Program-made: the position numbers and the translations under genes
In this document: piece after piece, positions 1 through 64,000 of the stretch
Position numbering within the stretch: the stretch's first letter is position 1
Layout: every line of letters begins with the position of its first letter
Notes under the pieces: model-generated
Told to the model about the DNA's origin: nothing
Seen by the model: only the letters and a program-made list of their open reading frames with translations
Database searches by the model: none
Source of the DNA: a virus
Taxonomy: Duplodnaviria; Caudoviricetes
Length of the DNA stretch: 64,000 nt
Reading direction: 5' to 3' (one strand)
IMG/VR virus record: IMGVR_UViG_3300040811_001959

Positions 1-771
1 TCTAATACAGGCACTGCGACTTAATACACCATGTGTAATGTAGGCCTTTACATCAATTGCACCTGCATCCATAATGGCTTTTGCAGCATTGCATAATGTA
101 CCTCCACTGTCTACGATATCATCTACTAGGATAGCATGCCGGCCTTCCACATCACCAATTAAATGCATTACTTCACTCTTACCAGCCGCAGGTCTACGCT
201 TGTCAACAATAGCAATGTTACCATGGAAAGCGTCTGCAAATTTACGAGCACGGACAGCACCGCCTGCGTCTGGACTTACAAACACATACTCACTACTGTC
301 TTTTTGATGTTCCTTGATATCTCTTGCAAAGATAATCCTACTGGTAAGATCGTCAACAGGAATATCAAAAAACCCTTGTATCTGTCCTGCATGTAAATCC
401 ATAGTCAGTACACGATCAGCACCTGCTGTAGTAAGTAGGTCAGCAACTAGCTTTGCTGTAATGGGTGTGCGGCTGGCACTCTTGCGGTCTTGTCTAGCAT
501 ATCCGAAATATGGAATGACTGCTGTAATGCGTTGTGCAGAACTACGTTTAGCCGCATCAATCATAACCATGAGTTCCATTAGGTTATCGTTGACCGGAGT
601 ACTTGTTGATTGGATTATAAAAACATCTTCTCCTCGGATATTTTCTAAGAATTCTACAGAAGTTTCTCCGTCTGAAAACCTGTCAATCTTAGCCGGTACA
701 AGTGTACTAAAACTATGCTCTGCAATTGCGTTTGCAAGAGGCTGATTTGAATTTCCTGCGATTAGTTTCAT
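1..771 (-). CDS. prs: Ribose-phosphate pyrophosphokinase (PRPP synthetase), 3' end runs off the window
   Basis: Manual translation from ATG at 771 (not in the ORF track): [13 protein letters not shown]...FSDGE...[10 protein letters not shown]...[16 protein letters not shown]...VSPDAGG...VDKRR...[12 protein letters not shown], which are the class I Prs motifs. Confidence 0.95.
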
Positions 772-823
772 TATTCTTTAGATTAAGGTTAAATTATTAT
801 AATACTGTAAAAAGTTATTTACG

Positions 824-1198
824 TCAACCTAATAATATATCAAGGATGTTTTGATTAGATATATCTGCGATCTTGGCACCGCAAGCTTCGGCTTCTTTTG
901 CAAGCAATTTATGTGCATTGTTGTTACAGATACTTACAAAAAAATCACAGGCCTTAAACCATCCTGCAAGTTCTTGATCAGTTTGATAACTTACAAAGAT
1001 TGTATCAGGTAGGTCGTTAAGTGCGGAATGGGCAAGCACAACACAAGTCGCTCTCGCAGGTAGTTCAAGTTCGCAAAATTCAGCAAGCTGTTCTTCTGCA
1101 CACCCTAGACTAACTGTAATTACTATTGGTCTACCGCAGTACAGTTTCGCAGGATTTTCTCTGTTCCATATCGTACGGTCAATTTCATTATCTTCCAT
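824..1198 (-). CDS. Hypothetical protein, weakly like a GT-B glycosyltransferase C-terminal half
   Basis: Likely start MEDNEID at 1198. CDFFVS...EAEACGAKI resembles the GT4 'E-A-x-A-C-G' motif. The track's longer ORF overlaps plus-strand genes. Confidence 0.45.
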   Translation of the reverse strand: MEDNEIDRTIWNRENPAKLYCGRPIVITVSLGCAEEQLAEFCELELPARATCVVLAHSALNDLPDTIFVSYQTDQELAGWFKACDFFVSICNNNAHKLLAKEAEACGAKIADISNQNILDILLG

Positions 1199-1307
1199 AA
1201 CAAAATATTTATGTTGATTTTTAATTATAGATATTTTATAATGATAAATAGTTTTGTGCATTTGCACAGTTACACACAAACATTTACACACATAGAAGGA
1301 GACACAA

Positions 1308-1481
1308 ATGAACATTGTAACATCAATTTTTGATTGGTTGAATGGCAGCGCCAGTGAGCGAGATCGCGAACTCAAATCTTTCGTAAAATCAGAATATAAA
1401 CATGATTGGGAATATGCTTTTAATACCCTAAAAGAAAGCCGACAGCTACCTCTTCTAGAGGATAGATGGAATGTTAGATAA
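1308..1481 (+). CDS. Small hypothetical protein (57 aa)
   Basis: AGGAGA RBS then MNIVTSIFDWLNG...; found manually. Confidence 0.6.
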   Translation: MNIVTSIFDWLNGSASERDRELKSFVKSEYKHDWEYAFNTLKESRQLPLLEDRWNVR

Positions 1482-1575
1482 GCTACGAGCATTAGGAAAA
1501 CGTTTGCTTGCAGCTATTGAAAAAAGCCAAATGCGTAGGGCTCGTCGTGAGATGGAGCAAGGCGGATGGAGCTAG
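1471..1575 (+). CDS. Small basic peptide (34 aa)
   Basis: MLDKLRALGKRLLAAIEKSQMRRARREMEQGGWS; GAGG RBS-like sequence upstream, overlaps both neighbours. Confidence 0.45.
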   Translation: MLDKLRALGKRLLAAIEKSQMRRARREMEQGGWS

Positions 1576-1784
1576 ATCAATTTGCTTTTAAAGAAATTGG
1601 TCATAACATACTTGGCCCCAATCGAAACAGTTGGGGCTATGTATATACAATTGCAATATTTGCAAGAGATGATATCATTATTAAAACTATTACACCGAGT
1701 AAAACAAAAATAATTAAAAGATTTAGTTGTTGGAATGACGCTGCAGATTATGTAGAACTGATAAATGCAGATAGACGTTATTAA
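1566..1784 (+). CDS. Hypothetical protein
   Basis: 72-aa ORF, overlapping-operon arrangement. Confidence 0.5.
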   Translation: MELDQFAFKEIGHNILGPNRNSWGYVYTIAIFARDDIIIKTITPSKTKIIKRFSCWNDAADYVELINADRRY

Positions 1785-2266
1785 TTTGCATCCACCCACT
1801 GGGCACTTTGGCCATCATCATAATATATTTTAAGCTTACCATCGGCAGAATTCCACCATAAATCTCCTTGACTAGGATTACTAGGGGAATTGTCTGACAC
1901 AATTGCCTGTGCTGAAGCGGTTTGTTGTTGTGGTAAATCAGTTGGTACAAATGCATTAGCAGTTTGATCCCAACTTAGTATTTTTCCTTGTCCATTATCT
2001 GCATCTAATGTAACCGAATTAGAATCAACATCAGTGATATCAAATATCGTTGATATTGAACTGCCTGTAGATAATCCTGCTACAGTATCATTAAGTAATT
2101 TTTCAGTTACAAGAAGGAAGCCTCCTTTAGATTCTTTGTTGAAAAGACGTAGACTATTATTATCGTTATCAAAATATACTTCCCCCCGAGAACCTACATA
2201 TTCTTCAAGGAAATCTGAACCTCGTGGAATAATCCTAATCCTATTTACAATCGGCGATGATGACAT
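1781..2266 (-). CDS. Putative virion structural protein (tail-fibre-like short motifs)
   Basis: GEVYFD...L, ILSWD, PSNPSQGDLWWNSADGKLKIYYDDG..QWVD motifs typical of phage fibre proteins; TAAATA late promoter at 2286-2291. Confidence 0.65.
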   Translation of the reverse strand: MSSSPIVNRIRIIPRGSDFLEEYVGSRGEVYFDNDNNSLRLFNKESKGGFLLVTEKLLNDTVAGLSTGSSISTIFDITDVDSNSVTLDADNGQGKILSWDQTANAFVPTDLPQQQTASAQAIVSDNSPSNPSQGDLWWNSADGKLKIYYDDGQSAQWVDAN

Positions 2267-2374
2267 AAAAAAATCCTCTTTAGAATATTTATCGTGTAAT
2301 GTTGGTAAATATATTTGACATTTGAAAGCAAATGTTATATATTAATTTTTTTTACACACACAGAGGAGTACAAC

Positions 2375-2674
2375 ATGACCAAAAATAATTATACCAACCA
2401 AACCTTTGACCAAATGAATGATATGATGAAAAACTTCATGCCCGTGGTAAAGCCTAATAAGAATGGATATGAAATCCGGACTAAAGTGCTAGAAATGGCA
2501 CAAAACCAAATGTGGCAAGACTACCATGCAAAATGGGGAGCTTGGGAAACTAAGATCTCTAAGGACGGAGACGAAATTGTTACAGAAGTAAAGATGCCCG
2601 AAGTACCTGGTGTAGAGTCAGTTTTATCAGCAGCAGAAAGAATGTATGCATTCGTCACTGGTAATAATAAATAA
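2375..2674 (+). CDS. Hypothetical phage protein
   Basis: GAGGAG RBS before ATG 2375; 99 aa. Confidence 0.75.
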   Translation: MTKNNYTNQTFDQMNDMMKNFMPVVKPNKNGYEIRTKVLEMAQNQMWQDYHAKWGAWETKISKDGDEIVTEVKMPEVPGVESVLSAAERMYAFVTGNNK

Positions 2675-2742
2675 GTTGTAACCAGAAGCCCTAAATAGGA
2701 AACGAGAGCATAGCTCGGGAAATATAAATTTAGCCAAAAAAG

Positions 2743-2803
2743 CCCCTAGCAATTGAATCTAACAGCTCGCTTGAGCGAGGCACTGTTTAACGGTTGTTAG
2801 GGG
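2743..2803. terminator. Complex stem-loop, probable bidirectional terminator or structured RNA
   Basis: CCCCTAGCAA/TTGTTAGGGG outer stem with inner AACAG/CTGTT and CTCGC-TTGA-GCGAG. A-run on the left, T-run on the right, between convergent genes. Confidence 0.6.
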
Positions 2804-2812
2804 TTAACCTTT

Positions 2813-2968
2813 TTAAATCTTCAAATATATATCTAATAGAATTGCAAAAAATATTTGTACAAAGAAAAGTATAAAAAGTGTACTGAGAAATTTTCTTGTA
2901 GCACATCCTTTACACACGTCTTTAATCAATCTAATATCGTCTTTTAATTTATCGTACAAAGGCGGCAT
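2813..2968 (-). CDS. Small membrane protein (51 aa)
   Basis: ATG overlaps the upstream TAA; one hydrophobic C-terminal helix. Confidence 0.4.
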   Translation of the reverse strand: MPPLYDKLKDDIRLIKDVCKGCATRKFLSTLFILFFVQIFFAILLDIYLKI

Positions 2969-3432
2969 TAGCTTATTATCACACCATGTGATGATAAAAT
3001 AATCCAAGTTTGATTTGTATATAACAAACTTACCGTATCTCCTACCGCATTAAAAGCGATATTAGTTGCTCCAGCAAAAGTTGCTGTTAAATTAACTGTA
3101 TTGTTCTGATAGTTCGTCATAGTGATTACTTTGTATTGACCGTTACTTCCATTTGCCAATGTTACTGTCAATTCACCTGAAGTAGATCCAGTTAGATGTG
3201 TAACGGTTTGAGTAATTGAGCAATCGGCTTTACTATCGCCTGCAGAATCAACTCCGTCGTTAAATGCGATAAAAGATTTAATATTTTTAAAAATATCTTG
3301 CACTGCAATATTAGTAGTCATCCTATTAATATTTCCTTCGCCGTCGTCATCTCGGGCCACGAGCACTAATAAATCATCAGCAGTAAGATTTGGACCTCTG
3401 TAGGGTAGTTCTGAAATTTTTTTATCTGCCAT
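2968..3432 (-). CDS. Putative virion structural protein
   Basis: MADKKISEL..., LANGSNGQYKVI...GDTVSLLYTNQTW, a beta-rich phage structural style. Confidence 0.6.
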   Translation of the reverse strand: MADKKISELPYRGPNLTADDLLVLVARDDDGEGNINRMTTNIAVQDIFKNIKSFIAFNDGVDSAGDSKADCSITQTVTHLTGSTSGELTVTLANGSNGQYKVITMTNYQNNTVNLTATFAGATNIAFNAVGDTVSLLYTNQTWIILSSHGVIIS

Positions 3433-3439
3433 ATTTTAC

Positions 3440-3595
3440 CTATAATGTTTCAATAAAATTTTCATCGTGCTGATGGGGTAAGCCTTTTGCACAAAAATCG
3501 CAATGATTAGAAACTGTATTATTTCTCTTAATATTACGAGCTTTTTTTATTTTCTTTTCTCTAAGTTTTTGTTTTTGCATTTTTTTCTTTGTCAT
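3440..3595 (-). CDS. Small basic protein with CxxC/HxH motif (51 aa)
   Basis: MTKKKMQKQKLREKK...HCDFCAKGLPHQH; AAGGA RBS and TAAATA at 3611-3616. Confidence 0.5.
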   Translation of the reverse strand: MTKKKMQKQKLREKKIKKARNIKRNNTVSNHCDFCAKGLPHQHDENFIETL

Positions 3596-3613
3596 TCTTT
3601 TCCTTTATTGTAT

Positions 3614-4339
3614 TTATTTAGGAGTATAGATAACGCCATTAATCATGTACTTAGAATCATACCAATCAAAGTCAGTGCTTGCATGAAGTAATGAACACGG
3701 AAATAAATGAATAGCTCCTATTTCCCATTCGCCTAATGTATCTACTTCAAGGCCATACAACTGCTCAGGTGAAATATGAGATATATGTGGATATTTAGGT
3801 AAAAAATTGCTTATCGGTTTTTTTAAATTATTTTTTAAGGATACTAAATGGGTAATACTTACAGATTTTAATTTTCCTGCAGGTCCTTCAGGAATCTCTA
3901 CTTTAAAATCAAATTTTGATTCTCTGCGATAAAATCGATTGTCTGGCATTAATTTATCAAAATAACATGTAGGTGATGCATTAGTCAAAGGTATTAGAAA
4001 TCTACATATTGGATTATGAATTTTTCTAAAACCACCATCACTGTCGCTATGGACACTATGAGTTGCTGCACCTAAATGTTGTAAGCTTGCATATAAGACA
4101 AGGTTAAAATTAGGAATATCAAATTTTTTTAATAATTTTTGGAAAATATTTTTAAAATTGAAATTGAAACTAAGTTGGTCAAATTCTATTTTATTTACTA
4201 ATTTATTATTATTGTCTGCCAAAGGAGGATAATGATTTTCTGTAAATAAATTTTTTGTTACTTTGGCAGGACAATAGGTAGCACAAAAATTTTCTAAATC
4301 TATTTTCTGAAAATCAGTAATGATTACACGGTTTAACAT
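3614..4339 (-). CDS. Putative 2OG-Fe(II)/cupin-fold oxygenase
   Basis: VHSD...FLIPL...GAIHLFPCSLLHAS gives an HxD...H pattern. Confidence 0.55.
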   Translation of the reverse strand: MLNRVIITDFQKIDLENFCATYCPAKVTKNLFTENHYPPLADNNNKLVNKIEFDQLSFNFNFKNIFQKLLKKFDIPNFNLVLYASLQHLGAATHSVHSDSDGGFRKIHNPICRFLIPLTNASPTCYFDKLMPDNRFYRRESKFDFKVEIPEGPAGKLKSVSITHLVSLKNNLKKPISNFLPKYPHISHISPEQLYGLEVDTLGEWEIGAIHLFPCSLLHASTDFDWYDSKYMINGVIYTPK

Positions 4340-5471
4340 AATCTATACCATATAAACTACCTACCAAACTTATGAAGTCTTGTTTTCGGTGTTGTTTAAT
4401 TAAATTGTAATAATCAAAAATTTTTTGTTTCATTTCAAGACTATTTTCATCTGCAAGAGCATTTTTTACAATAGGAAACCAACGTGCCTCAATTATATTT
4501 TTAATATCATTTAATATTAAAAATTTTAGGTGTTCTTGCAAAATTCCAGGGTTACTATAGCCTTTACTTGTAGAACTTTCATGTGTTGCTACATTGATAC
4601 AATAAGGATAATTATATTTTTTACAATATATTAAAAAATGTTTTAAACCTATTGCACTAAAACTGCTCAAGGTAAAATTTAGTGTAAATTTAAATTTATT
4701 TCTTTGTAAAGCAGCAAAATCATTTATTTTTTTTATATTTCTATCAACAATACACCATTTTGCTGGAAACCTTACAAATTCAAATACCTCATCTATTCCA
4801 TCAACACTAATAACAAAATTTACAGATTTAAATTTAATCATATTATTTAAATGATAATCTTTTATAAAAGTTCCATTTGAAACTAATTGTAAATTAACAT
4901 TTTTTAGGCAATCTGCATCAAAATTATCAAGATAACTCCAAAACTTTTTTGCTAGCATTGGCTCACCACCATACAATTCTAAAGTTTTATTTGATGTAGG
5001 ATTAGTTTTGATAAATTTTGTTAAAATGGCTTCTATTTCTTCTTTTTTAAAATAATTGGTTTTGCTTTTTTGTAAATTACGCATCAACGAAAATGACTGA
5101 ACATCTTCATTCCATTTTGTTGAATAATCTGGGCTGCACATGATACATTTTAAATTACAGATATTGCTTAATTTTATTTGTAGATGAGTTGGAAATTCAG
5201 TTGCTTCTTTATAAAATTTATTAGTAGTTATCTCATTTAGCCTTTTTGATTGTCCTATTTTTTTGTCTCTATTATAACACAACGTACAATCTTCTATTGG
5301 TATATTATCCAAGTTTTTTTTCCTAATAGCATCTAATGTATCAGCTTTCCAAAAATCTAAAAAATTATGATTAGGATAATTATACTGTTTGCTACTAACA
5401 CAGCATAATTTAAAATTATTTGGATTTAATTCAACTGAATAAAATGGAACAGGACAATAAGTTTTATTCAT
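4314..5471 (-). CDS. Radical SAM protein with N-terminal Twitch/SPASM-like Cys motif
   Basis: CNLKCIMC (CX3CX2C), YGGEP, SNGT; N-terminal YCPVPF...LCC...CTLCY. Confidence 0.9.
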   Translation of the reverse strand: MNKTYCPVPFYSVELNPNNFKLCCVSSKQYNYPNHNFLDFWKADTLDAIRKKNLDNIPIEDCTLCYNRDKKIGQSKRLNEITTNKFYKEATEFPTHLQIKLSNICNLKCIMCSPDYSTKWNEDVQSFSLMRNLQKSKTNYFKKEEIEAILTKFIKTNPTSNKTLELYGGEPMLAKKFWSYLDNFDADCLKNVNLQLVSNGTFIKDYHLNNMIKFKSVNFVISVDGIDEVFEFVRFPAKWCIVDRNIKKINDFAALQRNKFKFTLNFTLSSFSAIGLKHFLIYCKKYNYPYCINVATHESSTSKGYSNPGILQEHLKFLILNDIKNIIEARWFPIVKNALADENSLEMKQKIFDYYNLIKQHRKQDFISLVGSLYGIDYVKPCNHY

Positions 5472-6255
5472 CTAACTTACCACAAATTAAAAATCTAAAT
5501 ACATATTTTGAAGTAATCTTTGAATATCCTTGGGTACAATGTGCCTGATAAGGATTAAAAGTAACTAAATCTCCTAACTGCATTTGATAAATGTTTTCAA
5601 TATGTAATCCTGTCTCCATACCAGGAATGGCCAAAATATGATTCCAGCTATCGTCATCTCCTATCCAAGGATCGGTATTTTTTGGTAATGCATTAAAAAA
5701 TTTATCAAAAAAATCAAAATTATCATAATTGGTTTTTCCATAGAAATCTTCTTGAAATTCTACTCCGCCATAACTATATTCGTAATGTTCTTTGAAAGTT
5801 ATTAAAGTTGAAGAGATTGTGTCTGTTGATAATTCTTCTGTATCAAATGCTAATGGTATTACGCCTATTTTTAAAACACAAAATTCTCTTTCATCATTTG
5901 GATAAAAAGGAAAATGACCATCAATGTGAGGTCTTGTAGGTTCTGGAATAAAACAAACATTACAATTATCAATATGTATTGTTAATGGAAATTTATAATA
6001 ATCTAGTAATTTTTTCTTTAAATTTTCTATTAACTTTTGATTATTGTACAATCTTAATGTAGGAAATCTTCCTTTGATATCATTTTCACAATTTTTTGGC
6101 ATTGTTTGCCATATTTCGAGTAATTCTTTTGAAGAAAGAAAAGATTTTTGAAAAATATTAATTTTATTAGAATATTCTAGTAGGTATTTCTTATGTAAGT
6201 TAATATCATTTTTGCTGATATTGTGTTTTTGGGACCATTGATTGATTTTTTCCAT
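5464..6255 (-). CDS. Putative 2OG-Fe(II)-fold oxygenase
   Basis: RPHIDG...VIPL...GDLVTFNPYQAHCT; paralogous layout to 3614..4339. Confidence 0.55.
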   Translation of the reverse strand: MEKINQWSQKHNISKNDINLHKKYLLEYSNKINIFQKSFLSSKELLEIWQTMPKNCENDIKGRFPTLRLYNNQKLIENLKKKLLDYYKFPLTIHIDNCNVCFIPEPTRPHIDGHFPFYPNDEREFCVLKIGVIPLAFDTEELSTDTISSTLITFKEHYEYSYGGVEFQEDFYGKTNYDNFDFFDKFFNALPKNTDPWIGDDDSWNHILAIPGMETGLHIENIYQMQLGDLVTFNPYQAHCTQGYSKITSKYVFRFLICGKLDE

Positions 6256-7117
6256 TTAAAATACCTTTAAGAATTTTAATTACTTTGATTGGATCAATCT
6301 CTACAAATTCTACTGTATCAGATTGAAAATTATGATGCAACAAATGCCCTATTTGGGTAGGATTTGTTATTGTACTCCATAAAACTACACCAGGCGTAGG
6401 CGATATTTTGTTGCAAGCCATATGCTGTATACAACTATCTATAGATATAAATGAGCTGCAATTATTTACTAACTCTTGAATTGTTAATAAAGGTTCATCT
6501 TCAACCGTGCAAATTCTATCCAACGTGTCAATTCTTGGATCATACTTATCGTTTTTTACCTTTACACACATAAAAAAATAATCTGGAAAAGCATCATGGA
6601 TAGCTTTAATAAAATCATATTCTTTTCTATAATTTCTAAATACCATTATATCATGTCTATCCTCTCCGTTATTAGTATTTCCGCCTTTTAATTGAAATAT
6701 GATATACTTTTTTCCTATTTTTTTTGTAACCTGTTCATAAAATGTACGGGCTGTTTCATCTGTGTAAATTTCTACAAAATCTTGATAGTTTTCAATATCT
6801 AAATTCAAACCTTTTCTCCAACTAGTCAATATATGCTCATCTTCAAATAAGTAATCAGATCTGTAAGGTTCAAAATAAGTTATACTGGTAAAATAATTCT
6901 TCATTACCGTAACATTTGGCAAGGCCATACTTAGAGAAGATGCAACAAGTGGATGATTTATAAATAAATTAGGGTATGGTGAACTAATAGAAATTTTTGA
7001 TTCATGACGATTATAGAGATCTTTTATTAAATTGCTAAACAAAACACACTTGCCTACACCATTCTGTATCATGTACAAAGGTGTTTTATTTTCAGGAAAT
7101 ATTTGTGGAATAATCAT
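6206..7117 (-). CDS. Glycosyltransferase, GT9 (heptosyltransferase)-like
   Basis: NGVGKCVLFS...PYPNLFINHP...FISIDSCIQHMA...VVLW...GHLLH, a GT9-like pattern. Confidence 0.75.
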   Translation of the reverse strand: MIIPQIFPENKTPLYMIQNGVGKCVLFSNLIKDLYNRHESKISISSPYPNLFINHPLVASSLSMALPNVTVMKNYFTSITYFEPYRSDYLFEDEHILTSWRKGLNLDIENYQDFVEIYTDETARTFYEQVTKKIGKKYIIFQLKGGNTNNGEDRHDIMVFRNYRKEYDFIKAIHDAFPDYFFMCVKVKNDKYDPRIDTLDRICTVEDEPLLTIQELVNNCSSFISIDSCIQHMACNKISPTPGVVLWSTITNPTQIGHLLHHNFQSDTVEFVEIDPIKVIKILKGILNGKNQSMVPKTQYQQK

Positions 7118-7119
7118 AA

Positions 7120-7761
7120 CTATCTAAATTTTGGACCTCCGTACCAGCAAATAAAAGCTCTGCGTGTACCAGCTGTTATTTTATTCACTTTATGGATTGC
7201 AAATGTTGGAAATAAAAGCACACTACCTTGAAGCTTTACATTGTTCGGTTGTGCAATATTTAAATGTTCTTCTACAATGGTCTCACCTCCATCATAATCT
7301 TCTTCGTTTGATAACTGAATTATAAAAGTTAATTTTCTATCATGATGATGATTATCCCAATGATTTGTATCATCGTGTGTATCAAACCAATCATCAATAT
7401 CATATTGCATCAATTGTTTAGATAAGCAGCCATAACTTATATCTAGATGAAAACAATCTCTGTTAGCCATTAAAGCAATTTTATCTAATTTTGCATCTAA
7501 CCAATCAATCTCATTTTCCAAGAACATGTGTTTCCTAGACCTTTTTTCTCTAAAATATTTATACCACGGACTTTCTTCGTTATTTACTATTTCTATGAAA
7601 ACATCTTCATTTTTCCAATATGACCAAATTTTATCACATTCTTCTTTTGTAAAAATATTTTCTTTAAAATAGTAAGGTTGTCTACTACCGTTTGAATCAG
7701 AAAAAACTCTTTGCTTTGTTTCTTTTGAAGCTTTTGCTATGTCATTAGGTTCATATATCAT
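7120..7761 (-). CDS. 2OG-Fe(II) oxygenase (P4H/PKHD-like), intact active site
   Basis: THDD...RKLTFIIQLS...YDGGE...FPTFAIHKV..IT.GTR. Confidence 0.9.
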   Translation of the reverse strand: MIYEPNDIAKASKETKQRVFSDSNGSRQPYYFKENIFTKEECDKIWSYWKNEDVFIEIVNNEESPWYKYFREKRSRKHMFLENEIDWLDAKLDKIALMANRDCFHLDISYGCLSKQLMQYDIDDWFDTHDDTNHWDNHHHDRKLTFIIQLSNEEDYDGGETIVEEHLNIAQPNNVKLQGSVLLFPTFAIHKVNKITAGTRRAFICWYGGPKFR

Positions 7762-8384
7762 CTAAATTTTGGTCCAATAATATGAGAGATTAATATATAC
7801 TTCGTTCCTTTTGTAATAGGAGCAATCTTGTAAAAATAATAAGCAGGTAATATACATAAAGATCCCTGTGAAAGAAATTTTTGCGGAATAGGAACTGTGC
7901 TATGAAATTCAACAATTTCACCTCCTACAATATCTTCGTCATTTAAAAATAATAAAAGACTCAACTTATTATCGTAAGGTTTTTCATTGTTCCACCACTC
8001 GCAATCATGGTGCCAATTTATAAACTGGTCTTTTTCAAATTTACACAGATATAGGTTTTCTACATTCATAAGATCTAGCATAAAATTTTTATTGGCATCT
8101 GCGCCAACTTCGTTGAAAATTTTTTCTAAAAATTTATAATCTTCTGGGAAAAAATTTTTCTTTAGTGAGATAGAAAAGAAATTACCAAAATCGTTATTGA
8201 TATGATTATATCCGCCTTTTTCAAATTTGGTTATTATCTCTTTACAAGCGTTTTCACTAAAAAGTTTTTCATAAATTACAAATGGAGATTTTTTGTAATT
8301 TATAGGAGAATAATCAGTTACCTTGCCAAATATAGGAGGGTAAGGCGATCCTGGTTCTCTTGCATCTTGAATATTTACACCCAT
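7758..8384 (-). CDS. 2OG-Fe(II) oxygenase-like protein, distal His absent
   Basis: WHHD...KLSLLLFLND...GGE...LPAYYFYKIAPITKGTK, with Tyr where the distal His is expected. Confidence 0.8.
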   Translation of the reverse strand: MGVNIQDAREPGSPYPPIFGKVTDYSPINYKKSPFVIYEKLFSENACKEIITKFEKGGYNHINNDFGNFFSISLKKNFFPEDYKFLEKIFNEVGADANKNFMLDLMNVENLYLCKFEKDQFINWHHDCEWWNNEKPYDNKLSLLLFLNDEDIVGGEIVEFHSTVPIPQKFLSQGSLCILPAYYFYKIAPITKGTKYILISHIIGPKFR

Positions 8385-9718
8385 GACGGTCTCCGTATAT
8401 CTCCTTGAATATCAACAACTTTTTTTCCTGTTAATAGTTTTATAGCTCCAAACATAATTCCTAAATTATAGGCATACTCATTCCAGCAAGTTTGAGCAAA
8501 CTCTTTTCCAGTAAGAAACATACAGGACCCTTTGCATAATTGTAAAACAGGACAATGTGTACATTCGTTTCTCCAGGACCAATGCCTGCTAGATTTAATT
8601 CTAACGGCATCAAAATTGTCAAGATGACCAGCAAGGTGTTTGTTTTCCAAACCTACATTTTGGCATGTGAGTACATTACCTTTTAAATCTAGAGCTAGTT
8701 CATCGTCTTGATCCATTCCACATTTTTGCCCAAGAAACTCTGCATCTTTTTTATATAATAAAGAACCATACCATTCGTTAATTTTTTCTACAATACCTAC
8801 AACTTGTAATAATGGTTGCTTACCTTCTACTATCCCGTTGTATATTTTTTCTCTAAAATCATAAACATACTTTTGATCAAATTTTCCAGTTTTATCATTT
8901 AGTGCAGTTTTTAAATCGTAGGCTTCGACAACTCCTTCACAATTAATATTAACATCGGTTCCAAATTTATCTCTAAACCATTTTACAGTTTGATCGTAAT
9001 CATCATTTTCTTTTGTCCAAACAATTGAAAAAGCAAACCCAAGTTCTTGTTTTTTATCAGCTTCTATTAATTGTTTTACAAATTCAAACTTTTTAGGATT
9101 ATCTAATGGATCAGGCCCTCTAAGATGATATCCGGGTCCGTCATGTGACATTGCTAAATTAAATCTATATTTTTTAAAAAAATCAATTTTTTCTTGTGTT
9201 AACAAACTTCCATTTGTAACCATCGTAAATTCAATATCTTCATCACATTTTTCTTTTAAAAAAGGTACTAATTTTTTTATTTTTTTCCAATAAAGTAGCG
9301 GCTCGCCGCCCCAAAGTTCCACCATTGTACAAGATGATAAATCAATACTATTTTCTAAATTATGCATAAAAACATCTGTATCATTTTCATCTGTACGAGA
9401 TGCAGCAGGAACAAAAGATGCTTGACTACAATATTCACATTTATAATTACATTTTAATCCCAACTGAATTTTAATTCTACTTGGGTTTTTTAATTTTTTT
9501 CCAGGATTAAAAAAAGGATGAATAGGATTTACATTAGTTTGATGAGGATAATCTTTAGGACTATATACATACATTTCATTGATTTTTTCAATACCGATTG
9601 GATTTTTTTCATATAAATTTTGACCGTCGGCATTAGTAAGTAAACTTTTATATGGATAATAAAAAAATTCTTCCCCGTCGTCGCAAATTAGTGTATAAAC
9701 AAGATTTTTATTTTTCAT
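8375..9718 (-). CDS. Radical SAM/SPASM domain protein
   Basis: CNYKCEYC, WGGEP, VTNG, SHDG; SPASM CG...GNVLTC...CTHCPVLQLCKGSC...C. Confidence 0.93.
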   Translation of the reverse strand: MKNKNLVYTLICDDGEEFFYYPYKSLLTNADGQNLYEKNPIGIEKINEMYVYSPKDYPHQTNVNPIHPFFNPGKKLKNPSRIKIQLGLKCNYKCEYCSQASFVPAASRTDENDTDVFMHNLENSIDLSSCTMVELWGGEPLLYWKKIKKLVPFLKEKCDEDIEFTMVTNGSLLTQEKIDFFKKYRFNLAMSHDGPGYHLRGPDPLDNPKKFEFVKQLIEADKKQELGFAFSIVWTKENDDYDQTVKWFRDKFGTDVNINCEGVVEAYDLKTALNDKTGKFDQKYVYDFREKIYNGIVEGKQPLLQVVGIVEKINEWYGSLLYKKDAEFLGQKCGMDQDDELALDLKGNVLTCQNVGLENKHLAGHLDNFDAVRIKSSRHWSWRNECTHCPVLQLCKGSCMFLTGKEFAQTCWNEYAYNLGIMFGAIKLLTGKKVVDIQGDIRRPSWV

Positions 9719-9873
9719 TCTATAATCCTATAAACGTAAGAAATTCGAGAATCAACTGAATATGCATGAGTGCATATAATTTTCTTTGTACTAGTTAATG
9801 TTGACTCGTACTCTCTATTGTTTTTTTGCGTAAAATTAATTTTACATTTTTTATATTTTAGAAGCAAGCTCAT
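9715..9873 (-). CDS. Possible small hypothetical protein
   Basis: Fills the gap in the operon; the track's start (9951) overlaps the upstream gene by about 100 nt, so the later ATG was chosen. Confidence 0.3.
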   Translation of the reverse strand: MSLLLKYKKCKINFTQKNNREYESTLTSTKKIICTHAYSVDSRISYVYRIIE

Positions 9874-11500
9874 ATTTTTGTTGATATAATTGAATTGTAA
9901 GACTATTTGATAACAATTGTTCTTTAAACTGCTGGAATAAATCTTTGGCAATTAGATAATTTTCTTCACTACAAAAATCTAATACATCATTGTTTTGTAA
10001 TAATTCTTTTCTTTTTTCAATATCATAAAGTTTATTATGAAAAACAGGAACCAAAAAATCATATTCATTAATAAAATTAAAAAGTTTATTTTCGGTATGG
10101 TAATAGACATGAAAAAAACGCCAGTAATTTATTTTAAAAGACATTGTTTCGTCTATTCCTGTTGTAATTTCAGTAGAATTTGGATTATATATATTTTTAC
10201 AATCTTTCCAAAAATTAGCAGAATTATTAGTCCAAGTATATAATAAAGACAAATCTGAAATTTCTTTAAAAAAATTAGAGTAAGTTTCATTAAATTCTAA
10301 AGTTTTCAACATCAATGTTTCTTCATCTATACTAAAACAATCATCTTCCGTGTCGTTATCGCTTTCAATTAAAATATTAATTAGCGATTCTATCTGTTTT
10401 ACAATTAGATTTAAGGGATCAATAAAAATAGGTTCAATAATCGATGAAGCATTACCTAACGCTATGCAATTTTTGTTAAGAATTTTATCTATTGATCCTA
10501 TGTTTAAATCTATAATTTGATATTTCTCAATTTTCAAATTAAGATGATTTTCTAACTCTGACAGCGCATCTTCGTCACTGATATAATTTTGTGCATAAAC
10601 ATAAGAATACCTTGTGCAGTTTTGTAATGGAATTTGATATACATAACCTGCTGATAAAGGATAAAAATCTTTCCAAATTTTTTCTAATGCAATATCACTT
10701 TCATATGAAATTACTTTATTCACTTTATGCGTAGGAAATAACCAAAAATTATAAAAAGAAAAATTTGTAACAACATCTCTATGAATTCCTGTGCAATCTA
10801 TAACAAAATCACAGTCATAAACATCATTTGTTCCTTTAACTTGGATAATAGTTTCGTCTTCTTCTTGAATTAGTTGTTGGTAATAATCGTCTATTACCTC
10901 AACATCTTGCTGTAAAGCTAATCTTTTAATATATGGCAATAGTTTTTCACTTGTGTAGGTGATTGCAATTGATCTGTCTTTATTGTCAAATAAATTCATT
11001 AAACTAGCAATATCTAAATCTGGAATTTTATCTTCGGTAAAAAATGATGTAATTTCTGAAAAATTAATTTTTTTTTCGTCATTTAATAGTCTATTAAGAT
11101 AGGATCGTTTCCATGTCTTATTAAACTTCTCGACTTCATCATTTGGATCTATTTCATCTTGATCAGCGTTGTCTTCAGTTTTTTCTGGCCAATGAATTTC
11201 ATCAATTTTCATAAAATTCATAGAATTACTATGTACAAAAATTTCGTCTGTAGTATTCCAATTATTATACCTTGACCCAAAGTTAATAACTCCTTGGGTT
11301 TCTTGGAATAAGTCTTTTATGTCTAAATATTCAATTAAGTTTTTTGTAAGGTATAAAGTTCCTTCTTGTATATCATTACCTTCAAGAATAGGCTGATTTA
11401 TAATTTTAATTTCAAGAAATGGTAATTGCGTTTTTAATATATAAGCGGTTAACCAACCTTCAAGACCTGATCCAACAATAATGATCTTTTTTAATCTCAT
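9851..11500 (-). CDS. Flavin-dependent oxidoreductase, tryptophan-halogenase fold
   Basis: IVGSGLEG (GxGxxG), FVIDCTG, GNASSIIEP. Halogenase-specific Lys and WxWxIP appear replaced. Confidence 0.8.
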   Translation of the reverse strand: MRLKKIIIVGSGLEGWLTAYILKTQLPFLEIKIINQPILEGNDIQEGTLYLTKNLIEYLDIKDLFQETQGVINFGSRYNNWNTTDEIFVHSNSMNFMKIDEIHWPEKTEDNADQDEIDPNDEVEKFNKTWKRSYLNRLLNDEKKINFSEITSFFTEDKIPDLDIASLMNLFDNKDRSIAITYTSEKLLPYIKRLALQQDVEVIDDYYQQLIQEEDETIIQVKGTNDVYDCDFVIDCTGIHRDVVTNFSFYNFWLFPTHKVNKVISYESDIALEKIWKDFYPLSAGYVYQIPLQNCTRYSYVYAQNYISDEDALSELENHLNLKIEKYQIIDLNIGSIDKILNKNCIALGNASSIIEPIFIDPLNLIVKQIESLINILIESDNDTEDDCFSIDEETLMLKTLEFNETYSNFFKEISDLSLLYTWTNNSANFWKDCKNIYNPNSTEITTGIDETMSFKINYWRFFHVYYHTENKLFNFINEYDFLVPVFHNKLYDIEKRKELLQNNDVLDFCSEENYLIAKDLFQQFKEQLLSNSLTIQLYQQKYELASKI

Positions 11501-12198
11501 GCTTCCTCAATTTTTTGTATTATATCGTTGATATCCTTCAATGAATGTGATATCGGTACGTTTGATAATTTATTATGTAGATTCAAATTATTTTTCTTTA
11601 TATCAGTATTATCATTTTTTAAAAGTCTAGTCATATTAATTTTATTTCTTACCTTATTATAAAACATTACAAGGAAAATAGGATAGTATGTCATATTTTT
11701 ACAAAAAAAAGCTTCTTGCTGGAAAAATAAAAAATCACCAGGATTAACAACACATTTTGAAATATTTTTATTATCACTGGTATAATATATAGATTCTATA
11801 TTTAAAGGAACTAGACAAAAATTATCAGAATATTTTAAAAGTTTTGTTTTTCTAAACCTTTCCGGAGTAACTATATTTTTAATACCATTGTCAATATAAT
11901 CTAGACTTGTTGATAAATCAAGAAATTGGATATCTTCTAAATATATGTCAGTATTAATTTGCAAAATATTATTGTAAATGGTTCTAATGATATCAATTAT
12001 AGGATCAATACAAAAAATAATTGAATAACTATTTGTTTCTGTAATTTTTCTGACAATACCATTAGCAAGTAGTCGCACGTCATCTAATTCCTGTTGAATT
12101 CTATGTTTATTAAAATCATGAACTGACCTTATTATATCAAAAAAATATTTAAGACGTGTTACATCTTTTTTAGATAACAATTGTTTTTCATATAGCAT
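11497..12198 (-). CDS. Hypothetical protein (possible degenerate oxygenase fold)
   Basis: 233 aa, 4-nt overlap in the operon; VNPGDFLFF resembles a cupin/DSBH strand. Confidence 0.55.
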   Translation of the reverse strand: MLYEKQLLSKKDVTRLKYFFDIIRSVHDFNKHRIQQELDDVRLLANGIVRKITETNSYSIIFCIDPIIDIIRTIYNNILQINTDIYLEDIQFLDLSTSLDYIDNGIKNIVTPERFRKTKLLKYSDNFCLVPLNIESIYYTSDNKNISKCVVNPGDFLFFQQEAFFCKNMTYYPIFLVMFYNKVRNKINMTRLLKNDNTDIKKNNLNLHNKLSNVPISHSLKDINDIIQKIEEA

Positions 12199-13855
12199 TA
12201 TTACTTGCCCTTAATCGTTTGAATGGAACATGTTCTATATAAGTTTCAAAGTATTCTCCATTTTTTGATGTAATTTGTCCTACATTACCATAGTTCGGAG
12301 TCTCTAAAATTAATAAATTTAAAAATTCATCAAAAGTAAAATAGCCATTAAAGTAAAAATTTTCTTTTACATTAATTTCAAGATATAATGCTAACCTATC
12401 AAACACGTTGCTGCTTGAAAAATCAAAATCAAATGCAGTAATGTTACCAAGTTGAGCTGCTAAAATTATATAATCAATTACACTATTTGGGTCTTTGTCG
12501 TAGGAATTGCCAAAAGTAATTTCATTATTAAAATCTGTACTAAAACTAGGTACTTTATCATTAAAATTAGTTTTTAATGTATCTGGTGTATTATTAAAAA
12601 TTCCATAACCTTGCAAATTGTTATCCTGCAATAAATAAAAACTAAATTTCTTAAGATTTTTGTTAAAATTTTCCCATTTATGTTGAAGTGAATCAATGTA
12701 TTGATATAAATTTGCTGGATCGATTATGGAAGAATTAATCGTTGATACAATTGTATCTATATAAATATTAGCTGCCACTAACTCTTCGTTAAATATAGGA
12801 TTCAAACCTAATTTTTCTAAATTAAATTCTATATAATTAGAATGATTTAGATCATTAATTAAAAAATTATTTTGAAGTGTATTAATATTATTGACATTAT
12901 TGCTAAATGATATTTTTTTTGCATAATCTTGATATTTTAAAATTTTAACAAATTTATTATCTAAAAGCTGGTTATTATAGATTGCTGGTTCAAGAAAATC
13001 AATTTGTTCATCTTCATAACCAGAAAAAATTATTGTAGGATTTGTAGTAGTAAGTTCTTTATCACTTTCTATAAAATTATTAAAAAATAGATTATTTATA
13101 CCTGTATTAATCACCAAATCTACATTAAAAGATTGACTACTAGTCGTAATTTGTGTTATATTTTTTTTATTTTTTCCATCTAATACTGGTAGGATTTCAG
13201 TTGATCCATCTACTATATTATCAGTTATAATGTCTAACCCTAATTCTGATATTTTGTTATCTAGAAGAAGAGCAAGATTATCTAAATCATAACATCCTGG
13301 CATTCTAAACCATAAAGGACCTGCAGATCCTTCGGTTAGAAATTTGCCGGTGAGATGATATAAATTATCATTATTTTTATATAAATCATATGGAAAGATT
13401 GTAAGCACATCAAGGATATTTTTATTTTTTTGTAGTAGATATTCTATAAAAGCTTGATATTTTCTTTCTGTTGAATCAAATTTTAAAAAATCATATTTTG
13501 TACAATAATAGTTTAATAAACTAAATTGTAACTGTGTCATCCTAGCTGGTAATATTATCTCATTTTCTATTATACCTTCAAAAGAAATTCCATGCCCGAC
13601 TGTGCTCTTTGTTTGTGTAAAAATCTCTGCAACGCTTATATTACAATGTTTAAAAAACAACGAAGGAAAGGAATATTGTTCAGCTACAGGTAGATATTGA
13701 TTTGAAATTATTTGTGTTCTGAAACTTTCATTATTAGTAAATAATATTGGATTACTTTGCGGATTATTTATCTTCAAGGATAATGCAATCACCTTTGCAG
13801 CAAATGTATTTCCTAATACTGCAATATTTTTTATTGCCATTTTGATCCTATACAA
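12188..13855 (-). CDS. Degenerate tryptophan-halogenase-fold protein
   Basis: IKNIAVLGNTFAA (broken GxGxxG), TKSTVGHGISF, VDLVINTG; size and layout similar to 9851..11500. Confidence 0.55.
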   Translation of the reverse strand: MYRIKMAIKNIAVLGNTFAAKVIALSLKINNPQSNPILFTNNESFRTQIISNQYLPVAEQYSFPSLFFKHCNISVAEIFTQTKSTVGHGISFEGIIENEIILPARMTQLQFSLLNYYCTKYDFLKFDSTERKYQAFIEYLLQKNKNILDVLTIFPYDLYKNNDNLYHLTGKFLTEGSAGPLWFRMPGCYDLDNLALLLDNKISELGLDIITDNIVDGSTEILPVLDGKNKKNITQITTSSQSFNVDLVINTGINNLFFNNFIESDKELTTTNPTIIFSGYEDEQIDFLEPAIYNNQLLDNKFVKILKYQDYAKKISFSNNVNNINTLQNNFLINDLNHSNYIEFNLEKLGLNPIFNEELVAANIYIDTIVSTINSSIIDPANLYQYIDSLQHKWENFNKNLKKFSFYLLQDNNLQGYGIFNNTPDTLKTNFNDKVPSFSTDFNNEITFGNSYDKDPNSVIDYIILAAQLGNITAFDFDFSSSNVFDRLALYLEINVKENFYFNGYFTFDEFLNLLILETPNYGNVGQITSKNGEYFETYIEHVPFKRLRASNNAI

Positions 13856-14379
13856 AATGCAAACAAGTATTTTAATTGTGGTACAGAAACAGTATCAATT
13901 ATATATTTTTGAAAGCTGTTAAATACTACAATGGCACCAGTTTTTTGATAAAAAATCTTATCAATCTCACTTTGACTTCCATTAGGTGCGATTAGTTTAA
14001 TTTTTCCACCAGCAATATCTGGATCAAAAGGAGGATTTAAATTTATGATAGCTACAAGTTTTCTATCATAATAATTCTGCACCCAATGGTTTAATTCCAT
14101 TCGTTCTGAAAATGATCCGTCTTTTGAATATGATTCTAATCTAATTGCATCGATGCTATTAATTGAATAACCAAAATTATTATTATTTGCTTTTTGGAAA
14201 TAATAATAAATTGCATCTTCTATATCAGAAATGTAACCACCACCGTACCATTTGACATCTACATTTTTACCTTTACCACTAGATAGATTACTTTTAACTT
14301 GTAAATTTTCAATAATATTTAGAAATTCTGGTACTACATTTTCAACAGCACCAGGAAAGGTTATATGATCGTAAAGCAT
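13831..14379 (-). CDS. 2OG-Fe(II) oxygenase-fold protein lacking HxD/H
   Basis: YDRKLVAIINL...GGKI...GAIVVFNSF...IGSKW frame; metal ligands not present. Confidence 0.7.
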   Translation of the reverse strand: MLYDHITFPGAVENVVPEFLNIIENLQVKSNLSSGKGKNVDVKWYGGGYISDIEDAIYYYFQKANNNNFGYSINSIDAIRLESYSKDGSFSERMELNHWVQNYYDRKLVAIINLNPPFDPDIAGGKIKLIAPNGSQSEIDKIFYQKTGAIVVFNSFQKYIIDTVSVPQLKYLFAFCIGSKWQ

Positions 14380-14384
14380 AATAT

Positions 14385-14972
14385 TTATTTCAATTTAGGA
14401 CCTACAATATCGAATGTAAGAACTTGCATAGCTCCTTGTAATAATGGATTTATTTTTATAGGTACAAAAGATGGATAAATTAACAAATTACCTTGCTCAT
14501 TATAATATTTAGGTAGTGATATGCCATATAAAGGGTCTACTAAGAATTGCCCACCTTCATATTTTTGTTTATCACTTAGAAAAACATAACCAGTTAGTTT
14601 TTGGTCACAGGACTCATTTGAAAAAAAATCTAATCTTGAATGGTATCCGTACTCACAACCTTGCTGGAAGGTTATTAATCTTGGATCGTTTTCAAATCCC
14701 CAAATTTCATATCCATAATTTCTAGTATTGCAATCAAAAATATATTTTAATATTTTTTCTTCTAAATGCAGTTGATTTTCAATTGTGTAAGACTCAAAGT
14801 TTTGTTTAGGTGTTCTCGGATTTGTAACTGGATTGGGTTCTATGTTGACAATATCATTGTCGATTTGCAATTCGCAAATTTCAGCGCATTCGTCGCTATA
14901 GAATATTTTAGGATATATAGTAAAACATTCTTTTTTAAGAAGAGAAGAATAGTCATATTCCATTATATTCAT
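14385..14972 (-). CDS. 2OG-Fe(II) oxygenase-fold protein, degenerate triad
   Basis: GYHSR...KLTGYVFLS..YEGGQF...GNLLIYPSF...GPKLK; Asp and distal His missing. Confidence 0.75.
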   Translation of the reverse strand: MNIMEYDYSSLLKKECFTIYPKIFYSDECAEICELQIDNDIVNIEPNPVTNPRTPKQNFESYTIENQLHLEEKILKYIFDCNTRNYGYEIWGFENDPRLITFQQGCEYGYHSRLDFFSNESCDQKLTGYVFLSDKQKYEGGQFLVDPLYGISLPKYYNEQGNLLIYPSFVPIKINPLLQGAMQVLTFDIVGPKLK

Positions 14973-14987
14973 TATAACTCTTTATGT

Positions 14988-15695
14988 TTATAGGTTTTCT
15001 ATTTTTTCTAATAAAATCGGAATTTGTTCAATGTAAATTAAACCCTTTAATTTATTTCCGTCTTTTTCTAGAATATTTATTAGGTCTGGTAAAATATTTT
15101 CTGCCTCTTGAGCAAATTGATCTAGCAAAACTTTTTCATCGTCAGTAATATCATTGTCATTTTCTATCAAACTTTCAATATCAAGCCCTTTATCTATATA
15201 ATCTATTATAATCTCTTGTAAAGATTTTAATTTTTCTACGCTAAGTTGATCTATAATAAATCCATCGGAGTCTTTTCCTAAATTAAATGAACATTTACAT
15301 TTACCACACCAACATTTACAAGCACATTTGCATTTACATTGGCACTTGCATGCACATTTGCATTTACATTGGCACTTGCATGCACAAAGGCACTTGCACT
15401 TACACTTGCACTTGCATTTGCATTTGCACTGGCACTTGCATTTGCAATTGCAGTTGGTTGTATATTCTATCCTTAGTGTACCTTCTGATCCTGCTACATT
15501 ATTCCGTATTTGATAAATTTTGTTAATAGCAGCGCCGGTAAATGGACCATTGCTAGGAGTTGGAACTAGAGACACTCCATTTAATAACCAACTTGGACTC
15601 ACAAAAGAAGCAGGAATAGTTGTAGGATCTACATTACTAATATCAATTTTATCTGCCGGATCACCTACAACGGTATTTCCAATTTTTAATGCCAT
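14988..15695 (-). CDS. Poly-(Cys-X) repeat protein, putative virion/tail-tip protein or RiPP-like substrate
   Basis: About 81-aa N-terminal domain, a 54-aa tract with 27 Cys (25 consecutive CX, mostly CK), then an acidic C-terminal domain; TAAATA promoter at 15714-15719. Confidence 0.8.
   Translation of the reverse strand: MALKIGNTVVGDPADKIDISNVDPTTIPASFVSPSWLLNGVSLVPTPSNGPFTGAAINKIYQIRNNVAGSEGTLRIEYTTNCNCKCKCQCKCKCKCKCKCKCLCACKCQCKCKCACKCQCKCKCACKCWCGKCKCSFNLGKDSDGFIIDQLSVEKLKSLQEIIIDYIDKGLDIESLIENDNDITDDEKVLLDQFAQEAENILPDLINILEKDGNKLKGLIYIEQIPILLEKIENL
15291..15452 (-). repeat. Low-complexity TGY-NNN (Cys-X) coding repeat with a 30-nt tandem duplication
   Basis: tgtgcatgcaagtgccaatgtaaatgcaaa occurs twice (CACKCQCKCK). 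Synonymous TGT/TGC and AAA/AAG variation points to selection on the protein. Confidence 0.9.
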
Positions 15696-15713
15696 TATAA
15701 CCTCTGTTTGAAT

Positions 15714-15719
15714 TATTTA
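15714..15719 (-). promoter_or_regulatory. T4-type late promoter core (TAAATA) heading the Cys-repeat/modification operon
   Basis: The same hexamer lies about 5-30 nt upstream of at least 12 structural or late genes in this window. Confidence 0.7.
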
Positions 15720-15729
15720 TCTTTATGAT

Positions 15730-16326
15730 TTATGAGACCGTGATATAACTATTCACTGGATAGCTACATTGACAAGAATCCTCGACAGTAGTATCGTCGT
15801 AATAAGCTCCACTTCCACGATTATATGAACATACCATAGCACAATAGTAATTTGCAGTACCTATACAACAGCAAACTAAACAATTATTAACTATTGCAAA
15901 ACAAATTTGATTTGTGTATCCGCCTAATGTCCATCTGACGCCGGCTGTAACATCAAAGCATGTAAGGGTTCCTTGTGTAGCAGGTATATTACTACTGGGT
16001 TGCACATATGATCCGTAAGACGTAGTATTTGCACACATAAAAAAATCGCTGCCTTTACCAACATAAACATTAGTCACTGTATCAGCCCATGAGTCAAAAT
16101 CTCCACAAAAAATATCTAACAAAGTATATGTTCCTTGTGGATTTGAAAAAAAAGTTAAATCAGTTTCGGGATCTAATCCTAACACCCGTTGGCATGCCGC
16201 AATGCTTGGATTACAAACTATCAATTGTCCTGTTGTATGTTGCTTTCCTGGTGCTTGTGCGTTCCTTTCCGCTTGGGTGAGTCCTGCTTCTAAAATTATT
16301 ATCTTATCTCTAATTCTAAATGCCAA
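15730..16326 (-). CDS. Cys-rich putative virion protein
   Basis: 198 aa, 14 Cys including CLVCCC and CQC; MAFRI N-terminus like its neighbours. Confidence 0.7.
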   Translation of the reverse strand: MAFRIRDKIIILEAGLTQAERNAQAPGKQHTTGQLIVCNPSIAACQRVLGLDPETDLTFFSNPQGTYTLLDIFCGDFDSWADTVTNVYVGKGSDFFMCANTTSYGSYVQPSSNIPATQGTLTCFDVTAGVRWTLGGYTNQICFAIVNNCLVCCCIGTANYYCAMVCSYNRGSGAYYDDTTVEDSCQCSYPVNSYITVS

Positions 16327-16327
16327 T

Positions 16328-16771
16328 TTAATCTCCTATATAAACATACTTCACACTAGAATCTCCGTTGTAGTCACAAAATTTAATTAAATTTGCACAG
16401 CCTACCATATATGAATCATATACACACCTACTATAGTAATAAGGATTTTGGACAGTATTATAATATGGTGGTCCTGTGTGTTTAGGAGTCCGGGTATCAC
16501 AATACCTATGGCTATTTGCAACAGAAGAATGCGACCCTAATAAGAACGCTCTCCTGGATAGTCCGCATTTATCAATCGCAGTTCCTGTTGTGCTCCTAGT
16601 CCCTGAGGCTAAATAGGCAATAACTTTTGGACAGCGTAACCATACTTGATTATCGGTAAATGATGTGTTAGAATTCATTCCTTGCCCATACGGAACAATG
16701 GTATCTTTAAAATCTATTGATGTTGTTAAACCTACTGCATCTACAAGGACGCCGTTAATATAAAAAGCCAT
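16328..16771 (-). CDS. Putative virion protein
   Basis: 147 aa, MAFYING N-terminus, 6 Cys, Tyr-rich; AGGAGA RBS. Confidence 0.65.
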   Translation of the reverse strand: MAFYINGVLVDAVGLTTSIDFKDTIVPYGQGMNSNTSFTDNQVWLRCPKVIAYLASGTRSTTGTAIDKCGLSRRAFLLGSHSSVANSHRYCDTRTPKHTGPPYYNTVQNPYYYSRCVYDSYMVGCANLIKFCDYNGDSSVKYVYIGD

Positions 16772-17964
16772 TATGGTATTACCTTAAGTTTCAAACTACC
16801 AACATTTGAAAATGATTTAAAGCCAATTTTGATTTCTACATCGTCACCTACTTCTAAATCAAGCGCTCTATATAAAAATCTACCCCTACCGTTTTTTACA
16901 TTACATTTACGTTTACTCAAATAGCCTGCATTGGCCGAAACGTAAAAGTCAATATCTTTTTGAATTATATAGTGATCTGAAATTGTACCTTCTTTATCGC
17001 TTAAATTAGTAGGTGTTAAAATTTTAAGATCAGTCGTATTTAGATCCTCCAAGCAAAGTTTACTATCTATATGTTCATATGTAATTTTATCAGCATCTTC
17101 CGTAAGCAGAACTTCTTCATTATCATATAGACTTACATTGACTAAAATGACATCATCTTTAGATATTTCAAGAGGAGCGTGTAATTGAATTTTAGGTAAA
17201 GGAAGCTCTGCATAACTAGTAAGTAAAGGAAAAACATAAGCAAAGTTTGCCCCGCCGATTTCATTTGTACCTAATTTAAAATCAAAATGAAATTCTCCGT
17301 GACATCTAACGTAATAACTACATTCTGTAAAATCATCGTCTTTATCTAGTATGAAAATAGAAAAAAGTCTTTTCCTAAATTCGCCGCTAGTCCAGAAAGA
17401 TGCGCCCTCTGGTGTTGTCCTTATTAATTTTGGAGCTGTTACATAAGAACTATTAAGTTCATGCCTAACAAAAGGCGACTTTGTTATTACAGAATCAAAT
17501 AGGATATTTTTAGGATAAAACCAATTCATACCGTCAAAATTAAAATCAAACGCCCATAAGGCGCAATCGGACCATTCAACAAAAGTATTTTTATCAAATC
17601 CAACATTTTTATCAAACCCTCTATCATAGGTTGTTGTTCTTGTCAGTATTGAAATGTTACCATCTTGATCAAAAGCTCTGCGAATTTGTGCTCCGCCAAA
17701 ATACCTAAAATATTTTGACTGCACTGATGGTTCATAGAAAATTGAACCAGAAACCACCGACTCTAAGAAATTTGCATCCATATCAATATTATGATCTTGT
17801 AAGAACGAAACTCCATCTTTATTATCTATGAATAGTATGTTTTCTGGCAATTCATCATAGATTTCTTCATGAAAGGCTTTAATTGTAATTGTATTGGTAT
17901 CTACTTCTATTTTAAGAAATAAATTATCTAATAAATCATTTGTGGCCCTAAAATATTGTCGCAT
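16771..17964 (-). CDS. Hypothetical protein with C-terminal Ig-like beta domain; candidate chaperone for the Cys-rich tail proteins
   Basis: 397 aa, translationally coupled to the tail-fibre gene; ends AGYLSKRKCNVKNGRGRF...LEVGDDVEIKIGFK. Confidence 0.65.
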   Translation of the reverse strand: MRQYFRATNDLLDNLFLKIEVDTNTITIKAFHEEIYDELPENILFIDNKDGVSFLQDHNIDMDANFLESVVSGSIFYEPSVQSKYFRYFGGAQIRRAFDQDGNISILTRTTTYDRGFDKNVGFDKNTFVEWSDCALWAFDFNFDGMNWFYPKNILFDSVITKSPFVRHELNSSYVTAPKLIRTTPEGASFWTSGEFRKRLFSIFILDKDDDFTECSYYVRCHGEFHFDFKLGTNEIGGANFAYVFPLLTSYAELPLPKIQLHAPLEISKDDVILVNVSLYDNEEVLLTEDADKITYEHIDSKLCLEDLNTTDLKILTPTNLSDKEGTISDHYIIQKDIDFYVSANAGYLSKRKCNVKNGRGRFLYRALDLEVGDDVEIKIGFKSFSNVGSLKLKVIP

Positions 17965-20900
17965 TATTTTTCCAATCTTTTTTCTAATTCACTAACTTTT
18001 TTAGATAATTCTTTAACAGCCTCTAATAATACAACTGTAAATTTTTGATAATCAACCTTTAAAAATCCTGTATCGCCTCTTTCAACAACTAATTCTGGAT
18101 AATATTCCTGTATCTGTTGCGCCTTAACACCAATCTCTTCTTTATCATTTTTATATAAAAACTTTTCTTTTGCCAGACCGTTCCATTTAAATTTAATGGT
18201 ATCAATGTTTGAAATTGTATCTAAAACGTTTTCAAGACCACCAGTAATGGTTTTAAGTCTTACATCTGATGTATATTCTGTGGTTATATCTCCAGTTGCA
18301 AGTATATTACCTGTTTCGCATTCTAAAAATATATTATCAACTGCTGTAGTGCTTCTTCCTACAATAGTTTTTGCAGTATCAGTACCAAAGTAGAAGCCAT
18401 ATCCATCTTCTGACTCTCTGGTTAACTGTTGCGCTTGTAATTTTGTAGTTGATACATAGGTGTCAAGATTAATGGTAACATCACCAGTTACACTACTATT
18501 AGTATTGATATTATCTCCACCAATAAATTGTATAGTTTGTCCACCTGCAACTGCTCTTACAGTAGAATCGTCTCCTGTAATTTTCCAAACACCACTACCA
18601 TCACCTACAGCAGTGTTTGAAAATTCTACTGTTTTATTGATAGCATTGAAAACTATACCTATACCAGCTCCGGCAATCCATGTAAGAGTATCATAACCTT
18701 CTGCGATTAAATCGTCTTGTGCTTCGGCTTGCCATGTACGAAAAGTGCTATGGGTAAGTGAAATTTTAACTTCTTTGTTTCCTAGATCAACAAAATCAAA
18801 ACCGCTATCTTCATCAAATTGCAATCTAACAAAATCATTTGCTGACTTTATAGGAGTATTAGTATTGTCAATTACATCAACATGGGTTCCTGAAAAAATA
18901 GTGAGCGATCCATCGCTTGCACTTTCGGTATAGACATTGTCATTACCAATAATTTTTAAGGTATCACCTGATCCAATTTCTCTTGAGATATTATCGGTAC
19001 CGGTGTAATTAAAACTGAATGTAACACCGGCTATTGCATTATCAATATATAATTGCGTAATTGAATCTGAAGATAATAATAGAGATTCAGCTGATAGAGA
19101 TTTACCAATAATGCCGTATTCTGTTTGCGTAAGAGTCAAGCTTCCATCTGCATCTAAATAATAATCTTCATTGGTAACTAATCCTGCTTGTTGATCTGCA
19201 ATTTTACCGTTAGTATACACCGGACCTATTTGCCCTGCTCCTGTGCTAGTTTTTACTATACCTATAAATTTACCAGCATTCGATTCAATTGTTGTATAGG
19301 CGGTGTCATATAAAGTACTTTGGCCTGGCCCTGAAGTGTTGCCTCTGTAGGAAATTATAATTTTATTTTTTACAGTGTCGGTAGTAATATCATTGTACCA
19401 ACTAGGATTAAAATAAATATCTTCTGGATCTAAGAAAAGGAATGTTCCTGCTGGATTAATTACGCCTGTTTGTATTTTTCCTCTACCATTGGTAGTGTCT
19501 CGGAACGCAATACAAACTCTTTTAGAATTAGATTCATATGCTGCTGATAAGTAAAGTACGTTATACTCAGCAAATGTGTACGGTAATTTCAAATCAAAAC
19601 CTGTACCAACTATGGTACCAGTTCTATATGTTCCATAATTGCTGTTATCTATGTCACGATATACGACTACAAGCCTATCATTTTCAGGAGTAGTAATGAT
19701 ATCATTATAATCACCATTATTGGCAACCACTGTTGCATCACCGATATTAACTGTAATTGTAGTAACTGTGTTAAATGATGCTGAAACCAACATTACATTA
19801 CCATTAGATCTATGATAAGCTATAATGCTTTGATTCGTGTTAGGATCATATGCCGCTCTAATATTATTGATAATGTTAGTGTCAAATATTTGTTCTGTGC
19901 CTAAACTTAGAGCACCATTTATTATTGTGCCTACAACAATTTTTCCTTGACTATTATCATTAGTATCTTCGTAGTGCAACAAAACTGATTCATCGGTTGT
20001 GTTATAAACCGCATATACCGAACCTGCTATAGCCGAATTTGGAAGATTTATAGGAGAGCGTAGATTAATTTCTGTTCCTGCAATTTCTGCTAATCTAACC
20101 TCATTGTTATACACGATTACTACAAAATCTAATTCAACATGATAGGCAACAGCGACATCAAAGACTGAGCTTGAAACCTGTTTAGGAGTTCCATAATCAA
20201 TTGTATTGTCAGCTTTTATTTGTCCTACCACAACTTTAGTATCAGACTCTGTTATATCCTTGTATACAACTATAACTTTATCTTTTCCATTAAACACAGA
20301 ATCAACATCATTAATATCATTTGCAGTAAACGTATGATCAGTATGGGTTATACTCAAGTTTTCAGTGTAAACTGCAGATACTTTTTCTATTTTACCATCG
20401 GCTCTCAGTGCAACGGTCGTACCACCACGGATGAACTCATGAAATTCAAATTGAGCATCGGCATCTTCTATACCATAACCGGATAATGTAGTTGGAGTAT
20501 TGTAAATTTTTTCCCAGGATGTTTCTGGAAATATTTGCAAATGATCTGAGTTGAGCCCTTTTCCTATTAAACCAAAGTCAGTTTTTGTTGTTGTGAAACT
20601 AGCATCTGAATTTAAATAATAGATTTGATCAAAGGTAAGTGATGTCTGATGCCTATCTACTGCTCCTCTTAGGTTAATTTTTCCAGACTGACCTGCAGGT
20701 ATGTCATCATCTGCAACGCCTATAAAACGGTTAGCATTACCATATAAATTAGACTCTGCAGAAAATAAAGTAATTTCTCCTTTATTATTGTCAACTTTGT
20801 CTCCATAAGCAATGACTGTTTTATTAGTTGTGGTATCAAAAACTGATGCCACAGCAGTGAGAGGATAACCTTGCCCGTCTGCGAAGATAAAATCAGGTTC

Positions 20901-23168
20901 AAATTCTATTGTGTTGGTAGCAGGTCTAACAATGCCTACTTTTGTGATGCCAATTTTTACAGGATCAGTTGTATTTCTTTCATATGAAATGATTACTTTT
21001 TGATTTTGATTATCAAATGATGCTGAAATTTTTGAAGTAAATCCAGTATCAAACACCACAGGAGTACCAAAATTAATATAACTACCTACAAGATATCCTG
21101 TTACCGCAGTACCTCTGCCGCTGTTACCTCCATCTGAATAACATATTACACAATGATCTGTAAAGCTATCCCATACCACTGATATATCGCTGATAGGATT
21201 ACTACTCGAAAAAATGTAATGAGGCCCTACCTGGAAACTTGTTCCTAATGCGTTCGTCCAAATTAAATTTGCATACCCTTGTCCTGTAGCTCCGTCTTGA
21301 TAAGCAAGGAGTGTGAAATCATTTGATACTGTGCCGTCACCGGGTACATTTGTAATAGAATCTATCCAGTTCATAGTTTCTGCAGGATTTACACTAAATC
21401 CTGCAAGATAAACTAAATTAATAGTTGTACCAGTAGTAGTTAATAATCTTACCTGACCTCTATTAGACTCACCCTTAAATGCTAATACTGTTACATTTGC
21501 TAGAGCATCATAACTAATTGAGTGATATAATCCTTGGAAACCATTTGAAGTTTCAACAGCAGTTCCAATAGATAGGGTATTGTTAGATGTAATTATATCT
21601 GCTGCAACAGCAAAGCCTTTGTTAGAATCGTTTACATCAGTATAGGCGAATATCAATTGATTATTAGGAATAAAATTAATAGCAGTATATGCTATTTCAT
21701 CATTAAGGATTTTATAAGATGGTCCGAAATTAATATTGTTACCTGTAATTTCTCCAATACGCACAAAACCATATCCGTCTTGGTTTTTCCATATCACAGC
21801 AATTTTATTATTATCGGAGCTGTAAGCAACATCTATAATCGATGCTTCTTCGCCAATGTCTGTAAAAACTATAGGTAATGTATTAGTAGCTGCATTTAAC
21901 GTGTCGCCACCGACAAATTCAGTTACTGGTTCTACGTTCCCATTTGAATTAACAACTACTACATCACCTTTGTTGACCGTAACTTCAGAAGTGAAGAACT
22001 TTTGGTTATCGCCTAGAGTTTCTTGAAAACTATATAAACCATTACCATCTGCTGTCAAGACTAATCCAGGTAAGACGCTAGAATCTGTATCAACATCTTC
22101 TAAAGCAGATAGTAACCCTGCTTGAAATGACTTAAAATAAAATGTTCCATTGCCTGCAGAGGTTAAGACATCGTTTGCATTAGATGTTGCTGTAACATCT
22201 TGTAGGGTTGCCAGAGTAAGAGCCGAGCTTGCACCCCAATAAAAAGAGTTGCTCGATGCAGCATATAAAACTTGTCCAGCACTTGGATTATTTGTAATCT
22301 GTAATAAATCAGTCACATTACCACTAAATGCATCAGTGATGCCATAACCAACTAATGTAGTTGGTATGTTTAATAAACTGCTAAACTCTTTATCAAATGT
22401 TGCATTGGTTATTGCATTATCAACATAAGTTTTAGTTGTAAAGTTTGCATTATTGGTAAGTTGTGTAATATTGTCTGCTGGTTGTAATGCGCTATCTGCA
22501 AGACTTCCTTGGGTAGAAGTAGCAGCATCTGTGATACCATATCCTGCAAGTGTTGTTGGTTTATTTAAAAGATTATTAAATTGTCCATTGAATGCAGTTG
22601 ATGCTAACTGATAAGGCGTTAGATCAGGTCCTTGTATCCGTATGTTACCATCTGCATCACTATAGGTTGCAATATTTCTTTCGCCTGAAATCTTAATACT
22701 GTCGGTAAGCGGTATAGAAATTATATTGCTATCATCTGCAGCAATTTTTAAATAGATGTCTTCTAATTTAACACTTACAGTAATGTCATTTGCTGAGTCT
22801 CTAATGAAAGAGATACCATATCCTTCATTTAGCTCAACATCAGTTGGCAATGATTGATCAACAATAGCAGCATAACTGGCAACTACATCAACACTATCGG
22901 GTAATGAACTCTTAACAGATAATCTGGTATTATATCCTAAAATTAATTTTTCGCCAGTTGACACAACTCGCAAACTTGTCCGACTAGGTAACACGACATC
23001 TTTTATATAATATCCGTTGTCAATAACCACGTCAACATTTACCATTAAGTTTGTGACATTAGTTAAACTTAATCCAAGTAATGTATATCTTGCAAATGCT
23101 GTTGATTCTAAGATTTGCGTATCATCTAAACCAATATTTTTTACAATTTTATTACCTATTACTGCCAT
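17964..23168 (-). CDS. Long tail fibre/spike protein with C-terminal intramolecular chaperone (peptidase S74-like)
   Basis: 1734 aa; SDVRLK...IGVKAQQIQEYYPELV...VDYQKF..LLEAVKEL; three PTTLxGYGIxDA repeats; two internally duplicated beta-rich domains. Confidence 0.9.
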   Translation of the reverse strand: MAVIGNKIVKNIGLDDTQILESTAFARYTLLGLSLTNVTNLMVNVDVVIDNGYYIKDVVLPSRTSLRVVSTGEKLILGYNTRLSVKSSLPDSVDVVASYAAIVDQSLPTDVELNEGYGISFIRDSANDITVSVKLEDIYLKIAADDSNIISIPLTDSIKISGERNIATYSDADGNIRIQGPDLTPYQLASTAFNGQFNNLLNKPTTLAGYGITDAATSTQGSLADSALQPADNITQLTNNANFTTKTYVDNAITNATFDKEFSSLLNIPTTLVGYGITDAFSGNVTDLLQITNNPSAGQVLYAASSNSFYWGASSALTLATLQDVTATSNANDVLTSAGNGTFYFKSFQAGLLSALEDVDTDSSVLPGLVLTADGNGLYSFQETLGDNQKFFTSEVTVNKGDVVVVNSNGNVEPVTEFVGGDTLNAATNTLPIVFTDIGEEASIIDVAYSSDNNKIAVIWKNQDGYGFVRIGEITGNNINFGPSYKILNDEIAYTAINFIPNNQLIFAYTDVNDSNKGFAVAADIITSNNTLSIGTAVETSNGFQGLYHSISYDALANVTVLAFKGESNRGQVRLLTTTGTTINLVYLAGFSVNPAETMNWIDSITNVPGDGTVSNDFTLLAYQDGATGQGYANLIWTNALGTSFQVGPHYIFSSSNPISDISVVWDSFTDHCVICYSDGGNSGRGTAVTGYLVGSYINFGTPVVFDTGFTSKISASFDNQNQKVIISYERNTTDPVKIGITKVGIVRPATNTIEFEPDFIFADGQGYPLTAVASVFDTTTNKTVIAYGDKVDNNKGEITLFSAESNLYGNANRFIGVADDDIPAGQSGKINLRGAVDRHQTSLTFDQIYYLNSDASFTTTKTDFGLIGKGLNSDHLQIFPETSWEKIYNTPTTLSGYGIEDADAQFEFHEFIRGGTTVALRADGKIEKVSAVYTENLSITHTDHTFTANDINDVDSVFNGKDKVIVVYKDITESDTKVVVGQIKADNTIDYGTPKQVSSSVFDVAVAYHVELDFVVIVYNNEVRLAEIAGTEINLRSPINLPNSAIAGSVYAVYNTTDESVLLHYEDTNDNSQGKIVVGTIINGALSLGTEQIFDTNIINNIRAAYDPNTNQSIIAYHRSNGNVMLVSASFNTVTTITVNIGDATVVANNGDYNDIITTPENDRLVVVYRDIDNSNYGTYRTGTIVGTGFDLKLPYTFAEYNVLYLSAAYESNSKRVCIAFRDTTNGRGKIQTGVINPAGTFLFLDPEDIYFNPSWYNDITTDTVKNKIIISYRGNTSGPGQSTLYDTAYTTIESNAGKFIGIVKTSTGAGQIGPVYTNGKIADQQAGLVTNEDYYLDADGSLTLTQTEYGIIGKSLSAESLLLSSDSITQLYIDNAIAGVTFSFNYTGTDNISREIGSGDTLKIIGNDNVYTESASDGSLTIFSGTHVDVIDNTNTPIKSANDFVRLQFDEDSGFDFVDLGNKEVKISLTHSTFRTWQAEAQDDLIAEGYDTLTWIAGAGIGIVFNAINKTVEFSNTAVGDGSGVWKITGDDSTVRAVAGGQTIQFIGGDNINTNSSVTGDVTINLDTYVSTTKLQAQQLTRESEDGYGFYFGTDTAKTIVGRSTTAVDNIFLECETGNILATGDITTEYTSDVRLKTITGGLENVLDTISNIDTIKFKWNGLAKEKFLYKNDKEEIGVKAQQIQEYYPELVVERGDTGFLKVDYQKFTVVLLEAVKELSKKVSELEKRLEK

Positions 23169-23195
23169 TTATAATCCTAATAGTTATATTTATTG

Positions 23196-24767
23196 TTACC
23201 CAAAAATTAATATTTGCAGTAAAATATCATCTTCGGCAAATTCAATTGCATTTTCTGCTTGGTTAATTCTTAAATAACCTCCTTTGAATCCTGCATAAGA
23301 ATTTGGGGTATCTATTAAAGCCCTAAAATTAGTAACACCGTCTACATTACTGCCAACAATTTGTGTGTTAAGTTTGTTGACCAATTGCTGGTAAGAAATA
23401 GATTGTAGAGTTTCATTTGCTGCATCACGATACATAAACTGATCCGCGGCATCTAAATCTGGTACTAAATTAGTTTCTGTTGTACCATCAAGGTTTGCAA
23501 TTATTTTATCATTCAAACCTAAAGTTACAAATGGACCAGTTTCGCTTGAGATCCTTTCAATACCACCATCTGGAGTGAAATCATTTGGTAAATCTGCTCT
23601 AATTAGTTCTGGATTAAATTTACGTAATTCAAATGTATTAGGAGCGGTTTCGATTGCACCTAAGAAGGTTGTCTGTAGGGCATTAGTTTCTGATTCAGTT
23701 GCAGTGCTTTGGTTAATTACTGCATCAACCGTTAAAGTAACTGCTATATTGGTTTTACCTGAACCTGTCGCATCTCCTGTTAAATTGATATTTTGATTTT
23801 CTTGCAGGTATGTATTTTCATCAATGGTAATGACAGCATCTTTTCTTACTAAGAAACCGTCTACAGTGAAATCAGATTCTTGTAATGAATCTCCATTTAA
23901 TAAAAGTTGAAATTTGGTAGGCGTATTATAAGGATTCTGCTGAAATTGTGTTTTTTCTAGGACCACATAGGTAGAAGAATCGTAAACTACAATATCGCCT
24001 TTATAATAACCTTCATAACTAGTTGGATCAAACTCTCCTACCCAATCAAAACCTTGGACGAGTAATTGCCAATCTGCATTAATTGCTCCTGTTTGATTTA
24101 CAGGTCTATTTGTAGTGGATGGAGCAATCACTACATAAGTCGTGCCATGGAATACTACGACATCACTTGTTTCATAAAGGGTGCCTGCTTGCCATTTACC
24201 CTTAGGATCTAATCTACCATCCAGTCTTTCAAACTTATCAGGATCAGTGCTTGGATTTTGTCCTACTGCTACAGTTTCAATTGCTAGCCAAATAGTGCTT
24301 TCATAGCTAATAATATCGCCAGGATCTAAATCTTGTGTGCTATTAAAATTAGGAATATAATTACCAAAACCTTTAGCTAGTACTTCCCAATATCCACTAC
24401 CTGTATATAGATCAACATTAGGGTTAGCCCTACCAATTGGAACTGTCTGTAAGGCTATAAAAGTATTAGGACCATATTGAACGATTTGATTTTTATAATA
24501 TATACGATCGGAAAGACCTGTTTGATCTTCGGACCAGGCCCCTAAAAAACTTACCCCTTCTGTTATTTGTAAAAAACTTGCTTGTCCGTTAGGAGTAGGC
24601 GGACGGTTGCCGTTGTCACTATCGTCAACTGTTACAGTTTCGACTTTTACAACATATAAAGATCCGGCAAATGTTACCGCGTCAAAAAATTCTAATTGCT
24701 GTCCATTGTAAGATTCAAAGTCGCCTTTGAAGACCATCCTTACACGGCCAAGATTTAAAGTTGCCAT
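23196..24767 (-). CDS. Tail-fibre-associated protein with carbohydrate-binding-like repeats
   Basis: MATLNLGRVRMVFKG; repeated G.W....Y...D.V.(Y/F).G..Y.....W units. Confidence 0.8.
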   Translation of the reverse strand: MATLNLGRVRMVFKGDFESYNGQQLEFFDAVTFAGSLYVVKVETVTVDDSDNGNRPPTPNGQASFLQITEGVSFLGAWSEDQTGLSDRIYYKNQIVQYGPNTFIALQTVPIGRANPNVDLYTGSGYWEVLAKGFGNYIPNFNSTQDLDPGDIISYESTIWLAIETVAVGQNPSTDPDKFERLDGRLDPKGKWQAGTLYETSDVVVFHGTTYVVIAPSTTNRPVNQTGAINADWQLLVQGFDWVGEFDPTSYEGYYKGDIVVYDSSTYVVLEKTQFQQNPYNTPTKFQLLLNGDSLQESDFTVDGFLVRKDAVITIDENTYLQENQNINLTGDATGSGKTNIAVTLTVDAVINQSTATESETNALQTTFLGAIETAPNTFELRKFNPELIRADLPNDFTPDGGIERISSETGPFVTLGLNDKIIANLDGTTETNLVPDLDAADQFMYRDAANETLQSISYQQLVNKLNTQIVGSNVDGVTNFRALIDTPNSYAGFKGGYLRINQAENAIEFAEDDILLQILIFG

Positions 24768-24770
24768 ATT

Positions 24771-26030
24771 TTATAATCCGTCTGTGAAGACAAATTCTCC
24801 ATTGTTATTAATAAATGCATTATCAGCAGAAAAATTGTCAACATGGGTCAAAATCAGATCGCCATCGTTGTCAATACTAAGATCAATGATTACTCCTAAT
24901 AAATTACCACTTCCTCCGCCGGTTCCTTGTTGATCTGTGCCAGGTACCCACTCATAACCATTCCATTTTAAGACATCACCTACTGCAACAGAACTATCAT
25001 ATGCAACATCAAATAAATCATTCAATCCACGTGCTGTGCTATCTGTATCTGGTACAAACTCATAACCGTTCCAGGTTAATGTATCTCCTACTTGGATTGA
25101 ACTGTCATAGGTCACATCAAATAAATCATTCAATCCACGTGCAGTGCTATCTGTATCAGGAACCCATTGTGTACCGTTCCAGGTTAATGTATCTCCTATT
25201 TGTATGTCAAATGTACTGTACGCAACGTCTGTTAATTGATTTAGAGTTGTGGCACCACCTCCGGTTCCTCCGCCGGTGTTGGTAATTTTTATTTGCTGGT
25301 AAGGAGAACCATTAGGATCAAGCTCTATTGCGATGCCTGTCCCTGCGACAAACTCTACAGTATCTAAACCTGTAGCAACAAGATCCTGTTGCCCTGCTGA
25401 TTTCCAATACTTAAACGTTGAGTTCATCTGGACTTTAACAATACCAGATCCTAGATCAACTACATCAAAGCCACTATCAGTATCAAACCTGATTGCTGTA
25501 ACGTCGGTTGTATTACTAATGAGTGTATTATTTGTATCAACTACGCCAACTGAAAGAGCGTTAGGTTTATCTGTTAAGTCATCCCAGCTACCACTAAACA
25601 ATGTAGGTAGATTTGTTAAGTCATTATAATCACCACTAAACAGAGTTGGTTTATCTGTTAAGTCATCCCAGCTACCAGTAAATGCATCAGTGATACCATA
25701 CCCTGCCAGGGTTGTAGGTTTATTTGTAAGATTATTAAAATCTCCATCAAATATAATTTGATTTACAAATTCTAGACCTGTTGCATCTTGTTTGACTTTA
25801 ACAAAATATCCAGCTGATCCTACATAGGTGCTAGGAGTATCTGTTAATTGTCTGAAAACTGTTGCTCCACCACCGCCACCTGCACCAAGAGGTATACCTC
25901 CTGGCGTTACTCCGTCTGATAACCGTAAATCGCCAGTATCTTCATTGTAAAAAATTGTTCCATATTCGCCAACGAAAAGATTTAAGTCAACTTTGACTAA
26001 ACCGGCTTTGATTTTACGAGTAAAATTCAT
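24771..26030 (-). CDS. Virion structural/tail-fibre protein
   Basis: GDLRLSDGVTPGG, NKPTTLAGYGITDA, three 36-aa LxDLxDV...GD.L.WNG..WVP repeats. Confidence 0.8.
   Translation of the reverse strand: MNFTRKIKAGLVKVDLNLFVGEYGTIFYNEDTGDLRLSDGVTPGGIPLGAGGGGGATVFRQLTDTPSTYVGSAGYFVKVKQDATGLEFVNQIIFDGDFNNLTNKPTTLAGYGITDAFTGSWDDLTDKPTLFSGDYNDLTNLPTLFSGSWDDLTDKPNALSVGVVDTNNTLISNTTDVTAIRFDTDSGFDVVDLGSGIVKVQMNSTFKYWKSAGQQDLVATGLDTVEFVAGTGIAIELDPNGSPYQQIKITNTGGGTGGGATTLNQLTDVAYSTFDIQIGDTLTWNGTQWVPDTDSTARGLNDLFDVTYDSSIQVGDTLTWNGYEFVPDTDSTARGLNDLFDVAYDSSVAVGDVLKWNGYEWVPGTDQQGTGGGSGNLLGVIIDLSIDNDGDLILTHVDNFSADNAFINNNGEFVFTDGL
24940..25245 (-). repeat. 108-nt (36-aa) tandem repeat, about 3 copies
   Basis: aaataaatcattcaatccacgtgc at 25011 and 25119. 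Confidence 0.85.
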
Positions 26031-26263
26031 TAGGCTATTTCATCTTCCTCTGGTTCGTCTAAGAGTTGTGCAGACACTACAGTTGGTTTACCTTGCTCTG
26101 CTTTTTTTAATTCTAATTCTTGTTGTAGCGGACTAACTAATACAGGTGGCTTATCGTCAGCTTGTGGTTCATCCTGTGCTCCTGGCATATCAATTTCAGG
26201 ATCACCGTCGCCGTTTATTTTAATGTTAATGGGTACATTAATTGTAAATTCTCTTGCTCTCAT
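26030..26263 (-). CDS. Small acidic protein, candidate head-internal protein
   Basis: MRAREF N-terminus; TAAATA at 26280-26285. Confidence 0.65.
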   Translation of the reverse strand: MRAREFTINVPINIKINGDGDPEIDMPGAQDEPQADDKPPVLVSPLQQELELKKAEQGKPTVVSAQLLDEPEEDEIA

Positions 26264-26282
26264 ACTTTACCTTTTTTAATAT

Positions 26283-27626
26283 TTATCTGTGTTCCTGCCA
26301 GGTAAGACTTCCTACAGCGTGATCATTGTTTGAGGTAGCAATTGCTGCTAGTACATAAACATCGCTGGTACCATCTAAAAATCTTCCTATTTGTTGCGAA
26401 AAGTCTACTTGACCAGAAGATATGCTCGCGGTTCCGCCTTTATTTCCACCAACAAATATACCTGTGTCTATTATTATTCCGCCTGTTAAACCAGTTCCAG
26501 TTATATCATATTCTACACTGCTGTCGGATCCTGCACTTGTCCATACTGCACCCGTTAATGTAGGATTCATAATCAATGCATATTTATAAGCAACTTGTTC
26601 TAATCCTAATAGATCATATTTAGTAGGTATCACTACACTATCTAAATTCGAAGATTTTAATCTTATAGAAATTAAAGGTCTATAAACAGTTTGTGATAAA
26701 CTTTTACCCTCTAAAGATGTGCTAGCAGATCTTGTAAAACTCTTATTTAAGTATCCTCCTTCGCTTATAACAGTGGCACAAATAGCTTTCATAGTACCAC
26801 TAGCAGCGGTTGAAGTTATTTCATATCTGCATGGAAGGGTGGCGGTTGTCATATATACCTTATCAAATATATTAGCATGATGAAATATATGGCAAGTTAC
26901 AAATTGTCCATTTAACACAAAACCTGCCCTTACAGAACCAACTCCTAACCATTCTACATCACACCACCATATTTGTGTTTTTGAAACATCTATTTCTATT
27001 CCTGTTAAATTATATTGTCCACCTTCTCCATTTAATCTATCAACATTCCAGGAAGATTGTGCAACCCTTTCACTGGTATCATCTACAACTCCGCTAGTGT
27101 TTTTCCTTATAACTAGATAGAGTTCATTATCCGACTGCTCAAAATATATACCATTTTCACTGCCAAAATACCCTACCCGTTGGCGTAACCCTACAATTGG
27201 AGCTTCCATTACAAAAGTACTCATAATTAAAAGACTCTTACCAGGTTGATATGCGAAGACCCTTTTAGTTTCTCTTATACTTTCGTCACCTGCGCCTGAT
27301 ACAGTCATATCAATTGTGCTTTCGTTTAGGACATGAGTTGATGTTGCTGCACCTGTATCCTGTTGGTCCCATAAAAATGCATCGTCCCTATACCGCATAG
27401 CACCGTCAAATAATGTATAAGGAGAGCTTACCCTTAATCTACCAAACGCATCTGAACTAGAACTTATATTTCCTGCTCCATTATAGCTGACACCTCCGAT
27501 ATTATTAACCCTTAGGACAGGCTCCCCGGAAGGACTATATTCCATTGCGTAATGCAAATTAAGAAGATGCGATTCATCTGGATGATCGTAATTTGTTGTA
27601 TTATTTGATAATCTGCTATAAGCCAT
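26283..27626 (-). CDS. Putative virion structural protein
   Basis: DAFGRLRVSSPYTLFD...YQPGKS...WLGVGSVR; beta-rich, 447 aa; start coupled to the upstream stop. Confidence 0.7.
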   Translation of the reverse strand: MAYSRLSNNTTNYDHPDESHLLNLHYAMEYSPSGEPVLRVNNIGGVSYNGAGNISSSSDAFGRLRVSSPYTLFDGAMRYRDDAFLWDQQDTGAATSTHVLNESTIDMTVSGAGDESIRETKRVFAYQPGKSLLIMSTFVMEAPIVGLRQRVGYFGSENGIYFEQSDNELYLVIRKNTSGVVDDTSERVAQSSWNVDRLNGEGGQYNLTGIEIDVSKTQIWWCDVEWLGVGSVRAGFVLNGQFVTCHIFHHANIFDKVYMTTATLPCRYEITSTAASGTMKAICATVISEGGYLNKSFTRSASTSLEGKSLSQTVYRPLISIRLKSSNLDSVVIPTKYDLLGLEQVAYKYALIMNPTLTGAVWTSAGSDSSVEYDITGTGLTGGIIIDTGIFVGGNKGGTASISSGQVDFSQQIGRFLDGTSDVYVLAAIATSNNDHAVGSLTWQEHR

Positions 27627-27847
27627 TATGCCCACGGTCTCCCTGGTAATAGTCCACCTGCATTTGGATTAGTATCTACAGGATCAGTATTATCTGCTGG
27701 ATTATAAGTTTTTGGCAATTGTGTCAAATCATAATTAGCATTTGGATATCTACCGGGCATTGCTGCCCGCTTTGCACTTGCAAGATCGAGTTTTGCTATT
27801 TGTCTATCCTTTTTTAATGGTATAGTTGAAATGCCGTTTGCTGCCAT
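27626..27847 (-). CDS. Hypothetical protein
   Basis: MAANGISTL-type start coupled to the upstream TAA. Confidence 0.65.
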   Translation of the reverse strand: MAANGISTIPLKKDRQIAKLDLASAKRAAMPGRYPNANYDLTQLPKTYNPADNTDPVDTNPNAGGLLPGRPWA

Positions 27848-28131
27848 TATGACCACCCCCTAGGATCTTTTACCCTTAAATCATCAACATGTTTTGGTCC
27901 ATTTAATCCTCCGCCTGCACCAGTTGTTACGCTGTCTATACCAGTAACAATTTCGTTAGGACTGTTTGAATAATATTGTGGTCCTCTATTTGCCAATACT
28001 GCTGCTATTTGCTCAAATCTTCTTAATTCTTCATTATCTCTAGACGGTGATTCGATATTGCCTTCTTTCGGGTCCTTGTCAAATGCGTCAATTAAATCAA
28101 GCACAGCTCTAATCATATCAGTTGTTTTCAT
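27847..28131 (-). CDS. Hypothetical protein
   Basis: 94 aa, coupled in the late operon. Confidence 0.7.
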   Translation of the reverse strand: MKTTDMIRAVLDLIDAFDKDPKEGNIESPSRDNEELRRFEQIAAVLANRGPQYYSNSPNEIVTGIDSVTTGAGGGLNGPKHVDDLRVKDPRGWS

Positions 28132-28139
28132 TCTTTTTC

Positions 28140-29609
28140 CTAATAATTTATATCGTCGTAGTCTGGGCTATCGTCAGTCCACTTGAGCTTTATTACTTCT
28201 TCTTTTTCCATATCCTTAAATCGTCTATAGAACATTTCAATTTCTCCTTCTAGCTCCTGTCCAGTAGGTAGACTGTCTACATCATACCATTTAGAAAATT
28301 CTTTTTCTTTAGTGTCAGGATATTTTTTCATATATTCTTGTTTCAGCGGAGCAGGTATTTTAAATTGTATCTTATTGGCTCCACCGAATAAATTTACCAT
28401 ATCGTAACCGCCTGACATTAAATTTATCTCTTCCGGAAAGTCTTCATACTGTTGCTCGTTAAAGTCAACTCCATACTTGGTAGCATTTATAAGCGCCATT
28501 TTAGATTGCTTACCCCATTGATCAAAGCCAGTGCCCTTTGCGATTGTCAACTTTGTGTTTACCATATTTTGCGCTACAACACAGGCTCCCCAGATGCGTA
28601 TGCCTACCGCCCATGCATTCTTGCCATCTATGTCTTCGTGTAGTGTAAAGAAAGTTCCAAATACTACATGAGGATTAGATACTTCACTAAGCGGTACATC
28701 CCACTCCATAGGCTTTGCCCCATACTCTTTGTTGTAAACCATGTCAACAACTTTAAATGCGCCTGTATGGAAGAACACTGCTTGTATAGGTTCATATGGA
28801 TGTATAATTTCTTGCCCTTTCCTATCTACCACACCATCGTATCCCATATCTCTAAATAACTTATTCCACTTGTTCGTATCTTTTGGCGGTGAAGGTTTGT
28901 CAAATAATTTAAAACGCACTACTTCATCATTGTAGTTAGGAGGAGCATCGCCTTCGTCCTGTGCTTTCTGCTCCATGCGTTTCAATTCCATTGTATACTG
29001 TTTAATAGGAATAAGGTTACTGTCATTTACAGATCCGGAAAGGGCAAAAAATGCCATGCGTGTAGCATTCCAAAACATACCTCCTGGAGTCCGTATTCGT
29101 GCTGCTGACTTAGCACTATCTAATAATCCTTTGGCCATTTCCCAACTCAGCACTTGACTGTGACCTTTAGAGTGGAAATGGTCTACAAGTTTTTTTGCTA
29201 CTATTTCTAAATCTTTGTCTATTTGATCACTGCCATATTTTTCAAGATCAAGCATGTTACCTGTTGCTCGGATGATATATACAGCAGGCTGTTCACCAGC
29301 AAACGGAACAGTAAAAACCCGCCTACTAGGATCTGCACCATCTCGCCACATTTCAGGTAGCGGATAAGTGTATATTCCATTAGGTGTATTGTACTTGCTT
29401 TTTGGATTTATTCCTATCTTAAAGCCACTGGTATTCCTACCTTTAGCAACAGATGTCTTACTTGTTATGCCTCTCCCTACATCCATCGTATAACTGATAT
29501 AGATATCAGGATCATCTTTGTATTTTTCCAGTGCATCATACAAACTAACTTTAGGATTTTGTTCTGGATTGCGTCTTGCTTCGTCTATTTTAAATTCTCT
29601 AAATCTCAT
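28140..29609 (-). CDS. Putative head-internal/ejection protein
   Basis: 489 aa; MRFREFKIDE-A N-terminus resembles the T4 capsid-targeting sequence. Confidence 0.6.
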   Translation of the reverse strand: MRFREFKIDEARRNPEQNPKVSLYDALEKYKDDPDIYISYTMDVGRGITSKTSVAKGRNTSGFKIGINPKSKYNTPNGIYTYPLPEMWRDGADPSRRVFTVPFAGEQPAVYIIRATGNMLDLEKYGSDQIDKDLEIVAKKLVDHFHSKGHSQVLSWEMAKGLLDSAKSAARIRTPGGMFWNATRMAFFALSGSVNDSNLIPIKQYTMELKRMEQKAQDEGDAPPNYNDEVVRFKLFDKPSPPKDTNKWNKLFRDMGYDGVVDRKGQEIIHPYEPIQAVFFHTGAFKVVDMVYNKEYGAKPMEWDVPLSEVSNPHVVFGTFFTLHEDIDGKNAWAVGIRIWGACVVAQNMVNTKLTIAKGTGFDQWGKQSKMALINATKYGVDFNEQQYEDFPEEINLMSGGYDMVNLFGGANKIQFKIPAPLKQEYMKKYPDTKEKEFSKWYDVDSLPTGQELEGEIEMFYRRFKDMEKEEVIKLKWTDDSPDYDDINY

Positions 29610-29615
29610 AGCTTC

Positions 29616-30536
29616 TCACATTAATATAATTTGGCCTTTAATGCTGTCTTCGAAAGCAGGAAACAATTCGTCATTTAATTGGTCTTGCAAGTCTTCTATA
29701 TAACCTTCTAGGATACTTTTATCCATATCAGTCAACTCTTGCTCGTTACGTGGGTTAGGTGCTTTCGTTACATTTTCAATATCAAGTGCATCAGGTGCTC
29801 GTAATTGTACTGCTCCTCTGTTGAGATACTGTGCCCACATTTCATATATACCTTCGTATCTGTCTCTCACAACACCTTTCCTTGCGCTACCTGTAGTCAT
29901 TATCTTTTGCAATCCGTAGTCAGCCCATTTAGCTTGCTTGTCATCTAACATCTTGTTAGGATTCTTAGGATTGTGCTGTAGGTCAACACCAAAGTTACCA
30001 AATATACTATGTAGTCCTTCAAACACTGCGGTTACAATCGCAGAGTAAGCAGGATTTTCTTCTCCTTGTGTCATCCTACTGCCGTGTCCTAATCTGTGTA
30101 ACAACATCCATCCGCTAACAGCAATCCAATTGTCAGCTGCATTGCCTAGGAAGAACACAACAGTTTTATCTTTGTGCTGCGGAGTCCTAGTCATTGTTTT
30201 GGGATCTACAATGCCCATTTCAACCAACTGATCAAAGCCTTCTTCAAACTCTTGGAATAGGTCGTCTACAGTTACAACGCCTCTTTCTACGATTTCCGGA
30301 TTGTATGTGGCTTCTCCTGATACAGGAATTAGGATGTAATCATTCTTAGTTTTGCTCCAGCTCTTATAAACTTTTTGTTTCCATTGCGGATTAAAGATTT
30401 TTTTCTTTTCTCCTGCTTTCCAAGGCTCTTCATAATCATCTCCCCATTCTTCTTCATGATCATAATCCCAGTCGCCCATTGGTTGGAAATCGCTAATAGG
30501 AGCTTCCTTAATCCTTTTAAATTCTTTGAATCTCAC
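29616..30536 (-). CDS. Putative head-internal/ejection protein
   Basis: 306 aa, GTG start, MRFKEFKRIKE-A N-terminus; TAAATA at 30567-30572. HRLGH and YEMWAQY could be a metalloprotease-like motif. Confidence 0.6.
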   Translation of the reverse strand: MRFKEFKRIKEAPISDFQPMGDWDYDHEEEWGDDYEEPWKAGEKKKIFNPQWKQKVYKSWSKTKNDYILIPVSGEATYNPEIVERGVVTVDDLFQEFEEGFDQLVEMGIVDPKTMTRTPQHKDKTVVFFLGNAADNWIAVSGWMLLHRLGHGSRMTQGEENPAYSAIVTAVFEGLHSIFGNFGVDLQHNPKNPNKMLDDKQAKWADYGLQKIMTTGSARKGVVRDRYEGIYEMWAQYLNRGAVQLRAPDALDIENVTKAPNPRNEQELTDMDKSILEGYIEDLQDQLNDELFPAFEDSIKGQIILM

Positions 30537-30585
30537 AGCTTGTCCTTTTATTATTTCTTGTTTACATATTTATGTAAATAGCTGT

Positions 30586-31779
30586 ATGATAGATAAAAAG
30601 CCGTTTCATGATACAATAGAAGCATTAAAGCAACAAGGTAGATATCGTGTGTTTAACGATATTGTACGAGAACGAGGAGACTTCCCCCGTGCTATCTGGT
30701 ATGGACCGTACGCTATTAAAACAGTTGTAAACTGGTGTAGCAACGACTATCTTGGCATGGGGCAGAACAAAGTTGTAATAGATGCTATGCACACTGCACT
30801 TGATCAAACAGGCAGTGGTAGTGGAGGAACTCGTAACATTGGAGGCACTAGCCACTATCATGTTGCGTTAGAAAAACAACTAGCCATGCTCCATCGGAAG
30901 GAACGGGGGCTATTGTTTACGTCCGCCTACGTTGCAAATGAATGGACGTTGATCGCCTTAAGCAAAATCATACCCGACCTAGTATTCCTAAGTGATAGCA
31001 AGAATCACGCATCCCTTATACAAGGGATCCGGCATAGTGGGGCTCCCAAACGGATTTGGCAGCATAATGATATGGGCGATTTAGAACGTGCATTGCAAGA
31101 AACAGAAGGCACGCCTTGTATCGTGTTTGAATCCGTGTATAGCATGGATGGAGATGTTTCGCCAATGCACGACATTTGCAACCTCGCCGATCGTTACGGA
31201 GCTATAACTTACATAGACGAAGTGCATGCTGTTGGACTATATGGCACAACAGGTGCAGGTAAGCTAGAAGAATTAGGTTTACAAGATCGTGTTGATATCG
31301 TAAATGGTACATTAGGTAAAGCATTTGGAATGCAAGGAGGTTATATTGCTGCAGATGAAATTATTTGTGATGCTGTGCGCTCTATTGCTAGTGGTTTCAT
31401 ATTTACAACTAGCCACAGTCCTGTGATGTGTGCAGGAGCTTTAACCAGTATAAAATATGTCATGGATCATAACGATCTAAGGATAAAGCATCAAGCACAA
31501 TCACAAAAACTTAAACAACATTTGCAGGCATTAGGCTTTGAAATACATCCTGCAGCTAGTACACATATCGTACCTGTAATAATAGGAGATGCTGTAAAAT
31601 GTAAAGCAATGAGCGATGTTCTCCTAAATGATTATAGCATTTATGTACAACCTATAAACTTTCCTACAGTTGAAGAAGGAACGGAGCGTTTGCGGTTTAC
31701 TCCTACACCTCTCCATACTGATAACATGATTAACGAACTGGTAACCGCTTTGACACAGGTATTTAATGAACATTCGTAA
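30586..31779 (+). CDS. hemA: 5-aminolevulinate synthase (PLP-dependent, Shemin pathway)
   Basis: WCSNDYLGM, SGGTRNIGG, FTSAYVAN, NHASLIQG, FESVYSMDGD, DEVHAVGLYG, GTLGKAFG, VQPINFPTV. Start taken as MIDKKP. Confidence 0.95.
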   Translation: MIDKKPFHDTIEALKQQGRYRVFNDIVRERGDFPRAIWYGPYAIKTVVNWCSNDYLGMGQNKVVIDAMHTALDQTGSGSGGTRNIGGTSHYHVALEKQLAMLHRKERGLLFTSAYVANEWTLIALSKIIPDLVFLSDSKNHASLIQGIRHSGAPKRIWQHNDMGDLERALQETEGTPCIVFESVYSMDGDVSPMHDICNLADRYGAITYIDEVHAVGLYGTTGAGKLEELGLQDRVDIVNGTLGKAFGMQGGYIAADEIICDAVRSIASGFIFTTSHSPVMCAGALTSIKYVMDHNDLRIKHQAQSQKLKQHLQALGFEIHPAASTHIVPVIIGDAVKCKAMSDVLLNDYSIYVQPINFPTVEEGTERLRFTPTPLHTDNMINELVTALTQVFNEHS

Positions 31780-32182
31780 AGCACTTTGGTTTTCAGCAGG
31801 AATGTTTTTCCTAGCTGTTGCATTTGTTGGAGTATATTTGCCAGGATTACCGTGGAGTACTCCTGCTGTAATTGCAGCATTTTGTTTTAGTAAGAGCAGC
31901 GACAGGATGCATCGCTGGTTGTATAATCATAAACTGTTTGGGCCATTCCTTACTGGCTGGCAAGAGAAAAGGATATTCCCTACCAAGTTCAAATACTTTA
32001 TGGTGATTACAATGTGCAGCAGTTTGATCCTAATGTGGTTTACAACTGGTAATCTAACTGCAATCTATTGGACTGCAGGCTTTATGGCACTGGTAGTGAT
32101 ATGGGGCTGGAGATATCCAGGCAGCGAAGCAGAATGGCTACGCAGGAAAGATGCAGGTGAAAAGATAGCGTGGATCCGCTAG
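31766..32182 (+). CDS. ybaN: DUF454/YbaN family inner membrane protein
   Basis: GVYLPGLPWSTP..IAAFCFSKSS.R.H.WLYNHKLFGP.L..W....P.K.K. Confidence 0.88.
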   Translation: MNIRKALWFSAGMFFLAVAFVGVYLPGLPWSTPAVIAAFCFSKSSDRMHRWLYNHKLFGPFLTGWQEKRIFPTKFKYFMVITMCSSLILMWFTTGNLTAIYWTAGFMALVVIWGWRYPGSEAEWLRRKDAGEKIAWIR

Positions 32183-32709
32183 AGATATTTTTCCCAAACT
32201 GGATGTTTTATATCAAACTCTAATTGCTTACGCTTTGCAACCAATTCCCAATAGTCAGGCTTAAACGGTAATTGCTTAGGCCTTTCTACCCTATTGCCTT
32301 TACGCTCGTTACAGCAGTGACACGCTACAACAATATTTTCCCAATTCGTCCTGCCACCTTTGCTTAGAGGAATAACATGGTCCATTGTACATTGGCTATG
32401 GGCTAGTCTTTGTTCGCAATACTGACAGGTGTACAAATCTCTGATACAGATATTAGTTTTTGAAAATCTCGGTTTACGTTTTGTCCTTAGTCGTTCTTTC
32501 AACATTATTACAGCAGGCACACGGGTTTCCCAACTTGGGCTCCTAACTACCCAATCATCATACCATTCTAATACTGTGCATTTATCTAAGAACAAATAAG
32601 TTATAGCATCCTTCCACTGTATTGCGCTCAGTGGAAGGTAGTTAAGTGGGAGTCCGTCTGTGCTTAAAACTAGAACGTCGGTCATATCATGTTTCGATAG
32701 GTTTCTCAA
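32179..32709 (-). CDS. HNH endonuclease
   Basis: RDLYTCQYC...TMDHVIPLSKGGRTNWENIVVACHCCNERKGN. Confidence 0.92.
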   Translation of the reverse strand: MRNLSKHDMTDVLVLSTDGLPLNYLPLSAIQWKDAITYLFLDKCTVLEWYDDWVVRSPSWETRVPAVIMLKERLRTKRKPRFSKTNICIRDLYTCQYCEQRLAHSQCTMDHVIPLSKGGRTNWENIVVACHCCNERKGNRVERPKQLPFKPDYWELVAKRKQLEFDIKHPVWEKYL

Positions 32710-33124
32710 ATTGTGCTGGTTTTAGATTTGTACCACTGCCAATAATGCAAGCGGCTATACCCATAGGATTAGATAACATCTCGTCGGGTAACTTAAAAAC
32801 AATGCTGTAGGATCCTGTATTAGGGTTCATAAACATTGCCGTTTCGCCTGTTACAACCCGTGGAGGTAATTGACCTTTTGGATCCATAGGAACTTGCATA
32901 ATGCTTTTGTTACTGTGGATAAAAGGAATTTCCTGGTAAGGTGCCAACTTTGCCATAATAGCTGGTAAAGTTCCGCAATCCATTGCCATTGGCATCTTGT
33001 GTAATTGTAACTGTGGTGGTACCACAGGTTGTGGTTTTTGTGTGCTCGGCTCTTCGGCGTGTAAGGATACTGTTGTGAGCAATATCGCCAACCCGCTGAA
33101 AAGCGATATTAGGGTTAGCTTCAT
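32687..33124 (-). CDS. Hypothetical exported protein
   Basis: Signal-peptide-like N-terminus; two Cys; TAAATA at 33145-33150. Confidence 0.7.
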   Translation of the reverse strand: MKLTLISLFSGLAILLTTVSLHAEEPSTQKPQPVVPPQLQLHKMPMAMDCGTLPAIMAKLAPYQEIPFIHSNKSIMQVPMDPKGQLPPRVVTGETAMFMNPNTGSYSIVFKLPDEMLSNPMGIAACIIGSGTNLKPAQFEKPIET

Positions 33125-33155
33125 TTTATACTCCTATAAACATATATTTATTATA

Positions 33156-33710
33156 CTAGAAGTATTGGTCAAACATCTGCGATCCACATGCTTCAAATGC
33201 AGCATGCCAAATACGATCATCTGTTGTTTTAAAAATAATATCAGCCGATGCGTTAGAAATTAACCAACTATTTTCAGGTCGATATGGCCATTTACCTGTG
33301 AGTTCTGCCTGCAGTTGTTGCGGTGCCCAAGTGGATAACCCTCCAAATAGTTTCCAATAACGTGGTTGATCTACTCGGGCAATTTTTTCCAACATCATAT
33401 TATCACTGCTAATTCTAAGATTGTTGCCTGCATCGACAGTGTTTACACTGGTCCAATCATTACTATGCAATAAAATTAATGCATTTGAATTAACTGGGCC
33501 ACCATGGTAGATAGGAACATTACTTCCTGTAAATTGAACATTTTTTTCCTCGCATACATCTTTAACAAAAAATTTGCTAGGCTTATTTACAATAACACCA
33601 ATTGATCCTTGATCTTTCCTATCTTGATAAAGATAAATTACAGATTTATAAAACAAAGAATCTCTTGGACAATTTGGATGAGCAATTAAAAATTTACCTT
33701 CTAATGACAT
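33156..33710 (-). CDS. yqgE: YqgE/AlgH (DUF179) family protein
   Basis: GKFLIAHP...FYKSVIYL...GSIGVIVNKP...YHGGPV...GLSTWAPQQLQAEL...W. Confidence 0.88.
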   Translation of the reverse strand: MSLEGKFLIAHPNCPRDSLFYKSVIYLYQDRKDQGSIGVIVNKPSKFFVKDVCEEKNVQFTGSNVPIYHGGPVNSNALILLHSNDWTSVNTVDAGNNLRISSDNMMLEKIARVDQPRYWKLFGGLSTWAPQQLQAELTGKWPYRPENSWLISNASADIIFKTTDDRIWHAAFEACGSQMFDQYF

Positions 33711-33712
33711 AA

Positions 33713-34564
33713 TTATACAATTTGTAGTTGATCTAGTTGAGCTATTGTATCTTCAGCATTGACATTAGCTTTGTTGTTGCCAAGACCTAAATAAAAAGAT
33801 TTACCAGTAGATGGATCTGGTAAACCTGCCCAAGTTTTAGATAATCGTTTTAAAAATTTTTCGCTTGTTATTTGTCCATCTAAAAACTTATCTAAATTAT
33901 GTTCTTTTTTTAGATGGAATAATGCAATTTTATCCTGTGTAGCTTCGTTAAACACTGTTGTTTTAGGATCAAGACCCATTTGACGTACAAGGCTTCGAAG
34001 TGTTTTGTATATATATTGATACCTACCGGAAGCAGAGCCGCCATGTGATCTTATCCTTTTCCGCATGTCTTGGAAAAGTTCTGTAAGTGTCATTGAAATG
34101 ATTTGTGGACGTCTCTTACCAGGATATATCGCATCGTAATTGCCAGACGACTCAGGTTTAGCAATAATATCTAAAATTTCTTTTTCTTTATTAAATGATG
34201 TGGCAAGGGGTTTTTCAATTGTCTCAGGATCACGCTTAGGGGATGCTACCATTGCAGATAGCTTATTAGGTTGCACAGTCTTCTTACCATTCCATCCCAT
34301 CATCGCCAGGATGGTTTTCCTGCCTGCATCTCCGTCTGGTTTCAGCCCTGCGTCTTTTTGGAATTTTTTTACAGCCATTGCTGTCTTAGAACCGTAAATC
34401 CCATCTACAGGGCCTGCAGCATAATTATTATCATTTAACCATTGTTGCAGTTCTTTAACCTGTTCTCGTCTGCCTCTACGTGCCAGTCCGCCCTTCATCT
34501 TAGGATCAAGATACATAAATGTTGTAGTATCTTTATCTAGATTAATTTCAAATAAATTCATCAT
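33713..34564 (-). CDS. Peptidoglycan-binding domain plus lysozyme-like muralytic enzyme
   Basis: VKELQQWL...GPVDGIYGSKTAMAVKKFQ...DGDAGRKT; ESSGNYD...ASGRYQY...QDKIA...WAGLP. Confidence 0.85.
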   Translation of the reverse strand: MMNLFEINLDKDTTTFMYLDPKMKGGLARRGRREQVKELQQWLNDNNYAAGPVDGIYGSKTAMAVKKFQKDAGLKPDGDAGRKTILAMMGWNGKKTVQPNKLSAMVASPKRDPETIEKPLATSFNKEKEILDIIAKPESSGNYDAIYPGKRRPQIISMTLTELFQDMRKRIRSHGGSASGRYQYIYKTLRSLVRQMGLDPKTTVFNEATQDKIALFHLKKEHNLDKFLDGQITSEKFLKRLSKTWAGLPDPSTGKSFYLGLGNNKANVNAEDTIAQLDQLQIV

Positions 34565-34607
34565 CTATCCTTATAATTTTTATATATTTATAGGATATAA
34601 ATTATTA

Positions 34608-34640
34608 TTGACAAAAAAATTTAAATAGTATAAACTTAGC
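34608..34640 (+). promoter_or_regulatory. sigma70-type promoter
   Basis: TTGACA followed by a TATAAA-type -10 upstream of 34664. Confidence 0.55.
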
Positions 34641-34663
34641 TAAATCCCAACAAAAGGAGTAAT

Positions 34664-34876
34664 ATGATTGAAGCTGTCGTAATTTATCTAATCATACAAT
34701 TAGCGATCTATGAAGTAGATCCTAATCCAGCACCAAAAGGGTACACAAAGTATGATCCGTGCTTCCGTTGTGGCGACGACTGGGAATTTTATCCAGCACA
34801 TCAAAGCGGTGACGGTGTTGATGTTGACTGGGATGCAAAAACACTAAGACCACAACATATTACATTTACAGATTGA
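34664..34876 (+). CDS. Hypothetical protein
   Basis: AGGAG RBS; 70 aa. Confidence 0.65.
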   Translation: MIEAVVIYLIIQLAIYEVDPNPAPKGYTKYDPCFRCGDDWEFYPAHQSGDGVDVDWDAKTLRPQHITFTD

Positions 34877-34877
34877 T

Positions 34878-35069
34878 ATGGAAGAATGGATATTTCAATT
34901 GCTTGCTTATGGAATAGGCACACTAACTGGATTGTTAATCACACGGCATCAGATTAATGATGCCGTGCATCTTATGTTAGATAATCTTGTTGATAATGGA
35001 TTTTTACGTCATAGGAAAGATGATGCGGGTAATGTTGTAATATTAAAATATCATGATACAAGGTCTTAA
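34878..35069 (+). CDS. Small membrane protein
   Basis: N-terminal hydrophobic helix; 63 aa. Confidence 0.6.
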   Translation: MEEWIFQLLAYGIGTLTGLLITRHQINDAVHLMLDNLVDNGFLRHRKDDAGNVVILKYHDTRS

Positions 35070-35311
35070 CTAGACCAATCGGGTAATGGTCCGCCATATT
35101 TTTTGCCCCTAATTTTTTTACCAGCAACTTTGCTCCTGCCTTTGCCAGTGTAGTTATGGCGCATATTACCTGATCTAGATCTATATCCTTGGCTCTTACA
35201 ACTTGCTAATGCACTTGCACCAAGAGAACTATTAGGTCTACTACTTGTACATAATTCACGACTAGCTTGCCATTCTTGGACTAAGTCGTCGTCTAATTCT
35301 AATATTAACAT
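35066..35311 (-). CDS. Small basic hypothetical protein
   Basis: 81 aa; TAAATA at 35317-35322. Confidence 0.65.
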   Translation of the reverse strand: MLILELDDDLVQEWQASRELCTSSRPNSSLGASALASCKSQGYRSRSGNMRHNYTGKGRSKVAGKKIRGKKYGGPLPDWSS

Positions 35312-35519
35312 TAAAATATTTATCGAAATATTTTAATGTTATTCATAATTTTATAAATAATAGTAATCAACATGTTTAAAATACTTTTAGGATTTTTATT
35401 AGGATGCTTCGTAACATTTAATTATGTTATGCCCAACGAAAAATATAAACAACTATTTGAATATTCCAACCAACTTGTCCTTGAATTTATCCAGTCTCTC
35501 GAAGAGGAAATAAGTAAAA

Positions 35520-35783
35520 ATGTTAACAATCAATGATATCCAAGCCGGCAAATCCTATGCTTGTAAATTTAAAATAAAAACTTTGCTCGATAAAAGTGGA
35601 GAGCCAACTGAAGTAATATCAGAAAATAATGAGATTAAAGATTACGAATCTTTTGGGGTTATTCAACAAAGAGATTTAGAAAACAAACTATTAGCCATTA
35701 TAGATCAAAAAACCAATATAAAATTTATAGTCGATTTTGATTCAGTTTGGGATGTAGACACTGTTGAATGGATCCAAGACTAA
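35520..35783 (+). CDS. Hypothetical protein
   Basis: GAGG RBS; 87 aa. Confidence 0.7.
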   Translation: MLTINDIQAGKSYACKFKIKTLLDKSGEPTEVISENNEIKDYESFGVIQQRDLENKLLAIIDQKTNIKFIVDFDSVWDVDTVEWIQD

Positions 35784-35790
35784 TTTTAAC

Positions 35791-35892
35791 GACCCCGGCG
35801 ATCGGTCCACAATTCCTTCCGGTTAAAGGCTTATTGTTCTACGGCCGCCGATAGCCATTACCCCACCCCCTGGGAAACTGGGGGGCCTCTCC
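35791..35892 (+). ncRNA. Candidate structured non-coding RNA (family not recognised)
   Basis: GC-rich intergenic island with hairpins GACC..GGTC, CTACGG..CCGATAG and CCCCCTGG-GAAA-CTGGGGGG (GNRA loop, G-U pairs on + strand). Confidence 0.4.
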
Positions 35893-35958
35893 AACTTTTC
35901 AGTTGACTTTTTTAATATTGTATATATAATTATAACTTAACGCTAACAAAGAGGAACT

Positions 35959-36072
35959 ATGTGGAAAACAATTAGAAAGGGTATTACCTTTGAAAGAGTT
36001 TTTTATACCTATCTTATCTTTGCTTGGTTTGCAGGCCTAATAGCATTTGCGAGTCTGCGTTTCTATCATTAA
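35959..36072 (+). CDS. Small membrane peptide (37 aa)
   Basis: GAGGA RBS and TTGACT...TATAAT promoter upstream; MWKTIRKG...FAWFAGLIAFASL. Confidence 0.55.
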   Translation: MWKTIRKGITFERVFYTYLIFAWFAGLIAFASLRFYH

Positions 36073-36078
36073 TTTTGA

Positions 36079-36153
36079 GTCCCGGTAGTTAAATGGATAT
36101 AACAGTAGACTTCTAATCTTCTATTCTAGGTTCAATTCCTGGTCGGGACACCA
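36079..36153 (+). tRNA. tRNA-Arg(TCT)
   Basis: GTCCCGG/TCGGGAC acceptor, CTTCTAA anticodon loop, GGTTCAATTCC T-arm, encoded CCA. Confidence 0.9.
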
Positions 36154-36205
36154 TAAAAAAATAGTTGACATAATAAACAGCTATGTTATACTTTTAGAAC
36201 ATTAA

Positions 36206-36292
36206 GCGACTGTGGTGAAACAGGTAAACACACTGGACTTAAAATCCAGCGGCAGTGATGCTTTGCCGGTTCGATTCCGGCCAGTCGCACCA
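36206..36292 (+). tRNA. tRNA-Leu(TAA)
   Basis: CTGGA-CTTAAAA-TCCAG anticodon arm, long variable arm, GGTTCGATTCC, CCA; TTGACA/TATACT promoter at 36165-36192. Confidence 0.93.
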
Positions 36293-36314
36293 CCATTATT
36301 ACTTAAACATTTAC

Positions 36315-36752
36315 ATGAAAAATTTACATAAATGCATAGCGCCAGTATGTGCGATGCCAGCTTGCACTACTCTAGTTGGTTACCATAAACAGCTTATTGA
36401 TAAAAATGGTAATGTAAGTTATAAATTCAGAGCATTTTGTTCTTACCATACAACACATGTCGTTGGTAAAAAAGCAATGAAAGCTTTCAAAATGCGTAAA
36501 GGCGGTTGTGAAAATGTTGACGGAAGATGTGGGTTTGTTTGCGATGCTCCTAATCAACCGTGGCATGTACTAGAGATAGATCACTGGGACGGAGATCGCT
36601 ATAATGTAGAAGAAGATAATCTAGTGGTCCTATGTCCTTGCTGTCATAAGAAAAAAACTTATTTAGTTGGTGACCATCTTAAGAAAAAATACGAAAAAGG
36701 TTCAAATAGTTTATACGATCCTAAAATAAACGAATTTTTTATTATTGAGTAA
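36315..36752 (+). CDS. HNH-motif Cys-rich protein (putative endonuclease)
   Basis: CENVDGRCGFVC...LEIDHWDGDRYN...NLVVLCPCCHKKKT. Start moved downstream of the tRNA. Confidence 0.75.
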   Translation: MKNLHKCIAPVCAMPACTTLVGYHKQLIDKNGNVSYKFRAFCSYHTTHVVGKKAMKAFKMRKGGCENVDGRCGFVCDAPNQPWHVLEIDHWDGDRYNVEEDNLVVLCPCCHKKKTYLVGDHLKKKYEKGSNSLYDPKINEFFIIE

Positions 36753-36756
36753 GAAA

Positions 36757-36885
36757 ATGAAAACACCACCACGTAATTGGGTAGCTCAACAATGTAGGGA
36801 TTTAAAAGGTCCATTCCGTCCTACTGTAGAGTGTGACCGTTCTAAGTATACCCGCAAGCAAAAACATAAAGAGAGATATGCTTAG
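36757..36885 (+). CDS. Small basic peptide (42 aa)
   Basis: MKTPPRNWVAQ...KYTRKQKHK; found manually. Confidence 0.55.
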   Translation: MKTPPRNWVAQQCRDLKGPFRPTVECDRSKYTRKQKHKERYA

Positions 36886-36990
36886 ATTCCTGCGAGGGTT
36901 ATTTTACGCCAGTTTTTCCTTGACATTTATTATTGTTAGTATTATACTAATTGCTTTACTACTAGAAGTTTACATCTTTGAGGAGGTACT

Positions 36991-37296
36991 ATGTCCCTGT
37001 CAACAGTGATTAAAGAAGCAAACATTTATCGTAAATTTTGCAGACAAATGCCTATCGATCCTAGACATGTAAGCGTTAAAGATTCTATTGATCTTTTCCG
37101 CTATATTGATCGAGAACTTAGTCCAGAACACTTGTATCAAGACGGAGAACGTTCTCCTAAAGAAGCTCAACGTCAAGCCGCAAAATTACGCAAGGCTGCA
37201 CAGGTATTGCTAGACCGCGGCTATAAAGCTCCAATTAACCTAGATTGCCTAAGGATTGATTATGCGAATAGATTTTCAAAAGGCGTATGCATCTAA
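36991..37296 (+). CDS. Hypothetical protein
   Basis: GAGGAGG RBS; TTGACA...TATACT promoter near 36920. Confidence 0.75.
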   Translation: MSLSTVIKEANIYRKFCRQMPIDPRHVSVKDSIDLFRYIDRELSPEHLYQDGERSPKEAQRQAAKLRKAAQVLLDRGYKAPINLDCLRIDYANRFSKGVCI

Positions 37297-37582
37297 ATCC
37301 TACTATGATGATGACGGGAAACAATGGCTAGTACAGTTTGGTAATGACTACCAACTCAGCATCATCCGTCATCGTGGTAGTATGGGATACCGTGAAGGAT
37401 TATTTGAAATCGGTGTCTTCGGTGACTGTGACAGCATGGCGGAACTACCAGGTATCACAGCAGAAGGTGATACTGTAAAAGGATTTCTCACACCCGAAGA
37501 AGTTTCTTGTATAATCTTAAAAATGCAATTCCTTACTGACTCACAGCCTCTTTCAGTATTTGGTTTAAGAAATGAAACTTGA
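37256..37582 (+). CDS. Hypothetical phage protein
   Basis: FGNDYQLSII...SMG...GLFEIGV...VKGFLT; start uncertain. Confidence 0.7.
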   Translation: MIMRIDFQKAYASKSYYDDDGKQWLVQFGNDYQLSIIRHRGSMGYREGLFEIGVFGDCDSMAELPGITAEGDTVKGFLTPEEVSCIILKMQFLTDSQPLSVFGLRNET

Positions 37583-38150
37583 AATATTTGAAAATAATAT
37601 TTTAGATATTACTACAAATTTTACTGTACAACAAAAACATTTTTATGATAATATTATTATACTAGTTGACAATTTTTATCAATATCCGCACCATGTAAGG
37701 AATTTTGCAACTAAATTACCTTACTTAAAAGAGACCGATATATCTTATACTGCAGAAGTTATAGTTCCAAATAATATTTTTATTATAGTAGAAGAATTAA
37801 TTAAGGAACATTACCCTCATTTAAGTAAAATAGTTAAGCCTTCAGACACAATAAGATTTAGATTTGTTGACTGTCATAATGAAGAACAAGTAAAAGAAGA
37901 ATGGCATACAGATGGAAAGGGAATAGCAGGTATAATTTTCTTAAATGAAAGACAGAATTCTGGTGGCACAAGTTTCAAGTGTGGCGATACAATTTTAAAT
38001 GTTGAAGGAAGATGGAATAGGCTTATTTTGTTTCCAATGACTTTAGCACACAAACCTTGGTTTGATGACGGAGTATTTGCAGATAGCTATAGAATAACAC
38101 AATTGTTAGCATATAGAATTCGATTAAATAAAATTCTTGAAAATAAATAA
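37572..38150 (+). CDS. 2OG-Fe(II) oxygenase-like protein
   Basis: DNFYQYP..VR.FA, WHTD...AGIIFLN...GGTSF...WNRLILF...HKP...R.TQ; AT-rich insert. Confidence 0.8.
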   Translation: MKLEIFENNILDITTNFTVQQKHFYDNIIILVDNFYQYPHHVRNFATKLPYLKETDISYTAEVIVPNNIFIIVEELIKEHYPHLSKIVKPSDTIRFRFVDCHNEEQVKEEWHTDGKGIAGIIFLNERQNSGGTSFKCGDTILNVEGRWNRLILFPMTLAHKPWFDDGVFADSYRITQLLAYRIRLNKILENK

Positions 38151-38160
38151 ATTTGAAATT

Positions 38161-38237
38161 GGACCTCTAGCTCAATAGGTTAGAGCACACGACTCATAAT
38201 CGTTAGGTTCTCGGTTCAAGTCCGAGGGGGTCCACCA
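38161..38237 (+). tRNA. tRNA-Ile2(CAT), lysidine type (could be scored as Met)
   Basis: GGACCTC acceptor, GACTCATAATC anticodon arm resembling E. coli ileX, encoded CCA. Confidence 0.85.
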
Positions 38238-38264
38238 ACACCATTACACCCCAGGAGAATTATA

Positions 38265-38447
38265 ATGGATTTTAATCACTTTGTATTAATGTTAGCTACT
38301 GCATTTGCTTTCGGTATCTTTGGATATGTTCTAGGTGAGCAAGAACGAGAACGGCAAGCAATCGAACGAGGCTTTGCAATCCACTGTCCATTAGATGGTA
38401 AATTTGGTTGGATAGACGAATGCAAAGAAGAACTTGACATACCTTAA
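38265..38447 (+). CDS. Small membrane protein
   Basis: AGGAGA RBS; TM helix then HCP..G.F.W..EC. Confidence 0.65.
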   Translation: MDFNHFVLMLATAFAFGIFGYVLGEQERERQAIERGFAIHCPLDGKFGWIDECKEELDIP

Positions 38448-38461
38448 TTACATGCTATAAT
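38434..38461 (+). promoter_or_regulatory. Consensus sigma70 promoter for the tRNA-like gene
   Basis: TTGACA, about 16 nt, TG-C-TATAAT. Confidence 0.8.
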
Positions 38462-38478
38462 AAAGTTATATTGAAAAT

Positions 38479-38565
38479 GCGGGGCGTTCCTTCCAGCTGT
38501 CTTATAAGCAGTCAGCCAAACAGGGAGGCGGTGCTATAGAGGTTCAACTCCTCCGCCCCGTACCA
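38479..38565 (+). tRNA. Non-canonical tRNA-like gene, UAU anticodon (Ile), no canonical D-arm
   Basis: 8-bp GCGGGGCG/CGCCCCGT stem plus A-CCA; 4-bp T-stem GAGG-TTCAACT-CCTC; GCTGT-CTTATAA-GCAGT arm; CCTTCC pairs with GGGAGG in a long variable region. Confidence 0.7.
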
Positions 38566-38587
38566 CTCAACCCTAATCACCCATCTT

Positions 38588-39271
38588 ATGATATCTAAAC
38601 GTGTACGAGATCGTTTTGTAGCACAACACGGGGAACCAGCTAACCTAGATGAATTAGGACGAGCCCTTGTCGCCCATATCAACAACCTTGGTGAAAGCTC
38701 AAAGGGCCGTGATAAGGGTCAGCGGGTGCTGGGCTTAGTTTGGAATATTAGCTCAGGCGAGCAGTGCAACAGCCACAACGCACCAGTGGGGGTACCATGT
38801 AGCTGGCATGAACCTGAGAGGTTTCCTGCGTTTTATGGTAAGGTATGGCTGAGACTAGCCAAGCCTCCTGGATGGTCTGTTACTGATTACTTTGAGGGTA
38901 CTTGTTGTCACTTAGGATCAGGTGGGGGCGGGTCATATGAAGGCCCATGGGACCAGCTATATGCAACCTGGCATCAGCAGCATAGGCGTTGGCGTACAAG
39001 GATAAAGTTAGACTATCCTGAACCCATCCTTTACAGTTGGACTTTTACTATCTGGCTGCAGGATTGGCCTCTAATCGAAAAGCATTACAGTAAGTTAGAC
39101 ATGCTTGACATGATCAAAGGAGTTAGGGTAGATTACCTTAAACGTAATCATATGTTTACCTATGAAGCAGAAGGCATAGATGCTGCTGATGGCAAATATA
39201 TACAGCAGTATGCCGAGATTGACTACTCTTTTTGTAGAGATAACCTTTTAAACGAGATTTTTAATGACTGA
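38588..39271 (+). CDS. Hypothetical protein
   Basis: 227-aa ORF; SHNAP.G and HLGSGGGG motifs. Confidence 0.75.
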   Translation: MISKRVRDRFVAQHGEPANLDELGRALVAHINNLGESSKGRDKGQRVLGLVWNISSGEQCNSHNAPVGVPCSWHEPERFPAFYGKVWLRLAKPPGWSVTDYFEGTCCHLGSGGGGSYEGPWDQLYATWHQQHRRWRTRIKLDYPEPILYSWTFTIWLQDWPLIEKHYSKLDMLDMIKGVRVDYLKRNHMFTYEAEGIDAADGKYIQQYAEIDYSFCRDNLLNEIFND

Positions 39272-39428
39272 AGAAACTATCCAAGAACTTGAATATATCC
39301 TACGTGAACAGCAGAGTATGCTCAACGAGTTTGCTACTAATATCGCACAGGTAAGTAGGCAGCTTAGAGAAGTAACTGACCTATTAGACGAGGTAAAATA
39401 TGCGAGTGAACATCAGGCGACCGCCTAA
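39264..39428 (+). CDS. Small coiled-coil protein (54 aa)
   Basis: MTEETIQELEYILREQQ...; overlaps both neighbours. Confidence 0.55.
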   Translation: MTEETIQELEYILREQQSMLNEFATNIAQVSRQLREVTDLLDEVKYASEHQATA

Positions 39429-39801
39429 GAATCCAGAACGCAATCAACGTGTAGATGTACTAGTTGAACCCCATGACGTATGGAGCTTAGACTGGACACT
39501 TGCACAGATAATACACCCTGCCCTTATGATGTTGAAGCAACAAAAGAATGGGGCTCCTTGGGTTGACCCTATGGATGTACCAGAGGAGCTGAGACCCACA
39601 CCCGAAGAGCTGGCAAACTACGAAGAGGATGCACGTACTGACGAACTGTGGTTTGACCGTTTTGACTACATCTTAGATGAAATGATCTGGGCATTTGACC
39701 AGATAAAGCAAGATGTGAATATCCATTCTAAGTCGGATGCTGCAAGGATCAATAACGCTCTGCGTTTGTTTGGTAAATATTACCAGAGTTTATGGTGGTA
39801 A
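39400..39801 (+). CDS. Hypothetical phage protein
   Basis: HDVWSLDWTLAQII.P.L..LK....GAP...LDEMIWAF...LFGKYYQSLW. Confidence 0.8.
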   Translation: MRVNIRRPPKNPERNQRVDVLVEPHDVWSLDWTLAQIIHPALMMLKQQKNGAPWVDPMDVPEELRPTPEELANYEEDARTDELWFDRFDYILDEMIWAFDQIKQDVNIHSKSDAARINNALRLFGKYYQSLWW

Positions 39802-39834
39802 TATATTAAGAATTAAATTAACAATTTATAATAA

Positions 39835-40278
39835 ATGGATATGACTAGAACAGAAACAAAAGATCGATTCCATCGGATGGCGAGTGAACTTATGCAGAAT
39901 ATGGATTTCACTCGCATCCATCATACCATGCAGGTGCTAGACTGGCGGTATCAAGGAGAACGGCAGTCTGAGGGTGATATCCGTATTTTTTGCCGCAGAC
40001 TACTACACGAAACAATTGAACGTGTATTAGATTCGCCTACAGGAGAAGCATTCCTAAGCACAGGTGGTTTTGAAATCTCCATTTATCACCCAGACCATTT
40101 AGACGAAGAACGTGCTGGTACATTAGATGTCAAGTTTGTAGTCGAACATGACATGATGATCTTTGACCAGACTAAACAATCAAAAACAAATATACAAGAA
40201 CAGATTGATGAAATCCTAACAAGATTAGACATACTTGAAGACGAAGTTAATCGTTATATTGTAGACTACAGGGAATAA
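39835..40278 (+). CDS. Hypothetical protein
   Basis: 147-aa ORF. Confidence 0.7.
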   Translation: MDMTRTETKDRFHRMASELMQNMDFTRIHHTMQVLDWRYQGERQSEGDIRIFCRRLLHETIERVLDSPTGEAFLSTGGFEISIYHPDHLDEERAGTLDVKFVVEHDMMIFDQTKQSKTNIQEQIDEILTRLDILEDEVNRYIVDYRE

Positions 40279-40347
40279 TATGACACGTTATTTAAATTGG
40301 TTCATTGCGGCTATCGTTGTGTTAGCACTTCTTGACCAGGTAGGAAT

Positions 40348-40545
40348 ATGAAATATTTTGTAGTTTGGGCACAGGATTTTGGTTTAGAATATCTCCAGTA
40401 TAAGACTGCACAGGAAGCATTTGGTTTCCTTGAAACACTATTACTGGATGGCGTAGATGCGGACAAGATTATGATCTTCCATGGCGACACGGTTGGTTAT
40501 ACGGTTGAAGAACACAAACATTATACAATTAAAGGAGACGAATGA
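40348..40545 (+). CDS. Hypothetical protein
   Basis: AGGA RBS; 65 aa. Confidence 0.6.
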   Translation: MKYFVVWAQDFGLEYLQYKTAQEAFGFLETLLLDGVDADKIMIFHGDTVGYTVEEHKHYTIKGDE

Positions 40546-40787
40546 AAGGTAGAACAGCACAACGTATTAGACGTAAGGCAGCAGTTGAAAGACTAGAATA
40601 CCAGCACACTCATTACAGTGATAAGGTAAGAGAGATTAAAGAAGCTCTCAAGACGGCTCGTAATCACAAAGATAAGCAGGAAGAACAATTGCAGGAAGAT
40701 CTATTAAGGATCGCAGAAGACAAGTTAGCTAAGTGCAAGACCACGCTGGACAACACAACGAGACTGTTAAAGGCAACTGCTGCATAA
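40542..40787 (+). CDS. Coiled-coil hypothetical protein
   Basis: AGGAG RBS; 81 aa. Confidence 0.65.
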   Translation: MKGRTAQRIRRKAAVERLEYQHTHYSDKVREIKEALKTARNHKDKQEEQLQEDLLRIAEDKLAKCKTTLDNTTRLLKATAA

Positions 40788-40810
40788 ATATTCTAAACAA
40801 GGATTAGAAT

Positions 40811-41872
40811 ATGCAGGATATAAGACATTACATCAATGTCATAGACCAACTGAACGAAGAGGTGCGCTGGCAAAAAAGCCTCTTCGATCATCTCTTCGTA
40901 GATGATATCAAAATATACGACTTCAATCCTGACTCAGGATATAACGAAGAAAAACGATACCCCTACCTTATACAACCAAATCATAAAAAATTCTGGACGC
41001 CTGTGGTTCCTAGCATGATGGAAAGACTTGAAATGACCCGGCGTATGGCAGGTTGTCATGTGTTAGGTGTAGATAAGCTCAAGCAATTGATTGCTATACA
41101 AGGTCGAAGGCAAAAGCAAATATCTGTGTTTACATCAGATGTAGAAGGCTTTATCTCAGCGTCAGGTATTTGGGGCGGAGGCGGCTTAGTAGCAATCTTA
41201 ACAGGTGATGTATCAGTAGGTGCCGCAGCAGATATCATGTCAGTAGTGGACAAAGGCGGACGTAGATTGATAGACCTTGGTCCTGAGCCAGACTTCCAAG
41301 GAGAATTTCCTTACGATATCTATGACGAAAGACCTTACAATCTACTATGGAATGCGCTGGTAGATATGCGTACTCCTATCATAGCAGAGCTTAAATCAAC
41401 GGGTGTAGAACCTCCTGTACCCCCAGACATCAGACGTAATACACTAGGCAGCCGTATGCTGGTAGACAGCGATAGTTTTACAGGCGAACAAAAAGCTCGT
41501 GCCATTAAACAGTACATTGACGGTGTTGAACGTGTGATTGCACAACATAAACCAGTGTTCCAGGAGATGTTCTTCCAGCACGTAGAACGGCAGAGTACCG
41601 CATGGGAAGACCTTGTGGAAGACTATGATGAATTAGTAATGGGCAACTTTCGGATTGAAAAACTATATGTTATCGCAGAATACATCGATGCAGATGATGG
41701 AAAGCGAGACGGATGGCCAAGAGATTATTTTCCTGAGGAAGGAGTATTCTGCAGTGAACCACGTCGGCAATGCATCGCATTAGATTTTCCAGTAGAATTT
41801 ACTACTGAACACGATCTCAGAGATCGTCTCGAACGAGAAATGGTAAACCGTAATCACAGGAGGGCACAATGA
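40811..41872 (+). CDS. Late protein, candidate head-internal protein
   Basis: TAAATA at 40785-40790; MQDIRHYINVIDQLNEE N-terminus. Confidence 0.65.
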   Translation: MQDIRHYINVIDQLNEEVRWQKSLFDHLFVDDIKIYDFNPDSGYNEEKRYPYLIQPNHKKFWTPVVPSMMERLEMTRRMAGCHVLGVDKLKQLIAIQGRRQKQISVFTSDVEGFISASGIWGGGGLVAILTGDVSVGAAADIMSVVDKGGRRLIDLGPEPDFQGEFPYDIYDERPYNLLWNALVDMRTPIIAELKSTGVEPPVPPDIRRNTLGSRMLVDSDSFTGEQKARAIKQYIDGVERVIAQHKPVFQEMFFQHVERQSTAWEDLVEDYDELVMGNFRIEKLYVIAEYIDADDGKRDGWPRDYFPEEGVFCSEPRRQCIALDFPVEFTTEHDLRDRLEREMVNRNHRRAQ

Positions 41873-42018
41873 CGGAACAACAGGAACAACGTAAACGACA
41901 GCATGACGAATATCTAAAGCGAATACAAGAAGCTAGAGAACGTGGAGATCGTGCTACAGAAGCCCAGCTACAACAAGAACTCAACTACATGGACGATGCT
42001 GCCTACAATAACCGTTAG
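41869..42018 (+). CDS. Small helical protein (49 aa)
   Basis: AGGAGG RBS; MTEQQEQRKRQ... Confidence 0.55.
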   Translation: MTEQQEQRKRQHDEYLKRIQEARERGDRATEAQLQQELNYMDDAAYNNR

Positions 42019-42788
42019 ATACCTAATCTAGTCATGTTTTGCTGATATGCATCTTTATGTAGTTGATACATGTCTTCTAGGAATGCATAAAGGTGTGTGA
42101 CCATTGGCAACTGATTTTCTTTTAGCATATGTTCACAGTTAGCGATATATTGATGTACATAGTATTTTGCTGCATAAGGATGTACTCCCCAAGATTCTAA
42201 ATGTCCAAAAGTTCCTTTAGTAATTGTCCCCTGTTGTGTAATATCCTGCACAGCCTGTTTAAATGCCTGCTTGATATGGTCTTCAATACTGGCACGATCA
42301 AGCTCTTCATCACTAAGATCATCGGGTATATCAAAAGCCGCCTTGATGCGTTCTGCTGTAGCCATGTATTGATTTAATTCAGTGATACTGTTCTCTACAT
42401 AACCCTGTGAAATAACATATTGTGTTTTTAATTCTGCCAATTTTATATCATCTAATTCCGATCGATCGGTCCGAGCTTCGAGCCGACGGATTTTTACAGC
42501 AGATTTCTGTAGATCGTAGAATGCCTGTACACTGGCTTCAGCACGTTGATTGGCTTGGCTATAGGCCTGTTTATACCAAATTACCGGCGAGTCTCCGGCC
42601 ATCTGTAGATTGCCTATCTGCCTTTCATTTAGTGTTTGTGGTTTGCCTATGGTGCGTTTGATGCGTTCTAGCTGGTTCACGTGTGGGCTTAATTGTTGCT
42701 CATAATATTCGAGTCTGCGTTCTACTTCAGCTACCTGATAAGTTTCTGCGGCCTTAATTTGTAAACCGTAATCTTTATCCTGGTCCAT
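42015..42788 (-). CDS. Coiled-coil hypothetical protein downstream of a tail-fibre-like gene
   Basis: Helical heptads, ...EDHIKQAFKQAVQDI...; start uncertain (42788 or 42824). Confidence 0.7.
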   Translation of the reverse strand: MDQDKDYGLQIKAAETYQVAEVERRLEYYEQQLSPHVNQLERIKRTIGKPQTLNERQIGNLQMAGDSPVIWYKQAYSQANQRAEASVQAFYDLQKSAVKIRRLEARTDRSELDDIKLAELKTQYVISQGYVENSITELNQYMATAERIKAAFDIPDDLSDEELDRASIEDHIKQAFKQAVQDITQQGTITKGTFGHLESWGVHPYAAKYYVHQYIANCEHMLKENQLPMVTHLYAFLEDMYQLHKDAYQQNMTRLGI

Positions 42789-44256
42789 GTCCGTTGTCTC
42801 CGTTCGAAAAAGTGGTGCTGCCAAAATTTACTGCGGCTGCACTACTACTTAAACTCAGTTTACGCCACACATAGTTAGATCTGGATCCTGCACCGTGCAA
42901 AACTATGTCACTAAAATCACTGCTGCTCACTCCCGAATCGGACACGGTCAACGACATAAAGTTGGTGTTCATTGCACCTGAACTCCAGGTATACCGTTTT
43001 ACATAATCTCTTGGTGTGTAAGGATAATTTCCATAGTTACCAGTGATGTATGCGTAGGTACTGTTGCCCGCCGACTGCATCACATACATGACCTCACCTA
43101 GGCTGCCGGATCCTACCACTGAATTCTGTGTCACATGTGAAATACGCATGGTGTCTGATCGTCGTGCGGTTGACCAATCGCCAGCACCTGCCAACGAAGT
43201 ATCCACGCCATTTGATACATTAAACACATGCCGTCGTCCGAAGGTCAGCATCTGTCCCCAGGTTAAGCTGGTAGAATCAGTACTGAAACTCTTGTATGAA
43301 ATAGGTCGTGTGTTACCGGTTGGTCCTGGCGAATTGGATGGATTCCACCATCCGCCGGTCATGATACACACTTCTGAATTACCTGATGCTGCACCAAGAT
43401 AGTGAACAGCCGCCGAGTTACCCCAGCTGATAGCATTTGAATTGCGAGAGAGATCCTTGTAGGCTACATCAGTATATCCGCCATAGCCGTTGTAACCACC
43501 TGACATCATCACCTGCCAGTTGGTACAGCCTGCTCCGTTCCCGCCAGTCGTGGAAGGTAAGGTGCCAAAGCTGGCTTCATTGGTACCTGAGTTCCATGCA
43601 CGGCGTGTAAACGAAGCTGTATATCCCCCTGAAGTGCCGCCACCTGCCAATACCATGTAAGCGGTTGATTTACACAGATAAGGCATTGTATAATTAAACC
43701 AACTGCCTAAACTCCAGTAATACGAATAGTAGTTTGCATGGGCAGCATAGAAACCAGGTCTGTTGTAGTTATGGAAGCTGGCAAAGTATCTGCGAATGCT
43801 GCTGTAGTAAAAAGTTCCACCTCTTGTTACCATGCCCATGTCAGCACCTGCACCATACTGCCAGGTAGTCACCGAGAGATACTGGAGTTGTGCGTTTGAT
43901 AAACTTGAGAAATCATTCCAATCCGCCACTGTCCAGTCTGAGCCTATGTCTGCGCTGATACGATTGTTGGCAAGGTTAACATCGTTACTCTCCGTGTAGG
44001 TATTCACAGTTGGTCGGAACTTTAGACCAAGCGAGGCAATATAGCCTATCTTCCCTGCGGTGTTGGCTAGGCCAGTTGCTTGGCTGCTAACTCCATAGAA
44101 ATCGCTGAATCGAATCGTTCCCGAACTGGGAGGACCAGCACCTGCAGGAGTGTATGCACCACCTGCGTAGTATTCTGATAAACCAATAGGATTCGAACCT
44201 CCTAGTTCTGATTGTATGTTCGCAGCGGATATCTGTCCTGAACTCTGTAGTGCCAT
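42775..44256 (-). CDS. Tail-fibre/virion surface protein
   Basis: MALQSSGQISAANIQSELGGSNPIGLSEYY N-terminus typical of phage fibre proteins; Gly/Ser/Tyr-rich repeats; TAAATA at 44262-44267. Confidence 0.8.
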   Translation of the reverse strand: MALQSSGQISAANIQSELGGSNPIGLSEYYAGGAYTPAGAGPPSSGTIRFSDFYGVSSQATGLANTAGKIGYIASLGLKFRPTVNTYTESNDVNLANNRISADIGSDWTVADWNDFSSLSNAQLQYLSVTTWQYGAGADMGMVTRGGTFYYSSIRRYFASFHNYNRPGFYAAHANYYSYYWSLGSWFNYTMPYLCKSTAYMVLAGGGTSGGYTASFTRRAWNSGTNEASFGTLPSTTGGNGAGCTNWQVMMSGGYNGYGGYTDVAYKDLSRNSNAISWGNSAAVHYLGAASGNSEVCIMTGGWWNPSNSPGPTGNTRPISYKSFSTDSTSLTWGQMLTFGRRHVFNVSNGVDTSLAGAGDWSTARRSDTMRISHVTQNSVVGSGSLGEVMYVMQSAGNSTYAYITGNYGNYPYTPRDYVKRYTWSSGAMNTNFMSLTVSDSGVSSSDFSDIVLHGAGSRSNYVWRKLSLSSSAAAVNFGSTTFSNGDNGHGPG

Positions 44257-44298
44257 ATACATATTTAGTGTCAGATAAATATATTAAAGGAGAGCAAC

Positions 44299-44568
44299 AT
44301 GGAAGATCAAATCCCTGAGTATGAATTAGATCCAGACACACAGGCACTCTTGCAGACAGTACTAGAACTGGCACTGATGAGCGCTAACCTACAGCTTGAT
44401 CCTAAGAACACACAGTCAGTAATGGACATAGTGTTCACCACCGCACATAGGTTTGGTATAGAGTTCGCCACGATCACACAGGAACCAAACACAGACCAAG
44501 CCGGAATAAACCTACAAGACTTACCTTTCGACATCCAAGTTACATTCATAGACAATATATCAGAATAG
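44299..44568 (+). CDS. Hypothetical protein
   Basis: AGGAG RBS; TAAATA at 44276-44281. Confidence 0.7.
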   Translation: MEDQIPEYELDPDTQALLQTVLELALMSANLQLDPKNTQSVMDIVFTTAHRFGIEFATITQEPNTDQAGINLQDLPFDIQVTFIDNISE

Positions 44569-44747
44569 GTCACCGCTGCTAGTCAAGTGCTAGCCAGTGG
44601 TCACCGCTGCTACGGTCTAGTGTTACACAGCGAACACTAATGGTCACCGCTGTTAAGGTCTAGTACACAACAGGATAGACCAATGGTCACCGCTGTTAAG
44701 GTCTAGTACTACACAGATACGGATAATGGTCACCGCTGTTAAGGTCT
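44568..44747 (+). repeat. Direct-repeat array: 5 x GGTCACCGCTG, four at a 43-bp period
   Basis: Copies at 44568, 44599, 44642, 44685, 44728; core ATGGTCACCGCTGTTAAGGTCTAG separated by 19-nt variable segments. Confidence 0.9.
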
Positions 44748-44770
44748 GCTAAATACCGAAAGGAGACACT

Positions 44771-44944
44771 ATGTACATAATACACATACCAGACAACCAA
44801 CAGATAGAACCAAAGCTTAGATCTACCTATAGTGCTGCATGTAAAGAGAAACAGAGCTTAGACCAGTTAGTAGGTAAACCCAGTGCAGTAATAGATCAAA
44901 TCGCAACTGTAAGATTTACAAACCAGGATACGAAAGATGAATAG
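44771..44944 (+). CDS. Small hypothetical protein (57 aa)
   Basis: TAAATA at 44750 and AAAGGAGA RBS. Confidence 0.55.
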   Translation: MYIIHIPDNQQIEPKLRSTYSAACKEKQSLDQLVGKPSAVIDQIATVRFTNQDTKDE

Positions 44945-45345
44945 AGAAACATATACATATGCATGCAGCATTTGTAGCATTAACTTCATATGCTATATGT
45001 GATTGGTACTGTGAATAGTACCACGTGCAGTCGTTGAGACACAACCGTAGAGTCAGTGAAACCAGTCGAGAGACTGTCGACTACTGTAATAGACTCGAGT
45101 TTGCAAAGTGATCGAGTCGGTTTGCAAAGTGATGCATTGTGATGCATTATGGAGACAGAGTATTTAAACTATGCCTGTCACCACCATTCTCCACCTTTTT
45201 TCACCATTCTCAACCGTGCCTCTTTTTTCGTAAGAAAATTCACATTTAAATTACAACAAAAGTTAGCAGATACTAACTTTTTTGGTTAGTAGATACTAAA
45301 TTTGCATATAACTATATGTGCATATATGCATATGTGCATATACAA

Positions 45346-45455
45346 ATATTTGTATATTTTTACATTTGTATATTTAAATATTTGTTTATTTAGATATTTG
45401 TATATTTTTACATTTATATATTTAAATATTTGCATATTTAGATATTTATATATGC
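45346..45455. repeat. AT-rich tandem repeat (2 x 48 bp built from 16-bp units)
   Basis: ATATTTGTATATTTTTACATTTGTATATTTAAATATTTGTTTATTTAG at 45346 and 45394. Confidence 0.85.
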
Positions 45456-45497
45456 AAATCCTCACCTGTTTTCACCCCTACCCCAAATTCCACCATA

Positions 45498-45674
45498 AAC
45501 TGAATATTATGTTTTCCAAATCTGGTTGGAACTGAATATTATGTTTTCCTAATTTGCCCTAGCACGGTTCTTGCATACCGTTGGAACTGAATATTATGTT
45601 TTCCTAATTGGGTTGGAACTGAATATTATGTTTTCCAAATCTCCGTCAGATTGAAACTGAATATTATGTTTTCC
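45498..45674 (+). repeat. Five identical 20-bp iteron-like repeats AACTGAATATTATGTTTTCC
   Basis: Copies at 45498, 45530, 45585, 45617, 45655. Confidence 0.92.
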
Positions 45675-45727
45675 TAATCCAGGCGGAGGGGTGGTGAGAT
45701 GGACCTTGAAAAAAGATCCGTAATGAT

Positions 45728-45755
45728 CACAGTGACTTAGCAGTAAGTCACTGAT
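45728..45755. other. 11-6-11 inverted-repeat site A
   Basis: CACAGTGACTT-AGCAGT-AAGTCACTGAT. Confidence 0.7.
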
Positions 45756-45775
45756 ATTGCACGGGATCATTTCCG

Positions 45776-45820
45776 TTGCAATTCTCACCCCGTGCTAGTA
45801 TACTATATGGACAGTGAGCG
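45776..45820 (+). promoter_or_regulatory. Early promoter cassette P1
   Basis: TTGCAA-17-TATACT...ACAGTGAGCG. Confidence 0.75.
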
Positions 45821-45860
45821 AAGGGCTTGCTTTTATACGCAACACAAACGGAGATACTTG

Positions 45861-46352
45861 ATGTCCAAGCAAAGAACATTCTTAAGAGACGTGATCATTC
45901 CTACTCTTCCAGAACTGTTTCCTACAGAAGAGTCCCGTGAATATGCAATGAAAAATCCGCATATATATAATGTAGAACATCTCGTAGAAATATGCCTAGC
46001 CAAGGTTGGCGGCTACGAGTTTGTAGATGAAGAAGGATATGACTTTACAGACTATTCAGACTCAAAGACTACCAGTATAAATGAGAAAACTCTTGTGCTT
46101 ACGATATGCTCAGTAGAAAATAAGATCGGTAGTCTCCGTATTTGTGCCTACAATCCAATCGCAGATCGCATTGACTTTTTCTACATGACACAGAGTCAAT
46201 TGAGGGCGACTGAGGTTGCTTGTTGGGGGAAGAACAGTCATAAGACTCGTATACTTGCTAGATGGAACGCAGGTCGAGACAATTATAATTCTTTTGAAAA
46301 GTTCCGTGTAGACTCATTTGAAACTCTTGCAAAGAAAGGGACACTGAAATGA
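45861..46352 (+). CDS. Hypothetical early protein, possible PD-(D/E)xK nuclease fold
   Basis: GGAG RBS; EHLVE...GYDFTDYSDSKT pattern is weakly nuclease-like. Confidence 0.6.
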   Translation: MSKQRTFLRDVIIPTLPELFPTEESREYAMKNPHIYNVEHLVEICLAKVGGYEFVDEEGYDFTDYSDSKTTSINEKTLVLTICSVENKIGSLRICAYNPIADRIDFFYMTQSQLRATEVACWGKNSHKTRILARWNAGRDNYNSFEKFRVDSFETLAKKGTLK

Positions 46353-46534
46353 TTCCGAATACAGTAAAGAATGACATACTGAATAAGCAGGAACAGGAGC
46401 TAGAACGGAATGCTCAGATCGCACGGATTAAGATCGTAGAACAAAAGATACGAGATTGGGACGTTCCCGGTTTGGGATTTGCGGGACTGAGGAGACTTGA
46501 ACGACAATTGCAAGACCTAAAAGGCTCGGTTTGA
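46349..46534 (+). CDS. Small early protein
   Basis: 61 aa; 4-nt overlap. Confidence 0.55.
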   Translation: MIPNTVKNDILNKQEQELERNAQIARIKIVEQKIRDWDVPGLGFAGLRRLERQLQDLKGSV

Positions 46535-46579
46535 GGAGACGACGAACAGCATCCACCGAGGGGCGATTTACCTAACAAT

Positions 46580-46607
46580 ATCAGTAGGTTAGTGCTAAGT
46601 CACTGTG
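46580..46607. other. 11-6-11 site B (degenerate)
   Basis: ATCAGTAGGTT-AGTGCT-AAGTCACTGTG. Confidence 0.55.
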
Positions 46608-46627
46608 ATCACAAGGGATCTTTTTTG

Positions 46628-46680
46628 TTGACTTTCCCAGTTCGATCAACTATACTATTAAGACAGTGAGCGAACAGCTC
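46628..46680 (+). promoter_or_regulatory. Early promoter cassette P2
   Basis: TTGACT-17-TATACT-ATTAAGACAGTGAGCGAACAGCTC. Confidence 0.85.
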
Positions 46681-46709
46681 CAATTGCAAACTCCACACTA
46701 GGAGACTCC

Positions 46710-46940
46710 ATGAACAGTTTCACCCGCTCAGCCCATCCATACTACACAGACCGAGACTTCTGCGACAAGCTCACACTATACCGGACAGCCTGGAGTACGG
46801 TACACGAGACCTATGTAGGACTCCGTGCGGTATGGCGTGATCCTAACAATGTTCCTGTCATCTCAGCCCATGTGCTAGGCACTCCGGACGAAGAGACACA
46901 TCTGTTCCGTCCAACTGAGTTGATCAACTACGTCCTCTAA
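46710..46940 (+). CDS. Early hypothetical protein
   Basis: TAGGAGA RBS; 76 aa. Confidence 0.75.
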   Translation: MNSFTRSAHPYYTDRDFCDKLTLYRTAWSTVHETYVGLRAVWRDPNNVPVISAHVLGTPDEETHLFRPTELINYVL

Positions 46941-46958
46941 AAAAAATAAAAAAAATGG

Positions 46959-47011
46959 TTGACTTCCGAAAGGGAGTCAGCTATACTATTAATACAGTGA
47001 GTGAACGGCTC
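46959..47011 (+). promoter_or_regulatory. Early promoter cassette P3 with spacer stem-loop
   Basis: A-tract, TTGACT-17-TATACT; GACTTCC-GAAA-GGGAGTC hairpin. Confidence 0.85.
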
Positions 47012-47043
47012 ACGCTTCCAATAACTCCTGCTACGGAGATCCA

Positions 47044-47364
47044 ATGTCAGAACTATCCAATACAGTTTACTCATTCTGCTCAGATCCCAGTCACGGTTGG
47101 CTAGCAGTTCCGCAGGCTGATCTCGCCCGTGTAGGTCTTTCCGCTGCAGACCTGTCAACATTCAGCTTTTGGGACTCAGAATACTTCTACTTAGAAGAGG
47201 ACATGGACTATGCGATCTTCTGTCGTGCCTTTGAGCGCACCGTAGGACACGCTCCAAACGTGAGATTTATTCCCTCAACAAGAGGCAATCACCCAATCCG
47301 CCGCAAGAACCGCAACATTATTGGTTGTACAGACAGTTCAAAACTCATCTCTCTAATGGTATAA
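47044..47364 (+). CDS. Early hypothetical protein
   Basis: GGAG RBS; SDPSHGWLAVP...YLEEDMD. Confidence 0.8.
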   Translation: MSELSNTVYSFCSDPSHGWLAVPQADLARVGLSAADLSTFSFWDSEYFYLEEDMDYAIFCRAFERTVGHAPNVRFIPSTRGNHPIRRKNRNIIGCTDSSKLISLMV

Positions 47365-47365
47365 A

Positions 47366-47524
47366 ATGGAAGTAGAAGCAATCGTAAGGATCACGTTGAA
47401 GGAAGGATATGACCTTTCAACCCCAGATCGCGTCATAGAAGTGCTTAATGAAATGGATTATGAGTTTACACACGAGGCGATCGAAGACACTGAAATCGTA
47501 GACATCAATTGGGAGATTGACTGA
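47366..47524 (+). CDS. Small acidic protein (52 aa)
   Basis: MEVEAIVRITLKEG...; found manually. Confidence 0.55.
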   Translation: MEVEAIVRITLKEGYDLSTPDRVIEVLNEMDYEFTHEAIEDTEIVDINWEID

Positions 47525-47703
47525 TGACATATCGGGAAGCAGATCAGCGACTAACCGCAATCCTAGACCGGCGGGTTAAAGAGTGTACAGAAAACGAAGA
47601 CTTACAGAACAGTCATTCGTATAAGCTAGGTGTGTTAATGAGTATGATGTCTTGTGTACTAACCGACAGTCAATTACGGAAGTTTGAACAAGGAGTGCTC
47701 TAA
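47524..47703 (+). CDS. Small protein (59 aa)
   Basis: TGATG coupling; MTYREADQRL... Confidence 0.55.
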   Translation: MTYREADQRLTAILDRRVKECTENEDLQNSHSYKLGVLMSMMSCVLTDSQLRKFEQGVL

Positions 47704-47720
47704 AAAAGATCCTTAACAAG

Positions 47721-47748
47721 ATCAGTGACTTACAGCTAAGTCACTGAT
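47721..47748. other. 11-6-11 site C (perfect palindromic arms)
   Basis: ATCAGTGACTT-ACAGCT-AAGTCACTGAT. Confidence 0.8.
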
Positions 47749-47768
47749 CCTACAGGGAATCATTTTTG

Positions 47769-47821
47769 TTGATTTTTTTGCCCCAATCAACTATACTATT
47801 TAGACACTGAGCGACAAGCTC
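47769..47821 (+). promoter_or_regulatory. Early promoter cassette P4
   Basis: TTGATT-17-TATACT...ACACTGAGCGACAAGCTC. Confidence 0.8.
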
Positions 47822-47850
47822 CAATTGCAAACTCCACGCACGGAGACAGT

Positions 47851-48036
47851 ATGAAAGCAGTCATTAAGTTCCGCCCAAAAGCAGAGAAGCGCTCACGAAA
47901 CTTGGATGCCGATCTGCGTACAGGTCAGGTCTACCTACTAGAGGGCAGGACTGTTGAGGAGACTATGAAGTCAGCTCGTCTAAACAATCGTCGCTACGAA
48001 ATGATCGGAGGCAAGAAATTTTTGGTAGTCAGCTAA
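47851..48036 (+). CDS. Small basic early protein
   Basis: GGAG RBS; 61 aa. Confidence 0.7.
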   Translation: MKAVIKFRPKAEKRSRNLDADLRTGQVYLLEGRTVEETMKSARLNNRRYEMIGGKKFLVVS

Positions 48037-48044
48037 AAAAAAGG

Positions 48045-48097
48045 TTGACGGCAGGGCCTCGCCCTGCTATACTATTAAGACAGTGAGCGAACAGCTC
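48045..48097 (+). promoter_or_regulatory. Early promoter cassette P5
   Basis: TTGACG-GCAGGGCCTCGCCCTGC-TATACT; palindromic spacer. Confidence 0.85.
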
Positions 48098-48127
48098 TTC
48101 CTTCCAAAACTCCAACCGGGAGATCCA

Positions 48128-48334
48128 ATGTCAGATACACGAAAAGCCACTAACCGACTGCTAGAACTAGTAGGCGACGGACTGCTAGATCAGTATCAGG
48201 TAATCCTAGCCTGCGTAAAGTATATGAGCGAGGACGATGTTGCAGACATGTGTCACCTAAACGAGTTTTTTGAGCAGGAGGACGAGGACCTGCTGGACGA
48301 CTTCAACTATGCGGGCAGTCGTCATCATTATTAA
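48128..48334 (+). CDS. Early hypothetical protein
   Basis: GGGAG RBS before ATG 48128. Confidence 0.75.
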   Translation: MSDTRKATNRLLELVGDGLLDQYQVILACVKYMSEDDVADMCHLNEFFEQEDEDLLDDFNYAGSRHHY

Positions 48335-48343
48335 AAAAAAAGG

Positions 48344-48396
48344 TTGACACGAGGCGTTCGGCCTGCTATACTATTAAGACAGTGAGCGACAAGCTT
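48344..48396 (+). promoter_or_regulatory. Early promoter cassette P6
   Basis: TTGACA-17-TATACT...ACAGTGAGCGACAAGCT. Confidence 0.85.
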
Positions 48397-48427
48397 GCAT
48401 TTTTCCAATCTACGCTAAGAGGGCACA

Positions 48428-48805
48428 ATGGCAACAAGAGCAAGAATTGCATACCGCTACACAGACGGATCATATGTTTCTGCTTATCATCATTGGGACG
48501 GCTATTTAGACGGCTTAGGTCTTCTGTTAACAGAACACTATACAGATCCTAAACTAATTGAGAAATGCATACAGAAAGGCAACGCTTCTACATGGACTCC
48601 AGAGCCTGAGAACAATAATTACTATCACAACGAGCGTTGTATGACACATGCCGACACAAAGGCACTAATGGAAGACGCTTGGAACATGGATGAGGAATAT
48701 CTTTACGTATACTCAGAAAAACTGCAAGGTTGGAGTGTACGATTCCGCAACGGAGATACGACACGGATCTCAGCTGAAAGTATTTTGTCAGCAAGAGAAA
48801 AATAA
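48428..48805 (+). CDS. Early hypothetical protein
   Basis: MATRARI...Y.HWDGY...LG..L..HY motif. Confidence 0.8.
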   Translation: MATRARIAYRYTDGSYVSAYHHWDGYLDGLGLLLTEHYTDPKLIEKCIQKGNASTWTPEPENNNYYHNERCMTHADTKALMEDAWNMDEEYLYVYSEKLQGWSVRFRNGDTTRISAESILSAREK

Positions 48806-48808
48806 AGG

Positions 48809-48861
48809 TTGACGGCAGGGCCTCGCCCTGCTATACTATTAAAACATTGAGCGAGTCAGCT
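48809..48861 (+). promoter_or_regulatory. Early promoter cassette P7
   Basis: Spacer identical to P5. Confidence 0.85.
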
Positions 48862-48892
48862 CACTTTTCCAAACTTGCACTAAGGACACACA

Positions 48893-49897
48893 ATGACACA
48901 GGTCAAAATTGTCGAAGGAACTTACAACGTTCGTGGAACTGATACATCTGTTGCAGGTATGATCTTTACGCTTGTAGAGGACTTCAAGCTTGGTGTTAAT
49001 GGCGGATATATTACAATTGACGGCAGCAAGACAGTAGGCTTTCCTGATCGTAACCTTAAGATCAAAATGGTAGGACCTCACTGTAGAGAACTGCTTGACG
49101 AAACTGTTTCTGTTAACAGTCGCAAAGAAACTGATGAGGAGACTATCGAAAGACTGCGAGAGCGATTTGACATGTTAGAGGACATGACACGAGCATGCAA
49201 GAAGGGCGATGTACGTGCAATGATCGTGTCAGGTCCTCCGGGAGTAGGCAAGTCACACGGTGTTGAGAAAGTACTTGCAAAGCATGATATGATCACAACG
49301 CTTGCGAATACTGCTCCTAAATACGTAATCGTAAAAGGTGCAATGTCGCCTTTAGGTCTATACATGAAACTGTACAACTATTCTGCTAAAGATAATGTTG
49401 TAGTTTTTGATGACTGTGACAGCATCTTCCAGGATGAACTTAGTCTTAACATCTTAAAAGCTGCATTAGATAGCAAGAAGACACGTAAGATCTTTTGGAA
49501 TACCGACAGTCGTGCGCTTCGTTCGGAAGGTATTCCAGATCAGTTCGAGTTTAAAGGCTCTGCAGTATTCATTACTAATCTAAAGTTTGAGAAAGTCAAA
49601 GGCAAATTGCGTGAGCATTTAGAAGCATTAGAGTCACGCTGTCACTACATCGACCTAACTATCGATACAGATAGAGAGAAGATGTTACGTATCAAGCAGA
49701 TCGTATCAGACGGCATGCTCGACGAATATGCATTTGAAGACGACACTGCAGAGGAGATACTAGACTTCGTGTCAATTAATAAAGATCGCTTGAGAGAACT
49801 CAGTCTTCGGACTGTGCTTAAGATTGCAGATCTTGCAAAAGCTTTTCCAACCAAATGGGAAGCTATGGCAGAGAATACGGTGATGCGTCGAGCCTAA
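48893..49897 (+). CDS. P-loop (AAA+-like) ATPase
   Basis: Walker A GPPGVGKS, Walker B VVFDDCD, FITN sensor, LESR Arg finger. Confidence 0.88.
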   Translation: MTQVKIVEGTYNVRGTDTSVAGMIFTLVEDFKLGVNGGYITIDGSKTVGFPDRNLKIKMVGPHCRELLDETVSVNSRKETDEETIERLRERFDMLEDMTRACKKGDVRAMIVSGPPGVGKSHGVEKVLAKHDMITTLANTAPKYVIVKGAMSPLGLYMKLYNYSAKDNVVVFDDCDSIFQDELSLNILKAALDSKKTRKIFWNTDSRALRSEGIPDQFEFKGSAVFITNLKFEKVKGKLREHLEALESRCHYIDLTIDTDREKMLRIKQIVSDGMLDEYAFEDDTAEEILDFVSINKDRLRELSLRTVLKIADLAKAFPTKWEAMAENTVMRRA

Positions 49898-49972
49898 GCC
49901 CTCGGGCTCCGCATTGCACGGGCGGCAGTGCCCCTCAGCTGTCGCCCCAGAACAAAAAAAATAAAAAAAAGG

Positions 49973-50025
49973 TTGACGCGAGCACAAGGCTTTGCTATAC
50001 TATTAATACAGTGAGCGACAAGCTC
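49973..50025 (+). promoter_or_regulatory. Early promoter cassette P8
   Basis: A-tract, TTGACG-17-TATACT...ACAGTGAGCGACAAGCTC. Confidence 0.85.
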
Positions 50026-50057
50026 ATCCTTCCAATAACTCCACATAGGAGATCACA

Positions 50058-50333
50058 ATGGCAGCAAGACGCAAGACAATCGACTTAGACACTTTCGTCA
50101 ACTGGTGCAACGACAGGCTCGCCAAGAGCAATTTCCAAGAACAAGACAGCACAGAAGGTGTTGGCTATCGCAAGGGCATTATGACAGCCGTTGAGGAGGC
50201 GCTGTTCAGTGCCAATCGCTACCAAGGCTATCGCGCCATCCGTCCACACGAAGCAGAAGTGAAGGACGGCTGGGGATACGACGATGCGACTGGTGAGTGG
50301 AACGATGACACTCGTCGTGTGTATTTCATCTAA
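50058..50333 (+). CDS. Early hypothetical protein
   Basis: TAGGAGA RBS; 91 aa. Confidence 0.75.
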   Translation: MAARRKTIDLDTFVNWCNDRLAKSNFQEQDSTEGVGYRKGIMTAVEEALFSANRYQGYRAIRPHEAEVKDGWGYDDATGEWNDDTRRVYFI

Positions 50334-50352
50334 TCTAAAACTAAGGAGAATT

Positions 50353-50511
50353 ATGATCGAAGACAACCGTACCAGCAAAGATATCCGCAAGGAGATCAAG
50401 CAATTGAAAAAGCTTGTGAAGGTAAAGCAGGAACTGTTAGGCATCGTGCTGATGCAGGAAGAGCTAAGCCAGATCAAACTACAGAAGACTTTTGACGACG
50501 CCGGTAACTAA
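50353..50511 (+). CDS. Small coiled-coil protein
   Basis: TAAGGAG RBS. Confidence 0.65.
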   Translation: MIEDNRTSKDIRKEIKQLKKLVKVKQELLGIVLMQEELSQIKLQKTFDDAGN

Positions 50512-50535
50512 TTAATTTAATCTAAGGAGCACGAC

Positions 50536-50718
50536 ATGGCACAGGTAACCAAGCGAGTACAATCACTTTCACAGACAGTACAAGAAGTAGAAGAAGACAT
50601 CTGCTGGCTGCAGCGACATGCAGTGAACGGCATCGTACCGCAGAAGGTACAGAAAGAACTGCAGGACCTGCAGCGGACACGAGCTAGCCTGATTGAACGA
50701 CAAACAGAGCTGGCGTAA
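50536..50718 (+). CDS. Small coiled-coil protein
   Basis: TAAGGAG RBS. Confidence 0.65.
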   Translation: MAQVTKRVQSLSQTVQEVEEDICWLQRHAVNGIVPQKVQKELQDLQRTRASLIERQTELA

Positions 50719-50807
50719 ACGGTTCCTTATAAGGCAAGGGTTTGGTTTGGTAGAGCCTGGAGTGACCCTTGCCGCCTCCACCACTACACTTCACGACGAG
50801 AATCACA

Positions 50808-51038
50808 ATGACAACGATCCAGAAACGATACAATAAACTAAGACAGATGTCAATCCAGGAATTAGAAACAGAACGATCCAGCCTGTATGACGCGATGGCA
50901 GAAGAAGAAGCAGATCCCTACGGAGGATGGGGTAGCTATCACCACGACAGCCTAAGCCTAGATGTGTCAATTGTAGAAGAGGTGCTGGACGAAAAAAAGA
51001 AAGCCAACAAGATCAATGACTTAGCGTTAACCTGCTGA
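50808..51038 (+). CDS. Early hypothetical protein
   Basis: Start MTTIQKR; 76 aa. Confidence 0.6.
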   Translation: MTTIQKRYNKLRQMSIQELETERSSLYDAMAEEEADPYGGWGSYHHDSLSLDVSIVEEVLDEKKKANKINDLALTC

Positions 51039-51039
51039 T
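51012..51039. other. 11-6-11 site D (degenerate)
   Basis: ATCAATGACTT-AGCGTT-AACCTGCTGAT. Confidence 0.55.
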
Positions 51040-51059
51040 ATCGCAAGAGATCTTTTCTG

Positions 51060-51100
51060 TTGATTTTTTGGACCGGATCAGATATACTATATGCATAGTG
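51060..51100 (+). promoter_or_regulatory. Early promoter cassette P9
   Basis: TTGATT-17-TATACT. Confidence 0.7.
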
Positions 51101-51131
51101 AATGATACCACAACGCCAACTAGGAGCGAAC

Positions 51132-51326
51132 ATGACACGAGAGCAGATCCAACAAGCAACACAGGCATTCCTTGCAAACGGCGGAGAGATCCAGAAGATG
51201 CCAGAGCGCAAATCCTACACCTGGGCTGACATCAGCAACATGCTGGAGCGGATACTAGATCAGGTAGACGGCATTGATGACGAAGTTGAAGCCGGAGGAT
51301 ATGACGAAGCTGCCGTAGGAATTTGA
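51132..51326 (+). CDS. Early hypothetical protein
   Basis: TAGGAG RBS; IQQATQAFLANGGEIQK.P. Confidence 0.7.
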   Translation: MTREQIQQATQAFLANGGEIQKMPERKSYTWADISNMLERILDQVDGIDDEVEAGGYDEAAVGI

Positions 51327-51345
51327 AAATAATTTAAAAAAATGG

Positions 51346-51398
51346 TTGACTTCTCCGCAGGAGTCAACTATACTGTATAGACACTGAGCGAACAGCTC
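51346..51398 (+). promoter_or_regulatory. Early promoter cassette P10
   Basis: GTTGAC...GTCAAC inverted repeat spanning -35 and spacer; TATACT. Confidence 0.85.
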
Positions 51399-51428
51399 CA
51401 CTCCACTCACTCCACACTAGGAGATCAC

Positions 51429-51656
51429 ATGCCACAGTCAGTCTACCACATCCAATTACAAGAGATCCAAGAAGAGATTGATATGCTGAACGAAGCCTGC
51501 ACTAGGCCTGAAGAAGACGAGTTCCAGATCATGCGTTGGAGAGATCGCATCTTTGATCTGGAGCAGGAGCAGATCTTAATTGAGCAGCGACATGCAGAGC
51601 TGGATCAGATGGACGACGACTACGCCTTGTTTGAAGACTTCATCGAATTCGTTTAA
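51429..51656 (+). CDS. Acidic early protein
   Basis: TAGGAGA RBS. Confidence 0.7.
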   Translation: MPQSVYHIQLQEIQEEIDMLNEACTRPEEDEFQIMRWRDRIFDLEQEQILIEQRHAELDQMDDDYALFEDFIEFV

Positions 51657-51675
51657 TCACTACCAAGGAGACACC

Positions 51676-51894
51676 ATGAGTGTAGCAGCCAACATGAACT
51701 TCATCTGGGGCGCCATTGCCAACAAGAGCCGCACAATGATCCAAACAGATCAGGGTCCGATGCGGATCTTCTCCATCCGCACCAAGGCAGGAGTGGATAT
51801 GGAGATCATGGCCGTCAACAATCAATCCAACAACCACACCTTCATCACAGTCACTCCAGACAATTCGGGTGACATCAGATCACGACTTTTTTAA
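51676..51894 (+). CDS. Early hypothetical protein
   Basis: AAGGAGA RBS. Confidence 0.7.
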   Translation: MSVAANMNFIWGAIANKSRTMIQTDQGPMRIFSIRTKAGVDMEIMAVNNQSNNHTFITVTPDNSGDIRSRLF

Positions 51895-51902
51895 AAAAAT
51901 AG

Positions 51903-51956
51903 TTGACTTATCCAAGCTCGTTTGCTATACTATATAGACAGTGAGCGAACGAGCTC
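51903..51956 (+). promoter_or_regulatory. Early promoter cassette P11
   Basis: TTGACT-17-TATACT...ACAGTGAGCGAACGAGCTC. Confidence 0.85.
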
Positions 51957-51987
51957 CATTTCCAATAACTCCAACAGAGAGTTCCAA

Positions 51988-52206
51988 ATGTTGCAAGCAA
52001 TCCGATCAGCTTCAGGCCTAATCTCAGTCCTATTCTTCTTCATCGCAGTAGGCAGTGACAATTGGCCCGCCACACTCTGTGCCGCAGCCATAGCGTTCTT
52101 GTTCGCAGTCGTAGAATATGAAGAAGCAAAAGAACTGGGCTTCTTCAACAGACCCACGGCGCAAAAGAAAATTTCCCTACAAAATCAACAGGTTGCACGT
52201 AAATAA
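51988..52206 (+). CDS. Small two-helix membrane protein
   Basis: Two hydrophobic segments. Confidence 0.65.
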   Translation: MLQAIRSASGLISVLFFFIAVGSDNWPATLCAAAIAFLFAVVEYEEAKELGFFNRPTAQKKISLQNQQVARK

Positions 52207-52211
52207 CTGAA
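52184..52211. other. 11-6-11 site E (most degenerate)
   Basis: ATCAACAGGTT-GCACGT-AAATAACTGAA, at the same distance from the promoter as sites A-D. Confidence 0.4.
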
Positions 52212-52231
52212 ATTGCATAGGATCTTTTTTG

Positions 52232-52290
52232 TTGCTTTTTTTATGCTAGTAAACTATACTATTAAAACAGTGCAGCAAAGCTTGCTGCGT
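52232..52290 (+). promoter_or_regulatory. Early promoter cassette P12
   Basis: TTGCTT-17-TATACT...ACAGTGCAGCAAAGCTTGCTGC hairpin. Confidence 0.7.
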
Positions 52291-52316
52291 TTTTTAAATT
52301 GCATTAGGAGTTTACT

Positions 52317-52568
52317 ATGCAAACTATTAAAGTACTTGTAAGCGGCACAAAAAGCTTTATGCAACATGCAATTGCACTGACAACTGGCTATACAGTTAAA
52401 AGTTACTTGCATGAAGAAAGTATGAGTGAGGATGACGAATGGACAGAGTTTGCAGTATATGTGTTAGAGGGAACAAGAGAAGACATTGATGAAGTAGACA
52501 CGCAACTGCAACAAATTGCAGCAATTGTTGATGAAGAACTATACGGAGGAGAACTAGGCGAAATTTAA
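52317..52568 (+). CDS. Acidic early protein
   Basis: TAGGAG RBS. Confidence 0.7.
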   Translation: MQTIKVLVSGTKSFMQHAIALTTGYTVKSYLHEESMSEDDEWTEFAVYVLEGTREDIDEVDTQLQQIAAIVDEELYGGELGEI

Positions 52569-52580
52569 TGTAACACAAAC

Positions 52581-52829
52581 ATGCAGCATTATGCTGCATG
52601 TTTTTTGCATACAACAAACGGAGAGATTAACGTGCAACAAACAAAACACAAACCTCTGGACGTTCCTGGCTCACCTTATTGGTGCGGCAAGAAGGATAAG
52701 CAAGACGGATTAAAGTCACGTCCACATTACTATCCCAGCATGCTGGCAGGCAGTATGAAACGCTGGGGCACTGACCGTATGATGCAGATGGAGATAGAAG
52801 AGTATGAGCTTGGATACAACGAAAACTAA
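52581..52829 (+). CDS. Hypothetical protein
   Basis: GSPYWCGKKD...PHYYP; start uncertain. Confidence 0.5.
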   Translation: MQHYAACFLHTTNGEINVQQTKHKPLDVPGSPYWCGKKDKQDGLKSRPHYYPSMLAGSMKRWGTDRMMQMEIEEYELGYNEN

Positions 52830-52998
52830 TAACCTATATCGTGTACGCTATGCACACGGTACCAACGAATATGTGGACGAGATCATAGCACCCACAGAGC
52901 GGCATGCAGCCCAGATCATCATACACTACATGCACACCAACAACTGGACTACAGGACGGGTGCTGGGTGTACAACTACTAAAGCGAGCATACTCATGA
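52804..52998 (+). CDS. Hypothetical protein
   Basis: 64 aa. Confidence 0.5.
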   Translation: MSLDTTKTNNLYRVRYAHGTNEYVDEIIAPTERHAAQIIIHYMHTNNWTTGRVLGVQLLKRAYS

Positions 52999-53180
52999 AC
53001 ATATACTCTGCAGTAGAACGATTGGAAAGATTGATGTGGGAGAAGACAAGGATTGAAAGAGAGATAGTAGAAATGAATATCATAATCGATCGTCTCTCGG
53101 AATCCGAGAAAGAAAATTTTTTCGGTCGGGAGGAGAAAAAAAATTTCCTCGAGGGGTCGGGGCTTATAAATTATAATTAA
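52995..53180 (+). CDS. Hypothetical protein
   Basis: 61 aa; 4-nt overlap. Confidence 0.5.
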   Translation: MNIYSAVERLERLMWEKTRIEREIVEMNIIIDRLSESEKENFFGREEKKNFLEGSGLINYN

Positions 53181-53332
53181 TGATAACAGCTACTTAGCTT
53201 AATGACCCCATATGTGCAAAACCACCACCCTGAAACTGTAAGTACTCCACCATGAAAAATTTGCGCCCGCAGATTTTTTTCACGCAGGAACCCCTTTGGG
53301 CTGCAAGCCTCCGTACCCCTCATCCGGGTGTT

Positions 53333-53740
53333 TCACGGTAATAACTGTATGGGAATTTGATTCACGGTGGAATGCACCAGTGTCGCTGCTAACACAAAGT
53401 GTCGACTCATCATCTGGAACGGTTCTCTGTCAATCCTCGCATAAGCTGACTCGCCAATCTGTCTATAGTACTCCGTTGTTATTCCACGGTGCTGCCTGTA
53501 TGTGGGCCACGCTCCTGAGACTAGCAGTGCACAATCCGCAACCGTTTTACAGTCTAGGTCTGTTTCAGCGGTTAGATATTGTTCTGCGAAAGTCTTCTCC
53601 TGCGTGACAGCAGGTTTATCACAGTATTCTGCCATTACGGCTGTTGTATACTGCTGCAGTTCCCATGGTAAGCATAATCCTTGCTGGTCTACGACTTCTT
53701 TAACTAATTGTTCAAATATGGTTAAGTAAACTGCTTGCAT
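53333..53740 (-). CDS. Hypothetical protein
   Basis: 135 aa; TAAATA at 53745-53750. Confidence 0.7.
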   Translation of the reverse strand: MQAVYLTIFEQLVKEVVDQQGLCLPWELQQYTTAVMAEYCDKPAVTQEKTFAEQYLTAETDLDCKTVADCALLVSGAWPTYRQHRGITTEYYRQIGESAYARIDREPFQMMSRHFVLAATLVHSTVNQIPIQLLP

Positions 53741-53918
53741 ACTATATTTATAGTCGGAGGAACGAATATAAAATTGCCTAAAATTAGCGATCGGGGCGTA
53801 TGATGTATAATGATGTGTCGTTTTAACTGTTAAGAGGAGGTAATGACAAAAATGCGGAAATCGCCTGCGGGCTTACCGCTTTACGCTTCGCGCTCTAGAT
53901 CTTACCACTAAATACCTT

Positions 53919-54512
53919 ATGTCACGTATAATCGCATTTGGATGTTCAAACACATTTGGTCAAGGTTCTCCTGATTGCGTTACTGCTAGGCGTGGGGATC
54001 AACCTAGTCGCTACGCTTGGCCGGCAGTGCTCGGAAGACTGTTAAATAGACCTGTGGTTAATCTTGCAGTGCCTGGTGCTAGCAATTTAGAAATACTACA
54101 TCAAATAACTCGAACAGAATTTAAACCTGGCGATCTTGTATATGTGTTTTGGTCTTATCTTGATAGATGGTCAATCATTCGTGAATCAGACGTCGTCCAG
54201 ATAGGTCCTTGGTTTCAAGAATTTCCAAAGCGGAAAAACATGATCGAAACATGGTACAAGTACTTCCACGATGATTACCATGCACAATTCATGTATCGAA
54301 TAATTGTAGAAGAAGCTAGGAGATTAATTTCTAAAACAGTAACCACGTGTACATTCTTAGAGCCTGGTCCTTCGGGCATACAGTTTGGATTTCCCATGTT
54401 ACCGATAGATTTAGATCAACTACGAGAGCGATTTCCTGTTGGGCTAGATAACGTACATGTAGGAACAGAAGCACACAGGTATATAGCTGCACAGTTAAAA
54501 GAACGGTTATAA
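53919..54512 (+). CDS. SGNH/GDSL-like hydrolase or acyltransferase
   Basis: AFGCSNT (block I), NLAVPGASN (block II), DNVHVG (DxxH). Confidence 0.7.
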   Translation: MSRIIAFGCSNTFGQGSPDCVTARRGDQPSRYAWPAVLGRLLNRPVVNLAVPGASNLEILHQITRTEFKPGDLVYVFWSYLDRWSIIRESDVVQIGPWFQEFPKRKNMIETWYKYFHDDYHAQFMYRIIVEEARRLISKTVTTCTFLEPGPSGIQFGFPMLPIDLDQLRERFPVGLDNVHVGTEAHRYIAAQLKERL

Positions 54513-55021
54513 TGTTTTATTCCGTTATAGATTTTTTCTCCTACGATACTATACAAAAAATTACCGCAGATATAAACTGTTATTCCAGTAGAGATTACTC
54601 GGGTTGGTCGGAACGTTATAATTACACTGTGCGCACCGATCGTTGTTGTTTGTATTATTCAGATTGGGTATGGAGACTGTTAAGGAAAAAAATATCAAGT
54701 ACTCATCTATTACCTGTGGATTGGATTTTCCGTCCTTGGAGGATACACAAATTTTCAGCAGGAGGTTTTTATTCTTGGCACACGGATAATGTAATAGCCA
54801 ATAAGGAAACACACAGTGTCCGAACAAGGACAATAGTTATTAATTTAGATACAGAATATGATTTTAAATTAGAAACCGTTAAGGGTGATTATGATTTAAA
54901 ACCTGGAACGGGTATACAGATGCCAGTTGAAGACTACTATGCAATTAACATAGGTCGAAATGAAAGGTTAGAACACCGTGTTCTAACCACATGGGGAATG
55001 CGATCTAAGCTGTTTAGTTAG
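54512..55021 (+). CDS. 2OG-Fe(II) oxygenase-like protein
   Basis: GGFYSWHTD...RTRTIVINL. Confidence 0.65.
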   Translation: MFYSVIDFFSYDTIQKITADINCYSSRDYSGWSERYNYTVRTDRCCLYYSDWVWRLLRKKISSTHLLPVDWIFRPWRIHKFSAGGFYSWHTDNVIANKETHSVRTRTIVINLDTEYDFKLETVKGDYDLKPGTGIQMPVEDYYAINIGRNERLEHRVLTTWGMRSKLFS

Positions 55022-55520
55022 GTCGTTCTTGTTTTGGAGGAAGCAATCTTGTAGAGTCAATGTCATACAGTTCAAACATATCTCCGCCTTGGGATTTATT
55101 CGTACCTAAACCACCTGACTGATCGCCTAGATCTCCTATGCCTTCGTCATCCTCGGATGTTTGATTAAAGTTTCCTTCTACCCAAACTCCATTGCGTGCC
55201 TTCTGCATTGCTGCTTCTAGCTGTGCATGCTGTTCTTCTGTGTACGGTAATGAGTAAGCTCTAGGTTCAGTATCGTTGTCGTGTATTACCCACATGAATA
55301 ATCTATCGTCGGAATTAGCATAACTCAAGAGTACAAACTTTGATTGTAGATAACGTGTGGTAGGATATCCCAGTATGCTGCCATAAAAAGTATATAATCC
55401 AATCGCACAAGCAAGTGAAACAGGAATTATATAATAAAGATGTATGCTGCTTCTAGTGCTGATAATAGCGTATAGGATCAGCAGCACAACAACTATTGCA
55501 ATCAATAATAAATAGGTCAT
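55014..55520 (-). CDS. Two-TM membrane protein, third gene of the MotA-like trio
   Basis: Two N-terminal TM helices; YGSILGYPT...PRAYSLPY. Confidence 0.75.
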   Translation of the reverse strand: MTYLLLIAIVVVLLILYAIISTRSSIHLYYIIPVSLACAIGLYTFYGSILGYPTTRYLQSKFVLLSYANSDDRLFMWVIHDNDTEPRAYSLPYTEEQHAQLEAAMQKARNGVWVEGNFNQTSEDDEGIGDLGDQSGGLGTNKSQGGDMFELYDIDSTRLLPPKQERPN

Positions 55521-56176
55521 TAAAAGCCTCCTGAACGACTACCGCTTGATGTTGTTGTTGTGCCTACCTGTGCTTGCACTAATCGTTTAGGTAGTCTGTT
55601 TATTTTAGTAGCAGTGCCTTCTGCATCAAGTGTAAATCTAACAAATGTTTCTTCTTGTCCTTTTGCATCTAGAGTTTTACCATCTGAAAATATAATTTGG
55701 AACGGGTTTAATCTTAAAACTTCTATTTTTACTTCTGCAGGAATACGAGTTCCATATTGTTCAGAACCTATGCCTGGAGTAGTATAATAATGGGCATTGA
55801 CTACATAGTCGCCTGGTTGCAGTGCTCTAAGGGTAACTATTTCTCTGTTAAGATAGATCTTTTCTACCTCGCCATTTGGTAAAGTATAATAATCATTTCT
55901 TACACCTAAATCGTCCTTGTCTAGGTGTGCATGGCCTGCAACAGGGTTTATGTAGCTGACTTTGCCGTTAGGAGTCTCTACCCAAAGGTCAATATCTCCT
56001 TCGTGATCGTCCTGCCAGCTCATTACAATCATAATCTCTGCTTTGTATTCTATTTCAGATGTTTTGGCAGGATTATTAATCAGCAAGAAGCTGATTAGGA
56101 ACAGCATCACAAAACCAAGTATTAAATTGAATAATAAATCTATAAATGCAAGATTTGATACGTAACGTCTATCCAT
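55520..56176 (-). CDS. ExbD/MotB-like single-pass partner protein
   Basis: LAFIDLLFNLILGFVMLFL TM helix with a conserved Asp; periplasmic DIDLWV...LDKDDLG domain. Confidence 0.7.
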   Translation of the reverse strand: MDRRYVSNLAFIDLLFNLILGFVMLFLISFLLINNPAKTSEIEYKAEIMIVMSWQDDHEGDIDLWVETPNGKVSYINPVAGHAHLDKDDLGVRNDYYTLPNGEVEKIYLNREIVTLRALQPGDYVVNAHYYTTPGIGSEQYGTRIPAEVKIEVLRLNPFQIIFSDGKTLDAKGQEETFVRFTLDAEGTATKINRLPKRLVQAQVGTTTTSSGSRSGGF

Positions 56177-56645
56177 CTACGTGCTCATCCACTAACACCA
56201 GTTGTAACTTTAACAGCACACTCGCAATTAAGCCAACCAGTGTAGTCCATAGAGCAGTTCCCATTCCTGTAGCCATCATACCCAGTGCTTCCTGTACACT
56301 TGCGGTATCTTCTACATTTAAATCTATAAACACTGTGGTTAGCATGTAGATAAATCCTACCACAGTTCCTATCATTCCTAAGCTCAGCATGGTCTCACCG
56401 GCGAACCATTCTGGATTGGTGCTAAAAGTGTATCTGTCTTTATCACGGTCAAATCGGTGTAATCTGTAGCCTAGTCTCAGAGAGAATAAGAAATATAATC
56501 CTATAATAACCCAGCTAATCTTAGTAATGTCACTTTTGTATAGGCTGTCCAGGAATCCAAACGTCCAGCTGAGATACATTACTAATACACTTACACAGAA
56601 TACCGTATACCATTTAAGTCTAGTTTGTACATGTTCGTTCATCAT
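56169..56645 (-). CDS. MotA/TolQ/ExbB proton-channel family protein
   Basis: LSLGMIGTVVGF...GMGTALWTTLVGL signature; four hydrophobic helices. Confidence 0.88.
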   Translation of the reverse strand: MMNEHVQTRLKWYTVFCVSVLVMYLSWTFGFLDSLYKSDITKISWVIIGLYFLFSLRLGYRLHRFDRDKDRYTFSTNPEWFAGETMLSLGMIGTVVGFIYMLTTVFIDLNVEDTASVQEALGMMATGMGTALWTTLVGLIASVLLKLQLVLVDEHVDG

Positions 56646-58285
56646 TTATTTATCTCACCCCATTGTTTAAAAGTGTAACACTTGGTATCTACTGTATGTA
56701 TATAATCTGATCTGTCCTGTGTGCGGATGCGACCTTGACCATATACGATGTCATAATCTCTATATGCTACTGGTCTTTGCACTGTAACGTCTATGTATTC
56801 GCCATAGCCTGTGCCTAGTGTTAAGAATGTTACCCAGCGTCCGTTAGTACCACGGAATGCACGACCGTTAGCTACAATACCTGCAAACTCTACACGGTCA
56901 AGCCACTGCTGTCGTACACCAAGCCCGTCCGGAAATCCCTTGTGCCACCAGCCCGGTTCTGCAGGCACTTTCACCCTGTGTGCTTCACAGTTGTATACCC
57001 AGCGCCTATAACTACCTTGACAGTGCTTTAGACATGCTGCCCAGAACTTGCGTTTGTTATGTGCTTTCTGATATGCCAGTGCCCAGATAAGCCGGCCTAG
57101 GTTAACAGCATGCGCCCTGCACAATCCAAAGCCACTTAGCTCTTGCAGTGCTGTAATAGCTTCTTGCTTGCGTGGATGATCTCCTATCCGTTGCATAAAT
57201 TCAAGTATCCTTGAATCGTTCTTCTTTGCAAACGCACGGCGATACATGTCTGCTTCGTAGTTGTCTACATCTATTATATCACTGATAATCTCAATAGCAT
57301 CATCCTCAAACACTATTGTGTCCTGTACTGCTTCTCTGCTCCAGTCGTGGAACATAGCAGCCTTCTGCCTACCTGATAGTGCTACTGGACGTATCAGTGC
57401 AGTAGCAAACACACAATCCTCCACGCTCTGCGGTTGTAGCGCACGGAATAACCTACGCATCGCAGGAGACTCGCCTTGTGTAACACCCAGCACATCTCCC
57501 CTGCACAACAGTTCACTAGTAGCAGGATCCGTGCGTGGATAGTCTGCAAGTGCTGTATCTGGATCTATTTCTAGCAGTTGCGACAGTCCACGATTAGCTA
57601 GGATATCTACCTTAAGGTGCTCTAGGTCTTCTACTTCATATTTGTCCAGCAGTATTTGATTATCTGCTGATATAAGACTTTTGGGTAGCTGGCGTGTAAA
57701 CATTACTACACCGCCACAGTGCTTGCTTATACAACGCTTCTTGCCCAAGAGCTTGCGTTCTATACGTTTGGCTTCCTTAGGATCCACACCCGCAGATTCA
57801 TACGTAAATCCACGCTTTAAAGCTCCTGTAGCACCCAAACGCTTTGCTGCTTCTCTACGTGCGCTCTTTTCTTTATATGTAACGTAGTTGCTTAAACGTG
57901 CAGTCTTACCAGGCCATTTTTTAAATATCCGCTGCATAACTTCATTCTGCCTGTGATGCTCAAAGTCTATGTCAACATCAGGCAAGTCATCACGCATTGG
58001 ATTCATAAAACGTGCAACTGGTATACGCCACAGTACAGGATCAACATCTGTAATACCAAGTAGGTAACAGATGAGGCTAGAGCCTGCGCTGCCACGTGTC
58101 ATGTGGGTAAGATCGTCTGTGAGATCTATTATATCACATATTTGGAGGAAGTAATCTGTGAAGCGTTGATTGAGGATTAGTTCGAATTCTTCTACTAGCC
58201 TTAGCTTGTATTCTTCGCCTTCGGGTACGGGTCTTTTAAAGCGACCCATGAGCCTTTCTATATTATCTAAATCTGTGTTTGCCAT
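56642..58285 (-). CDS. dnaE: Compact DNA polymerase III alpha-like (family C) polymerase lacking the PHP domain
   Basis: RGSAGSSLICYLLGITDVDP, PDVDIDF, SKHCGGVV, KVDIL, GVTQGES, FGLCRAHA, C-terminal OB-like region; 547 aa. Confidence 0.88.
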   Translation of the reverse strand: MANTDLDNIERLMGRFKRPVPEGEEYKLRLVEEFELILNQRFTDYFLQICDIIDLTDDLTHMTRGSAGSSLICYLLGITDVDPVLWRIPVARFMNPMRDDLPDVDIDFEHHRQNEVMQRIFKKWPGKTARLSNYVTYKEKSARREAAKRLGATGALKRGFTYESAGVDPKEAKRIERKLLGKKRCISKHCGGVVMFTRQLPKSLISADNQILLDKYEVEDLEHLKVDILANRGLSQLLEIDPDTALADYPRTDPATSELLCRGDVLGVTQGESPAMRRLFRALQPQSVEDCVFATALIRPVALSGRQKAAMFHDWSREAVQDTIVFEDDAIEIISDIIDVDNYEADMYRRAFAKKNDSRILEFMQRIGDHPRKQEAITALQELSGFGLCRAHAVNLGRLIWALAYQKAHNKRKFWAACLKHCQGSYRRWVYNCEAHRVKVPAEPGWWHKGFPDGLGVRQQWLDRVEFAGIVANGRAFRGTNGRWVTFLTLGTGYGEYIDVTVQRPVAYRDYDIVYGQGRIRTQDRSDYIHTVDTKCYTFKQWGEINK

Positions 58286-58350
58286 TGTGCCTTTCTTTGC
58301 CTCTATGGCAAATATTTACTTCCTAGTAGGTGTAAGGCACAATGATCTGA

Positions 58351-59184
58351 TTAGCCTACAAAGGCTTTCTCTACTACATAATCTCCAGGAGTTCCTGTAT
58401 TACCTTCTGCAAATCTATTTGCGTCAAGTATACGTTTTAAGTCTTCATTAAACTCCATACTACCGCAAAGCATTACACGATCTTGTTGAGGATCCATTTC
58501 TCCTAGTAATACCTTATCATTGATAAGTTCTGTAATACGTTTCTGATATCCAATATACAATTCATCTCTAGTTACAATAGGAAATAAATTTAGATCGTAT
58601 CCTGTTAGGTCTGCCCTATATGCTTTAAGCTCGTCTTGCTCTCTTACACTCCATGCTACATTAACTTCTGCGAAAACATTGAAAATATCCTTCTGTCTTA
58701 CTAAGCTCATAAAAGGTGCAATACCTGTTCCTGTTGCAAGTAACCAAAGCCTGCGACCTGGCTTTAGGTTTTCTAATAACAGGGTGCCTGTTGCCTTAGC
58801 GCCTACTTCAACTGTATCACCAGGCTGAATATTTTTTAGCCTTGAAGTAAGTGCTCCGTCAGGCACCTTGATCGAATAAAATTCTAAATGATTATCTTCA
58901 GGAGAACTGGTAATTGAATACGCTCTGCGTACCTTATCACCAAGCCCGATCATTACAAACTCACCTGCTTTAAATGTGTAGTCTACTGGTTTGTCTGTAA
59001 CAAATCTAAACAGTGTATCAGTATAGTGCTGTACTTCTCTAACCATTACAACATGTTTATCGTTTTTTGGTTTTTCCGCAACTTGTTCTGCTTGCAGTAT
59101 TAATAGTTCTGCTTGCCATTCTGCTTCTGATAAAGCATGCCATCCTCTACAAAAATCTGGACTTCGTCCGCATCCACACGCCAT
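58351..59184 (-). CDS. fpr: Ferredoxin(flavodoxin)-NADP+ reductase with N-terminal CDGSH-like Cys/His extension
   Basis: RAYSITS, LATGTGIAPF, MLCGS, VEKAFV; N-terminus CGCGRSPDFCRGWH. Confidence 0.9.
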   Translation of the reverse strand: MACGCGRSPDFCRGWHALSEAEWQAELLILQAEQVAEKPKNDKHVVMVREVQHYTDTLFRFVTDKPVDYTFKAGEFVMIGLGDKVRRAYSITSSPEDNHLEFYSIKVPDGALTSRLKNIQPGDTVEVGAKATGTLLLENLKPGRRLWLLATGTGIAPFMSLVRQKDIFNVFAEVNVAWSVREQDELKAYRADLTGYDLNLFPIVTRDELYIGYQKRITELINDKVLLGEMDPQQDRVMLCGSMEFNEDLKRILDANRFAEGNTGTPGDYVVEKAFVG

Positions 59185-59193
59185 AGTTCTCCT

Positions 59194-60621
59194 TTAGTCT
59201 GTTTCAGTGTTTAGGTTATTTAAGAATTCTTTAAGTTTAGTACTGTCAGTTTTGGCTTTGATCTTACCTACTGTATCTCCTTCTGCAGGATCCTCTCTCA
59301 CGGTTTCCTGTTGTGTTTGTGCAGTCCTTTTGATCTGGTCAAACACTGTGCTCTTACGTTTGTTAAATTCTTGATAGTCTTCGTCCTCGTTCATATCACG
59401 TATACGCAAATTATCAATATCAAATTCTAGATCTACTTTACTACCAACACCACTCGAGTTACGTGTTTTCATTAGCTGTATTTGATATCTACCACGCTCT
59501 CGCATTGCCCTACTTGTAAAGATACCTATCACATTATCTGCAGTTTGTATCTTACTAAGTCCGCCTGATATGTGTGAATGATCAAACTCTATCTCTTCCA
59601 CGCTTGCTCTATTCAGCTGGCTAGCTGTAACAAACAGTGTGTTAGTTTCCATTGCTAGGTTACGTAGTTCCTCACTTACATATTTGTCCTTAACAAACAA
59701 GTTTTCTGCTGATATACGTTTAGCAATAGGCATCATTAGATCTAAATAATCAACAAGTATCACTTCAATCTTACGTCCTGTCTTAACCTCAAACTCTTTA
59801 ATGTAACTACGTAGATCATTTGCAGTCTTACCACTTGGCATATACTTAACTTGGAAAGCACCGGACTTTTTACCTATCATCTTTACTTTCATTTCTACAT
59901 CGTCTATGCTTTTAAATATCTCTCTGCTGGGTATGTCTGTAACCATACTGTCAAGCCTCATGCTTACAATATTCTCACTAAGCTCAAATGTCAAGTACAG
60001 TACATTAAGTCCTGCCAGCGCCCAATTCACTCCTAGATTAGCTAAGAACAAACTCTTACCAGCACCACTACCTCCTGCGAATATATTAAGCTCTCCCCTG
60101 TTAAATCCACCAAACAGTCGCTTATCTAGCGTAGCCCAGCCTGTGCTAACCTGTCCATTACGACTTTTTATTTCTTCTAATCTTGCACGGGGGTCTCTCC
60201 AATAGTCTGTTCCTAGATCTTTCTGTAATCCTATTTGTACTGCTCTCTTAACTAGATCTTCAACAGGTCCATATTCTCCTTTCTCTAGTAAGTCTGCTGA
60301 TTTGAGGATTGCATCTTCTAGTGCTTTATGTCTACTAAATGTTTCAAACTCCTGCAACAACCAATCATAATGTTGTTCTTGTAGTGTACCTGGATTTTTT
60401 AAATCGCATTTAGCGGCAGCATTAATCATGTCAAACGTAGGCAATGCGTTATGCTCTGCTACATAATCCTTTAGGAATTCTGCAGCAGGTTGCAAACGCC
60501 TATCAAACGTCTTTGGTTCAAATACACCTTGACATCTTACATAACTTTCGGCATCTGTAAGGAACATCTCAAGATATACTTTTTGTATATCATAACCGTA
60601 GTCTACATTTTGTCTTGACAT
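59194..60621 (-). CDS. Replicative DNA helicase (T4 gp41/DnaB-like)
   Basis: GELNIFAGGSGAGKS, LVDYLDL, TASQLNR, KIQTADNV, LMKTRN. Confidence 0.95.
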   Translation of the reverse strand: MSRQNVDYGYDIQKVYLEMFLTDAESYVRCQGVFEPKTFDRRLQPAAEFLKDYVAEHNALPTFDMINAAAKCDLKNPGTLQEQHYDWLLQEFETFSRHKALEDAILKSADLLEKGEYGPVEDLVKRAVQIGLQKDLGTDYWRDPRARLEEIKSRNGQVSTGWATLDKRLFGGFNRGELNIFAGGSGAGKSLFLANLGVNWALAGLNVLYLTFELSENIVSMRLDSMVTDIPSREIFKSIDDVEMKVKMIGKKSGAFQVKYMPSGKTANDLRSYIKEFEVKTGRKIEVILVDYLDLMMPIAKRISAENLFVKDKYVSEELRNLAMETNTLFVTASQLNRASVEEIEFDHSHISGGLSKIQTADNVIGIFTSRAMRERGRYQIQLMKTRNSSGVGSKVDLEFDIDNLRIRDMNEDEDYQEFNKRKSTVFDQIKRTAQTQQETVREDPAEGDTVGKIKAKTDSTKLKEFLNNLNTETD

Positions 60622-61020
60622 TTATTTTTTGGTTGGCATTGTAAAAAGTGCATTTACTGCATTTTCAGTTGGCTTACGTGCAAACACACACCATTGTAAT
60701 ACTTCTTCATCTGGATAGTTTTCTGCTACATAATCTTGGAAGCTCTTGCCTGTTGTATACACATCATCTACTACAAGCACAGGATCATTTAAGTTTTGAG
60801 TACTGTACTTATCTAGTGCTTTGCCTAGTGCTACGCCACCTCTGGGTATACCTATAGCGGCTCGCCAGTTACGAGGCTCATACTCTCTAATAATATGTGC
60901 AAGGGCTACCCATTCGTCTGGTGATATAGCATCACATTCGATCTTCCAGGTAAGTGGCAAGCCTGCATGGCTAATAAAATTTATTTTTTGGAATAAGTCT
61001 ATGTTAATGTTTTTATTCAT
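60622..61020 (-). CDS. Type I phosphoribosyltransferase (OPRT-like, short)
   Basis: GIPRGG, VLVVDDVYTTGKS PRPP-binding loop. Confidence 0.85.
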   Translation of the reverse strand: MNKNINIDLFQKINFISHAGLPLTWKIECDAISPDEWVALAHIIREYEPRNWRAAIGIPRGGVALGKALDKYSTQNLNDPVLVVDDVYTTGKSFQDYVAENYPDEEVLQWCVFARKPTENAVNALFTMPTKK

Positions 61021-62540
61021 GAAAATACCTTTACATTGTATAGTTTACTAAATTCTTGTGCATCTGTCAATGTGTTTACTATCGGTTTGCCTTTTATATT
61101 GAGACTAGTGTTTAACAACATAGGACAGCCTGTTAGTTCGTACCATCTTTCCAACAACGCTCTAAAACCTGGGTGATCTTGCTTTGTAACTGTTTGAACT
61201 CTGCTGGTTCCGTCTGCGTGGACAATTGCAGGGTATCTTTCAGGATAGCGACAACGTGCGGTGTACTGCATATAACGTCCGAAGGGCGGCTCAAATAAAC
61301 TGGATGCGTGTTCTGCAAGGACTGCAGGTGCGAAGGGACGGAACTTCTGTCTACGTTTAATGGCATTGACTTTATCTTTAATATCCATACGCTGAGGGTC
61401 AGCAAGAAGGCTGCGAGCGCCAAGGCTACGAGGACCGAACTCGGCTCTTCCTGACGCAACCCCTGCAATACCTGTTTGCATAAGTTCTGTAATGATTTCA
61501 TCTACTGGATATTCTCCTTCTATATCATAACCCAGATACGGTCCAGGCCATTCTATATGTGTGCCTCTATGTGCAAGCACTGCTCCTATGCAACTGCCTG
61601 CATCGCCCGGATTAGGCATTATCCAAATGTTACCTTCACCATTCCAGTGTTCAACTATCTTGCTGTTAGCACTGCAATTCAATGCACAACCACCCATAAA
61701 CACTAGGTTACTGCTAGCATATGTCCTAGCTACAGCCTTACTTATCTTAGTTAATATATGCTCATATGCCCATTGCGTTCCTGCTGCTACGTCATACGCC
61801 CATTGTGTAAATTCTTGTTTATCGTCTAAGATATTAAATGCAATCTTAGTAGGTTCCCACCACATGCATCCCCTATGTAGATTGTGCTTTAGCTGGAAGT
61901 TAGGAAGGCGATTAAAAAAGTTTAAATGGTTAGGAAATTGTTCCCAAAAATCGTTTAATATTGTTTCTCCATACTTACCTGCATCTCCATATGCTGCCAT
62001 ACCCATAAGTATGTATTCTTCCTCATTTGGTTTAAGACCTATGCGCTGTGTCATTGCACTATACCAAATACCTATGCTGTTAGGATAGTTCCATGTCCGT
62101 TTACAGGTTAGTTTATCATACTCACCTTCCCACACACTTAGTGTATTCCATTCTCCTATTGCATCTATGACTAGAATTGTTGCATGATCAAATCCACTAG
62201 TATAATATCCCGCTGCTGTATGTGAACGATGATGACCTACTGTTGATATAGGCGATGTTATACCATATTGTGTCAAATATTTTTTTATGCGATTCTTATT
62301 GAATAAATCTTTTTGTCCTGCATACCATTGTCTTGTAGTTTTTAGAAAAGGTTTTTCATACCAAACAATCCTATCAGGCTGCCCCCATTGTAGTGCATAA
62401 TTAATAATACTAGGATTTAAGTGTGCATCATTTTTTTTATGGCTAAATCTTTCTGCATGACTTGCAAATTTTATTTTGTCGTTGTTATGCACACTAATTG
62501 CAGCGTCATGACTATTAGCACTAATTCCCCATGTAATCAT
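61017..62540 (-). CDS. Carbamoyltransferase (CmcH/NodU/TobZ family)
   Basis: HDAA, HHRSHTAAGY, DAIGE, EYILMGMAAYG, GGCALN, PGDAGS.IG, GRAEFGPRSLG, RPFAP, LLNTSLN. Confidence 0.93.
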   Translation of the reverse strand: MITWGISANSHDAAISVHNNDKIKFASHAERFSHKKNDAHLNPSIINYALQWGQPDRIVWYEKPFLKTTRQWYAGQKDLFNKNRIKKYLTQYGITSPISTVGHHRSHTAAGYYTSGFDHATILVIDAIGEWNTLSVWEGEYDKLTCKRTWNYPNSIGIWYSAMTQRIGLKPNEEEYILMGMAAYGDAGKYGETILNDFWEQFPNHLNFFNRLPNFQLKHNLHRGCMWWEPTKIAFNILDDKQEFTQWAYDVAAGTQWAYEHILTKISKAVARTYASSNLVFMGGCALNCSANSKIVEHWNGEGNIWIMPNPGDAGSCIGAVLAHRGTHIEWPGPYLGYDIEGEYPVDEIITELMQTGIAGVASGRAEFGPRSLGARSLLADPQRMDIKDKVNAIKRRQKFRPFAPAVLAEHASSLFEPPFGRYMQYTARCRYPERYPAIVHADGTSRVQTVTKQDHPGFRALLERWYELTGCPMLLNTSLNIKGKPIVNTLTDAQEFSKLYNVKVFS

Positions 62541-62675
62541 TTAATCATATATAAAAGGATCGTCTTCTCTTAATTTTTTTAATTTTTTCCGGTATTTTAT
62601 TTCATCTTTAATCCAGTAATAAGGATAAGATATCCAATACCAAATAATGCTTAATTTTTCTTTTAACCAAACCAT
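62541..62675 (-). CDS. Small peptide (44 aa)
   Basis: MVWLKEKLS...KKLREDDPFIYD; fills the primase-carbamoyltransferase gap. Confidence 0.55.
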   Translation of the reverse strand: MVWLKEKLSIIWYWISYPYYWIKDEIKYRKKLKKLREDDPFIYD

Positions 62676-63643
62676 TTTTTTGCCCTTAAATTTATTTTTA
62701 AATTAGATGTTTCTATTGCGGTGATAATACTGTATAAAGTTAACATCCTACCGTATTTATGTACAGCGTCACCTATGTCATTTATATCTTTACTCCACAT
62801 AGGAAAACTTACACTCCAGCCTAGATCTATTGCTTGGTTGATTAATTTTTTTCCAGCAGGATCTCTGTCCGGTATTATAATTTTTTCAGTTTCTAATGAA
62901 TTTAATAATAATGCCTGACCAGTTGATATTTCAGATCCTAAAATACTAGTAGCGCCAATAAGTAGTGCATCAATAGGGCCTTCGCAAACTAGTGTAAGTT
63001 TATAATTTTCTTTTTGCTGGTCTAGCCCAAAAACATATCCAGGCTGTGAATTGGTTATATATTTTGGTTTTTTATTTTGTGTTGTACGTGCTGTATAACC
63101 AACAATTTCATTTTCATAATAAAAAGGAATAATTAATCTATCTCTATATCCTATTTTACTAGACCAATAAAAATTTGTATCATTAAAATCTAATCCTCTA
63201 TTTACAATATATTCTATAATTGGAATTAAATTTTTATCAACACTAATAGAATCGTTAATACAAACAACATTATCTGGTAGTTTTATTTTTTTAAATGCTG
63301 GTACTTTGATATCATGCAGTTTTGATTTTTTATTATCAATTTGTTTTAATAAATCTAAGGCGAGTTGATTAATTGTAGTATCAGGAACGCCAATCCAACT
63401 TAAAAAATTTTTAAATTTTAAAGAAAGATTACGTCCAGCTTGCCAGCTACATTTAAAACCACAATTAAAGCAGTGATAAGTTACACCTTCGTCGCCATTT
63501 ATAATTAAACCGCCGCGACCTCTTGTATCCTGTGCGTGTCCATTATAATGACAACACGGGGCATTAAAACTTATCCAACCACTAGGTGTAATTTTTTTCT
63601 TTGCTGGTATGTGTACAGATACAATATTAGATACAATGCTCAT
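62663..63643 (-). CDS. DNA primase (T4 gp61-like)
   Basis: Zn finger NAPCCH...HCFNCG; TOPRIM VCEGPIDA...PDRD. Confidence 0.92.
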   Translation of the reverse strand: MSIVSNIVSVHIPAKKKITPSGWISFNAPCCHYNGHAQDTRGRGGLIINGDEGVTYHCFNCGFKCSWQAGRNLSLKFKNFLSWIGVPDTTINQLALDLLKQIDNKKSKLHDIKVPAFKKIKLPDNVVCINDSISVDKNLIPIIEYIVNRGLDFNDTNFYWSSKIGYRDRLIIPFYYENEIVGYTARTTQNKKPKYITNSQPGYVFGLDQQKENYKLTLVCEGPIDALLIGATSILGSEISTGQALLLNSLETEKIIIPDRDPAGKKLINQAIDLGWSVSFPMWSKDINDIGDAVHKYGRMLTLYSIITAIETSNLKINLRAKKWFG

Positions 63644-63679
63644 ATTTTAATTATAGCAAAGTAACTATCGTTTGTCAAG

Positions 63680-64000
63680 TTAATGATTTAGTTTTACACT
63701 ATTAACAGAACCATCAGTCCACGATGTTATTAAACATCTAACCCATACAAAATTACCAGTAAAGTTATACATTTTACTACTGGTTTCATTTACAAGATAT
63801 TCAACATAATTCGATATTGTATTTGTAGTCACATCTGTTATGTTAACTGTAAACCAATCTTCGTCTGCAGGATCGGTAGCTAGTGATGCTTGTATTTCTA
63901 CTTTACCTAAGAATCCTGTGAGCACAACTTGTACGGTATGGAAGCCATCTGCACGACCATAATAACCATCGCCTTTAAATTTTTCACTTGTAATAGTTTG
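63680..64000 (-). CDS. Hypothetical protein, 5' end outside the window
   Basis: Frame stays open to the window edge: ...KGDGYYGRADGFHTVQ...GNFVWVR. Confidence 0.7.
   Translation of the reverse strand, partial: QTITSEKFKGDGYYGRADGFHTVQVVLTGFLGKVEIQASLATDPADEDWFTVNITDVTTNTISNYVEYLVNETSSKMYNFTGNFVWVRCLITSWTDGSVNSVKLNH

Follow-up and report, generated by a model that had tools for sequence, protein, structure and literature searches.

In some cyanomyoviruses, dioxygenase and halogenase genes lie in arrays directly after the tail-fibre genes, and the tandem dioxygenase and Trp-halogenase arrays of Syn9 have been read as secondary-metabolite pathways (Iyer et al. 2010, PMC2938197). Small-molecule or cell-surface chemistry has been proposed for these cyanophage arrays. 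The cyanomyoviruses concerned have neither a radical SAM enzyme nor a protein with a long Cys-X tract (the CX protein), whereas both are present in the window, i.e. the whole stretch of 64,000 nucleotides of marine phage DNA analysed here.

A compact minus-strand gene block below the tail fibre

Thirteen minus-strand ORFs were found to abut from 15695 down to 3614, below the tail-fibre gene, in agreement with the roughly 13 abutting or overlapping ORFs described in an earlier, sequence-only reading of this DNA. The spacing ranges from -50 to +15 nt with the sole exception of a 132-nt gap (9719-9850), which is occupied by a small ORF also found downstream of the halogenase gene in the related contigs L004, L001 and L002. 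The AT-richness claimed for the block was likewise recovered, with a GC content of 0.24-0.30 at 4-15 kb vs 0.34-0.45 in the rest of the window. A TAAATA hexamer that precedes the CX gene by ~25 nt had been taken for a T4-type late promoter, but TATAAATA shows no enrichment in the window (9 occurrences vs 10.6 expected), and sigma-70-like sites occur there at chance level. The CX gene and its neighbours are as follows:

17964..23168, minus strand: long tail fibre, 1734 aa, with a C-terminal Peptidase_S74 intramolecular chaperone; context gene immediately upstream of the module
16328..16771, minus strand: small protein, 147 aa, 6 Cys, fibre-family N-terminus MAFYING...
15730..16326, minus strand: Cys-rich protein, 198 aa, 14 Cys, contains CLVCCC
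14988..15695, minus strand: CX protein, 235 aa; N-terminal MALKIGNTVV... fibre-family domain, (Cys-X)27 tract and diverged S74-type chaperone domain
15291..15452, minus strand: 54-residue Cys-X tract with 27 Cys (residues 82-135), beginning N-C-N-C-K-C; the hypervariable cassette has its left break-point here
14991..15290, minus strand: C-terminal 100 aa of the CX protein, a diverged S74 intramolecular-chaperone homologue by BLASTP
9715..9873, minus strand: small, conserved, unannotated ORF, ~52 aa, MSLLLK...HAYSVDSRISY, in the 132-nt gap

The long tail fibre matches PF13884 at residues 1634-1694 (1.2e-09), and its C-terminus is 33-37% identical to tail fibres of Synechococcus phages. The two small proteins between it and the CX gene are 89% (16328..16771) and 85% (15730..16326) identical to their L004 copies. 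In L001 and L002 the former has no counterpart, and the slot of the latter holds other Cys-rich small proteins.

The CX protein

The 27-Cys tract noticed from the sequence holds every Cys of the CX protein, arranged as 25 consecutive C-X dipeptides followed by G-K-C-K-C. The DNA of the tract is an imperfect tandem repeat of 6 and 30 nt, and (CK)n microsatellites are common among viral contigs, which would fit a slippage-prone coding microsatellite that has no function in itself. However, the codons are mixed (TGC 16, TGT 11; AAA 10, AAG 7) and the alternating Cys pattern is retained in three diverged CX homologues with 25-29 C-X pairs (42-74% identity), so the tract is a feature of the protein and no plain microsatellite. 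Its opening N-C-N-C motif is found family-wide, and an independent metagenome contig crosses it with its length unchanged. (CK)6 DNA gave 77 matches in IMG/VR, of which the tract lies within a real protein in only four contigs, all cassette-bearing. We regard a functionless microsatellite as hardly credible.

The N-terminus of the CX protein fits the small-protein family MAYKVGTTIVIDD..DWSRI. In the L001 and L002 homologues, an S74 domain (PF13884; 2.5e-13 and 2.1e-11, respectively) immediately follows the tract, beginning at SD(G/E)(R/K)LK directly after ...CW. The C-terminal 100 aa of the window protein are homologous to these domains (BLASTP 3e-12 for L001 and 3e-13 for L002). Self-cleavage of the window protein is uncertain, because its domain does not reach the S74 model in a Pfam search and the canonical S-D-x-R-x-K motif reads S-F-N-L-G-K. 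The S74 domains of L001 and L002 and the homology of the window C-terminus favour the earlier claim that the CX protein is a virion or tail component. It would be a small, fibre-type and probably trimeric virion protein, with an N-terminal domain from a widespread small-fibre family and the 54-residue (Cys-X)27 tract as its shaft or tip.

Radical SAM/SPASM enzyme and its linkage to NCNC tails

Two genes of the locus were followed across related phages and genomes:

16771..17964, minus strand: accessory protein ACC, 397 aa, all-beta with Ig-like sandwich domains and a conserved C-terminal domain of ~80 aa
8375..9718, minus strand: radical SAM/SPASM enzyme of 447 aa and main candidate for the maturase (PF04055 1.8e-13)

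The radical SAM-SPASM assignment proposed for 8375..9718 proved correct, as its CX3CX2C motif and seven SPASM Cys, i.e. all ten cluster Cys, are invariant in 56 homologues. The enzyme matches phrog_1802 (8e-56) and is part of a large clade from phages and prophages, which sits in tail-fibre modules of isolated phages. Its best NCBIfam match, PapB at 67.8 bits, is far under all curated maturase cutoffs, so the scores assign no reaction type. The AF2 model (pLDDT 90.7) is most similar to CteB (Z 23.6, 364 residues aligned), anSME (Z 21.8) and ChlB (Z 21.3), a predicted structure that shows kinship with Cys-modifying peptide and protein maturases.

The sequence-only reading had named both genes as co-occurrence markers, and both turned out to be informative. 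A protein with an N-C-N-C-(X-C)n tail is encoded within ~3 kb and on the same strand in 120 of 168 loci related to the enzyme (66/88 viral and isolate loci, 54/80 genome loci), and the tract lies on the opposite strand in 3 and 6 loci, respectively. Many of the 48 loci in which no tract was seen are truncated at contig ends, although some may truly lack it. Tract-bearing ORFs number 125 of 6081 in the radical SAM loci vs 3 of 2701 in control viral loci, and tract-bearing loci occur in 37/55 enzyme clusters defined at 70% identity and in 18/28 defined at 55%. The ACC family is adjacent to and co-directional with the enzyme in 50/91 viral and 45/80 genome loci (iterative HMM). ACC has no family in Pfam, NCBIfam or PHROG, and its AF2 model (pLDDT 71) gave only generic beta-sandwich matches in the PDB.

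The linkage thus recurs across many lineages and in a fibre context: the carriers of the tails are tail fibres or small fibre-like proteins. The tail usually forms the final residues of the protein (91 tracts are at the extreme C-terminus) and is otherwise followed by a self-cleaving S74 chaperone or Hint domain. In Achromobacter phage JWF, the enzyme gp030 lies two genes after the fibre protein gp028, the body of which ends NCNCDCNCNCS directly before a Hint domain (PF05203 3e-12); the record note for gp028 cites a T4 gp36 fibre domain. In Ralstonia phage RSP15, the enzyme gp045 lies three genes after gp048, annotated "side tail fiber" and ending NCQCGN. No curated family matched this class of tailed fibre proteins, and we found no paper describing it.

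Many carriers are merely 55-110 aa with a C-terminal Cys core, like a leader-core precursor, and the enzyme resembles RiPP maturases. The small proteins could accordingly be RiPP-like peptides or toxins, released or intracellular, that are encoded near tail genes and are not virion parts. We consider this highly improbable, since the same tail is found on proteins with fibre domains or annotations (JWF gp028, RSP15 gp048 and the carriers of loci L144, which matches tail-fibre PHROGs at 3e-14, and L176), S74 or Hint self-cleaving domains follow the tail, and the genes lie within tail-fibre modules on the same strand. Moreover, the annotations of the JWF and RSP15 modules list no protease or exporter gene, and none was found among the ORFs that were inspected in ten viral loci.

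Over 84 distinct tracts, the X residues are mostly Asn (53%), Ala (18%) and Asp (11%), and NxxcB, PapB and QhpD use Asn and Asp as thioether acceptors. The window CX protein is an extreme member of the class, with 27 Cys compared with the usual 3-6, and Lys occupies none of 288 X positions outside its lineage. Its tract could instead be a metal-thiolate needle, in which a trimeric beta structure with axial thiols binds metal ions or Fe-S-type clusters, as a Cys counterpart of the HxH iron sites in the T4 gp37 tip or as a metallothionein-like tip. In that case, loading of the cluster or metal, or some other job, would fall to the radical SAM/SPASM enzyme, and covalent modification would be compatible with the needle. 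HxH repeats in gp37 bind iron and C-X-C with Lys is typical of metallothioneins; the strict period of 2, the confinement of 27/27 Cys to the tract and the S74 domain straight after it, a domain that aids trimeric fibres, agree with such a needle. It leaves unexplained, however, why dozens of lineages link a CteB/anSME-like enzyme to tails that may have only 2-4 Cys, as well as the preference for Asn, Ala and Asp at X, and to our knowledge no SPASM enzyme loads a structural protein with metals. We therefore judge the needle to be improbable.

A hypervariable cassette of additional enzymes

The remaining genes of the block encode the following proteins:

14385..14972, minus strand: PKHD-type 2OG-fold paralogue without HxD and distal His (hhalign 99.5% to the 7120-7761 family; weak phrog_61 match)
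13831..14379, minus strand: PKHD-type 2OG-fold paralogue, metal ligands lost (hhalign 97.6%)
12188..13855, minus strand: halogenase-fold paralogue (hhalign 97.5% to the 9851-11500 family, N-terminal half)
11497..12198, minus strand: 233-aa protein, possibly with a 2OG/HalD-like fold; a weak lead (Atlas feature score 0.93, TM 0.5-0.64, low-confidence model)
9851..11500, minus strand: flavin-dependent Trp-halogenase family protein (PF04820 6.9e-42; PDB PyrH and RebH ~1e-52)
7758..8384, minus strand: PKHD-type paralogue that retains HxD but has lost the distal His and Arg (hhalign 99.5%)
7120..7761, minus strand: intact PKHD/P4H-type 2OG-Fe(II) oxygenase (H129-x-D131, H190, R200; PF13640 1.2e-11)
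6206..7117, minus strand: GT9-like (GT-B) glycosyltransferase-fold protein (Atlas feature score 0.98; TM 0.81 to PF01075-carrying phage clusters; no direct Pfam or PDB match)
5464..6255, minus strand: 2OG-Fe(II) oxygenase-fold protein (invariant columns H110-x-D112, H239, R254; Atlas feature score 0.95, neighbours DUF6445, 2OG-FeII_Oxy_3 and PhyH)
4314..5471, minus strand: radical SAM enzyme with a twitch domain and a Cys cluster at its N-terminus (NF033640 203.7 bits, cutoff 170; phrog_14086 7e-22)
3614..4339, minus strand: 241-aa protein with a cupin/2OG-like motif, final cassette gene (invariant columns H97-x-D99, H219; no match in Pfam and PDB searches)

These assignments bear out the enzyme set read from the sequence, namely four PKHD-type paralogues, a halogenase-family protein and its paralogue, a GT9-like protein, a twitch radical SAM enzyme and two divergent proteins with 2OG-like motifs (5464-6255 and 3614-4339) that retain HxD...H. 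Four or five of the extra enzymes in the window look catalytically dead. The 9851..11500 protein keeps GxGxxG, with the catalytic Lys changed to Asn and WxWxIP to YxYxIP; the 12188..13855 family lacks GxGxxG in 4/4 lineages, and the invariant columns of 11497..12198 include no His and hence no conserved His ligands.

Compared with L004, the window is 93-100% identical in the flanks and 60-79% identical across ~3.6-15.5 kb, the drop starting at ~3.6 kb on the right side and within the CX gene on the left, so the enzymes and the 3' third of the CX gene (S74-like domain) form one swappable, sharply bounded cassette. Gene order across the whole set is shared with L001, L002/L003 and L004, although protein identity is 26-78%. 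In L001 and L002 the halogenase keeps Lys, WxWxIP and GxGxxG, and the mature tract ends in Trp; in the window, where the Lys is lost, Trp is internal in the tract; in L004, where GxGxxG is lost too, the tract has no Trp. This co-variation of Trp with halogenase integrity, observed in only four lineages, is anecdotal. Lys at X goes with the extra enzymes, both being found in the lineage of the window.

The extra enzymes are present in the lineage of the window and absent from all other lineages of the radical SAM family, so their link to the tract is a single phylogenetic observation, and the putative roles of the extra 2OG genes and of the halogenase-fold, GT9-like and twitch radical SAM genes are suggested by synteny in one lineage only. 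It is conceivable that the radical SAM/SPASM enzyme and ACC alone serve the fibre tail and that the ~10 other genes are a hypervariable auxiliary or host-directed island that lies in the fibre region by chance. Besides their restricted distribution, the loss of catalytic residues in several copies, the interpretation of the Syn9 arrays and the presence of such arrays without a CX protein in S-RIM44 and HTVC008M point in this direction. On the other hand, the divergent block begins in the CX gene and ends past 3614-4339, so that the chaperone half of the CX protein is exchanged along with it, and gene order and content are conserved in four contigs over deep divergence, with overlapping genes. 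The co-occurrences of Lys at X with the extra enzymes and of Trp with halogenase integrity also speak against chance, and the position of the cyanomyovirus arrays directly after tail-fibre genes fits fibre modification no worse than metabolism. On balance, we regard a chance island as possible but rather unlikely.

Proposed modification of the fibre tip

The sequence-only reading had proposed a pathway that matures the CX protein as a tail or receptor-binding component. Fibre identity, the SPASM-tail linkage and the inheritance as a cassette speak for it; the T4 late promoter found no support. We consider it fairly probable that 8375-9718 covalently modifies the Cys tail of a fibre tip and that lineage-specific enzymes decorate an expanded tail. 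The mature C-terminus of the fibre would be the N-C-N-C-(X-C)n tail, which is either encoded last or would become exposed once a self-cleaving S74 or Hint domain is removed. A dedicated radical SAM/SPASM enzyme is encoded alongside, usually with an ACC-type beta-sandwich protein and at least one 2OG oxygenase. By analogy with CteB, PapB and QhpD, the enzyme would most likely install thioether (Cys S-C) cross-links on the tail; the alternative chemistry would be Cys oxidation of the anSME type. In both cases the fibre tip would be covalently stapled and resistant to reduction.

In the lineage of the window, the tail would have grown five- to seven-fold and turned Lys-rich. Further enzymes may have been recruited to decorate it, including three apparently intact 2OG oxygenases, the GT9-like transferase, the twitch radical SAM enzyme and the flavoprotein-fold proteins. 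The gene patterns suggest that phages enzymatically modify their fibre tips, which we found described in no paper. The block and the chaperone half of the CX gene would be exchanged among otherwise near-identical phages as a hypervariable cassette, and such exchange is the pattern expected for a host-recognition or surface-exposed determinant.

Gene block, composition and setting

From 15695 down to 3614, 13 ORFs follow one another on the minus strand with spacings of -50 to +15 nt and a single 132-nt gap, in agreement with the sequence-only reading, which had described about 13 abutting or overlapping ORFs in a visibly AT-rich block. The AT-richness was borne out as well, with a GC content of 0.24-0.30 at 4-15 kb versus 0.34-0.45 in the rest of the window. 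The block is composed as follows:

3614-4339, minus strand: protein with an HxD...H motif
4314-5471, minus strand: twitch radical SAM protein (NF033640 match above cutoff)
5464-6255, minus strand: protein with an HxD...H motif
6206-7117, minus strand: GT9-like protein
7120-7761, minus strand: PKHD-type paralogue
7758-8384, minus strand: PKHD-type paralogue
8375-9718, minus strand: radical SAM enzyme with full SPASM motif (PF04055, 1.8e-13)
9851-11500, minus strand: Trp-halogenase family protein (PF04820, 144 bits, cutoff 21)
11497-12198, minus strand: may be a seventh 2OG-like fold, with the ligands absent
12188-13855, minus strand: diverged paralogue of the 9851-11500 protein
13831-14379, minus strand: PKHD-type paralogue
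14385-14972, minus strand: PKHD-type paralogue
14988-15695, minus strand: CX protein

Pfam and NCBIfam searches, together with motif and paralogue comparisons, showed the enzyme assignments made from the sequence to be essentially correct. Among the four PKHD paralogues, the HxD...H motif and the 2OG-binding Arg are complete only in 7120-7761, which has the intact triad of PKHD/P4H-type 2OG-Fe(II) oxygenases (PF13640; H129, D131, H190, and R200, all invariant), and they are incomplete in 7758-8384, 13831-14379 and 14385-14972. PDB profile searches with the GT9-like protein and the two HxD...H proteins (6206-7117, 5464-6255 and 3614-4339) gave no significant match. The FAD motif GxGxxG reads GSGLEG in 9851-11500 and is absent from its paralogue 12188-13855. 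The catalytic Lys of flavin-dependent halogenases is K79 in PrnA and K75 in PyrH; 9851-11500 has Asn in this column and YVYQIP in place of WxWxIP, and because of these two replacements an active halogenase was rejected as a reading of the window's homologue. A conserved, seemingly unannotated ORF of ~52 aa (MSLLLK...HAYSVDSRISY; 9715-9873, minus strand) begins while the halogenase gene is still being read, at its 3' end, and runs up to the radical SAM gene start. Counterparts sharing the pattern (R/H)(G/A)YS.D.RISY were found 3' of the halogenase gene in L004, L001 and L002, which are IMG/VR contigs with the same set of genes.

Transcription of the block had been proposed to start at a TAAATA promoter of the T4 late type just upstream of the CX gene. 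TAAATA is physically present there, but the late-promoter part of the claim was not supported: only ATAAATAA was found upstream of the gene and no full T4-type TATAAATA, which shows no enrichment in the window (9 observed versus 10.6 expected). Scans of the window for sigma-70 or generic promoters and for terminators were at chance level.

The window comes from a large phage contig without a close GenBank relative, and the enzyme block gave no megablast match to GenBank phages. Tail-fibre, virion, DNA polymerase, helicase and carbamoyltransferase genes are among its gene content, its best matches are to marine cyanophages and phage HMO-2011, and its DNA recurs in the metagenomes of 17 studies, sampled from estuary, seawater and salt marsh. 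Two repeat regions were also seen. An AT-rich tandem repeat cluster at 44598-44747 and 45295-45679, with periods of 43, 8/16/48 and 32/38 nt and no long ORFs, may be an origin or regulatory region. The tail-fibre-like gene 24771-26030 (minus strand) contains tandem repeats of 108 nt (two copies, 24991-25202) and 42 nt (2.9 copies, 25562-25682), which suggests that the repeats of a second fibre protein have expanded recently.

The CX protein and its tract

The CX protein, encoded by the first gene of the block, has 235 aa and no family in Pfam, NCBIfam or PHROGs. The 27 Cys noticed earlier as a (CX)n tract were all recovered in residues 82-135 (15291-15452). The tract starts N-C-N-C-K-C, has 25 consecutive C-X dipeptides and ends G-K-C-K-C; one metagenome contig spans it with its length unchanged. 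At the DNA level it is an imperfect repeat of 6 and 30 nt, as a plain microsatellite would be. Its codons are mixed (TGC 16, TGT 11, AAA 10, AAG 7), and of 77 (CK)6-coding stretches in IMG/VR only those in the four cassette contigs lie inside a real protein, the others being short non-coding microsatellites. The microsatellite explanation was rejected.

A Peptidase_S74 domain (PF13884), which is an intramolecular chaperone, follows the tract directly in L001 (50.6 bits) and L002 (44.4 bits; cutoff 22), starting with SD(G/E)(R/K)LK immediately after ...CW, and a domain of this type also forms the end of the window's long tail fibre. The C-terminal 100 aa of the window's CX protein have no Pfam match; with the tract excluded, BLASTP aligned them to the S74 domains of L001 (3e-12) and L002 (3e-13). 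The Ser-Lys dyad S-D-x-R-x-K is SDGRLK in L001 and SDEKLK in L002; the window reads S-F-N-L-G-K with the Ser-to-Lys spacing unchanged, and L004 lacks the Ser. The S74 homology, seen in L001 and L002 and in the diverged copy of the window, supports the earlier view of the CX protein as a tail component, probably of fibre type. The literature on endosialidases and T5 pb1 (PMC4690869) describes S74-type domains as folding the preceding trimeric segment and then cleaving themselves off. If self-cleavage proceeds here as in those proteins, the Cys tract would become the mature C-terminus. The domain, placed right after the tract in L001 and L002 and diverged in the window, is a likeness to S74 fibres such as the K1F endosialidase and T5 pb1; neither a Cys-X tract nor a dedicated modifying enzyme is known from S74 fibres.

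The slot between the genes for the CX protein and the accessory protein (16771-17964, minus strand) holds small Cys-rich proteins that differ by lineage (L001:1313-3153, L002:1982-2690). All start MAF(F/Y/K)(I/V)(G/N), and those of L001 include one of 433 aa that has 28 Cys. These proteins may be additional substrates or subunits of the fibre.

Cassette-wise inheritance

L001, L002/L003 and L004 are syntenic with the window over the full gene set, including the CX gene, with protein identities of 26-78% and a tract of 25-29 C-X pairs in each. Nucleotide identity to L004 is 93-100% at 1-3500 and 89-98% at 15501-20000, versus 60-79% at 4.0-15.5 kb. The left break lies within the CX gene at the tract, and the right break just after 3614-4339, identity dropping from ~3.6 kb. 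Because identity breaks at these edges, the twelve genes downstream of the CX gene and the part of it that encodes the chaperone half behave together as a single allele that can be exchanged. The enzyme block and half of the CX gene are inherited cassette-wise between otherwise near-identical phages. When metagenome contigs were mapped on the window, disregarding many short “joints” with ~21-nt sides, this cassette allele was found in four separately filed runs from estuary, seawater and salt marsh.

The radical SAM/SPASM enzyme

The enzyme encoded at 8375-9718 carries CX3CX2C as CNYKCEYC, with C90, C94 and C97 invariant in 56 diverse homologues. In the same homologues the SPASM positions CX9-15GX4C...CX2CX5CX3C...C (C333, G347, C352, C386, C389, C395, C399, C411) are invariant or nearly so, the seven Cys being invariant, and a family-specific motif, SHDGPG..RGPDP, is invariant. 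Its AF2 model (pLDDT 90.7) matched CteB (Z 23.6), anSME (Z 21.8), ChlB (Z 21.3) and TigE (Z 18.3), the CteB alignment covering 364 residues with the N-terminal domain included. Sequence profiles point to the same enzymes (anSME, E 1e-14). Among NCBIfam families PapB, HxsB, CcpM and the SCIFF maturase matched best, each with a score far short of its cutoff (PapB family NF047865, 67.8 bits versus 340). QhpD (TIGR03906, 58 bits versus 453) and anSME (TIGR03942, 53.9 bits versus 349), whose C/S-x-P/A-x-R substrate motif is absent from the tracts, also scored below cutoff. In PHROGs the clade is phrog_1802, which has no function assigned there. A complex prediction of the enzyme with CX residues 1-140 scored 0.00 with a partner pLDDT of ~35 and is evidence neither way.

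A conserved enzyme-tail partnership in tailed phages

Among isolated phages, tblastn detected enzyme homologues (37-39% identity) in the tail-fibre modules of Achromobacter phage JWF and Ralstonia phage RSP15. JWF gp028, for which the record cites a T4 gp36 fibre domain, has a body ending NCNCDCNCNCS and directly thereafter, from the next Cys, a Hint self-splicing domain (PF05203, 3e-12). RSP15 gp048, annotated as a side tail fibre, ends ...NCQCGN. Residues 178-251 of JWF gp028 (record 29502-30953) also match Shufflon_N (PF04917, 5.3e-07), the constant region of shufflon proteins, which are variable tip adhesins of type IV pili.

In profile scans, IMG/VR yielded at least 514 relatives of the enzyme and the genomes of species-representative bacteria 107, the latter mostly from Burkholderiales, Rhizobiales and Limnohabitans and taken to be prophages. 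Hosts of the clade are mostly aerobic Proteobacteria, and marine phages are included. The best 80 loci of each set, together with the viral and isolate loci found earlier, were surveyed for tracts. The enzyme strand bears an N(CX)n tract in 66 of 88 viral or isolate loci and 54 of 80 genome loci (opposite strand: 3 and 6), usually 0.2-2.9 kb upstream of the enzyme gene. When the enzymes were clustered, a tract-bearing locus was present in 37 of 55 clusters at 70% identity and in 18 of 28 at 55%. A rival explanation sees the block as an island of unrelated auxiliary genes. Iterative searches with 5464-6255, 3614-4339, RSP15 gp046 and JWF gp029 did find relatives only within the lineage of each, so that these are not core parts of the system. 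Tract-bearing ORFs number 125 of 6081 in enzyme loci versus 3 of 2701 in unrelated viral loci, and the co-occurrence predicted from the sequence, of CX proteins with homologues of both 8375-9718 and the accessory protein, was found. The accessory family adjoins the enzyme gene in the same direction in 50 of 91 viral and 45 of 80 genome loci.

The tract forms the last residues of the protein in 91 cases; elsewhere a Hint-like or S74 domain comes next. In a few carriers (L005:7888-8793, L006, L152, L158, L161, L162, L166, L177, L196, L209) it is internal and followed by a conserved ~170-aa domain that starts SKIIC.KL..(G/L)M and has no match in Pfam, NCBIfam or PHROGs; its position suggests that, alongside S74 and Hint, it could be a third domain type that removes itself or serves as an anchor. 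Small carriers of 55-110 aa share the N-terminus MAYKVGTTIVIDD..DWSRI, which the start of the window's CX protein (MALKIGNTVVGDP...) fits; these NCNC-tailed proteins have no family in Pfam, NCBIfam or PHROGs. Other carriers are real fibres, that of L144 matching tail-fibre PHROGs at 3e-14. There is thus a conserved partnership between a radical SAM/SPASM enzyme of the Cys-modifying type and Cys-X tails at the C-termini of (mature) fibres, and the CX protein of the window belongs to this class of Cys-X-tailed fibres.

The accessory protein has no family in Pfam, NCBIfam or PHROGs. Its model is all-beta with Ig-like sandwiches and gave generic PDB matches only (TM ~0.2). Genes resembling 2OG-FeII_Oxy_5 lie between the accessory and enzyme genes in several lineages, at 62 bits in L005 and below the cutoff in the others. 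In a more distant lineage (L010:7192-7941 with L010:9004-11236, and also L011 and L012), a fibre-like protein ends ...CSYCSYCSYCCRDCCDDC and is accompanied by two adjacent radical SAM genes, an accessory homologue and a 15-Cys protein of 305 aa; the next gene, judged by eye, has an N-terminus like that of tail-collar-type fibres.

An atypical tract in the lineage of the window

In 84 distinct tracts outside the lineage of the window, X is Asn in 53%, Ala in 18%, Asp in 11% and never Lys, and the Cys count is 2-8 (mode 4) with a single tract of 12. The window, by comparison, has 27 Cys with X mostly Lys, and within the family the extra enzymes were found only in its lineage. In L001 and L002 the halogenase keeps the catalytic Lys, WxWxIP and GxGxxG, and the mature tract ends in Trp. 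In the window, with its Asn and YxYxIP, the Trp is internal in the tract, and in L004, where the halogenase also lacks GxGxxG, the tract has no Trp. This co-variation of tract Trp with halogenase integrity is suggestive, being a comparison of sequences from four lineages only.

Comparison with known systems

CteB/CteA (SCIFF; PDB 5WGG) and PapB/PapA (freyrasin; NF047865) are thioether-forming radical SAM/SPASM RiPP systems. The phage enzyme is like theirs in its CX3CX2C motif and full 7-Cys SPASM domain, CteB being the best structure and PapB the best NCBIfam match, and the candidate substrate resembles CteA and PapA in its C-terminal Cys-rich core, often with Asn or Asp beside Cys. This likeness could speak for a free RiPP. 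The carriers, in contrast to ranthipeptides and sactipeptides, are fibre-type proteins of 55-480 aa, some with S74 or Hint after the core, and not short secreted peptides; further differences from the CteB and PapB systems are the Cys period of 2, the location in tail-fibre modules and the beta-sandwich accessory protein. CXXX-repeat systems (TIGR04115) likewise differ, with a Cys period of 3-4 rather than 2; the enzyme clade phrog_1802, the N-C-N-C start and the accessory protein set the phage loci apart, and TIGR04115 is not among the best 25 of 60 NCBIfam matches of the enzyme. QhpD cross-links Cys to Asp or Glu in a quinohemoprotein amine dehydrogenase subunit, and anSME converts sulfatase Cys or Ser to formylglycine. 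QhpD/QhpC and anSME are thus precedents for SPASM enzymes that act on the Cys of a protein and not of a peptide antibiotic, although the setting here is a virion fibre, the substrate is another one and the C-x-P-x-R sulfatase motif is absent.

The tip of the T4 long tail fibre, gp37, is an iron-binding needle of HxH motifs. By analogy, the period-2 spacing of a metal-liganding residue at the distal end of a trimeric fibre might suggest a metal-thiolate needle. In gp37 the residue is His, not Cys, and there is no modifying enzyme; the likeness would be one of analogy only. That C-terminal Cys can matter for adhesin assembly is illustrated by the “cysteine annulus” of the P22 tailspike (PMC3357383), which forms transient disulfides without an enzyme, unlike the system proposed here.

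The oxygenases and halogenase homologues recall Syn9 gp49-gp58, a tandem array of dioxygenase and Trp-halogenase genes for which synthesis of secondary metabolites was proposed (Iyer, Abhiman, de Souza & Aravind 2010, PMC2938197). Both consist of one co-directional block with several 2OG oxygenases, distant from one another, and two Trp-halogenase homologues; the cyanophage arrays lack both a radical SAM/SPASM enzyme and a CX protein, whereas the present block is tied to a defined candidate substrate. In the T4-like Cyanophage S-RIM44 (NC_047734, record 101841-111059), two Trp-halogenase and several 2OG-oxygenase genes come directly after a giant tail-fibre gene. Three glycine-rich paralogues, two of them annotated as tail fiber assembly, lie in between and may be substrates of that array.

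A proposed chemistry of fibre tips

We propose that the radical SAM/SPASM enzyme, helped by the beta-sandwich accessory protein, would staple the N-C-N-C-(X-C)n tail of the fibre protein, and that the stapled tail would form the fibre C-terminus either directly or after self-cleavage by S74 or Hint. Thioether cross-links would be the most likely product, because CteB, the closest structure, is a thioether synthase, PapB is the best NCBIfam match and Asn and Asp dominate X. Asn and Asp are known thioether acceptors (NxxcB, PapB, QhpD). The extra oxygenases, the transferase and other cassette proteins would decorate the expanded Lys-rich tract, and the cassette may in this way diversify a surface-exposed, host-facing tip. 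The full model, in which many tailed phages carry enzyme-stapled N-C-N-C-(X-C)n tips and the 27 Cys-Lys pairs here are hydroxylated, glycosylated or halogenated by a recombining cassette to give “tip types” for host recognition, is put forward tentatively, as possible rather than probable.

Radical SAM/SPASM maturation of Cys-rich substrates is known; virion fibre proteins as the substrates would be new. To our knowledge, no virus particle is known to be modified post-translationally by a radical SAM enzyme, nor is any receptor-binding part of a phage known to have a chemical serotype that is encoded by enzymes, and full-text literature searches turned up no paper describing phage fibres modified by radical SAM enzymes. 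For the dioxygenase and halogenase arrays of marine phages, so far unexplained, the partnership points to a concrete class of candidate substrates, and since the family is large and includes two sequenced isolates, JWF and RSP15, the proposal may be open to laboratory tests. Should the enzyme act on the tail, receptor-binding structures would be set by phage-encoded post-translational chemistry as well and not by protein sequence alone, with consequences for the prediction of host range, for fibre engineering in phages and for how far RiPP-type enzymology extends into structural proteins.

What the first reader, a model, noticed from the sequence alone, without database searches (positions are those of the whole stretch)
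15291..15452. 25 consecutive Cys-X dipeptides (mostly CK): possible trimeric metal or Fe-S 'needle' analogous to the T4 gp37 HxH tip
Seen: CNCKCKCQCKCKCKCKCKCKCLCACKCQCKCKCACKCQCKCKCACKCWCG-K-CKCS has 27 Cys in 54 aa, synonymous codon variation and an internal 30-nt duplication, so length can change by slippage. It is flanked by a fibre-like N-terminal domain and an acidic C-terminal domain. Established: in the T4 long tail fibre tip, HxH motifs from three chains coordinate a row of iron ions. Inference: in an extended strand all Cys face one side and all Lys the other. A trimer could thus chelate a long column of Zn, Fe or Fe-S, with a polycationic surface for LPS or mineral binding. The acidic C-terminal domain may be a cleaved chaperone or follower.
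Basis: partly seen in the sequence, partly recalled or inferred. Interest (0 to 1): 0.88.

Follow-up and report, generated by a model that had tools for sequence, protein, structure and literature searches.

The report
Cysteine-ladder phage fibre with radical-SAM partner
A marine phage encodes a small tail-fibre-like protein whose stalk has a cysteine at every second residue, and this kind of fibre end almost always sits next to a radical-SAM enzyme in hundreds of unrelated phages, so it may be an enzyme-stapled fibre tip rather than only a metal-binding needle.

Summary
ORF 14988..15695 (minus strand, 235 aa) has 27 Cys in 54 residues, 25 of them as consecutive Cys-X pairs, at 15291..15452.

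Twelve relatives in marine, estuary and salt-marsh metagenomes keep the tract. Its length runs from 23 to 59 residues, and two roughly 98%-identical phages differ by a clean 78-nt in-frame indel.

The acidic C-terminal domain is a Peptidase_S74-type intramolecular chaperone, so the tract lies where trimeric fibre stalks lie.

The N-domain plus the "TNCNC" start of the tract is a module shared with small phage proteins that end in NCNCxCxC.
- Of 80 viral loci found through the window's radical SAM/SPASM enzyme (8375..9718), 64 carry such a tract on the same strand.
- Of 86 in-frame NCNCNCNC matches, 58 have that enzyme nearby, against 0 of 34 out-of-frame matches.
- A second partner (16771..17964) recurs in 56 of 84 loci.

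Best reading: a trimeric accessory fibre whose Cys ladder is modified, probably thioether cross-linked, by the radical SAM enzyme. Metal or Fe-S chelation is neither tested nor excluded.

This scan has noted related radical-SAM and Cys-repeat fibre cassettes, mostly CXXX-type, on other DNA. I found no publication.

The parts
14988..15695 (-). Gene of the Cys-X protein (235 aa, P0001)
   Evidence: ORF and translation. There are 12 homologues with the same three-part architecture.
15453..15695 (-). N-terminal domain (aa 1-81). It starts with a MAxK(I/V)G(N/T)T motif and ends in a beta-strand-like stretch before TNCNC.
   Evidence: hhalign of this domain plus the tract start against 52 small NCNC-tailed phage proteins gives probability 96%, E 3.6e-9. 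Alignment A5.
15291..15452 (-). Cys-X tract (aa 82-135): 27 Cys, 17 Lys, starting with the conserved N-C-N-C signature
   Evidence: The NCNC signature occurs in 61 of 67 distinct contexts next to the radical SAM enzyme. Length is polymorphic at 23-59 aa.
14991..15290 (-). Acidic C-terminal domain (aa 136-235, net charge -15), a diverged Peptidase_S74-type intramolecular chaperone. Ser135 and Lys140 lie at the dyad positions.
   Evidence: Pfam PF13884 matches in relatives. hhalign gives 90% to the S74 domain of the neighbouring fibre. 4767 library hits fall on this part of the profile. P0001 itself has no Pfam hit.
8375..9718 (-). Radical SAM/SPASM enzyme (447 aa), the candidate maturase of the tract
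   Evidence: Pfam Radical_SAM and Fer4_12. The nearest NCBIfam models are the PapB, HxsB, CcpM, QhpD and anSME peptide maturases, all far below their cut-offs. CX3CX2C and CX2CX5CX3C are invariant in A2. Co-occurrence with the tract is shown.
16771..17964 (-). F1 partner protein (397 aa): beta-sandwich domains ending in an Ig-like domain
   Evidence: Homologues occur in 56 of 84 radical SAM loci, usually between the Cys-X gene and the enzyme. Its C-terminus matches Ralstonia phage RSP15 ORF047 at E 4e-8. The AF2 model has pLDDT 63 and only generic Ig/beta-sandwich matches.
17964..23168 (-). Long tail fibre (1734 aa) with a C-terminal Peptidase_S74 domain. It heads the module.
   Evidence: Pfam PF13884 E 1.2e-9 at aa 1634-1694. 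Synteny is conserved in L002, L003, L099, L102 and L103.
15730..16771 (-). Two further small Cys-containing proteins (198 aa and 147 aa) between F1 and the Cys-X gene. They may be additional subunits or substrates.
   Evidence: ORFs. They are conserved in L002, L099 and L102. No family match. Their role was not tested.
7120..14972 (-). Clade-specific accessory genes around the enzyme: four 2OG-Fe(II)-oxygenase-like paralogues (14385..14972, 13831..14379, 7758..8384, 7120..7761), two Trp-halogenase-like proteins and a 233-aa protein
   Evidence: phrog_61, phrog_2928 and PF13640. Gene family f32 was found in the marine (Cys-Lys)n clade and in one further locus, L052. Any link to the tract is inferred only.

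Best explanation
The tract is the stalk, or distal end, of a small accessory tail-fibre subunit of a marine phage.

The protein has three parts:
- an approximately 80-aa N-terminal domain ending in a beta-strand plus N-C-N-C
- a Cys-X ladder expanded by in-frame repeat duplication
- a C-terminal S74-type intramolecular chaperone that nucleates a homotrimer

In relatives with an intact SDxxLK motif the chaperone then cuts itself off, leaving the Cys ladder as the free C-terminal end. In the window's own subclade the dyad is decaying, so the domain may stay attached.

The N-domain plus NCNC tract is one member of a widespread phage module. That module is encoded with a radical SAM/SPASM enzyme and an Ig-like partner (F1) inside tail-fibre gene blocks. 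The most likely mechanism is that the enzyme modifies the cysteines in the cytoplasm before or during assembly. By analogy with its nearest characterised relatives, it would form thioether cross-links from Cys sulfur to a carbon of a neighbouring residue. This would give a covalently stapled rod that is insensitive to redox conditions and proteases. With Lys as X, the rod is also strongly cationic (+17 per chain) and its length is tunable.

Shown: the architecture, the homologies, the length polymorphism and the genetic coupling.
Inferred: the trimer, that the tract is the enzyme's substrate, the thioether chemistry and the role in adsorption.
For: (1) The tract and its architecture are conserved in 12 relatives with 12-29 Cys. 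Two phages with roughly 98%-identical flanks differ by a 78-nt in-frame indel in the tract.

(2) The C-terminal domain is S74-type.
- Pfam gives E 2.7e-12 in P0003 and P0004.
- hhalign gives 90% to the neighbouring fibre's S74 domain.
- 4767 library hits fall on this part of the profile.
- S74/ICA domains trimerise the upstream stalk and cleave through a Ser-Lys dyad, S911/K916 in endoNF (PMC8326128).

(3) The radical SAM enzyme co-occurs with the tract.
- Its homologues in unrelated cultured phages sit in tail-fibre modules beside fibres that end in the same motif. Achromobacter phage JWF gp028 has NCNCDCNCNCSC directly before a Hint domain. RSP15 ORF048 ends in TNCQCGN.
- Of 80 viral loci fetched through the enzyme alone, 64 carry a same-strand (Cys-X)>=3-Cys tract. 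Nearly all of these are NCNC-type and lie at the protein's C-terminus.
- 20 of 24 enzyme clusters at 60% identity have the tract.

(4) The reverse test agrees. Of 86 in-frame NCNCNCNC matches in viral contigs, 58 have the enzyme in the fetched flank, against 0 of 34 out-of-frame matches. Fisher p = 4e-13.

(5) The N-domain of P0001 is homologous to those small NCNC-tailed proteins at 96%, E 3.6e-9.

(6) Independent S74 proteins picked only for a Cys-rich stretch before the cleavage site are also coupled to modifying enzymes. P0022 and P0058 lie next to radical SAM genes, and P0101 next to YcaO, a nitroreductase-family protein and ScmC. One informative S74 control without Cys (P0024, 12-kb contig) is not. 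The second control (P0040) sits on a 1.4-kb contig and says little.

(7) The enzyme has the full SPASM Cys set. Its closest models are thioether-forming or other peptide maturases.
Against: - No chemistry was observed, so the modification is inferred from gene linkage.
- The enzyme scores far below every curated cut-off, for example 67.8 bits against 340 for PapB. Its reaction may therefore differ from thioether formation.
- Only the first two X residues are the conserved Asn. The (Cys-Lys)n expansion is special to the marine clade and may serve another purpose, such as metal binding, disulfides or a charged spacer.
- P0001 itself has no Pfam S74 hit, and the dyad is lost in its closest relatives.
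- The trimer prediction gave no answer, and the monomer fold was of low confidence.
- Many of the loci are related, so the counts overstate independence, although 20 of 24 lineages hold up.
- F1 or another protein could be the enzyme's true substrate.
Confidence: 0.55

Rival explanations
1. The trimer's inward-facing cysteines chelate a column of Zn, Fe or Fe-S without covalent modification, as the HxH needle of T4 gp37 holds iron. The radical SAM enzyme acts on something else.
For: - The tract has alternate-residue periodicity in a fibre protein that carries a trimerising S74 domain.
- One relative of the module (L037) has HVHVHV running in phase into CTCTCTCT. This places Cys on the same face as a known metal-binding His motif.
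- T4 gp37 holds seven iron ions in HxH motifs, and marine phage fibres carry HxH motifs (PMC11705849).
Against: - No metal data exist.
- HxH needles need no dedicated maturase, yet NCNC tracts are almost always linked to a radical SAM/SPASM enzyme.
- The protein has no His.
- Metal coordination by six thiolates in stacked layers is unusual (own knowledge).
- This model does not exclude the main explanation.
Confidence: 0.17
2. The tract is a disulfide ladder. The cysteines stay reduced in the cell and oxidise to inter-chain disulfides after lysis in oxic seawater, locking the trimer. The enzyme's link to the tract is indirect.
For: - The phage comes from oxic estuary and seawater samples.
- There is a dense same-face Cys array next to a trimerisation domain.
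Against: - This does not explain the conserved NCNC signature or the bidirectional coupling to a radical SAM/SPASM enzyme.
- Three Cys per layer cannot all pair, and 27 is an odd number per chain.
Confidence: 0.12
3. The protein is a RiPP precursor. The N-domain acts as a leader, the tract is modified and excised, and a free bioactive Cys-rich peptide is released. The S74 domain acts as a follower protease.
For: - A radical SAM/SPASM enzyme lies beside a Cys-rich repeat, as in the SCIFF and CXXX systems.
- P0101 combines a Cys-rich stretch and an S74 domain with a YcaO cluster.
Against: - The same tract ends true fibre proteins of up to 1082 aa (L059) and of 480-624 aa (JWF, L083), always inside tail-fibre blocks.
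- No protease or exporter genes were recognised among the recurrent gene families of the cassette.
- S74 cleavage would free the chaperone, not the tract.
Confidence: 0.05
4. The tract is a neutral hexanucleotide microsatellite tolerated in a linker and has no specific function.
For: - The DNA is a (TGY-AAR)n repeat with period-6 and period-30 structure and length polymorphism.
- Short contigs with similar repeats pile up in the same metagenomes.
Against: - Cys is kept at every second position through synonymous codon changes.
- It is kept in relatives with only 38-49% identity in the flanks.
- The tract is never lost, and the invariant TNCNC start is shared with non-repetitive relatives.
Confidence: 0.03

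Closest known systems
Fibres and spikes with the Peptidase_S74 / intramolecular chaperone auto-cleavage (ICA) domain: endosialidase endoNF, T5 L-shaped fibre pb1, GA-1 gp12
   Same: A C-terminal chaperone domain lies directly after the stalk. The SDxxLK Ser-Lys motif is present in six relatives. The neighbouring 1734-aa fibre carries a bona fide S74 domain (PMC8326128).
   Different: The stalk is a bare Cys-X repeat, not a triple beta-helix sequence. The protein has only 235 aa. P0001 gives no Pfam hit, and its nearest relatives have lost the dyad.
Radical SAM/SPASM maturation of Cys-rich peptides: ranthipeptides and sactipeptides (PapB, CteB/SCIFF), QhpD, and the CXXX-repeat and Cys-every-fifth systems of NCBIfam
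   Same: The enzyme has CX3CX2C plus the full SPASM Cys motif and is encoded beside a Cys-repeat protein. These are the nearest models.
   Different: All scores are far below the curated cut-offs. Cys occurs at every second residue with an NCNC signature. The presumed substrate is a folded phage fibre protein of 90 to more than 1000 aa. The conserved partner is an Ig-like protein (F1). No exporter or protease was recognised.
HxH iron-binding needle of the T4 gp37 receptor-binding tip
   Same: An alternate-residue motif in a trimeric fibre. One relative of the module joins HVHVHV in phase to CTCTCT (PMC11705849).
   Different: Cys replaces His. There is no homology and no metal evidence. The link to a dedicated enzyme has no counterpart in gp37.
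Metallothioneins
   Same: High Cys content with C-X-C and CKCK motifs (own knowledge).
   Different: No family match. The tract has strict two-residue periodicity and is embedded between a fibre domain and a chaperone domain in a phage structural operon.
Streptococcal NxxC radical SAM system, which forms a Cys-to-Asn beta-thioether (recalled from memory; a lead only)
   Same: An Asn-Cys signature next to a radical SAM enzyme.
   Different: The spacing differs (NC/NCNC against NxxC). That system makes a small secreted peptide. The enzyme here was not compared directly with NxxcB.
Radical-SAM and Cys-repeat tail-fibre cassettes noted earlier by this scan on other DNA, mostly CXXX-type
   Same: Tail-fibre module, radical SAM/SPASM enzyme, Cys-repeat fibre ends and helper proteins.
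   Different: Here the repeat is Cys-X with an NCNC start. It is expanded to 12-29 Cys with Lys as X and fused to an S74 chaperone. The hosts are marine, estuarine and salt-marsh.

Membership tests
Peptidase_S74 / ICA-domain fibre proteins | Sequence match to the S74 chaperone domain (PF13884) | tested here: inconclusive
   P0001 has no hit even at E 10. Relatives P0003 and P0004, at 42% and 33% BLASTP identity to P0001, match at E 2.7e-12. The family profile matches the neighbouring fibre's S74 domain at 90%, E 1.6e-6. 4767 hits fall on this region.
Peptidase_S74 / ICA-domain fibre proteins | Ser-Lys catalytic dyad with five-residue spacing at the domain start (S911/K916 of endoNF) | tested here: inconclusive
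   SD(x)(K/R)LK is intact in P0003, P0004, L003, L009, L101 and L102. P0001 has S135 and K140 at the aligned positions (SFNLGK). Its closest relatives read SINLGT, FNLGT and DLGD.
Peptidase_S74 / ICA-domain fibre proteins | Homotrimer and auto-cleavage | not testable with these tools
   The predicted trimer gave no answer: score 0.01, pLDDT about 40. This needs SEC-MALS and SDS-PAGE of wild type against dyad mutants.
Radical-SAM-linked NCNC-tailed phage fibre module (operational family defined here) | A beta-strand-like stretch followed by N-C-N-C-x-C | tested here: met
   P0001 reads ...RIEYTTNCNCKCKC. Asn precedes the first Cys, and X1 is Asn, in 61 of 67 distinct contexts.
Radical-SAM-linked NCNC-tailed phage fibre module (operational family defined here) | Homologous domain upstream of the tract | tested here: met
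   hhalign gives 96%, E 3.6e-9 over 80 columns. Part of the score comes from the motif itself. The N-terminal MAxK(I/V)G(N/T)T motif is shared.
Radical-SAM-linked NCNC-tailed phage fibre module (operational family defined here) | A same-strand radical SAM/SPASM enzyme of this family within a few kb, inside a tail-fibre block, with an F1 homologue | tested here: met
   The enzyme is at 8375..9718 and F1 at 16771..17964, both on the minus strand. The association is shown.
T4 gp37-type HxH metal needle | HxH motifs and homology to the gp37 tip | tested here: not met
   P0001 has no His. There is no family or PDB sequence match.
T4 gp37-type HxH metal needle | Metal ions coordinated on the trimer axis | not testable with these tools
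   This needs ICP-MS or a solved structure.
Metallothionein | Family match, and a small free metal-thiolate cluster protein | tested here: not met
   No Pfam or NCBIfam match. The tract is embedded in a three-domain phage protein.
Ranthipeptide, sactipeptide, SCIFF and CXXX-repeat RiPP systems | The enzyme reaches an equivalog cut-off, and the precursor matches a target family | tested here: not met
   The best match is PapB at 67.8 bits against a cut-off of 340. SCIFF maturase scores 52.3 against 425. P0001 matches no NCBIfam family.
Ranthipeptide, sactipeptide, SCIFF and CXXX-repeat RiPP systems | SPASM auxiliary-cluster Cys motif in the enzyme | tested here: met
   C90, C94 and C97, plus C386-x2-C389-x5-C395-x3-C399 and C333, C352 and C411, are invariant in A2.

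The most novel reading that the evidence does not exclude
Many tailed phages, at least 367 viral contigs for this enzyme family alone, enzymatically staple the C-terminal ends of tail-fibre subunits with a dedicated radical SAM/SPASM enzyme that acts on an NCNC...C motif. The marine clade has expanded the motif into a length-tunable, polycationic (Cys-Lys)n needle assembled by an S74 chaperone. This would be a post-translational chemistry of virion receptor-binding parts that has not been described. It could coexist with metal binding.
Probability: 0.45. Interest if true: 0.9.

Novelty: new variant of a known kind. Interest (0 to 1): 0.8.

Why it matters
Phage receptor-binding fibres are thought to mature only by folding, chaperones and self-cleavage. 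A dedicated radical SAM enzyme acting on fibre ends would add enzymatic cross-linking to that list.

It would also explain why radical SAM genes keep turning up in phage structural operons. It would give a sequence signature, NCNC at a fibre's C-terminus, for finding such fibres.

Cultured phages carry the cassette: Achromobacter phages JWF and 2-1, and Ralstonia phage RSP15. The idea can therefore be tested directly by mass spectrometry of virions.

The (Cys-Lys)n version is also an extreme natural design: a rod with +17 charge per chain, a cysteine at every second residue, and a length that changes through repeat indels between near-identical phages. This is relevant to host-range evolution and to questions about trace metals carried by marine viruses.

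Tried and rejected
- **Homotrimer prediction** of the whole protein with the family alignment gave no answer: score 0.01, pLDDT about 40. This is neither for nor against.
- **AF2 fold of the N-domain and tract start** with 40 sequences gave pLDDT 45 and is not usable.
- **AF2 fold of F1** gave pLDDT 63. Foldseek against the PDB returned only generic multi-Ig or beta-sandwich matches with TM about 0.2.
- **PDB sequence searches** with the family profile and with the S74 part of P0003 found nothing significant.
- **GenBank phage collection**: no DNA or protein match for the gene. No whole genome is held for the window.
- **Read-level tract length**: only Logan contigs were available, and they break at the repeat. 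Short repeat contigs from other organisms pile up, so no indel could be called.
- **Literature searches** for CKCKCK, NCNCNC, and radical SAM, SPASM or thioether with tail fibre found nothing on this subject. Iyer et al. 2010 (PMC2938197) describe cyanophage arrays of dioxygenases and halogenases. They do not mention Cys-repeat fibres.
- **Rejected readings**: metallothionein homology (no match); plus-strand ORFs across the repeat (HLHLH and ALAL, which are repeat artefacts); an anSME-type CxPxR formylglycine motif (absent from the tracts by inspection).

Full report
**Observation.** The finding's coordinates are exact, but the gene is on the minus strand. ORF 14988..15695 encodes 235 aa.
- Residues 82-131 are 25 consecutive Cys-X dipeptides. 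After one extra Lys, CKC follows.
- This gives 27 Cys in 54 residues (window 15291..15452) and no Cys elsewhere in the protein.
- X is Lys 17 times. Both Cys codons and both Lys codons are used.
- A 35-nt stretch recurs exactly at an offset of 30 nt. Tandem Repeats Finder reports a period of 30 with 4-4.5 copies.
- The tract has net charge +17 and the last 100 residues -15.

**Setting.** The window is phage DNA. It holds a DNA polymerase, a DnaB-type helicase and virion proteins about 45% identical to those of cyanophage S-RIM12 and Puniceispirillum phage HMO-2011. Near-identical DNA occurs in estuary, seawater and salt-marsh metagenomes.

The gene lies in a co-directional block, in this order:
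- a 1734-aa tail fibre with a Peptidase_S74 domain
- a 397-aa protein, called F1 here
- two small Cys-containing proteins
- the Cys-X gene
- 2OG-oxygenase-like and halogenase-like genes
- a radical SAM/SPASM enzyme at 8375..9718

**Relatives.** Searches of protein, viral-contig and metagenome collections gave 12 family members, all with the same three parts and the same synteny.
- The tract runs from 23 to 59 residues, with 12-29 Cys.
- L001 and L003 are about 98% identical in the flanks. They differ by one clean 78-nt in-frame indel inside the tract.
- Only one 50%-identity cluster in 1.8 billion representatives covers the full-length protein, so the (Cys-Lys)n family is rare.

**C-terminal domain.** P0003 and P0004 match Pfam Peptidase_S74 at E 2.7e-12. 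The family profile aligns with the S74 domain of the adjacent fibre at 90% probability. 4767 library proteins match this part of the profile.

S74/ICA domains trimerise the upstream stalk, then cleave at a Ser-Lys dyad (PMC8326128). Six relatives have ...CW followed by SDxxLK. The window's protein reads SFNLGK, which keeps Ser and Lys at the right spacing. Its closest relatives read SINLGT, FNLGT or DLGD. The chaperone or trimerisation role is therefore likely, while cleavage of this particular protein is uncertain.

**The main result.** The tract starts with TNCNC. The window's radical SAM enzyme has homologues in unrelated cultured phages, each inside a tail-fibre module.
- In Achromobacter phages JWF and 2-1, the fibre gene two genes upstream of the enzyme carries NCNCDCNC(NC)SC directly before a Hint domain.
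- In Ralstonia phage RSP15, the fibre fragment ends in TNCQCGN, and the next protein shares F1's C-terminal domain at E 4e-8.

A viral-contig scan with the enzyme alone found 367 relatives. In 64 of the 80 loci kept, a same-strand ORF carries (Cys-X)>=3-Cys. Nearly all of these are NCNCxCxC, arranged in one of four ways:
- at the very C-terminus of proteins of 90-240 aa, often as three tandem paralogues
- followed by a Hint domain (sub-threshold Pfam hits in L048 and L058)
- followed by S74
- followed by an unidentified tail of about 175 aa

With a relaxed pattern, most of the remaining loci also show the motif. Asn precedes the first Cys, and sits between the first two Cys, in 61 of 67 distinct contexts. 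20 of 24 enzyme clusters at 60% identity have the tract.

In the reverse direction, 86 of 120 DNA matches to an NCNCNCNC pattern are in frame. Of those 86, 58 have the enzyme in the fetched flank, against 0 of 34 out-of-frame matches. Fisher p = 4e-13.

F1 homologues occur in 56 of 84 loci. The N-domain of P0001 is homologous to the small NCNC-tailed proteins at 96%, E 3.6e-9, and shares an N-terminal MAxK(I/V)G(N/T)T motif with them.

**Independent cross-check.** Among S74 hits chosen only because a Cys-rich stretch precedes the cleavage site:
- P0022 (CPCNCNW repeated three times) is translationally coupled to radical SAM genes.
- P0058 lies next to radical SAM genes.
- P0101 lies next to a YcaO, nitroreductase-family and ScmC cluster.
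- Control P0024, without Cys, shows no such neighbours on a 12-kb contig. Control P0040 sits on a contig too short to judge.

**The enzyme.** It has CX3CX2C and the full SPASM Cys motif. Its nearest curated models are peptide maturases: PapB, HxsB, CcpM, QhpD, the SCIFF maturase and anSME. All score far below their cut-offs. It is a distinct family of that class.

**Interpretation.** The tract is best read as the stalk or distal end of a small trimeric accessory fibre, and as the probable substrate of the radical SAM enzyme. Thioether cross-linking is the most likely chemistry by analogy.

In most relatives the tract is the natural C-terminus or is followed by a self-removing domain (Hint or S74). 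This suggests it normally ends up at a free C-terminal end. That is an inference.

The (Cys-Lys)n expansion is specific to the marine clade, where K makes up 72 of 102 X positions. Other clades use mostly Asn. The 2OG-oxygenase-like paralogues (family f32) were found in that clade and one further locus, L052. Whether they act on the Lys residues is speculation.

One relative (L037) runs HVHVHV in phase into CTCTCT, which places Cys on the face that binds iron in gp37-type needles (PMC11705849). Simple metal needles need no dedicated enzyme, however.

**Limits.** No chemistry or oligomeric state was measured. The trimer prediction gave no answer and the folds were of low confidence. Read-level length variation could not be called from contigs. 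Many loci are related to one another, though the lineage-level count holds.

I found no publication on this subject. Earlier notes of this scan describe related radical-SAM and Cys-repeat fibre cassettes, mostly CXXX-type, in other genomes, and the same cluster in this genome. I tested the linkage independently here.

Noticed in passing
window 15730..16326 and 16328..16771 (minus strand): Two more small proteins (198 aa with a CLVCCC stretch, and 147 aa) lie between F1 and the Cys-X gene. They start with MAF..I and are conserved in L002, L099 and L102. They may be further fibre subunits or substrates.
   Followed up: partly
L093:756-1274 and L094:1013-1531 (protein P0101): A 172-aa protein has a CSSCGSCGCAACGSCRSCPPC stretch directly before an S74 cleavage motif. 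It lies next to YcaO, nitroreductase-family and ScmC genes and to transposases. This looks like an azoline-type peptide-modification cluster whose substrate carries a phage-fibre chaperone domain.
   Followed up: no
L037:169-450: A 93-aa protein beside the radical SAM enzyme and F1 reads ...HVHVHVCTCTCTCTSTCKCTCKCTSTC... The His-X repeat runs in phase into the Cys-X repeat.
   Followed up: no
L088:5956-10001, and again near 14181 and 17297: The contig that carries P0022 (CPCNCNW repeats plus S74) holds six radical SAM genes, together with methyltransferase, NodZ-like, DegT and deacetylase genes. This is an unusually enzyme-rich fibre neighbourhood.
   Followed up: no
window 5464..26030 compared with L002: Protein identity to the IMG/VR relative falls from 98% in the fibre genes to 73% in the Cys-X gene and 39-48% in the 233-aa and 555-aa genes. 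It rises again to 78% at the radical SAM enzyme. The result is a hypervariable island bounded by conserved genes.
   Followed up: partly
window 15390..15456 (read laying, runs X4-X7): Hundreds of short contigs from four independent metagenomes pile up on the hexanucleotide repeat with 5-7 mismatches. Loose ends read (GCACTG)n, which would encode Cys-Gln on the gene strand. Related repeat tracts may therefore be abundant in these samples, or this may be a low-complexity artefact.
   Followed up: no
L101:256-969: One family member has an in-frame stop inside the N-domain (...TGATI*KIY...) in an otherwise intact gene. This could be a sequencing error, a pseudogene or recoding.
   Followed up: no
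L061, L063, L064, L067, L069, L071, L074, L076, L077 (genes just downstream of the enzyme): A subfamily of about 300-aa proteins has YNCNCxCNC followed by SKI(I/V)CxKL and a tail of about 175 aa with no Pfam match. This may be a third kind of C-terminal appendage after the tract.
   Followed up: partly
window 4314..5471 (minus strand): A second radical SAM protein of the twitch-domain subfamily (NF033640, 203.7 bits, above its cut-off) lies further down the same block.
   Followed up: no

Follow-up and report, generated by a model that had tools for sequence, protein, structure and literature searches.

Outside mitochondria, the cloverleaf is regarded as a universal feature of tRNA. D-armless mitochondrial tRNAs lose both the D-stem and the contacts at the elbow (PMC7609411). 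The 8/4 allo-tRNAs, and with them the 8/4 tRNA-Ser and tRNA-His of phages, combine an 8-bp acceptor stem with a 4-bp T stem (PMC5389517), and the initial annotation of the locus described here had stated, correctly according to that study, that allo-tRNAs keep a D-arm in the form of a hairpin. The same work provides a cautionary precedent, since the 8/4 allo-tRNA(UAU) species found in Acidobacteria showed no suppressor activity in E. coli, and it was suggested that they have no part in translation (PMC5389517).

Here we describe a tRNA-like RNA encoded on the + strand of a 64-kb stretch of DNA from a tailed phage (Caudoviricetes; IMGVR_UViG_3300040811_001959), referred to below, at its full length, as the window. 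The phage genes in the window encode tail fibres, virion proteins, DNA polymerase, helicase, primase and endolysin, and sequencing runs containing this stretch come from estuary, freshwater, marsh and seawater samples. Judging from comparative sequence analysis, we would put at roughly two in three the probability that it works as a phage tRNA(UAU), with a core wired unlike that of a cloverleaf.

A tRNA-like RNA without a D hairpin

The RNA is 87 nt long and occupies exactly positions 38479-38565. Read from its 5' end, it consists of an 8-nt acceptor strand, UU, CCUUCC, a single A, the anticodon arm with its 5-bp stem, a 10-nt A-rich linker, GGGAGG, the segment CGGUGCUAUA, the T arm, the 8-nt acceptor partner and ACCA (Table 1). 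The acceptor (8 bp) and T (4 bp) stems make up a 12-bp stack, which ends in A73 and an encoded CCA. With this stack and 3' end, a normal T-loop and a normal 7-nt anticodon loop (C32 U33 UAU A37 A38), the RNA retains those features on which the translation machinery acts. All the structural elements named in the initial annotation, among them the encoded CCA, a TTCAACT T-loop and a 7-nt CTTATAA anticodon loop, are present in the sequence between 38479 and 38565. A D hairpin is absent: acceptor and anticodon stems are just 9 nt apart, in agreement with the earlier estimate of about 9, the sequence 5' of the anticodon arm cannot form a hairpin, and the 26 nt found 3' of this arm pair with the 5' connector and not with themselves. 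The minimum free energy (MFE) fold of the single sequence contains the acceptor, T and CCUUCC/GGGAGG helices (z = -2.2). The pair 3:70 is G:C, so that the alanine pair of tmRNA, G3:U70, is missing, and there is no ORF within the 87 nt.

Since the six bases that follow the acceptor stem pair 3' of the anticodon arm, the RNA is a three-way junction, with the anticodon arm nested in the long-range helix and presumably stacked on it. The two strands of this helix, which we call x and y, can be assigned to those of an ordinary D-stem. The x strand, leading into N26 and the anticodon stem, plays the role of strand 22-25; the y strand, leading into GGU, the equivalent of G18/G19, plays that of strand 10-13. 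This GGU, part of CGGUGCUAUA, is invariant in the alignment of homologues and should dock on the T-loop. It had been claimed that the D-arm is replaced. The D hairpin is certainly absent, but the polarity of the D-stem has been retained, as has a D-loop-like GG segment behind the helix, and the arm is for that reason better termed strand-swapped. Segment 10-21 of an ordinary tRNA would, in effect, have been relocated behind the anticodon arm.

Table 1. Positions of the 87-nt RNA, its parts and the neighbouring elements in the 64-kb window.
Feature	Position	Strand	Remarks
Canonical tRNA(CAU), context only	38161-38237	+	Called by ARAGORN and Rfam; 240 nt upstream of the RNA
Sigma-70 promoter	38434-38461	+	-35 TTGACA (38434-38439), 16-nt spacer with TG extension, -10 TATAAT (38456-38461)
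Predicted 5' leader, about 10 nt	38469-38478	+	Placed by distance to the -10 box; probably removed by RNase P
Acceptor stem, 5' strand, 8 nt	38479-38486	+	Pairs with 38554-38561, 8 bp including G1:U
Connector UU (position 8/9 equivalent)	38487-38488	+	
x strand CCUUCC, long-range helix	38489-38494	+	Pairs with 38523-38528; followed by A38495 and the anticodon stem
Anticodon arm	38496-38512	+	5-bp stem GCUGU/GCAGU, loop CUUAUAA, U33, A37, A38
Anticodon UAU	38503-38505	+	
A-rich linker, 10 nt	38513-38522	+	One-sided internal loop between anticodon stem and long-range helix
y strand GGGAGG, long-range helix	38523-38528	+	Runs on into the GG segment
D-loop-like single strand CGGUGCUAUA	38529-38538	+	
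T arm	38539-38553	+	4-bp stem GAGG/CCUC (38539-38542 with 38550-38553), loop UUCAACU
Acceptor stem, 3' strand	38554-38561	+	
Discriminator A73	38562	+	
Encoded CCA	38563-38565	+	

As the initial annotation had expected, the RNA escapes ARAGORN, which did not call it in bacterial mode, in mitochondrial mode or at a lowered threshold, and which found no tmRNA there. A search of Rfam gave no match at the gathering score; with relaxed thresholds tRNA-Sec came out best, at 21.4 bits where the gathering score is 47. Within the window ARAGORN calls three ordinary tRNAs, namely Arg-UCU, Leu-UAA and a tRNA with a CAU anticodon. The best full-length matches of the latter in E. coli genomes are annotated as tRNA-Ile (about 80% identical), and this likeness together with the pairs C4:G69 and C5:G68 makes it probably a lysidine-dependent tRNA-Ile2. 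The phage's other tRNAs (Arg-UCU, Leu-UAA and the Ile2-like CAU) all serve A-ending codons.

The consensus sigma-70 promoter that had been proposed as the RNA's own matches the consensus at 12 of 12 positions, carries a TG extension besides, and is the top site of the 3.5-kb region scanned (35900-39400). Promoter-like boxes (TTGAC..TAnnnT) are also found upstream of many homologues, at about the same distance. On the 3' side, an ORF of 227 aa starts at 38588, 22 nt behind the RNA, and the site scan found no terminator-like site between the two. This ORF belongs to no Pfam or PHROG family and has relatives only in the nearest phages, and it was consequently dropped as an anchor for finding homologues of the RNA; distant homologues, which are followed by unrelated ORFs, other tRNAs or nothing, are not linked to it. 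Metatranscriptome contigs from four libraries (salt marsh, marsh and aquatic) cover the RNA. One of them spans 38470-38628, bridging the RNA and the start of the ORF and beginning where the promoter predicts the start of transcription; as the ends of an RNA cannot be read from contigs, this is no more than a weak hint. A second contig, 93 nt in length, covers 38477-38566. These contigs are hints of expression that may include DNA and that cannot fix the ends or the level of the transcript.

Exact and gapped pattern scans, together with a look-up of the downstream protein, yielded three close relatives (L001, L002 and L010). The RNA is identical to theirs at 87/87, 87/87 and 86/87 positions, respectively, with the downstream ORF being 94%, 93% and 83% identical and its third codon positions 89%, 86% and 67%. 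The 22-nt spacer behind the RNA shows 5-7 changes among the three. The only variable site in these RNAs is 38536, unpaired and located in CGGUGCUAUA, where L010 has G in place of A; the contigs from RNA libraries also vary within the RNA at this position alone, but at many sites in its flanks. As the sequence upstream of the promoter is unrelated in L002 and L010, promoter and RNA move as a module. The strong conservation of the RNA against its diverging flanks is a feature beyond chance and shows that the RNA is under purifying selection.

Two branches of a phage family with equal wiring

A search pattern with a fixed acceptor stem returned only identical copies, ordinary tRNAs and chance matches. 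Homologues were obtained by searching for an anticodon loop and a T-loop at the unusual spacing, and then with a covariance model (R1) built on the proposed fold. R1 scores the 87-nt RNA at 119 bits and finds homologues at 40-103 bits; the model of the second branch described below (R2) gives the 87-nt RNA 30 bits. In 14 homologues 98.4% of the cells are paired, 18 of the 23 pairs change on both sides, and each of the four helices shows compensatory changes. In the acceptor stem all pairs (8/8) change on both sides, and the anticodon stem is 100% paired with three compensatory pairs. The first pair of the acceptor stem itself covaries (G:U, C:G, G:C, A:U), so that the stack is truly 8/4 (8 + 4 bp, with covariation in both helices), just as had been claimed. 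Compensatory changes occur in five of the six pairs of the long-range helix, among whose variants are CCAUUC/GAGUGG, CCCGG/CCGGG, CCAAC/GUUGG and CCUGC/GCAGG. The CCTTCC/GGGAGG pairing, on whose compensatory changes the initial annotation had staked its interpretation, is thus complementary, predicted by the MFE fold and borne out by covariation.

Two controls were run on these counts. Sliding the 3' partners by 1-3 columns brings pairing down to 45-56%, and none of 500 shuffles reaches the observed values of pairing and covariation. The T-loop and the anticodon loop are conserved across the homologues, with U33 and a purine at 37 being kept. A73 is found in the 87-nt RNA and in all the 8/4 homologues listed, and an AAAC-like motif recurs in the linker of the 8/4 group. 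When the homologues are folded singly, the MFE structure includes the long-range helix for only about half of them, and RNAalifold misses it on a MAFFT alignment of the 8/4 group because gaps split the y strand; covariation in this group was counted on a structure-aware alignment instead.

Many of the hits belong to a second branch, of 75-80 nt and with a 7/5 stack. Their 5' half consists of the acceptor strand, UA, U, a 3-nt x strand, 1-2 nt and the anticodon arm, and their 3' half of a linker of 4-6 nt, a 3-nt y strand, UA-R-(N)-GG-N plus 3-5 nt, and the T arm. Their total length is that of an ordinary tRNA, and the order of the segments alone is different. For this group RNAalifold predicts exactly the strand-swapped fold on a plain MAFFT alignment. 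Positions are paired in 99.3% of the cases, with x/y being CGG/CCG, CCC/GGG or CGU/ACG, and CUC/GAG in phage phi92. An alternative pairing of UAUCG with CGGUG fails in the CCC/GGG variants and was rejected, since what covaries instead is the series CGG/CCG, CCC/GGG, CUC/GAG.

The segment behind the y strand of the 7/5 genes reads like a D-loop (A14, R15, Y16, G18, G19, N20). In the 71 distinct sequences of this branch UA is universal at positions 8-9, and the equivalent of R15:Y48 covaries in 66 (33 A-U, 33 G-C; other combinations in the remaining 5). With the base preceding the T stem taken as the equivalent of Y48, this pattern reads as the signature of a Levitt pair. Reasoning from known tRNA geometry, an L-shaped core may be kept with three chain connections changed. 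Both this evidence and that on identity elements given below come from the 7/5 branch; the UA-R motif is absent from the 8/4 branch.

Altogether, the family scans returned 151 strand-swapped genes in 149 loci, and an ARAGORN call overlaps just one of the 151. In the real loci a descriptor scan picked up 63 distinct hits, of which one was a mis-parsed tRNA-Ser; in shuffled loci it picked up none. The anticodons of the family are UAU, UCU, CCU, UCG and GUA. In the 7/5 branch, counting distinct sequences, there are 41 with UAU, 22 with UCU, 7 with CCU and 1 with UCG; when the anticodon was left free but the common x/y sequence of the 7/5 UAU group was required, a scan returned UAU hairpins alone. 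Two broader anticodon-blind scans detected the others, namely the Arg anticodons just listed for the 7/5 branch and, in the 8/4 branch, GUA (loci L251, L253, L262 and L266) and UCU (L250). The suggested check for homologues with other anticodons thus turned up four of these (UCU, CCU, UCG and GUA). The UAU anticodon itself was confirmed in the window, but the fold, which carries Arg and Tyr anticodons too, is not special to it.

The base that follows GG in the 7/5 branch is A in 30/30 genes with an Arg anticodon and U in 41/41 genes with UAU, and the discriminator is A in 41/41 of the latter. For E. coli ArgRS the main identity element in the D-loop is A20, and the identity set of Ile includes A73. 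We take the A after GG in the Arg-anticodon genes to be the A20 element of ArgRS. On sequence grounds, the distribution of these elements is the one that cognate charging predicts, and it differs from the one to be expected of a decoy or a pseudogene. Furthermore, among loci containing at least eight other tRNAs, 19 of 20 are without a canonical tRNA of the same anticodon, the exception being Tyr-GUA.

Members of the family exist in cultured phages, where they are almost always unannotated or labelled 'tRNA-OTHER' in the GenBank records. The Arg-UCU form is present in Pseudomonas phage PAK_P2 and its relatives, phiPsa397, Agrobacterium phage Atu_ph04 and the E. coli phi92 group, as well as in Stenotrophomonas phage SOVA965, Limnohabitans phage DC31, and Streptomyces and Mycobacterium phages. 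The phi92 member, at 51874-51952 of NC_023693.1, sits between tRNA-Leu and tRNA-Ser, behind a TTGACA/TATAGT promoter of its own. Neither the 87-nt RNA nor its surroundings had a relevant BLAST match in 50,697 cultured phage records, and the 7/5 UAU form had none in such records. Two suspected members, sRNA1 and sRNA2 of PAK_P3 (PMC4933390), are not matched by the 7/5 model. A scan of 185,579 bacterial and archaeal species (one genome each) with the UAU pattern found no strand-swapped member; all that it returned were class II-like tRNA(UAU) in Planctomycetes, genes resembling allo-tRNAs in Acidobacteria, and chance hits. The 87-nt RNA is by these comparisons a member of a large, essentially unannotated phage family. 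A description of this wiring was not found in the full-text literature searched, an absence that pertains to the searchable library and is not proof of novelty.

Proposed decoding of AUA and alternative roles

The codon AUA is used 28.6 times per 1000 codons in the window and makes up 39% of its Ile codons. UUA and AGA reach 34.9 and 14.9 per 1000, matching the Leu-UAA and Arg-UCU tRNAs of the phage. A decoder of AUA that is independent of TilS is, only indirectly, the best supported reading of the 87-nt RNA; in its favour are the use of AUA, the phage's other tRNAs for A-ending codons, the empty anticodon slots that the family fills in large clusters and the isoacceptor-specific identity elements. 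UAU, A37, A38 and A73, as expected of a tRNA-Ile(UAU), are all present in the 87-nt RNA, for which we infer an L-shaped fold, processing, aminoacylation with Ile and decoding. In the mechanism that we propose, the RNA, having a consensus promoter to itself, would be transcribed by host RNA polymerase and processed by RNase P and by trimming at the 3' end; host IleRS would charge it through A35, U36, A37, A38 and A73, and EF-Tu would bring it to the ribosome. There it would read AUA with no need of lysidine and hence of TilS, and in a phage rich in AUA it would back up the host's own AUA decoder, which is scarce. Such a decoder is partly redundant, given that the phage already has an Ile2-like tRNA(CAU) upstream; a TilS-dependent and a TilS-independent reader of AUA in one phage would amount to redundancy or to insurance. 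Against decoding it must also be said that a UAU anticodon risks misreading AUG unless U34 is specially handled.

The main rival to this proposal is a tRNA mimic that is processed, and perhaps charged, but does not decode, acting as a decoy or sponge for a host nuclease directed at tRNA, for TilS or for some other factor that binds tRNA, or as a regulatory sRNA. Rejection of the 87-nt RNA by the standard tRNA models and the adjoining Ile2-like tRNA(CAU) both speak for it, and precedents exist in the soil-bacterial allo-tRNA(UAU), which showed no activity when tested in translation and have a link to toxin-antitoxin loci (PMC5389517), and in the tRNA cluster of T4, which includes two functionally uncharacterized tRNA-like stable RNAs, rnaC and rnaD. 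However, a decoy needs no identity elements matched to its anticodon, and the 7/5 branch has them throughout (A in 30/30 with Arg anticodons, U plus A73 in 41/41 with UAU). The filling of empty anticodon slots in 19 of 20 large clusters is also at odds with this role, as are the canonical anticodon loop (U33, purine 37) and the fit between the anticodons and codons heavily used by the phage. Two observations weaken the decoy that the initial annotation had offered as its second possibility, namely this pattern of identity elements and the lack of redundancy between these genes and the others in tRNA clusters, and we consider a non-decoding role unlikely. That the rearranged fold evades tRNA-cleaving defences, as had also been suggested, is pure speculation.

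The RNA could instead be a working adaptor charged with an amino acid other than Ile, for instance with Leu by LeuRS, AUA being then partly recoded in phage proteins. LeuRS relies on A73 and on core architecture, and the fold is related to tRNA(UAU) genes with a long variable arm (class II-like) on the same phage contigs. Moreover, nematode tRNA-Ile(UAU) species with a V-arm are leucylated in vitro (PMC4300185), and allo-tRNAs insert Ser or Ala at non-cognate codons (PMC5389517). But no variable-arm hairpin protrudes from the present fold, A37, A38 and A73 fit Ile identity, and wholesale recoding would be costly because AUA represents 39% of the Ile codons across structural and replication genes. 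In addition, the Arg element A20 in the Arg-anticodon relatives argues that cognate charging is the rule in the family, and charging with another amino acid seems to us improbable. Less probable still is that the RNA acts in cis, as a leader or processing signal of the downstream 227-aa ORF. Promoter, RNA and ORF do travel together in the three closest contigs despite their differing upstream context, no terminator-like site separates RNA from ORF, and one RNA-library contig bridges the two; yet distant homologues precede unrelated ORFs, other tRNAs or nothing, the ORF family is confined to the nearest relatives, and co-transcription of tRNA and mRNA is ordinary in phages. Lastly, failure in all tRNA detectors and the missing D hairpin might point to a decaying tRNA pseudogene or the remnant of an integration site. 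A degenerate pseudogene is effectively refuted by the covariation and by conservation relative to third codon positions: the RNA differs by at most one base over its 87 nt where neighbouring third codon positions have changed by 33%, and every helix has compensatory changes. A perfect promoter and many relatives with equal wiring leave hardly any room for this explanation.

Turning from these alternatives to the proposed decoder and its family, we rate as about even the chances that these genes make up a widespread phage class of translationally active, non-cloverleaf tRNAs, in which the D-stem flanks the anticodon arm and the D-loop lies behind it. Such a class would serve UAU, UCU, CCU, UCG and GUA anticodons, mostly reading rare, A-ending codons. 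Its rewiring may keep the L-shape required by aminoacyl-tRNA synthetases, EF-Tu and the ribosome and at the same time remove the surface seen by host tRNA-targeting nucleases or modification enzymes. If the RNAs decode, they would be a natural counter-example to the universality of the cloverleaf and would show that the tRNA core tolerates altered strand connectivity, a new solution to the L-shape for structural biology and possibly an orthogonal scaffold for synthetic biology. The tRNA repertoires of phages, and the codon-usage arguments built on them, would in that case have been undercounted, as the near-complete failure of ARAGORN on the family indicates. The question is directly testable, because members occur in cultured E. 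coli and Pseudomonas phages.

Comparison with known tRNAs and tRNA-like RNAs

With canonical tRNA (RF00005) the 87-nt RNA shares the 12-bp acceptor/T stack, a T-loop of the form UUCRAYU, the 7-nt anticodon loop, U33 and A37. It resembles a canonical tRNA-Ile(UAU), such as the AUA decoder of Mycoplasma mobile, in A73, CCA and the UAU anticodon, and it is placed among phage tRNA genes. It differs from canonical tRNA in having no D hairpin, with the D-stem strands flanking the anticodon arm and the GG segment lying 3' of it, in forming a three-way rather than a four-way junction, and in its 8/4 instead of 7/5 arrangement.

The likeness to the 8/4 allo-tRNAs lies in the 8-bp acceptor stem and 4-bp T stem, and UAU is the commonest anticodon among them (PMC5389517). 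Like tRNA-Sec and the 8/4 allo-tRNAs, which have a 6-bp D-stem and a tetraloop, the RNA has a long helix followed directly by YGGU, and like the allo-tRNAs it surfaced as a weak look-alike of tRNA-Sec. Allo-tRNAs, however, keep both a D hairpin (long stem and tetraloop) and a variable-arm hairpin, of which the 87-nt RNA has neither, and they carry mostly G73 or U73 where the 87-nt RNA has A73 (PMC5389517). They are known from Acidobacteria, Clostridia and Proteobacteria, whereas the strand-swapped form was found only in phage DNA.

D-armless mitochondrial tRNAs, such as mammalian tRNA-Ser(AGY) and those of nematodes, also have no D hairpin and possess an extended helix on the anticodon side (PMC7609411). 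In these the connector is short and unpaired, in contrast to the 87-nt RNA, which has a paired equivalent of the D-stem, GG and a full T-loop, is of normal or larger size, and is not called by ARAGORN in mitochondrial mode.

T4 rnaC and rnaD (species 1 and 2) are, like the 87-nt RNA, small, have tRNA-like ends and are encoded within a phage tRNA cluster; their length is 119-139 nt, and in sequence they bear no relation to it. As relatives they were rejected, their likeness being limited to the T arm (R2 against the T arm of rnaC, E = 0.19, with no other model match). The tRNA-like domain of tmRNA shares with the 87-nt RNA an acceptor stem, a long helix closed from both sides, a T arm and a single-stranded analogue of the D-loop. 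This analogue lies 5' of the long helix in tmRNA and 3' of it in the 87-nt RNA, which also departs from tmRNA in lacking G3:U70, an mRNA-like part and a tag ORF and in carrying a true anticodon loop.

Strand-swapped tRNA genes in cultured phages and tRNA clusters

Strand-swapped tRNA-Arg(UCU) genes, in which the D-stem is formed by strands on either side of the anticodon arm, occur in cultured phages. The copy of Escherichia phage phi92 lies between an annotated tRNA-Leu(TAA) and an annotated tRNA-Ser(TGA) and has its own promoter (TTGACA/TATAGT), and the same gene is annotated in phage Antha as 'tRNA-OTHER'. The phi92 gene offers a ready test system in E. coli. The PAK_P2 copy also has its own promoter upstream, and it is followed by a gene for an HNH endonuclease. 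Two strand-swapped genes can share one cluster, as in the phage locus L022, where Arg-UCG and Ile-UAU genes accompany 20 tRNAs called by ARAGORN, which called neither of the two.

Features discussed in the text (L-numbers denote loci outside the window, with local coordinates)
Feature	Location	Remark
Arg(UCU), strand-swapped, phi92	L355 1460-1538 (NC_023693.1 51874-51952)	unannotated
Arg(UCU), strand-swapped, Antha	L357 360-438	
Arg(UCU), strand-swapped, Pseudomonas phage PAK_P2	L353 1495-1569	unannotated
Arg(UCU), strand-swapped, Agrobacterium phage Atu_ph04	L354 1499-1574	unannotated
Arg-UCG, strand-swapped	L022 2864-2942	
Ile-UAU, strand-swapped	L022 5506-5582	
PAK_P3 sRNA2 region	L356 46309-46425	
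tRNA-Leu(UAA)	window 36206-36292	
HNH endonuclease ORF	window 36255-36752	overlaps 3' part of tRNA-Leu(UAA)
tRNA(CAU)	window 38161-38237	
227-aa ORF	window 38588-39271	cysteine-rich

Other tRNA(UAU) genes and tRNA-like RNAs

A third type of tRNA(UAU) in phages, with normal topology, was seen in L021, L023, L031, L091, L072, L111, L037, L041, L105 and other loci. It has a D stem of 3-4 bp with a GGU tetraloop, an anticodon stem of 6-7 bp and, in the loop of its long variable arm, a conserved AGAU(U/A)A; some examples are called by ARAGORN as a 94-nt tRNA-Ile(tat). This kind may be related to the 8/4 rewired form. In bacteria, tRNA(UAU) genes occur with a long variable arm in Planctomycetes genomes (L238, L202, L226, L228) and in an allo-tRNA-like form, with G73, in Acidobacteria genomes (L234, L249).

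Pseudomonas phage PAK_P3 sRNA2, an abundant published small RNA (PMC4933390), is another odd tRNA-like RNA: it has a T arm, and a 7-bp helix in it closes about 117 nt. Considered as a 7/5 strand-swapped member, it gave no match to the 7/5 covariance model.

Surroundings of the window RNA

The ORF directly behind the strand-swapped RNA, a position that it always holds in the nearest phages, could be assigned to no family, and just two of 5.8 billion proteins were related to it. Upstream, the window tRNA(CAU) was labelled tRNA-Met by ARAGORN and looks like a lysidine-dependent tRNA-Ile2; if so, the phage would have two AUA readers of different kinds, separated by 240 nt. Near-consensus promoters precede the window tRNA genes (35903, 36165 and 38434) with the exception of this tRNA(CAU), for which the closest upstream promoter-like site (38106) matches the consensus at only 9/12 positions. 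The overlap of the HNH ORF with tRNA-Leu(UAA) is reminiscent of segB, a homing endonuclease of the tRNA cluster in T4.
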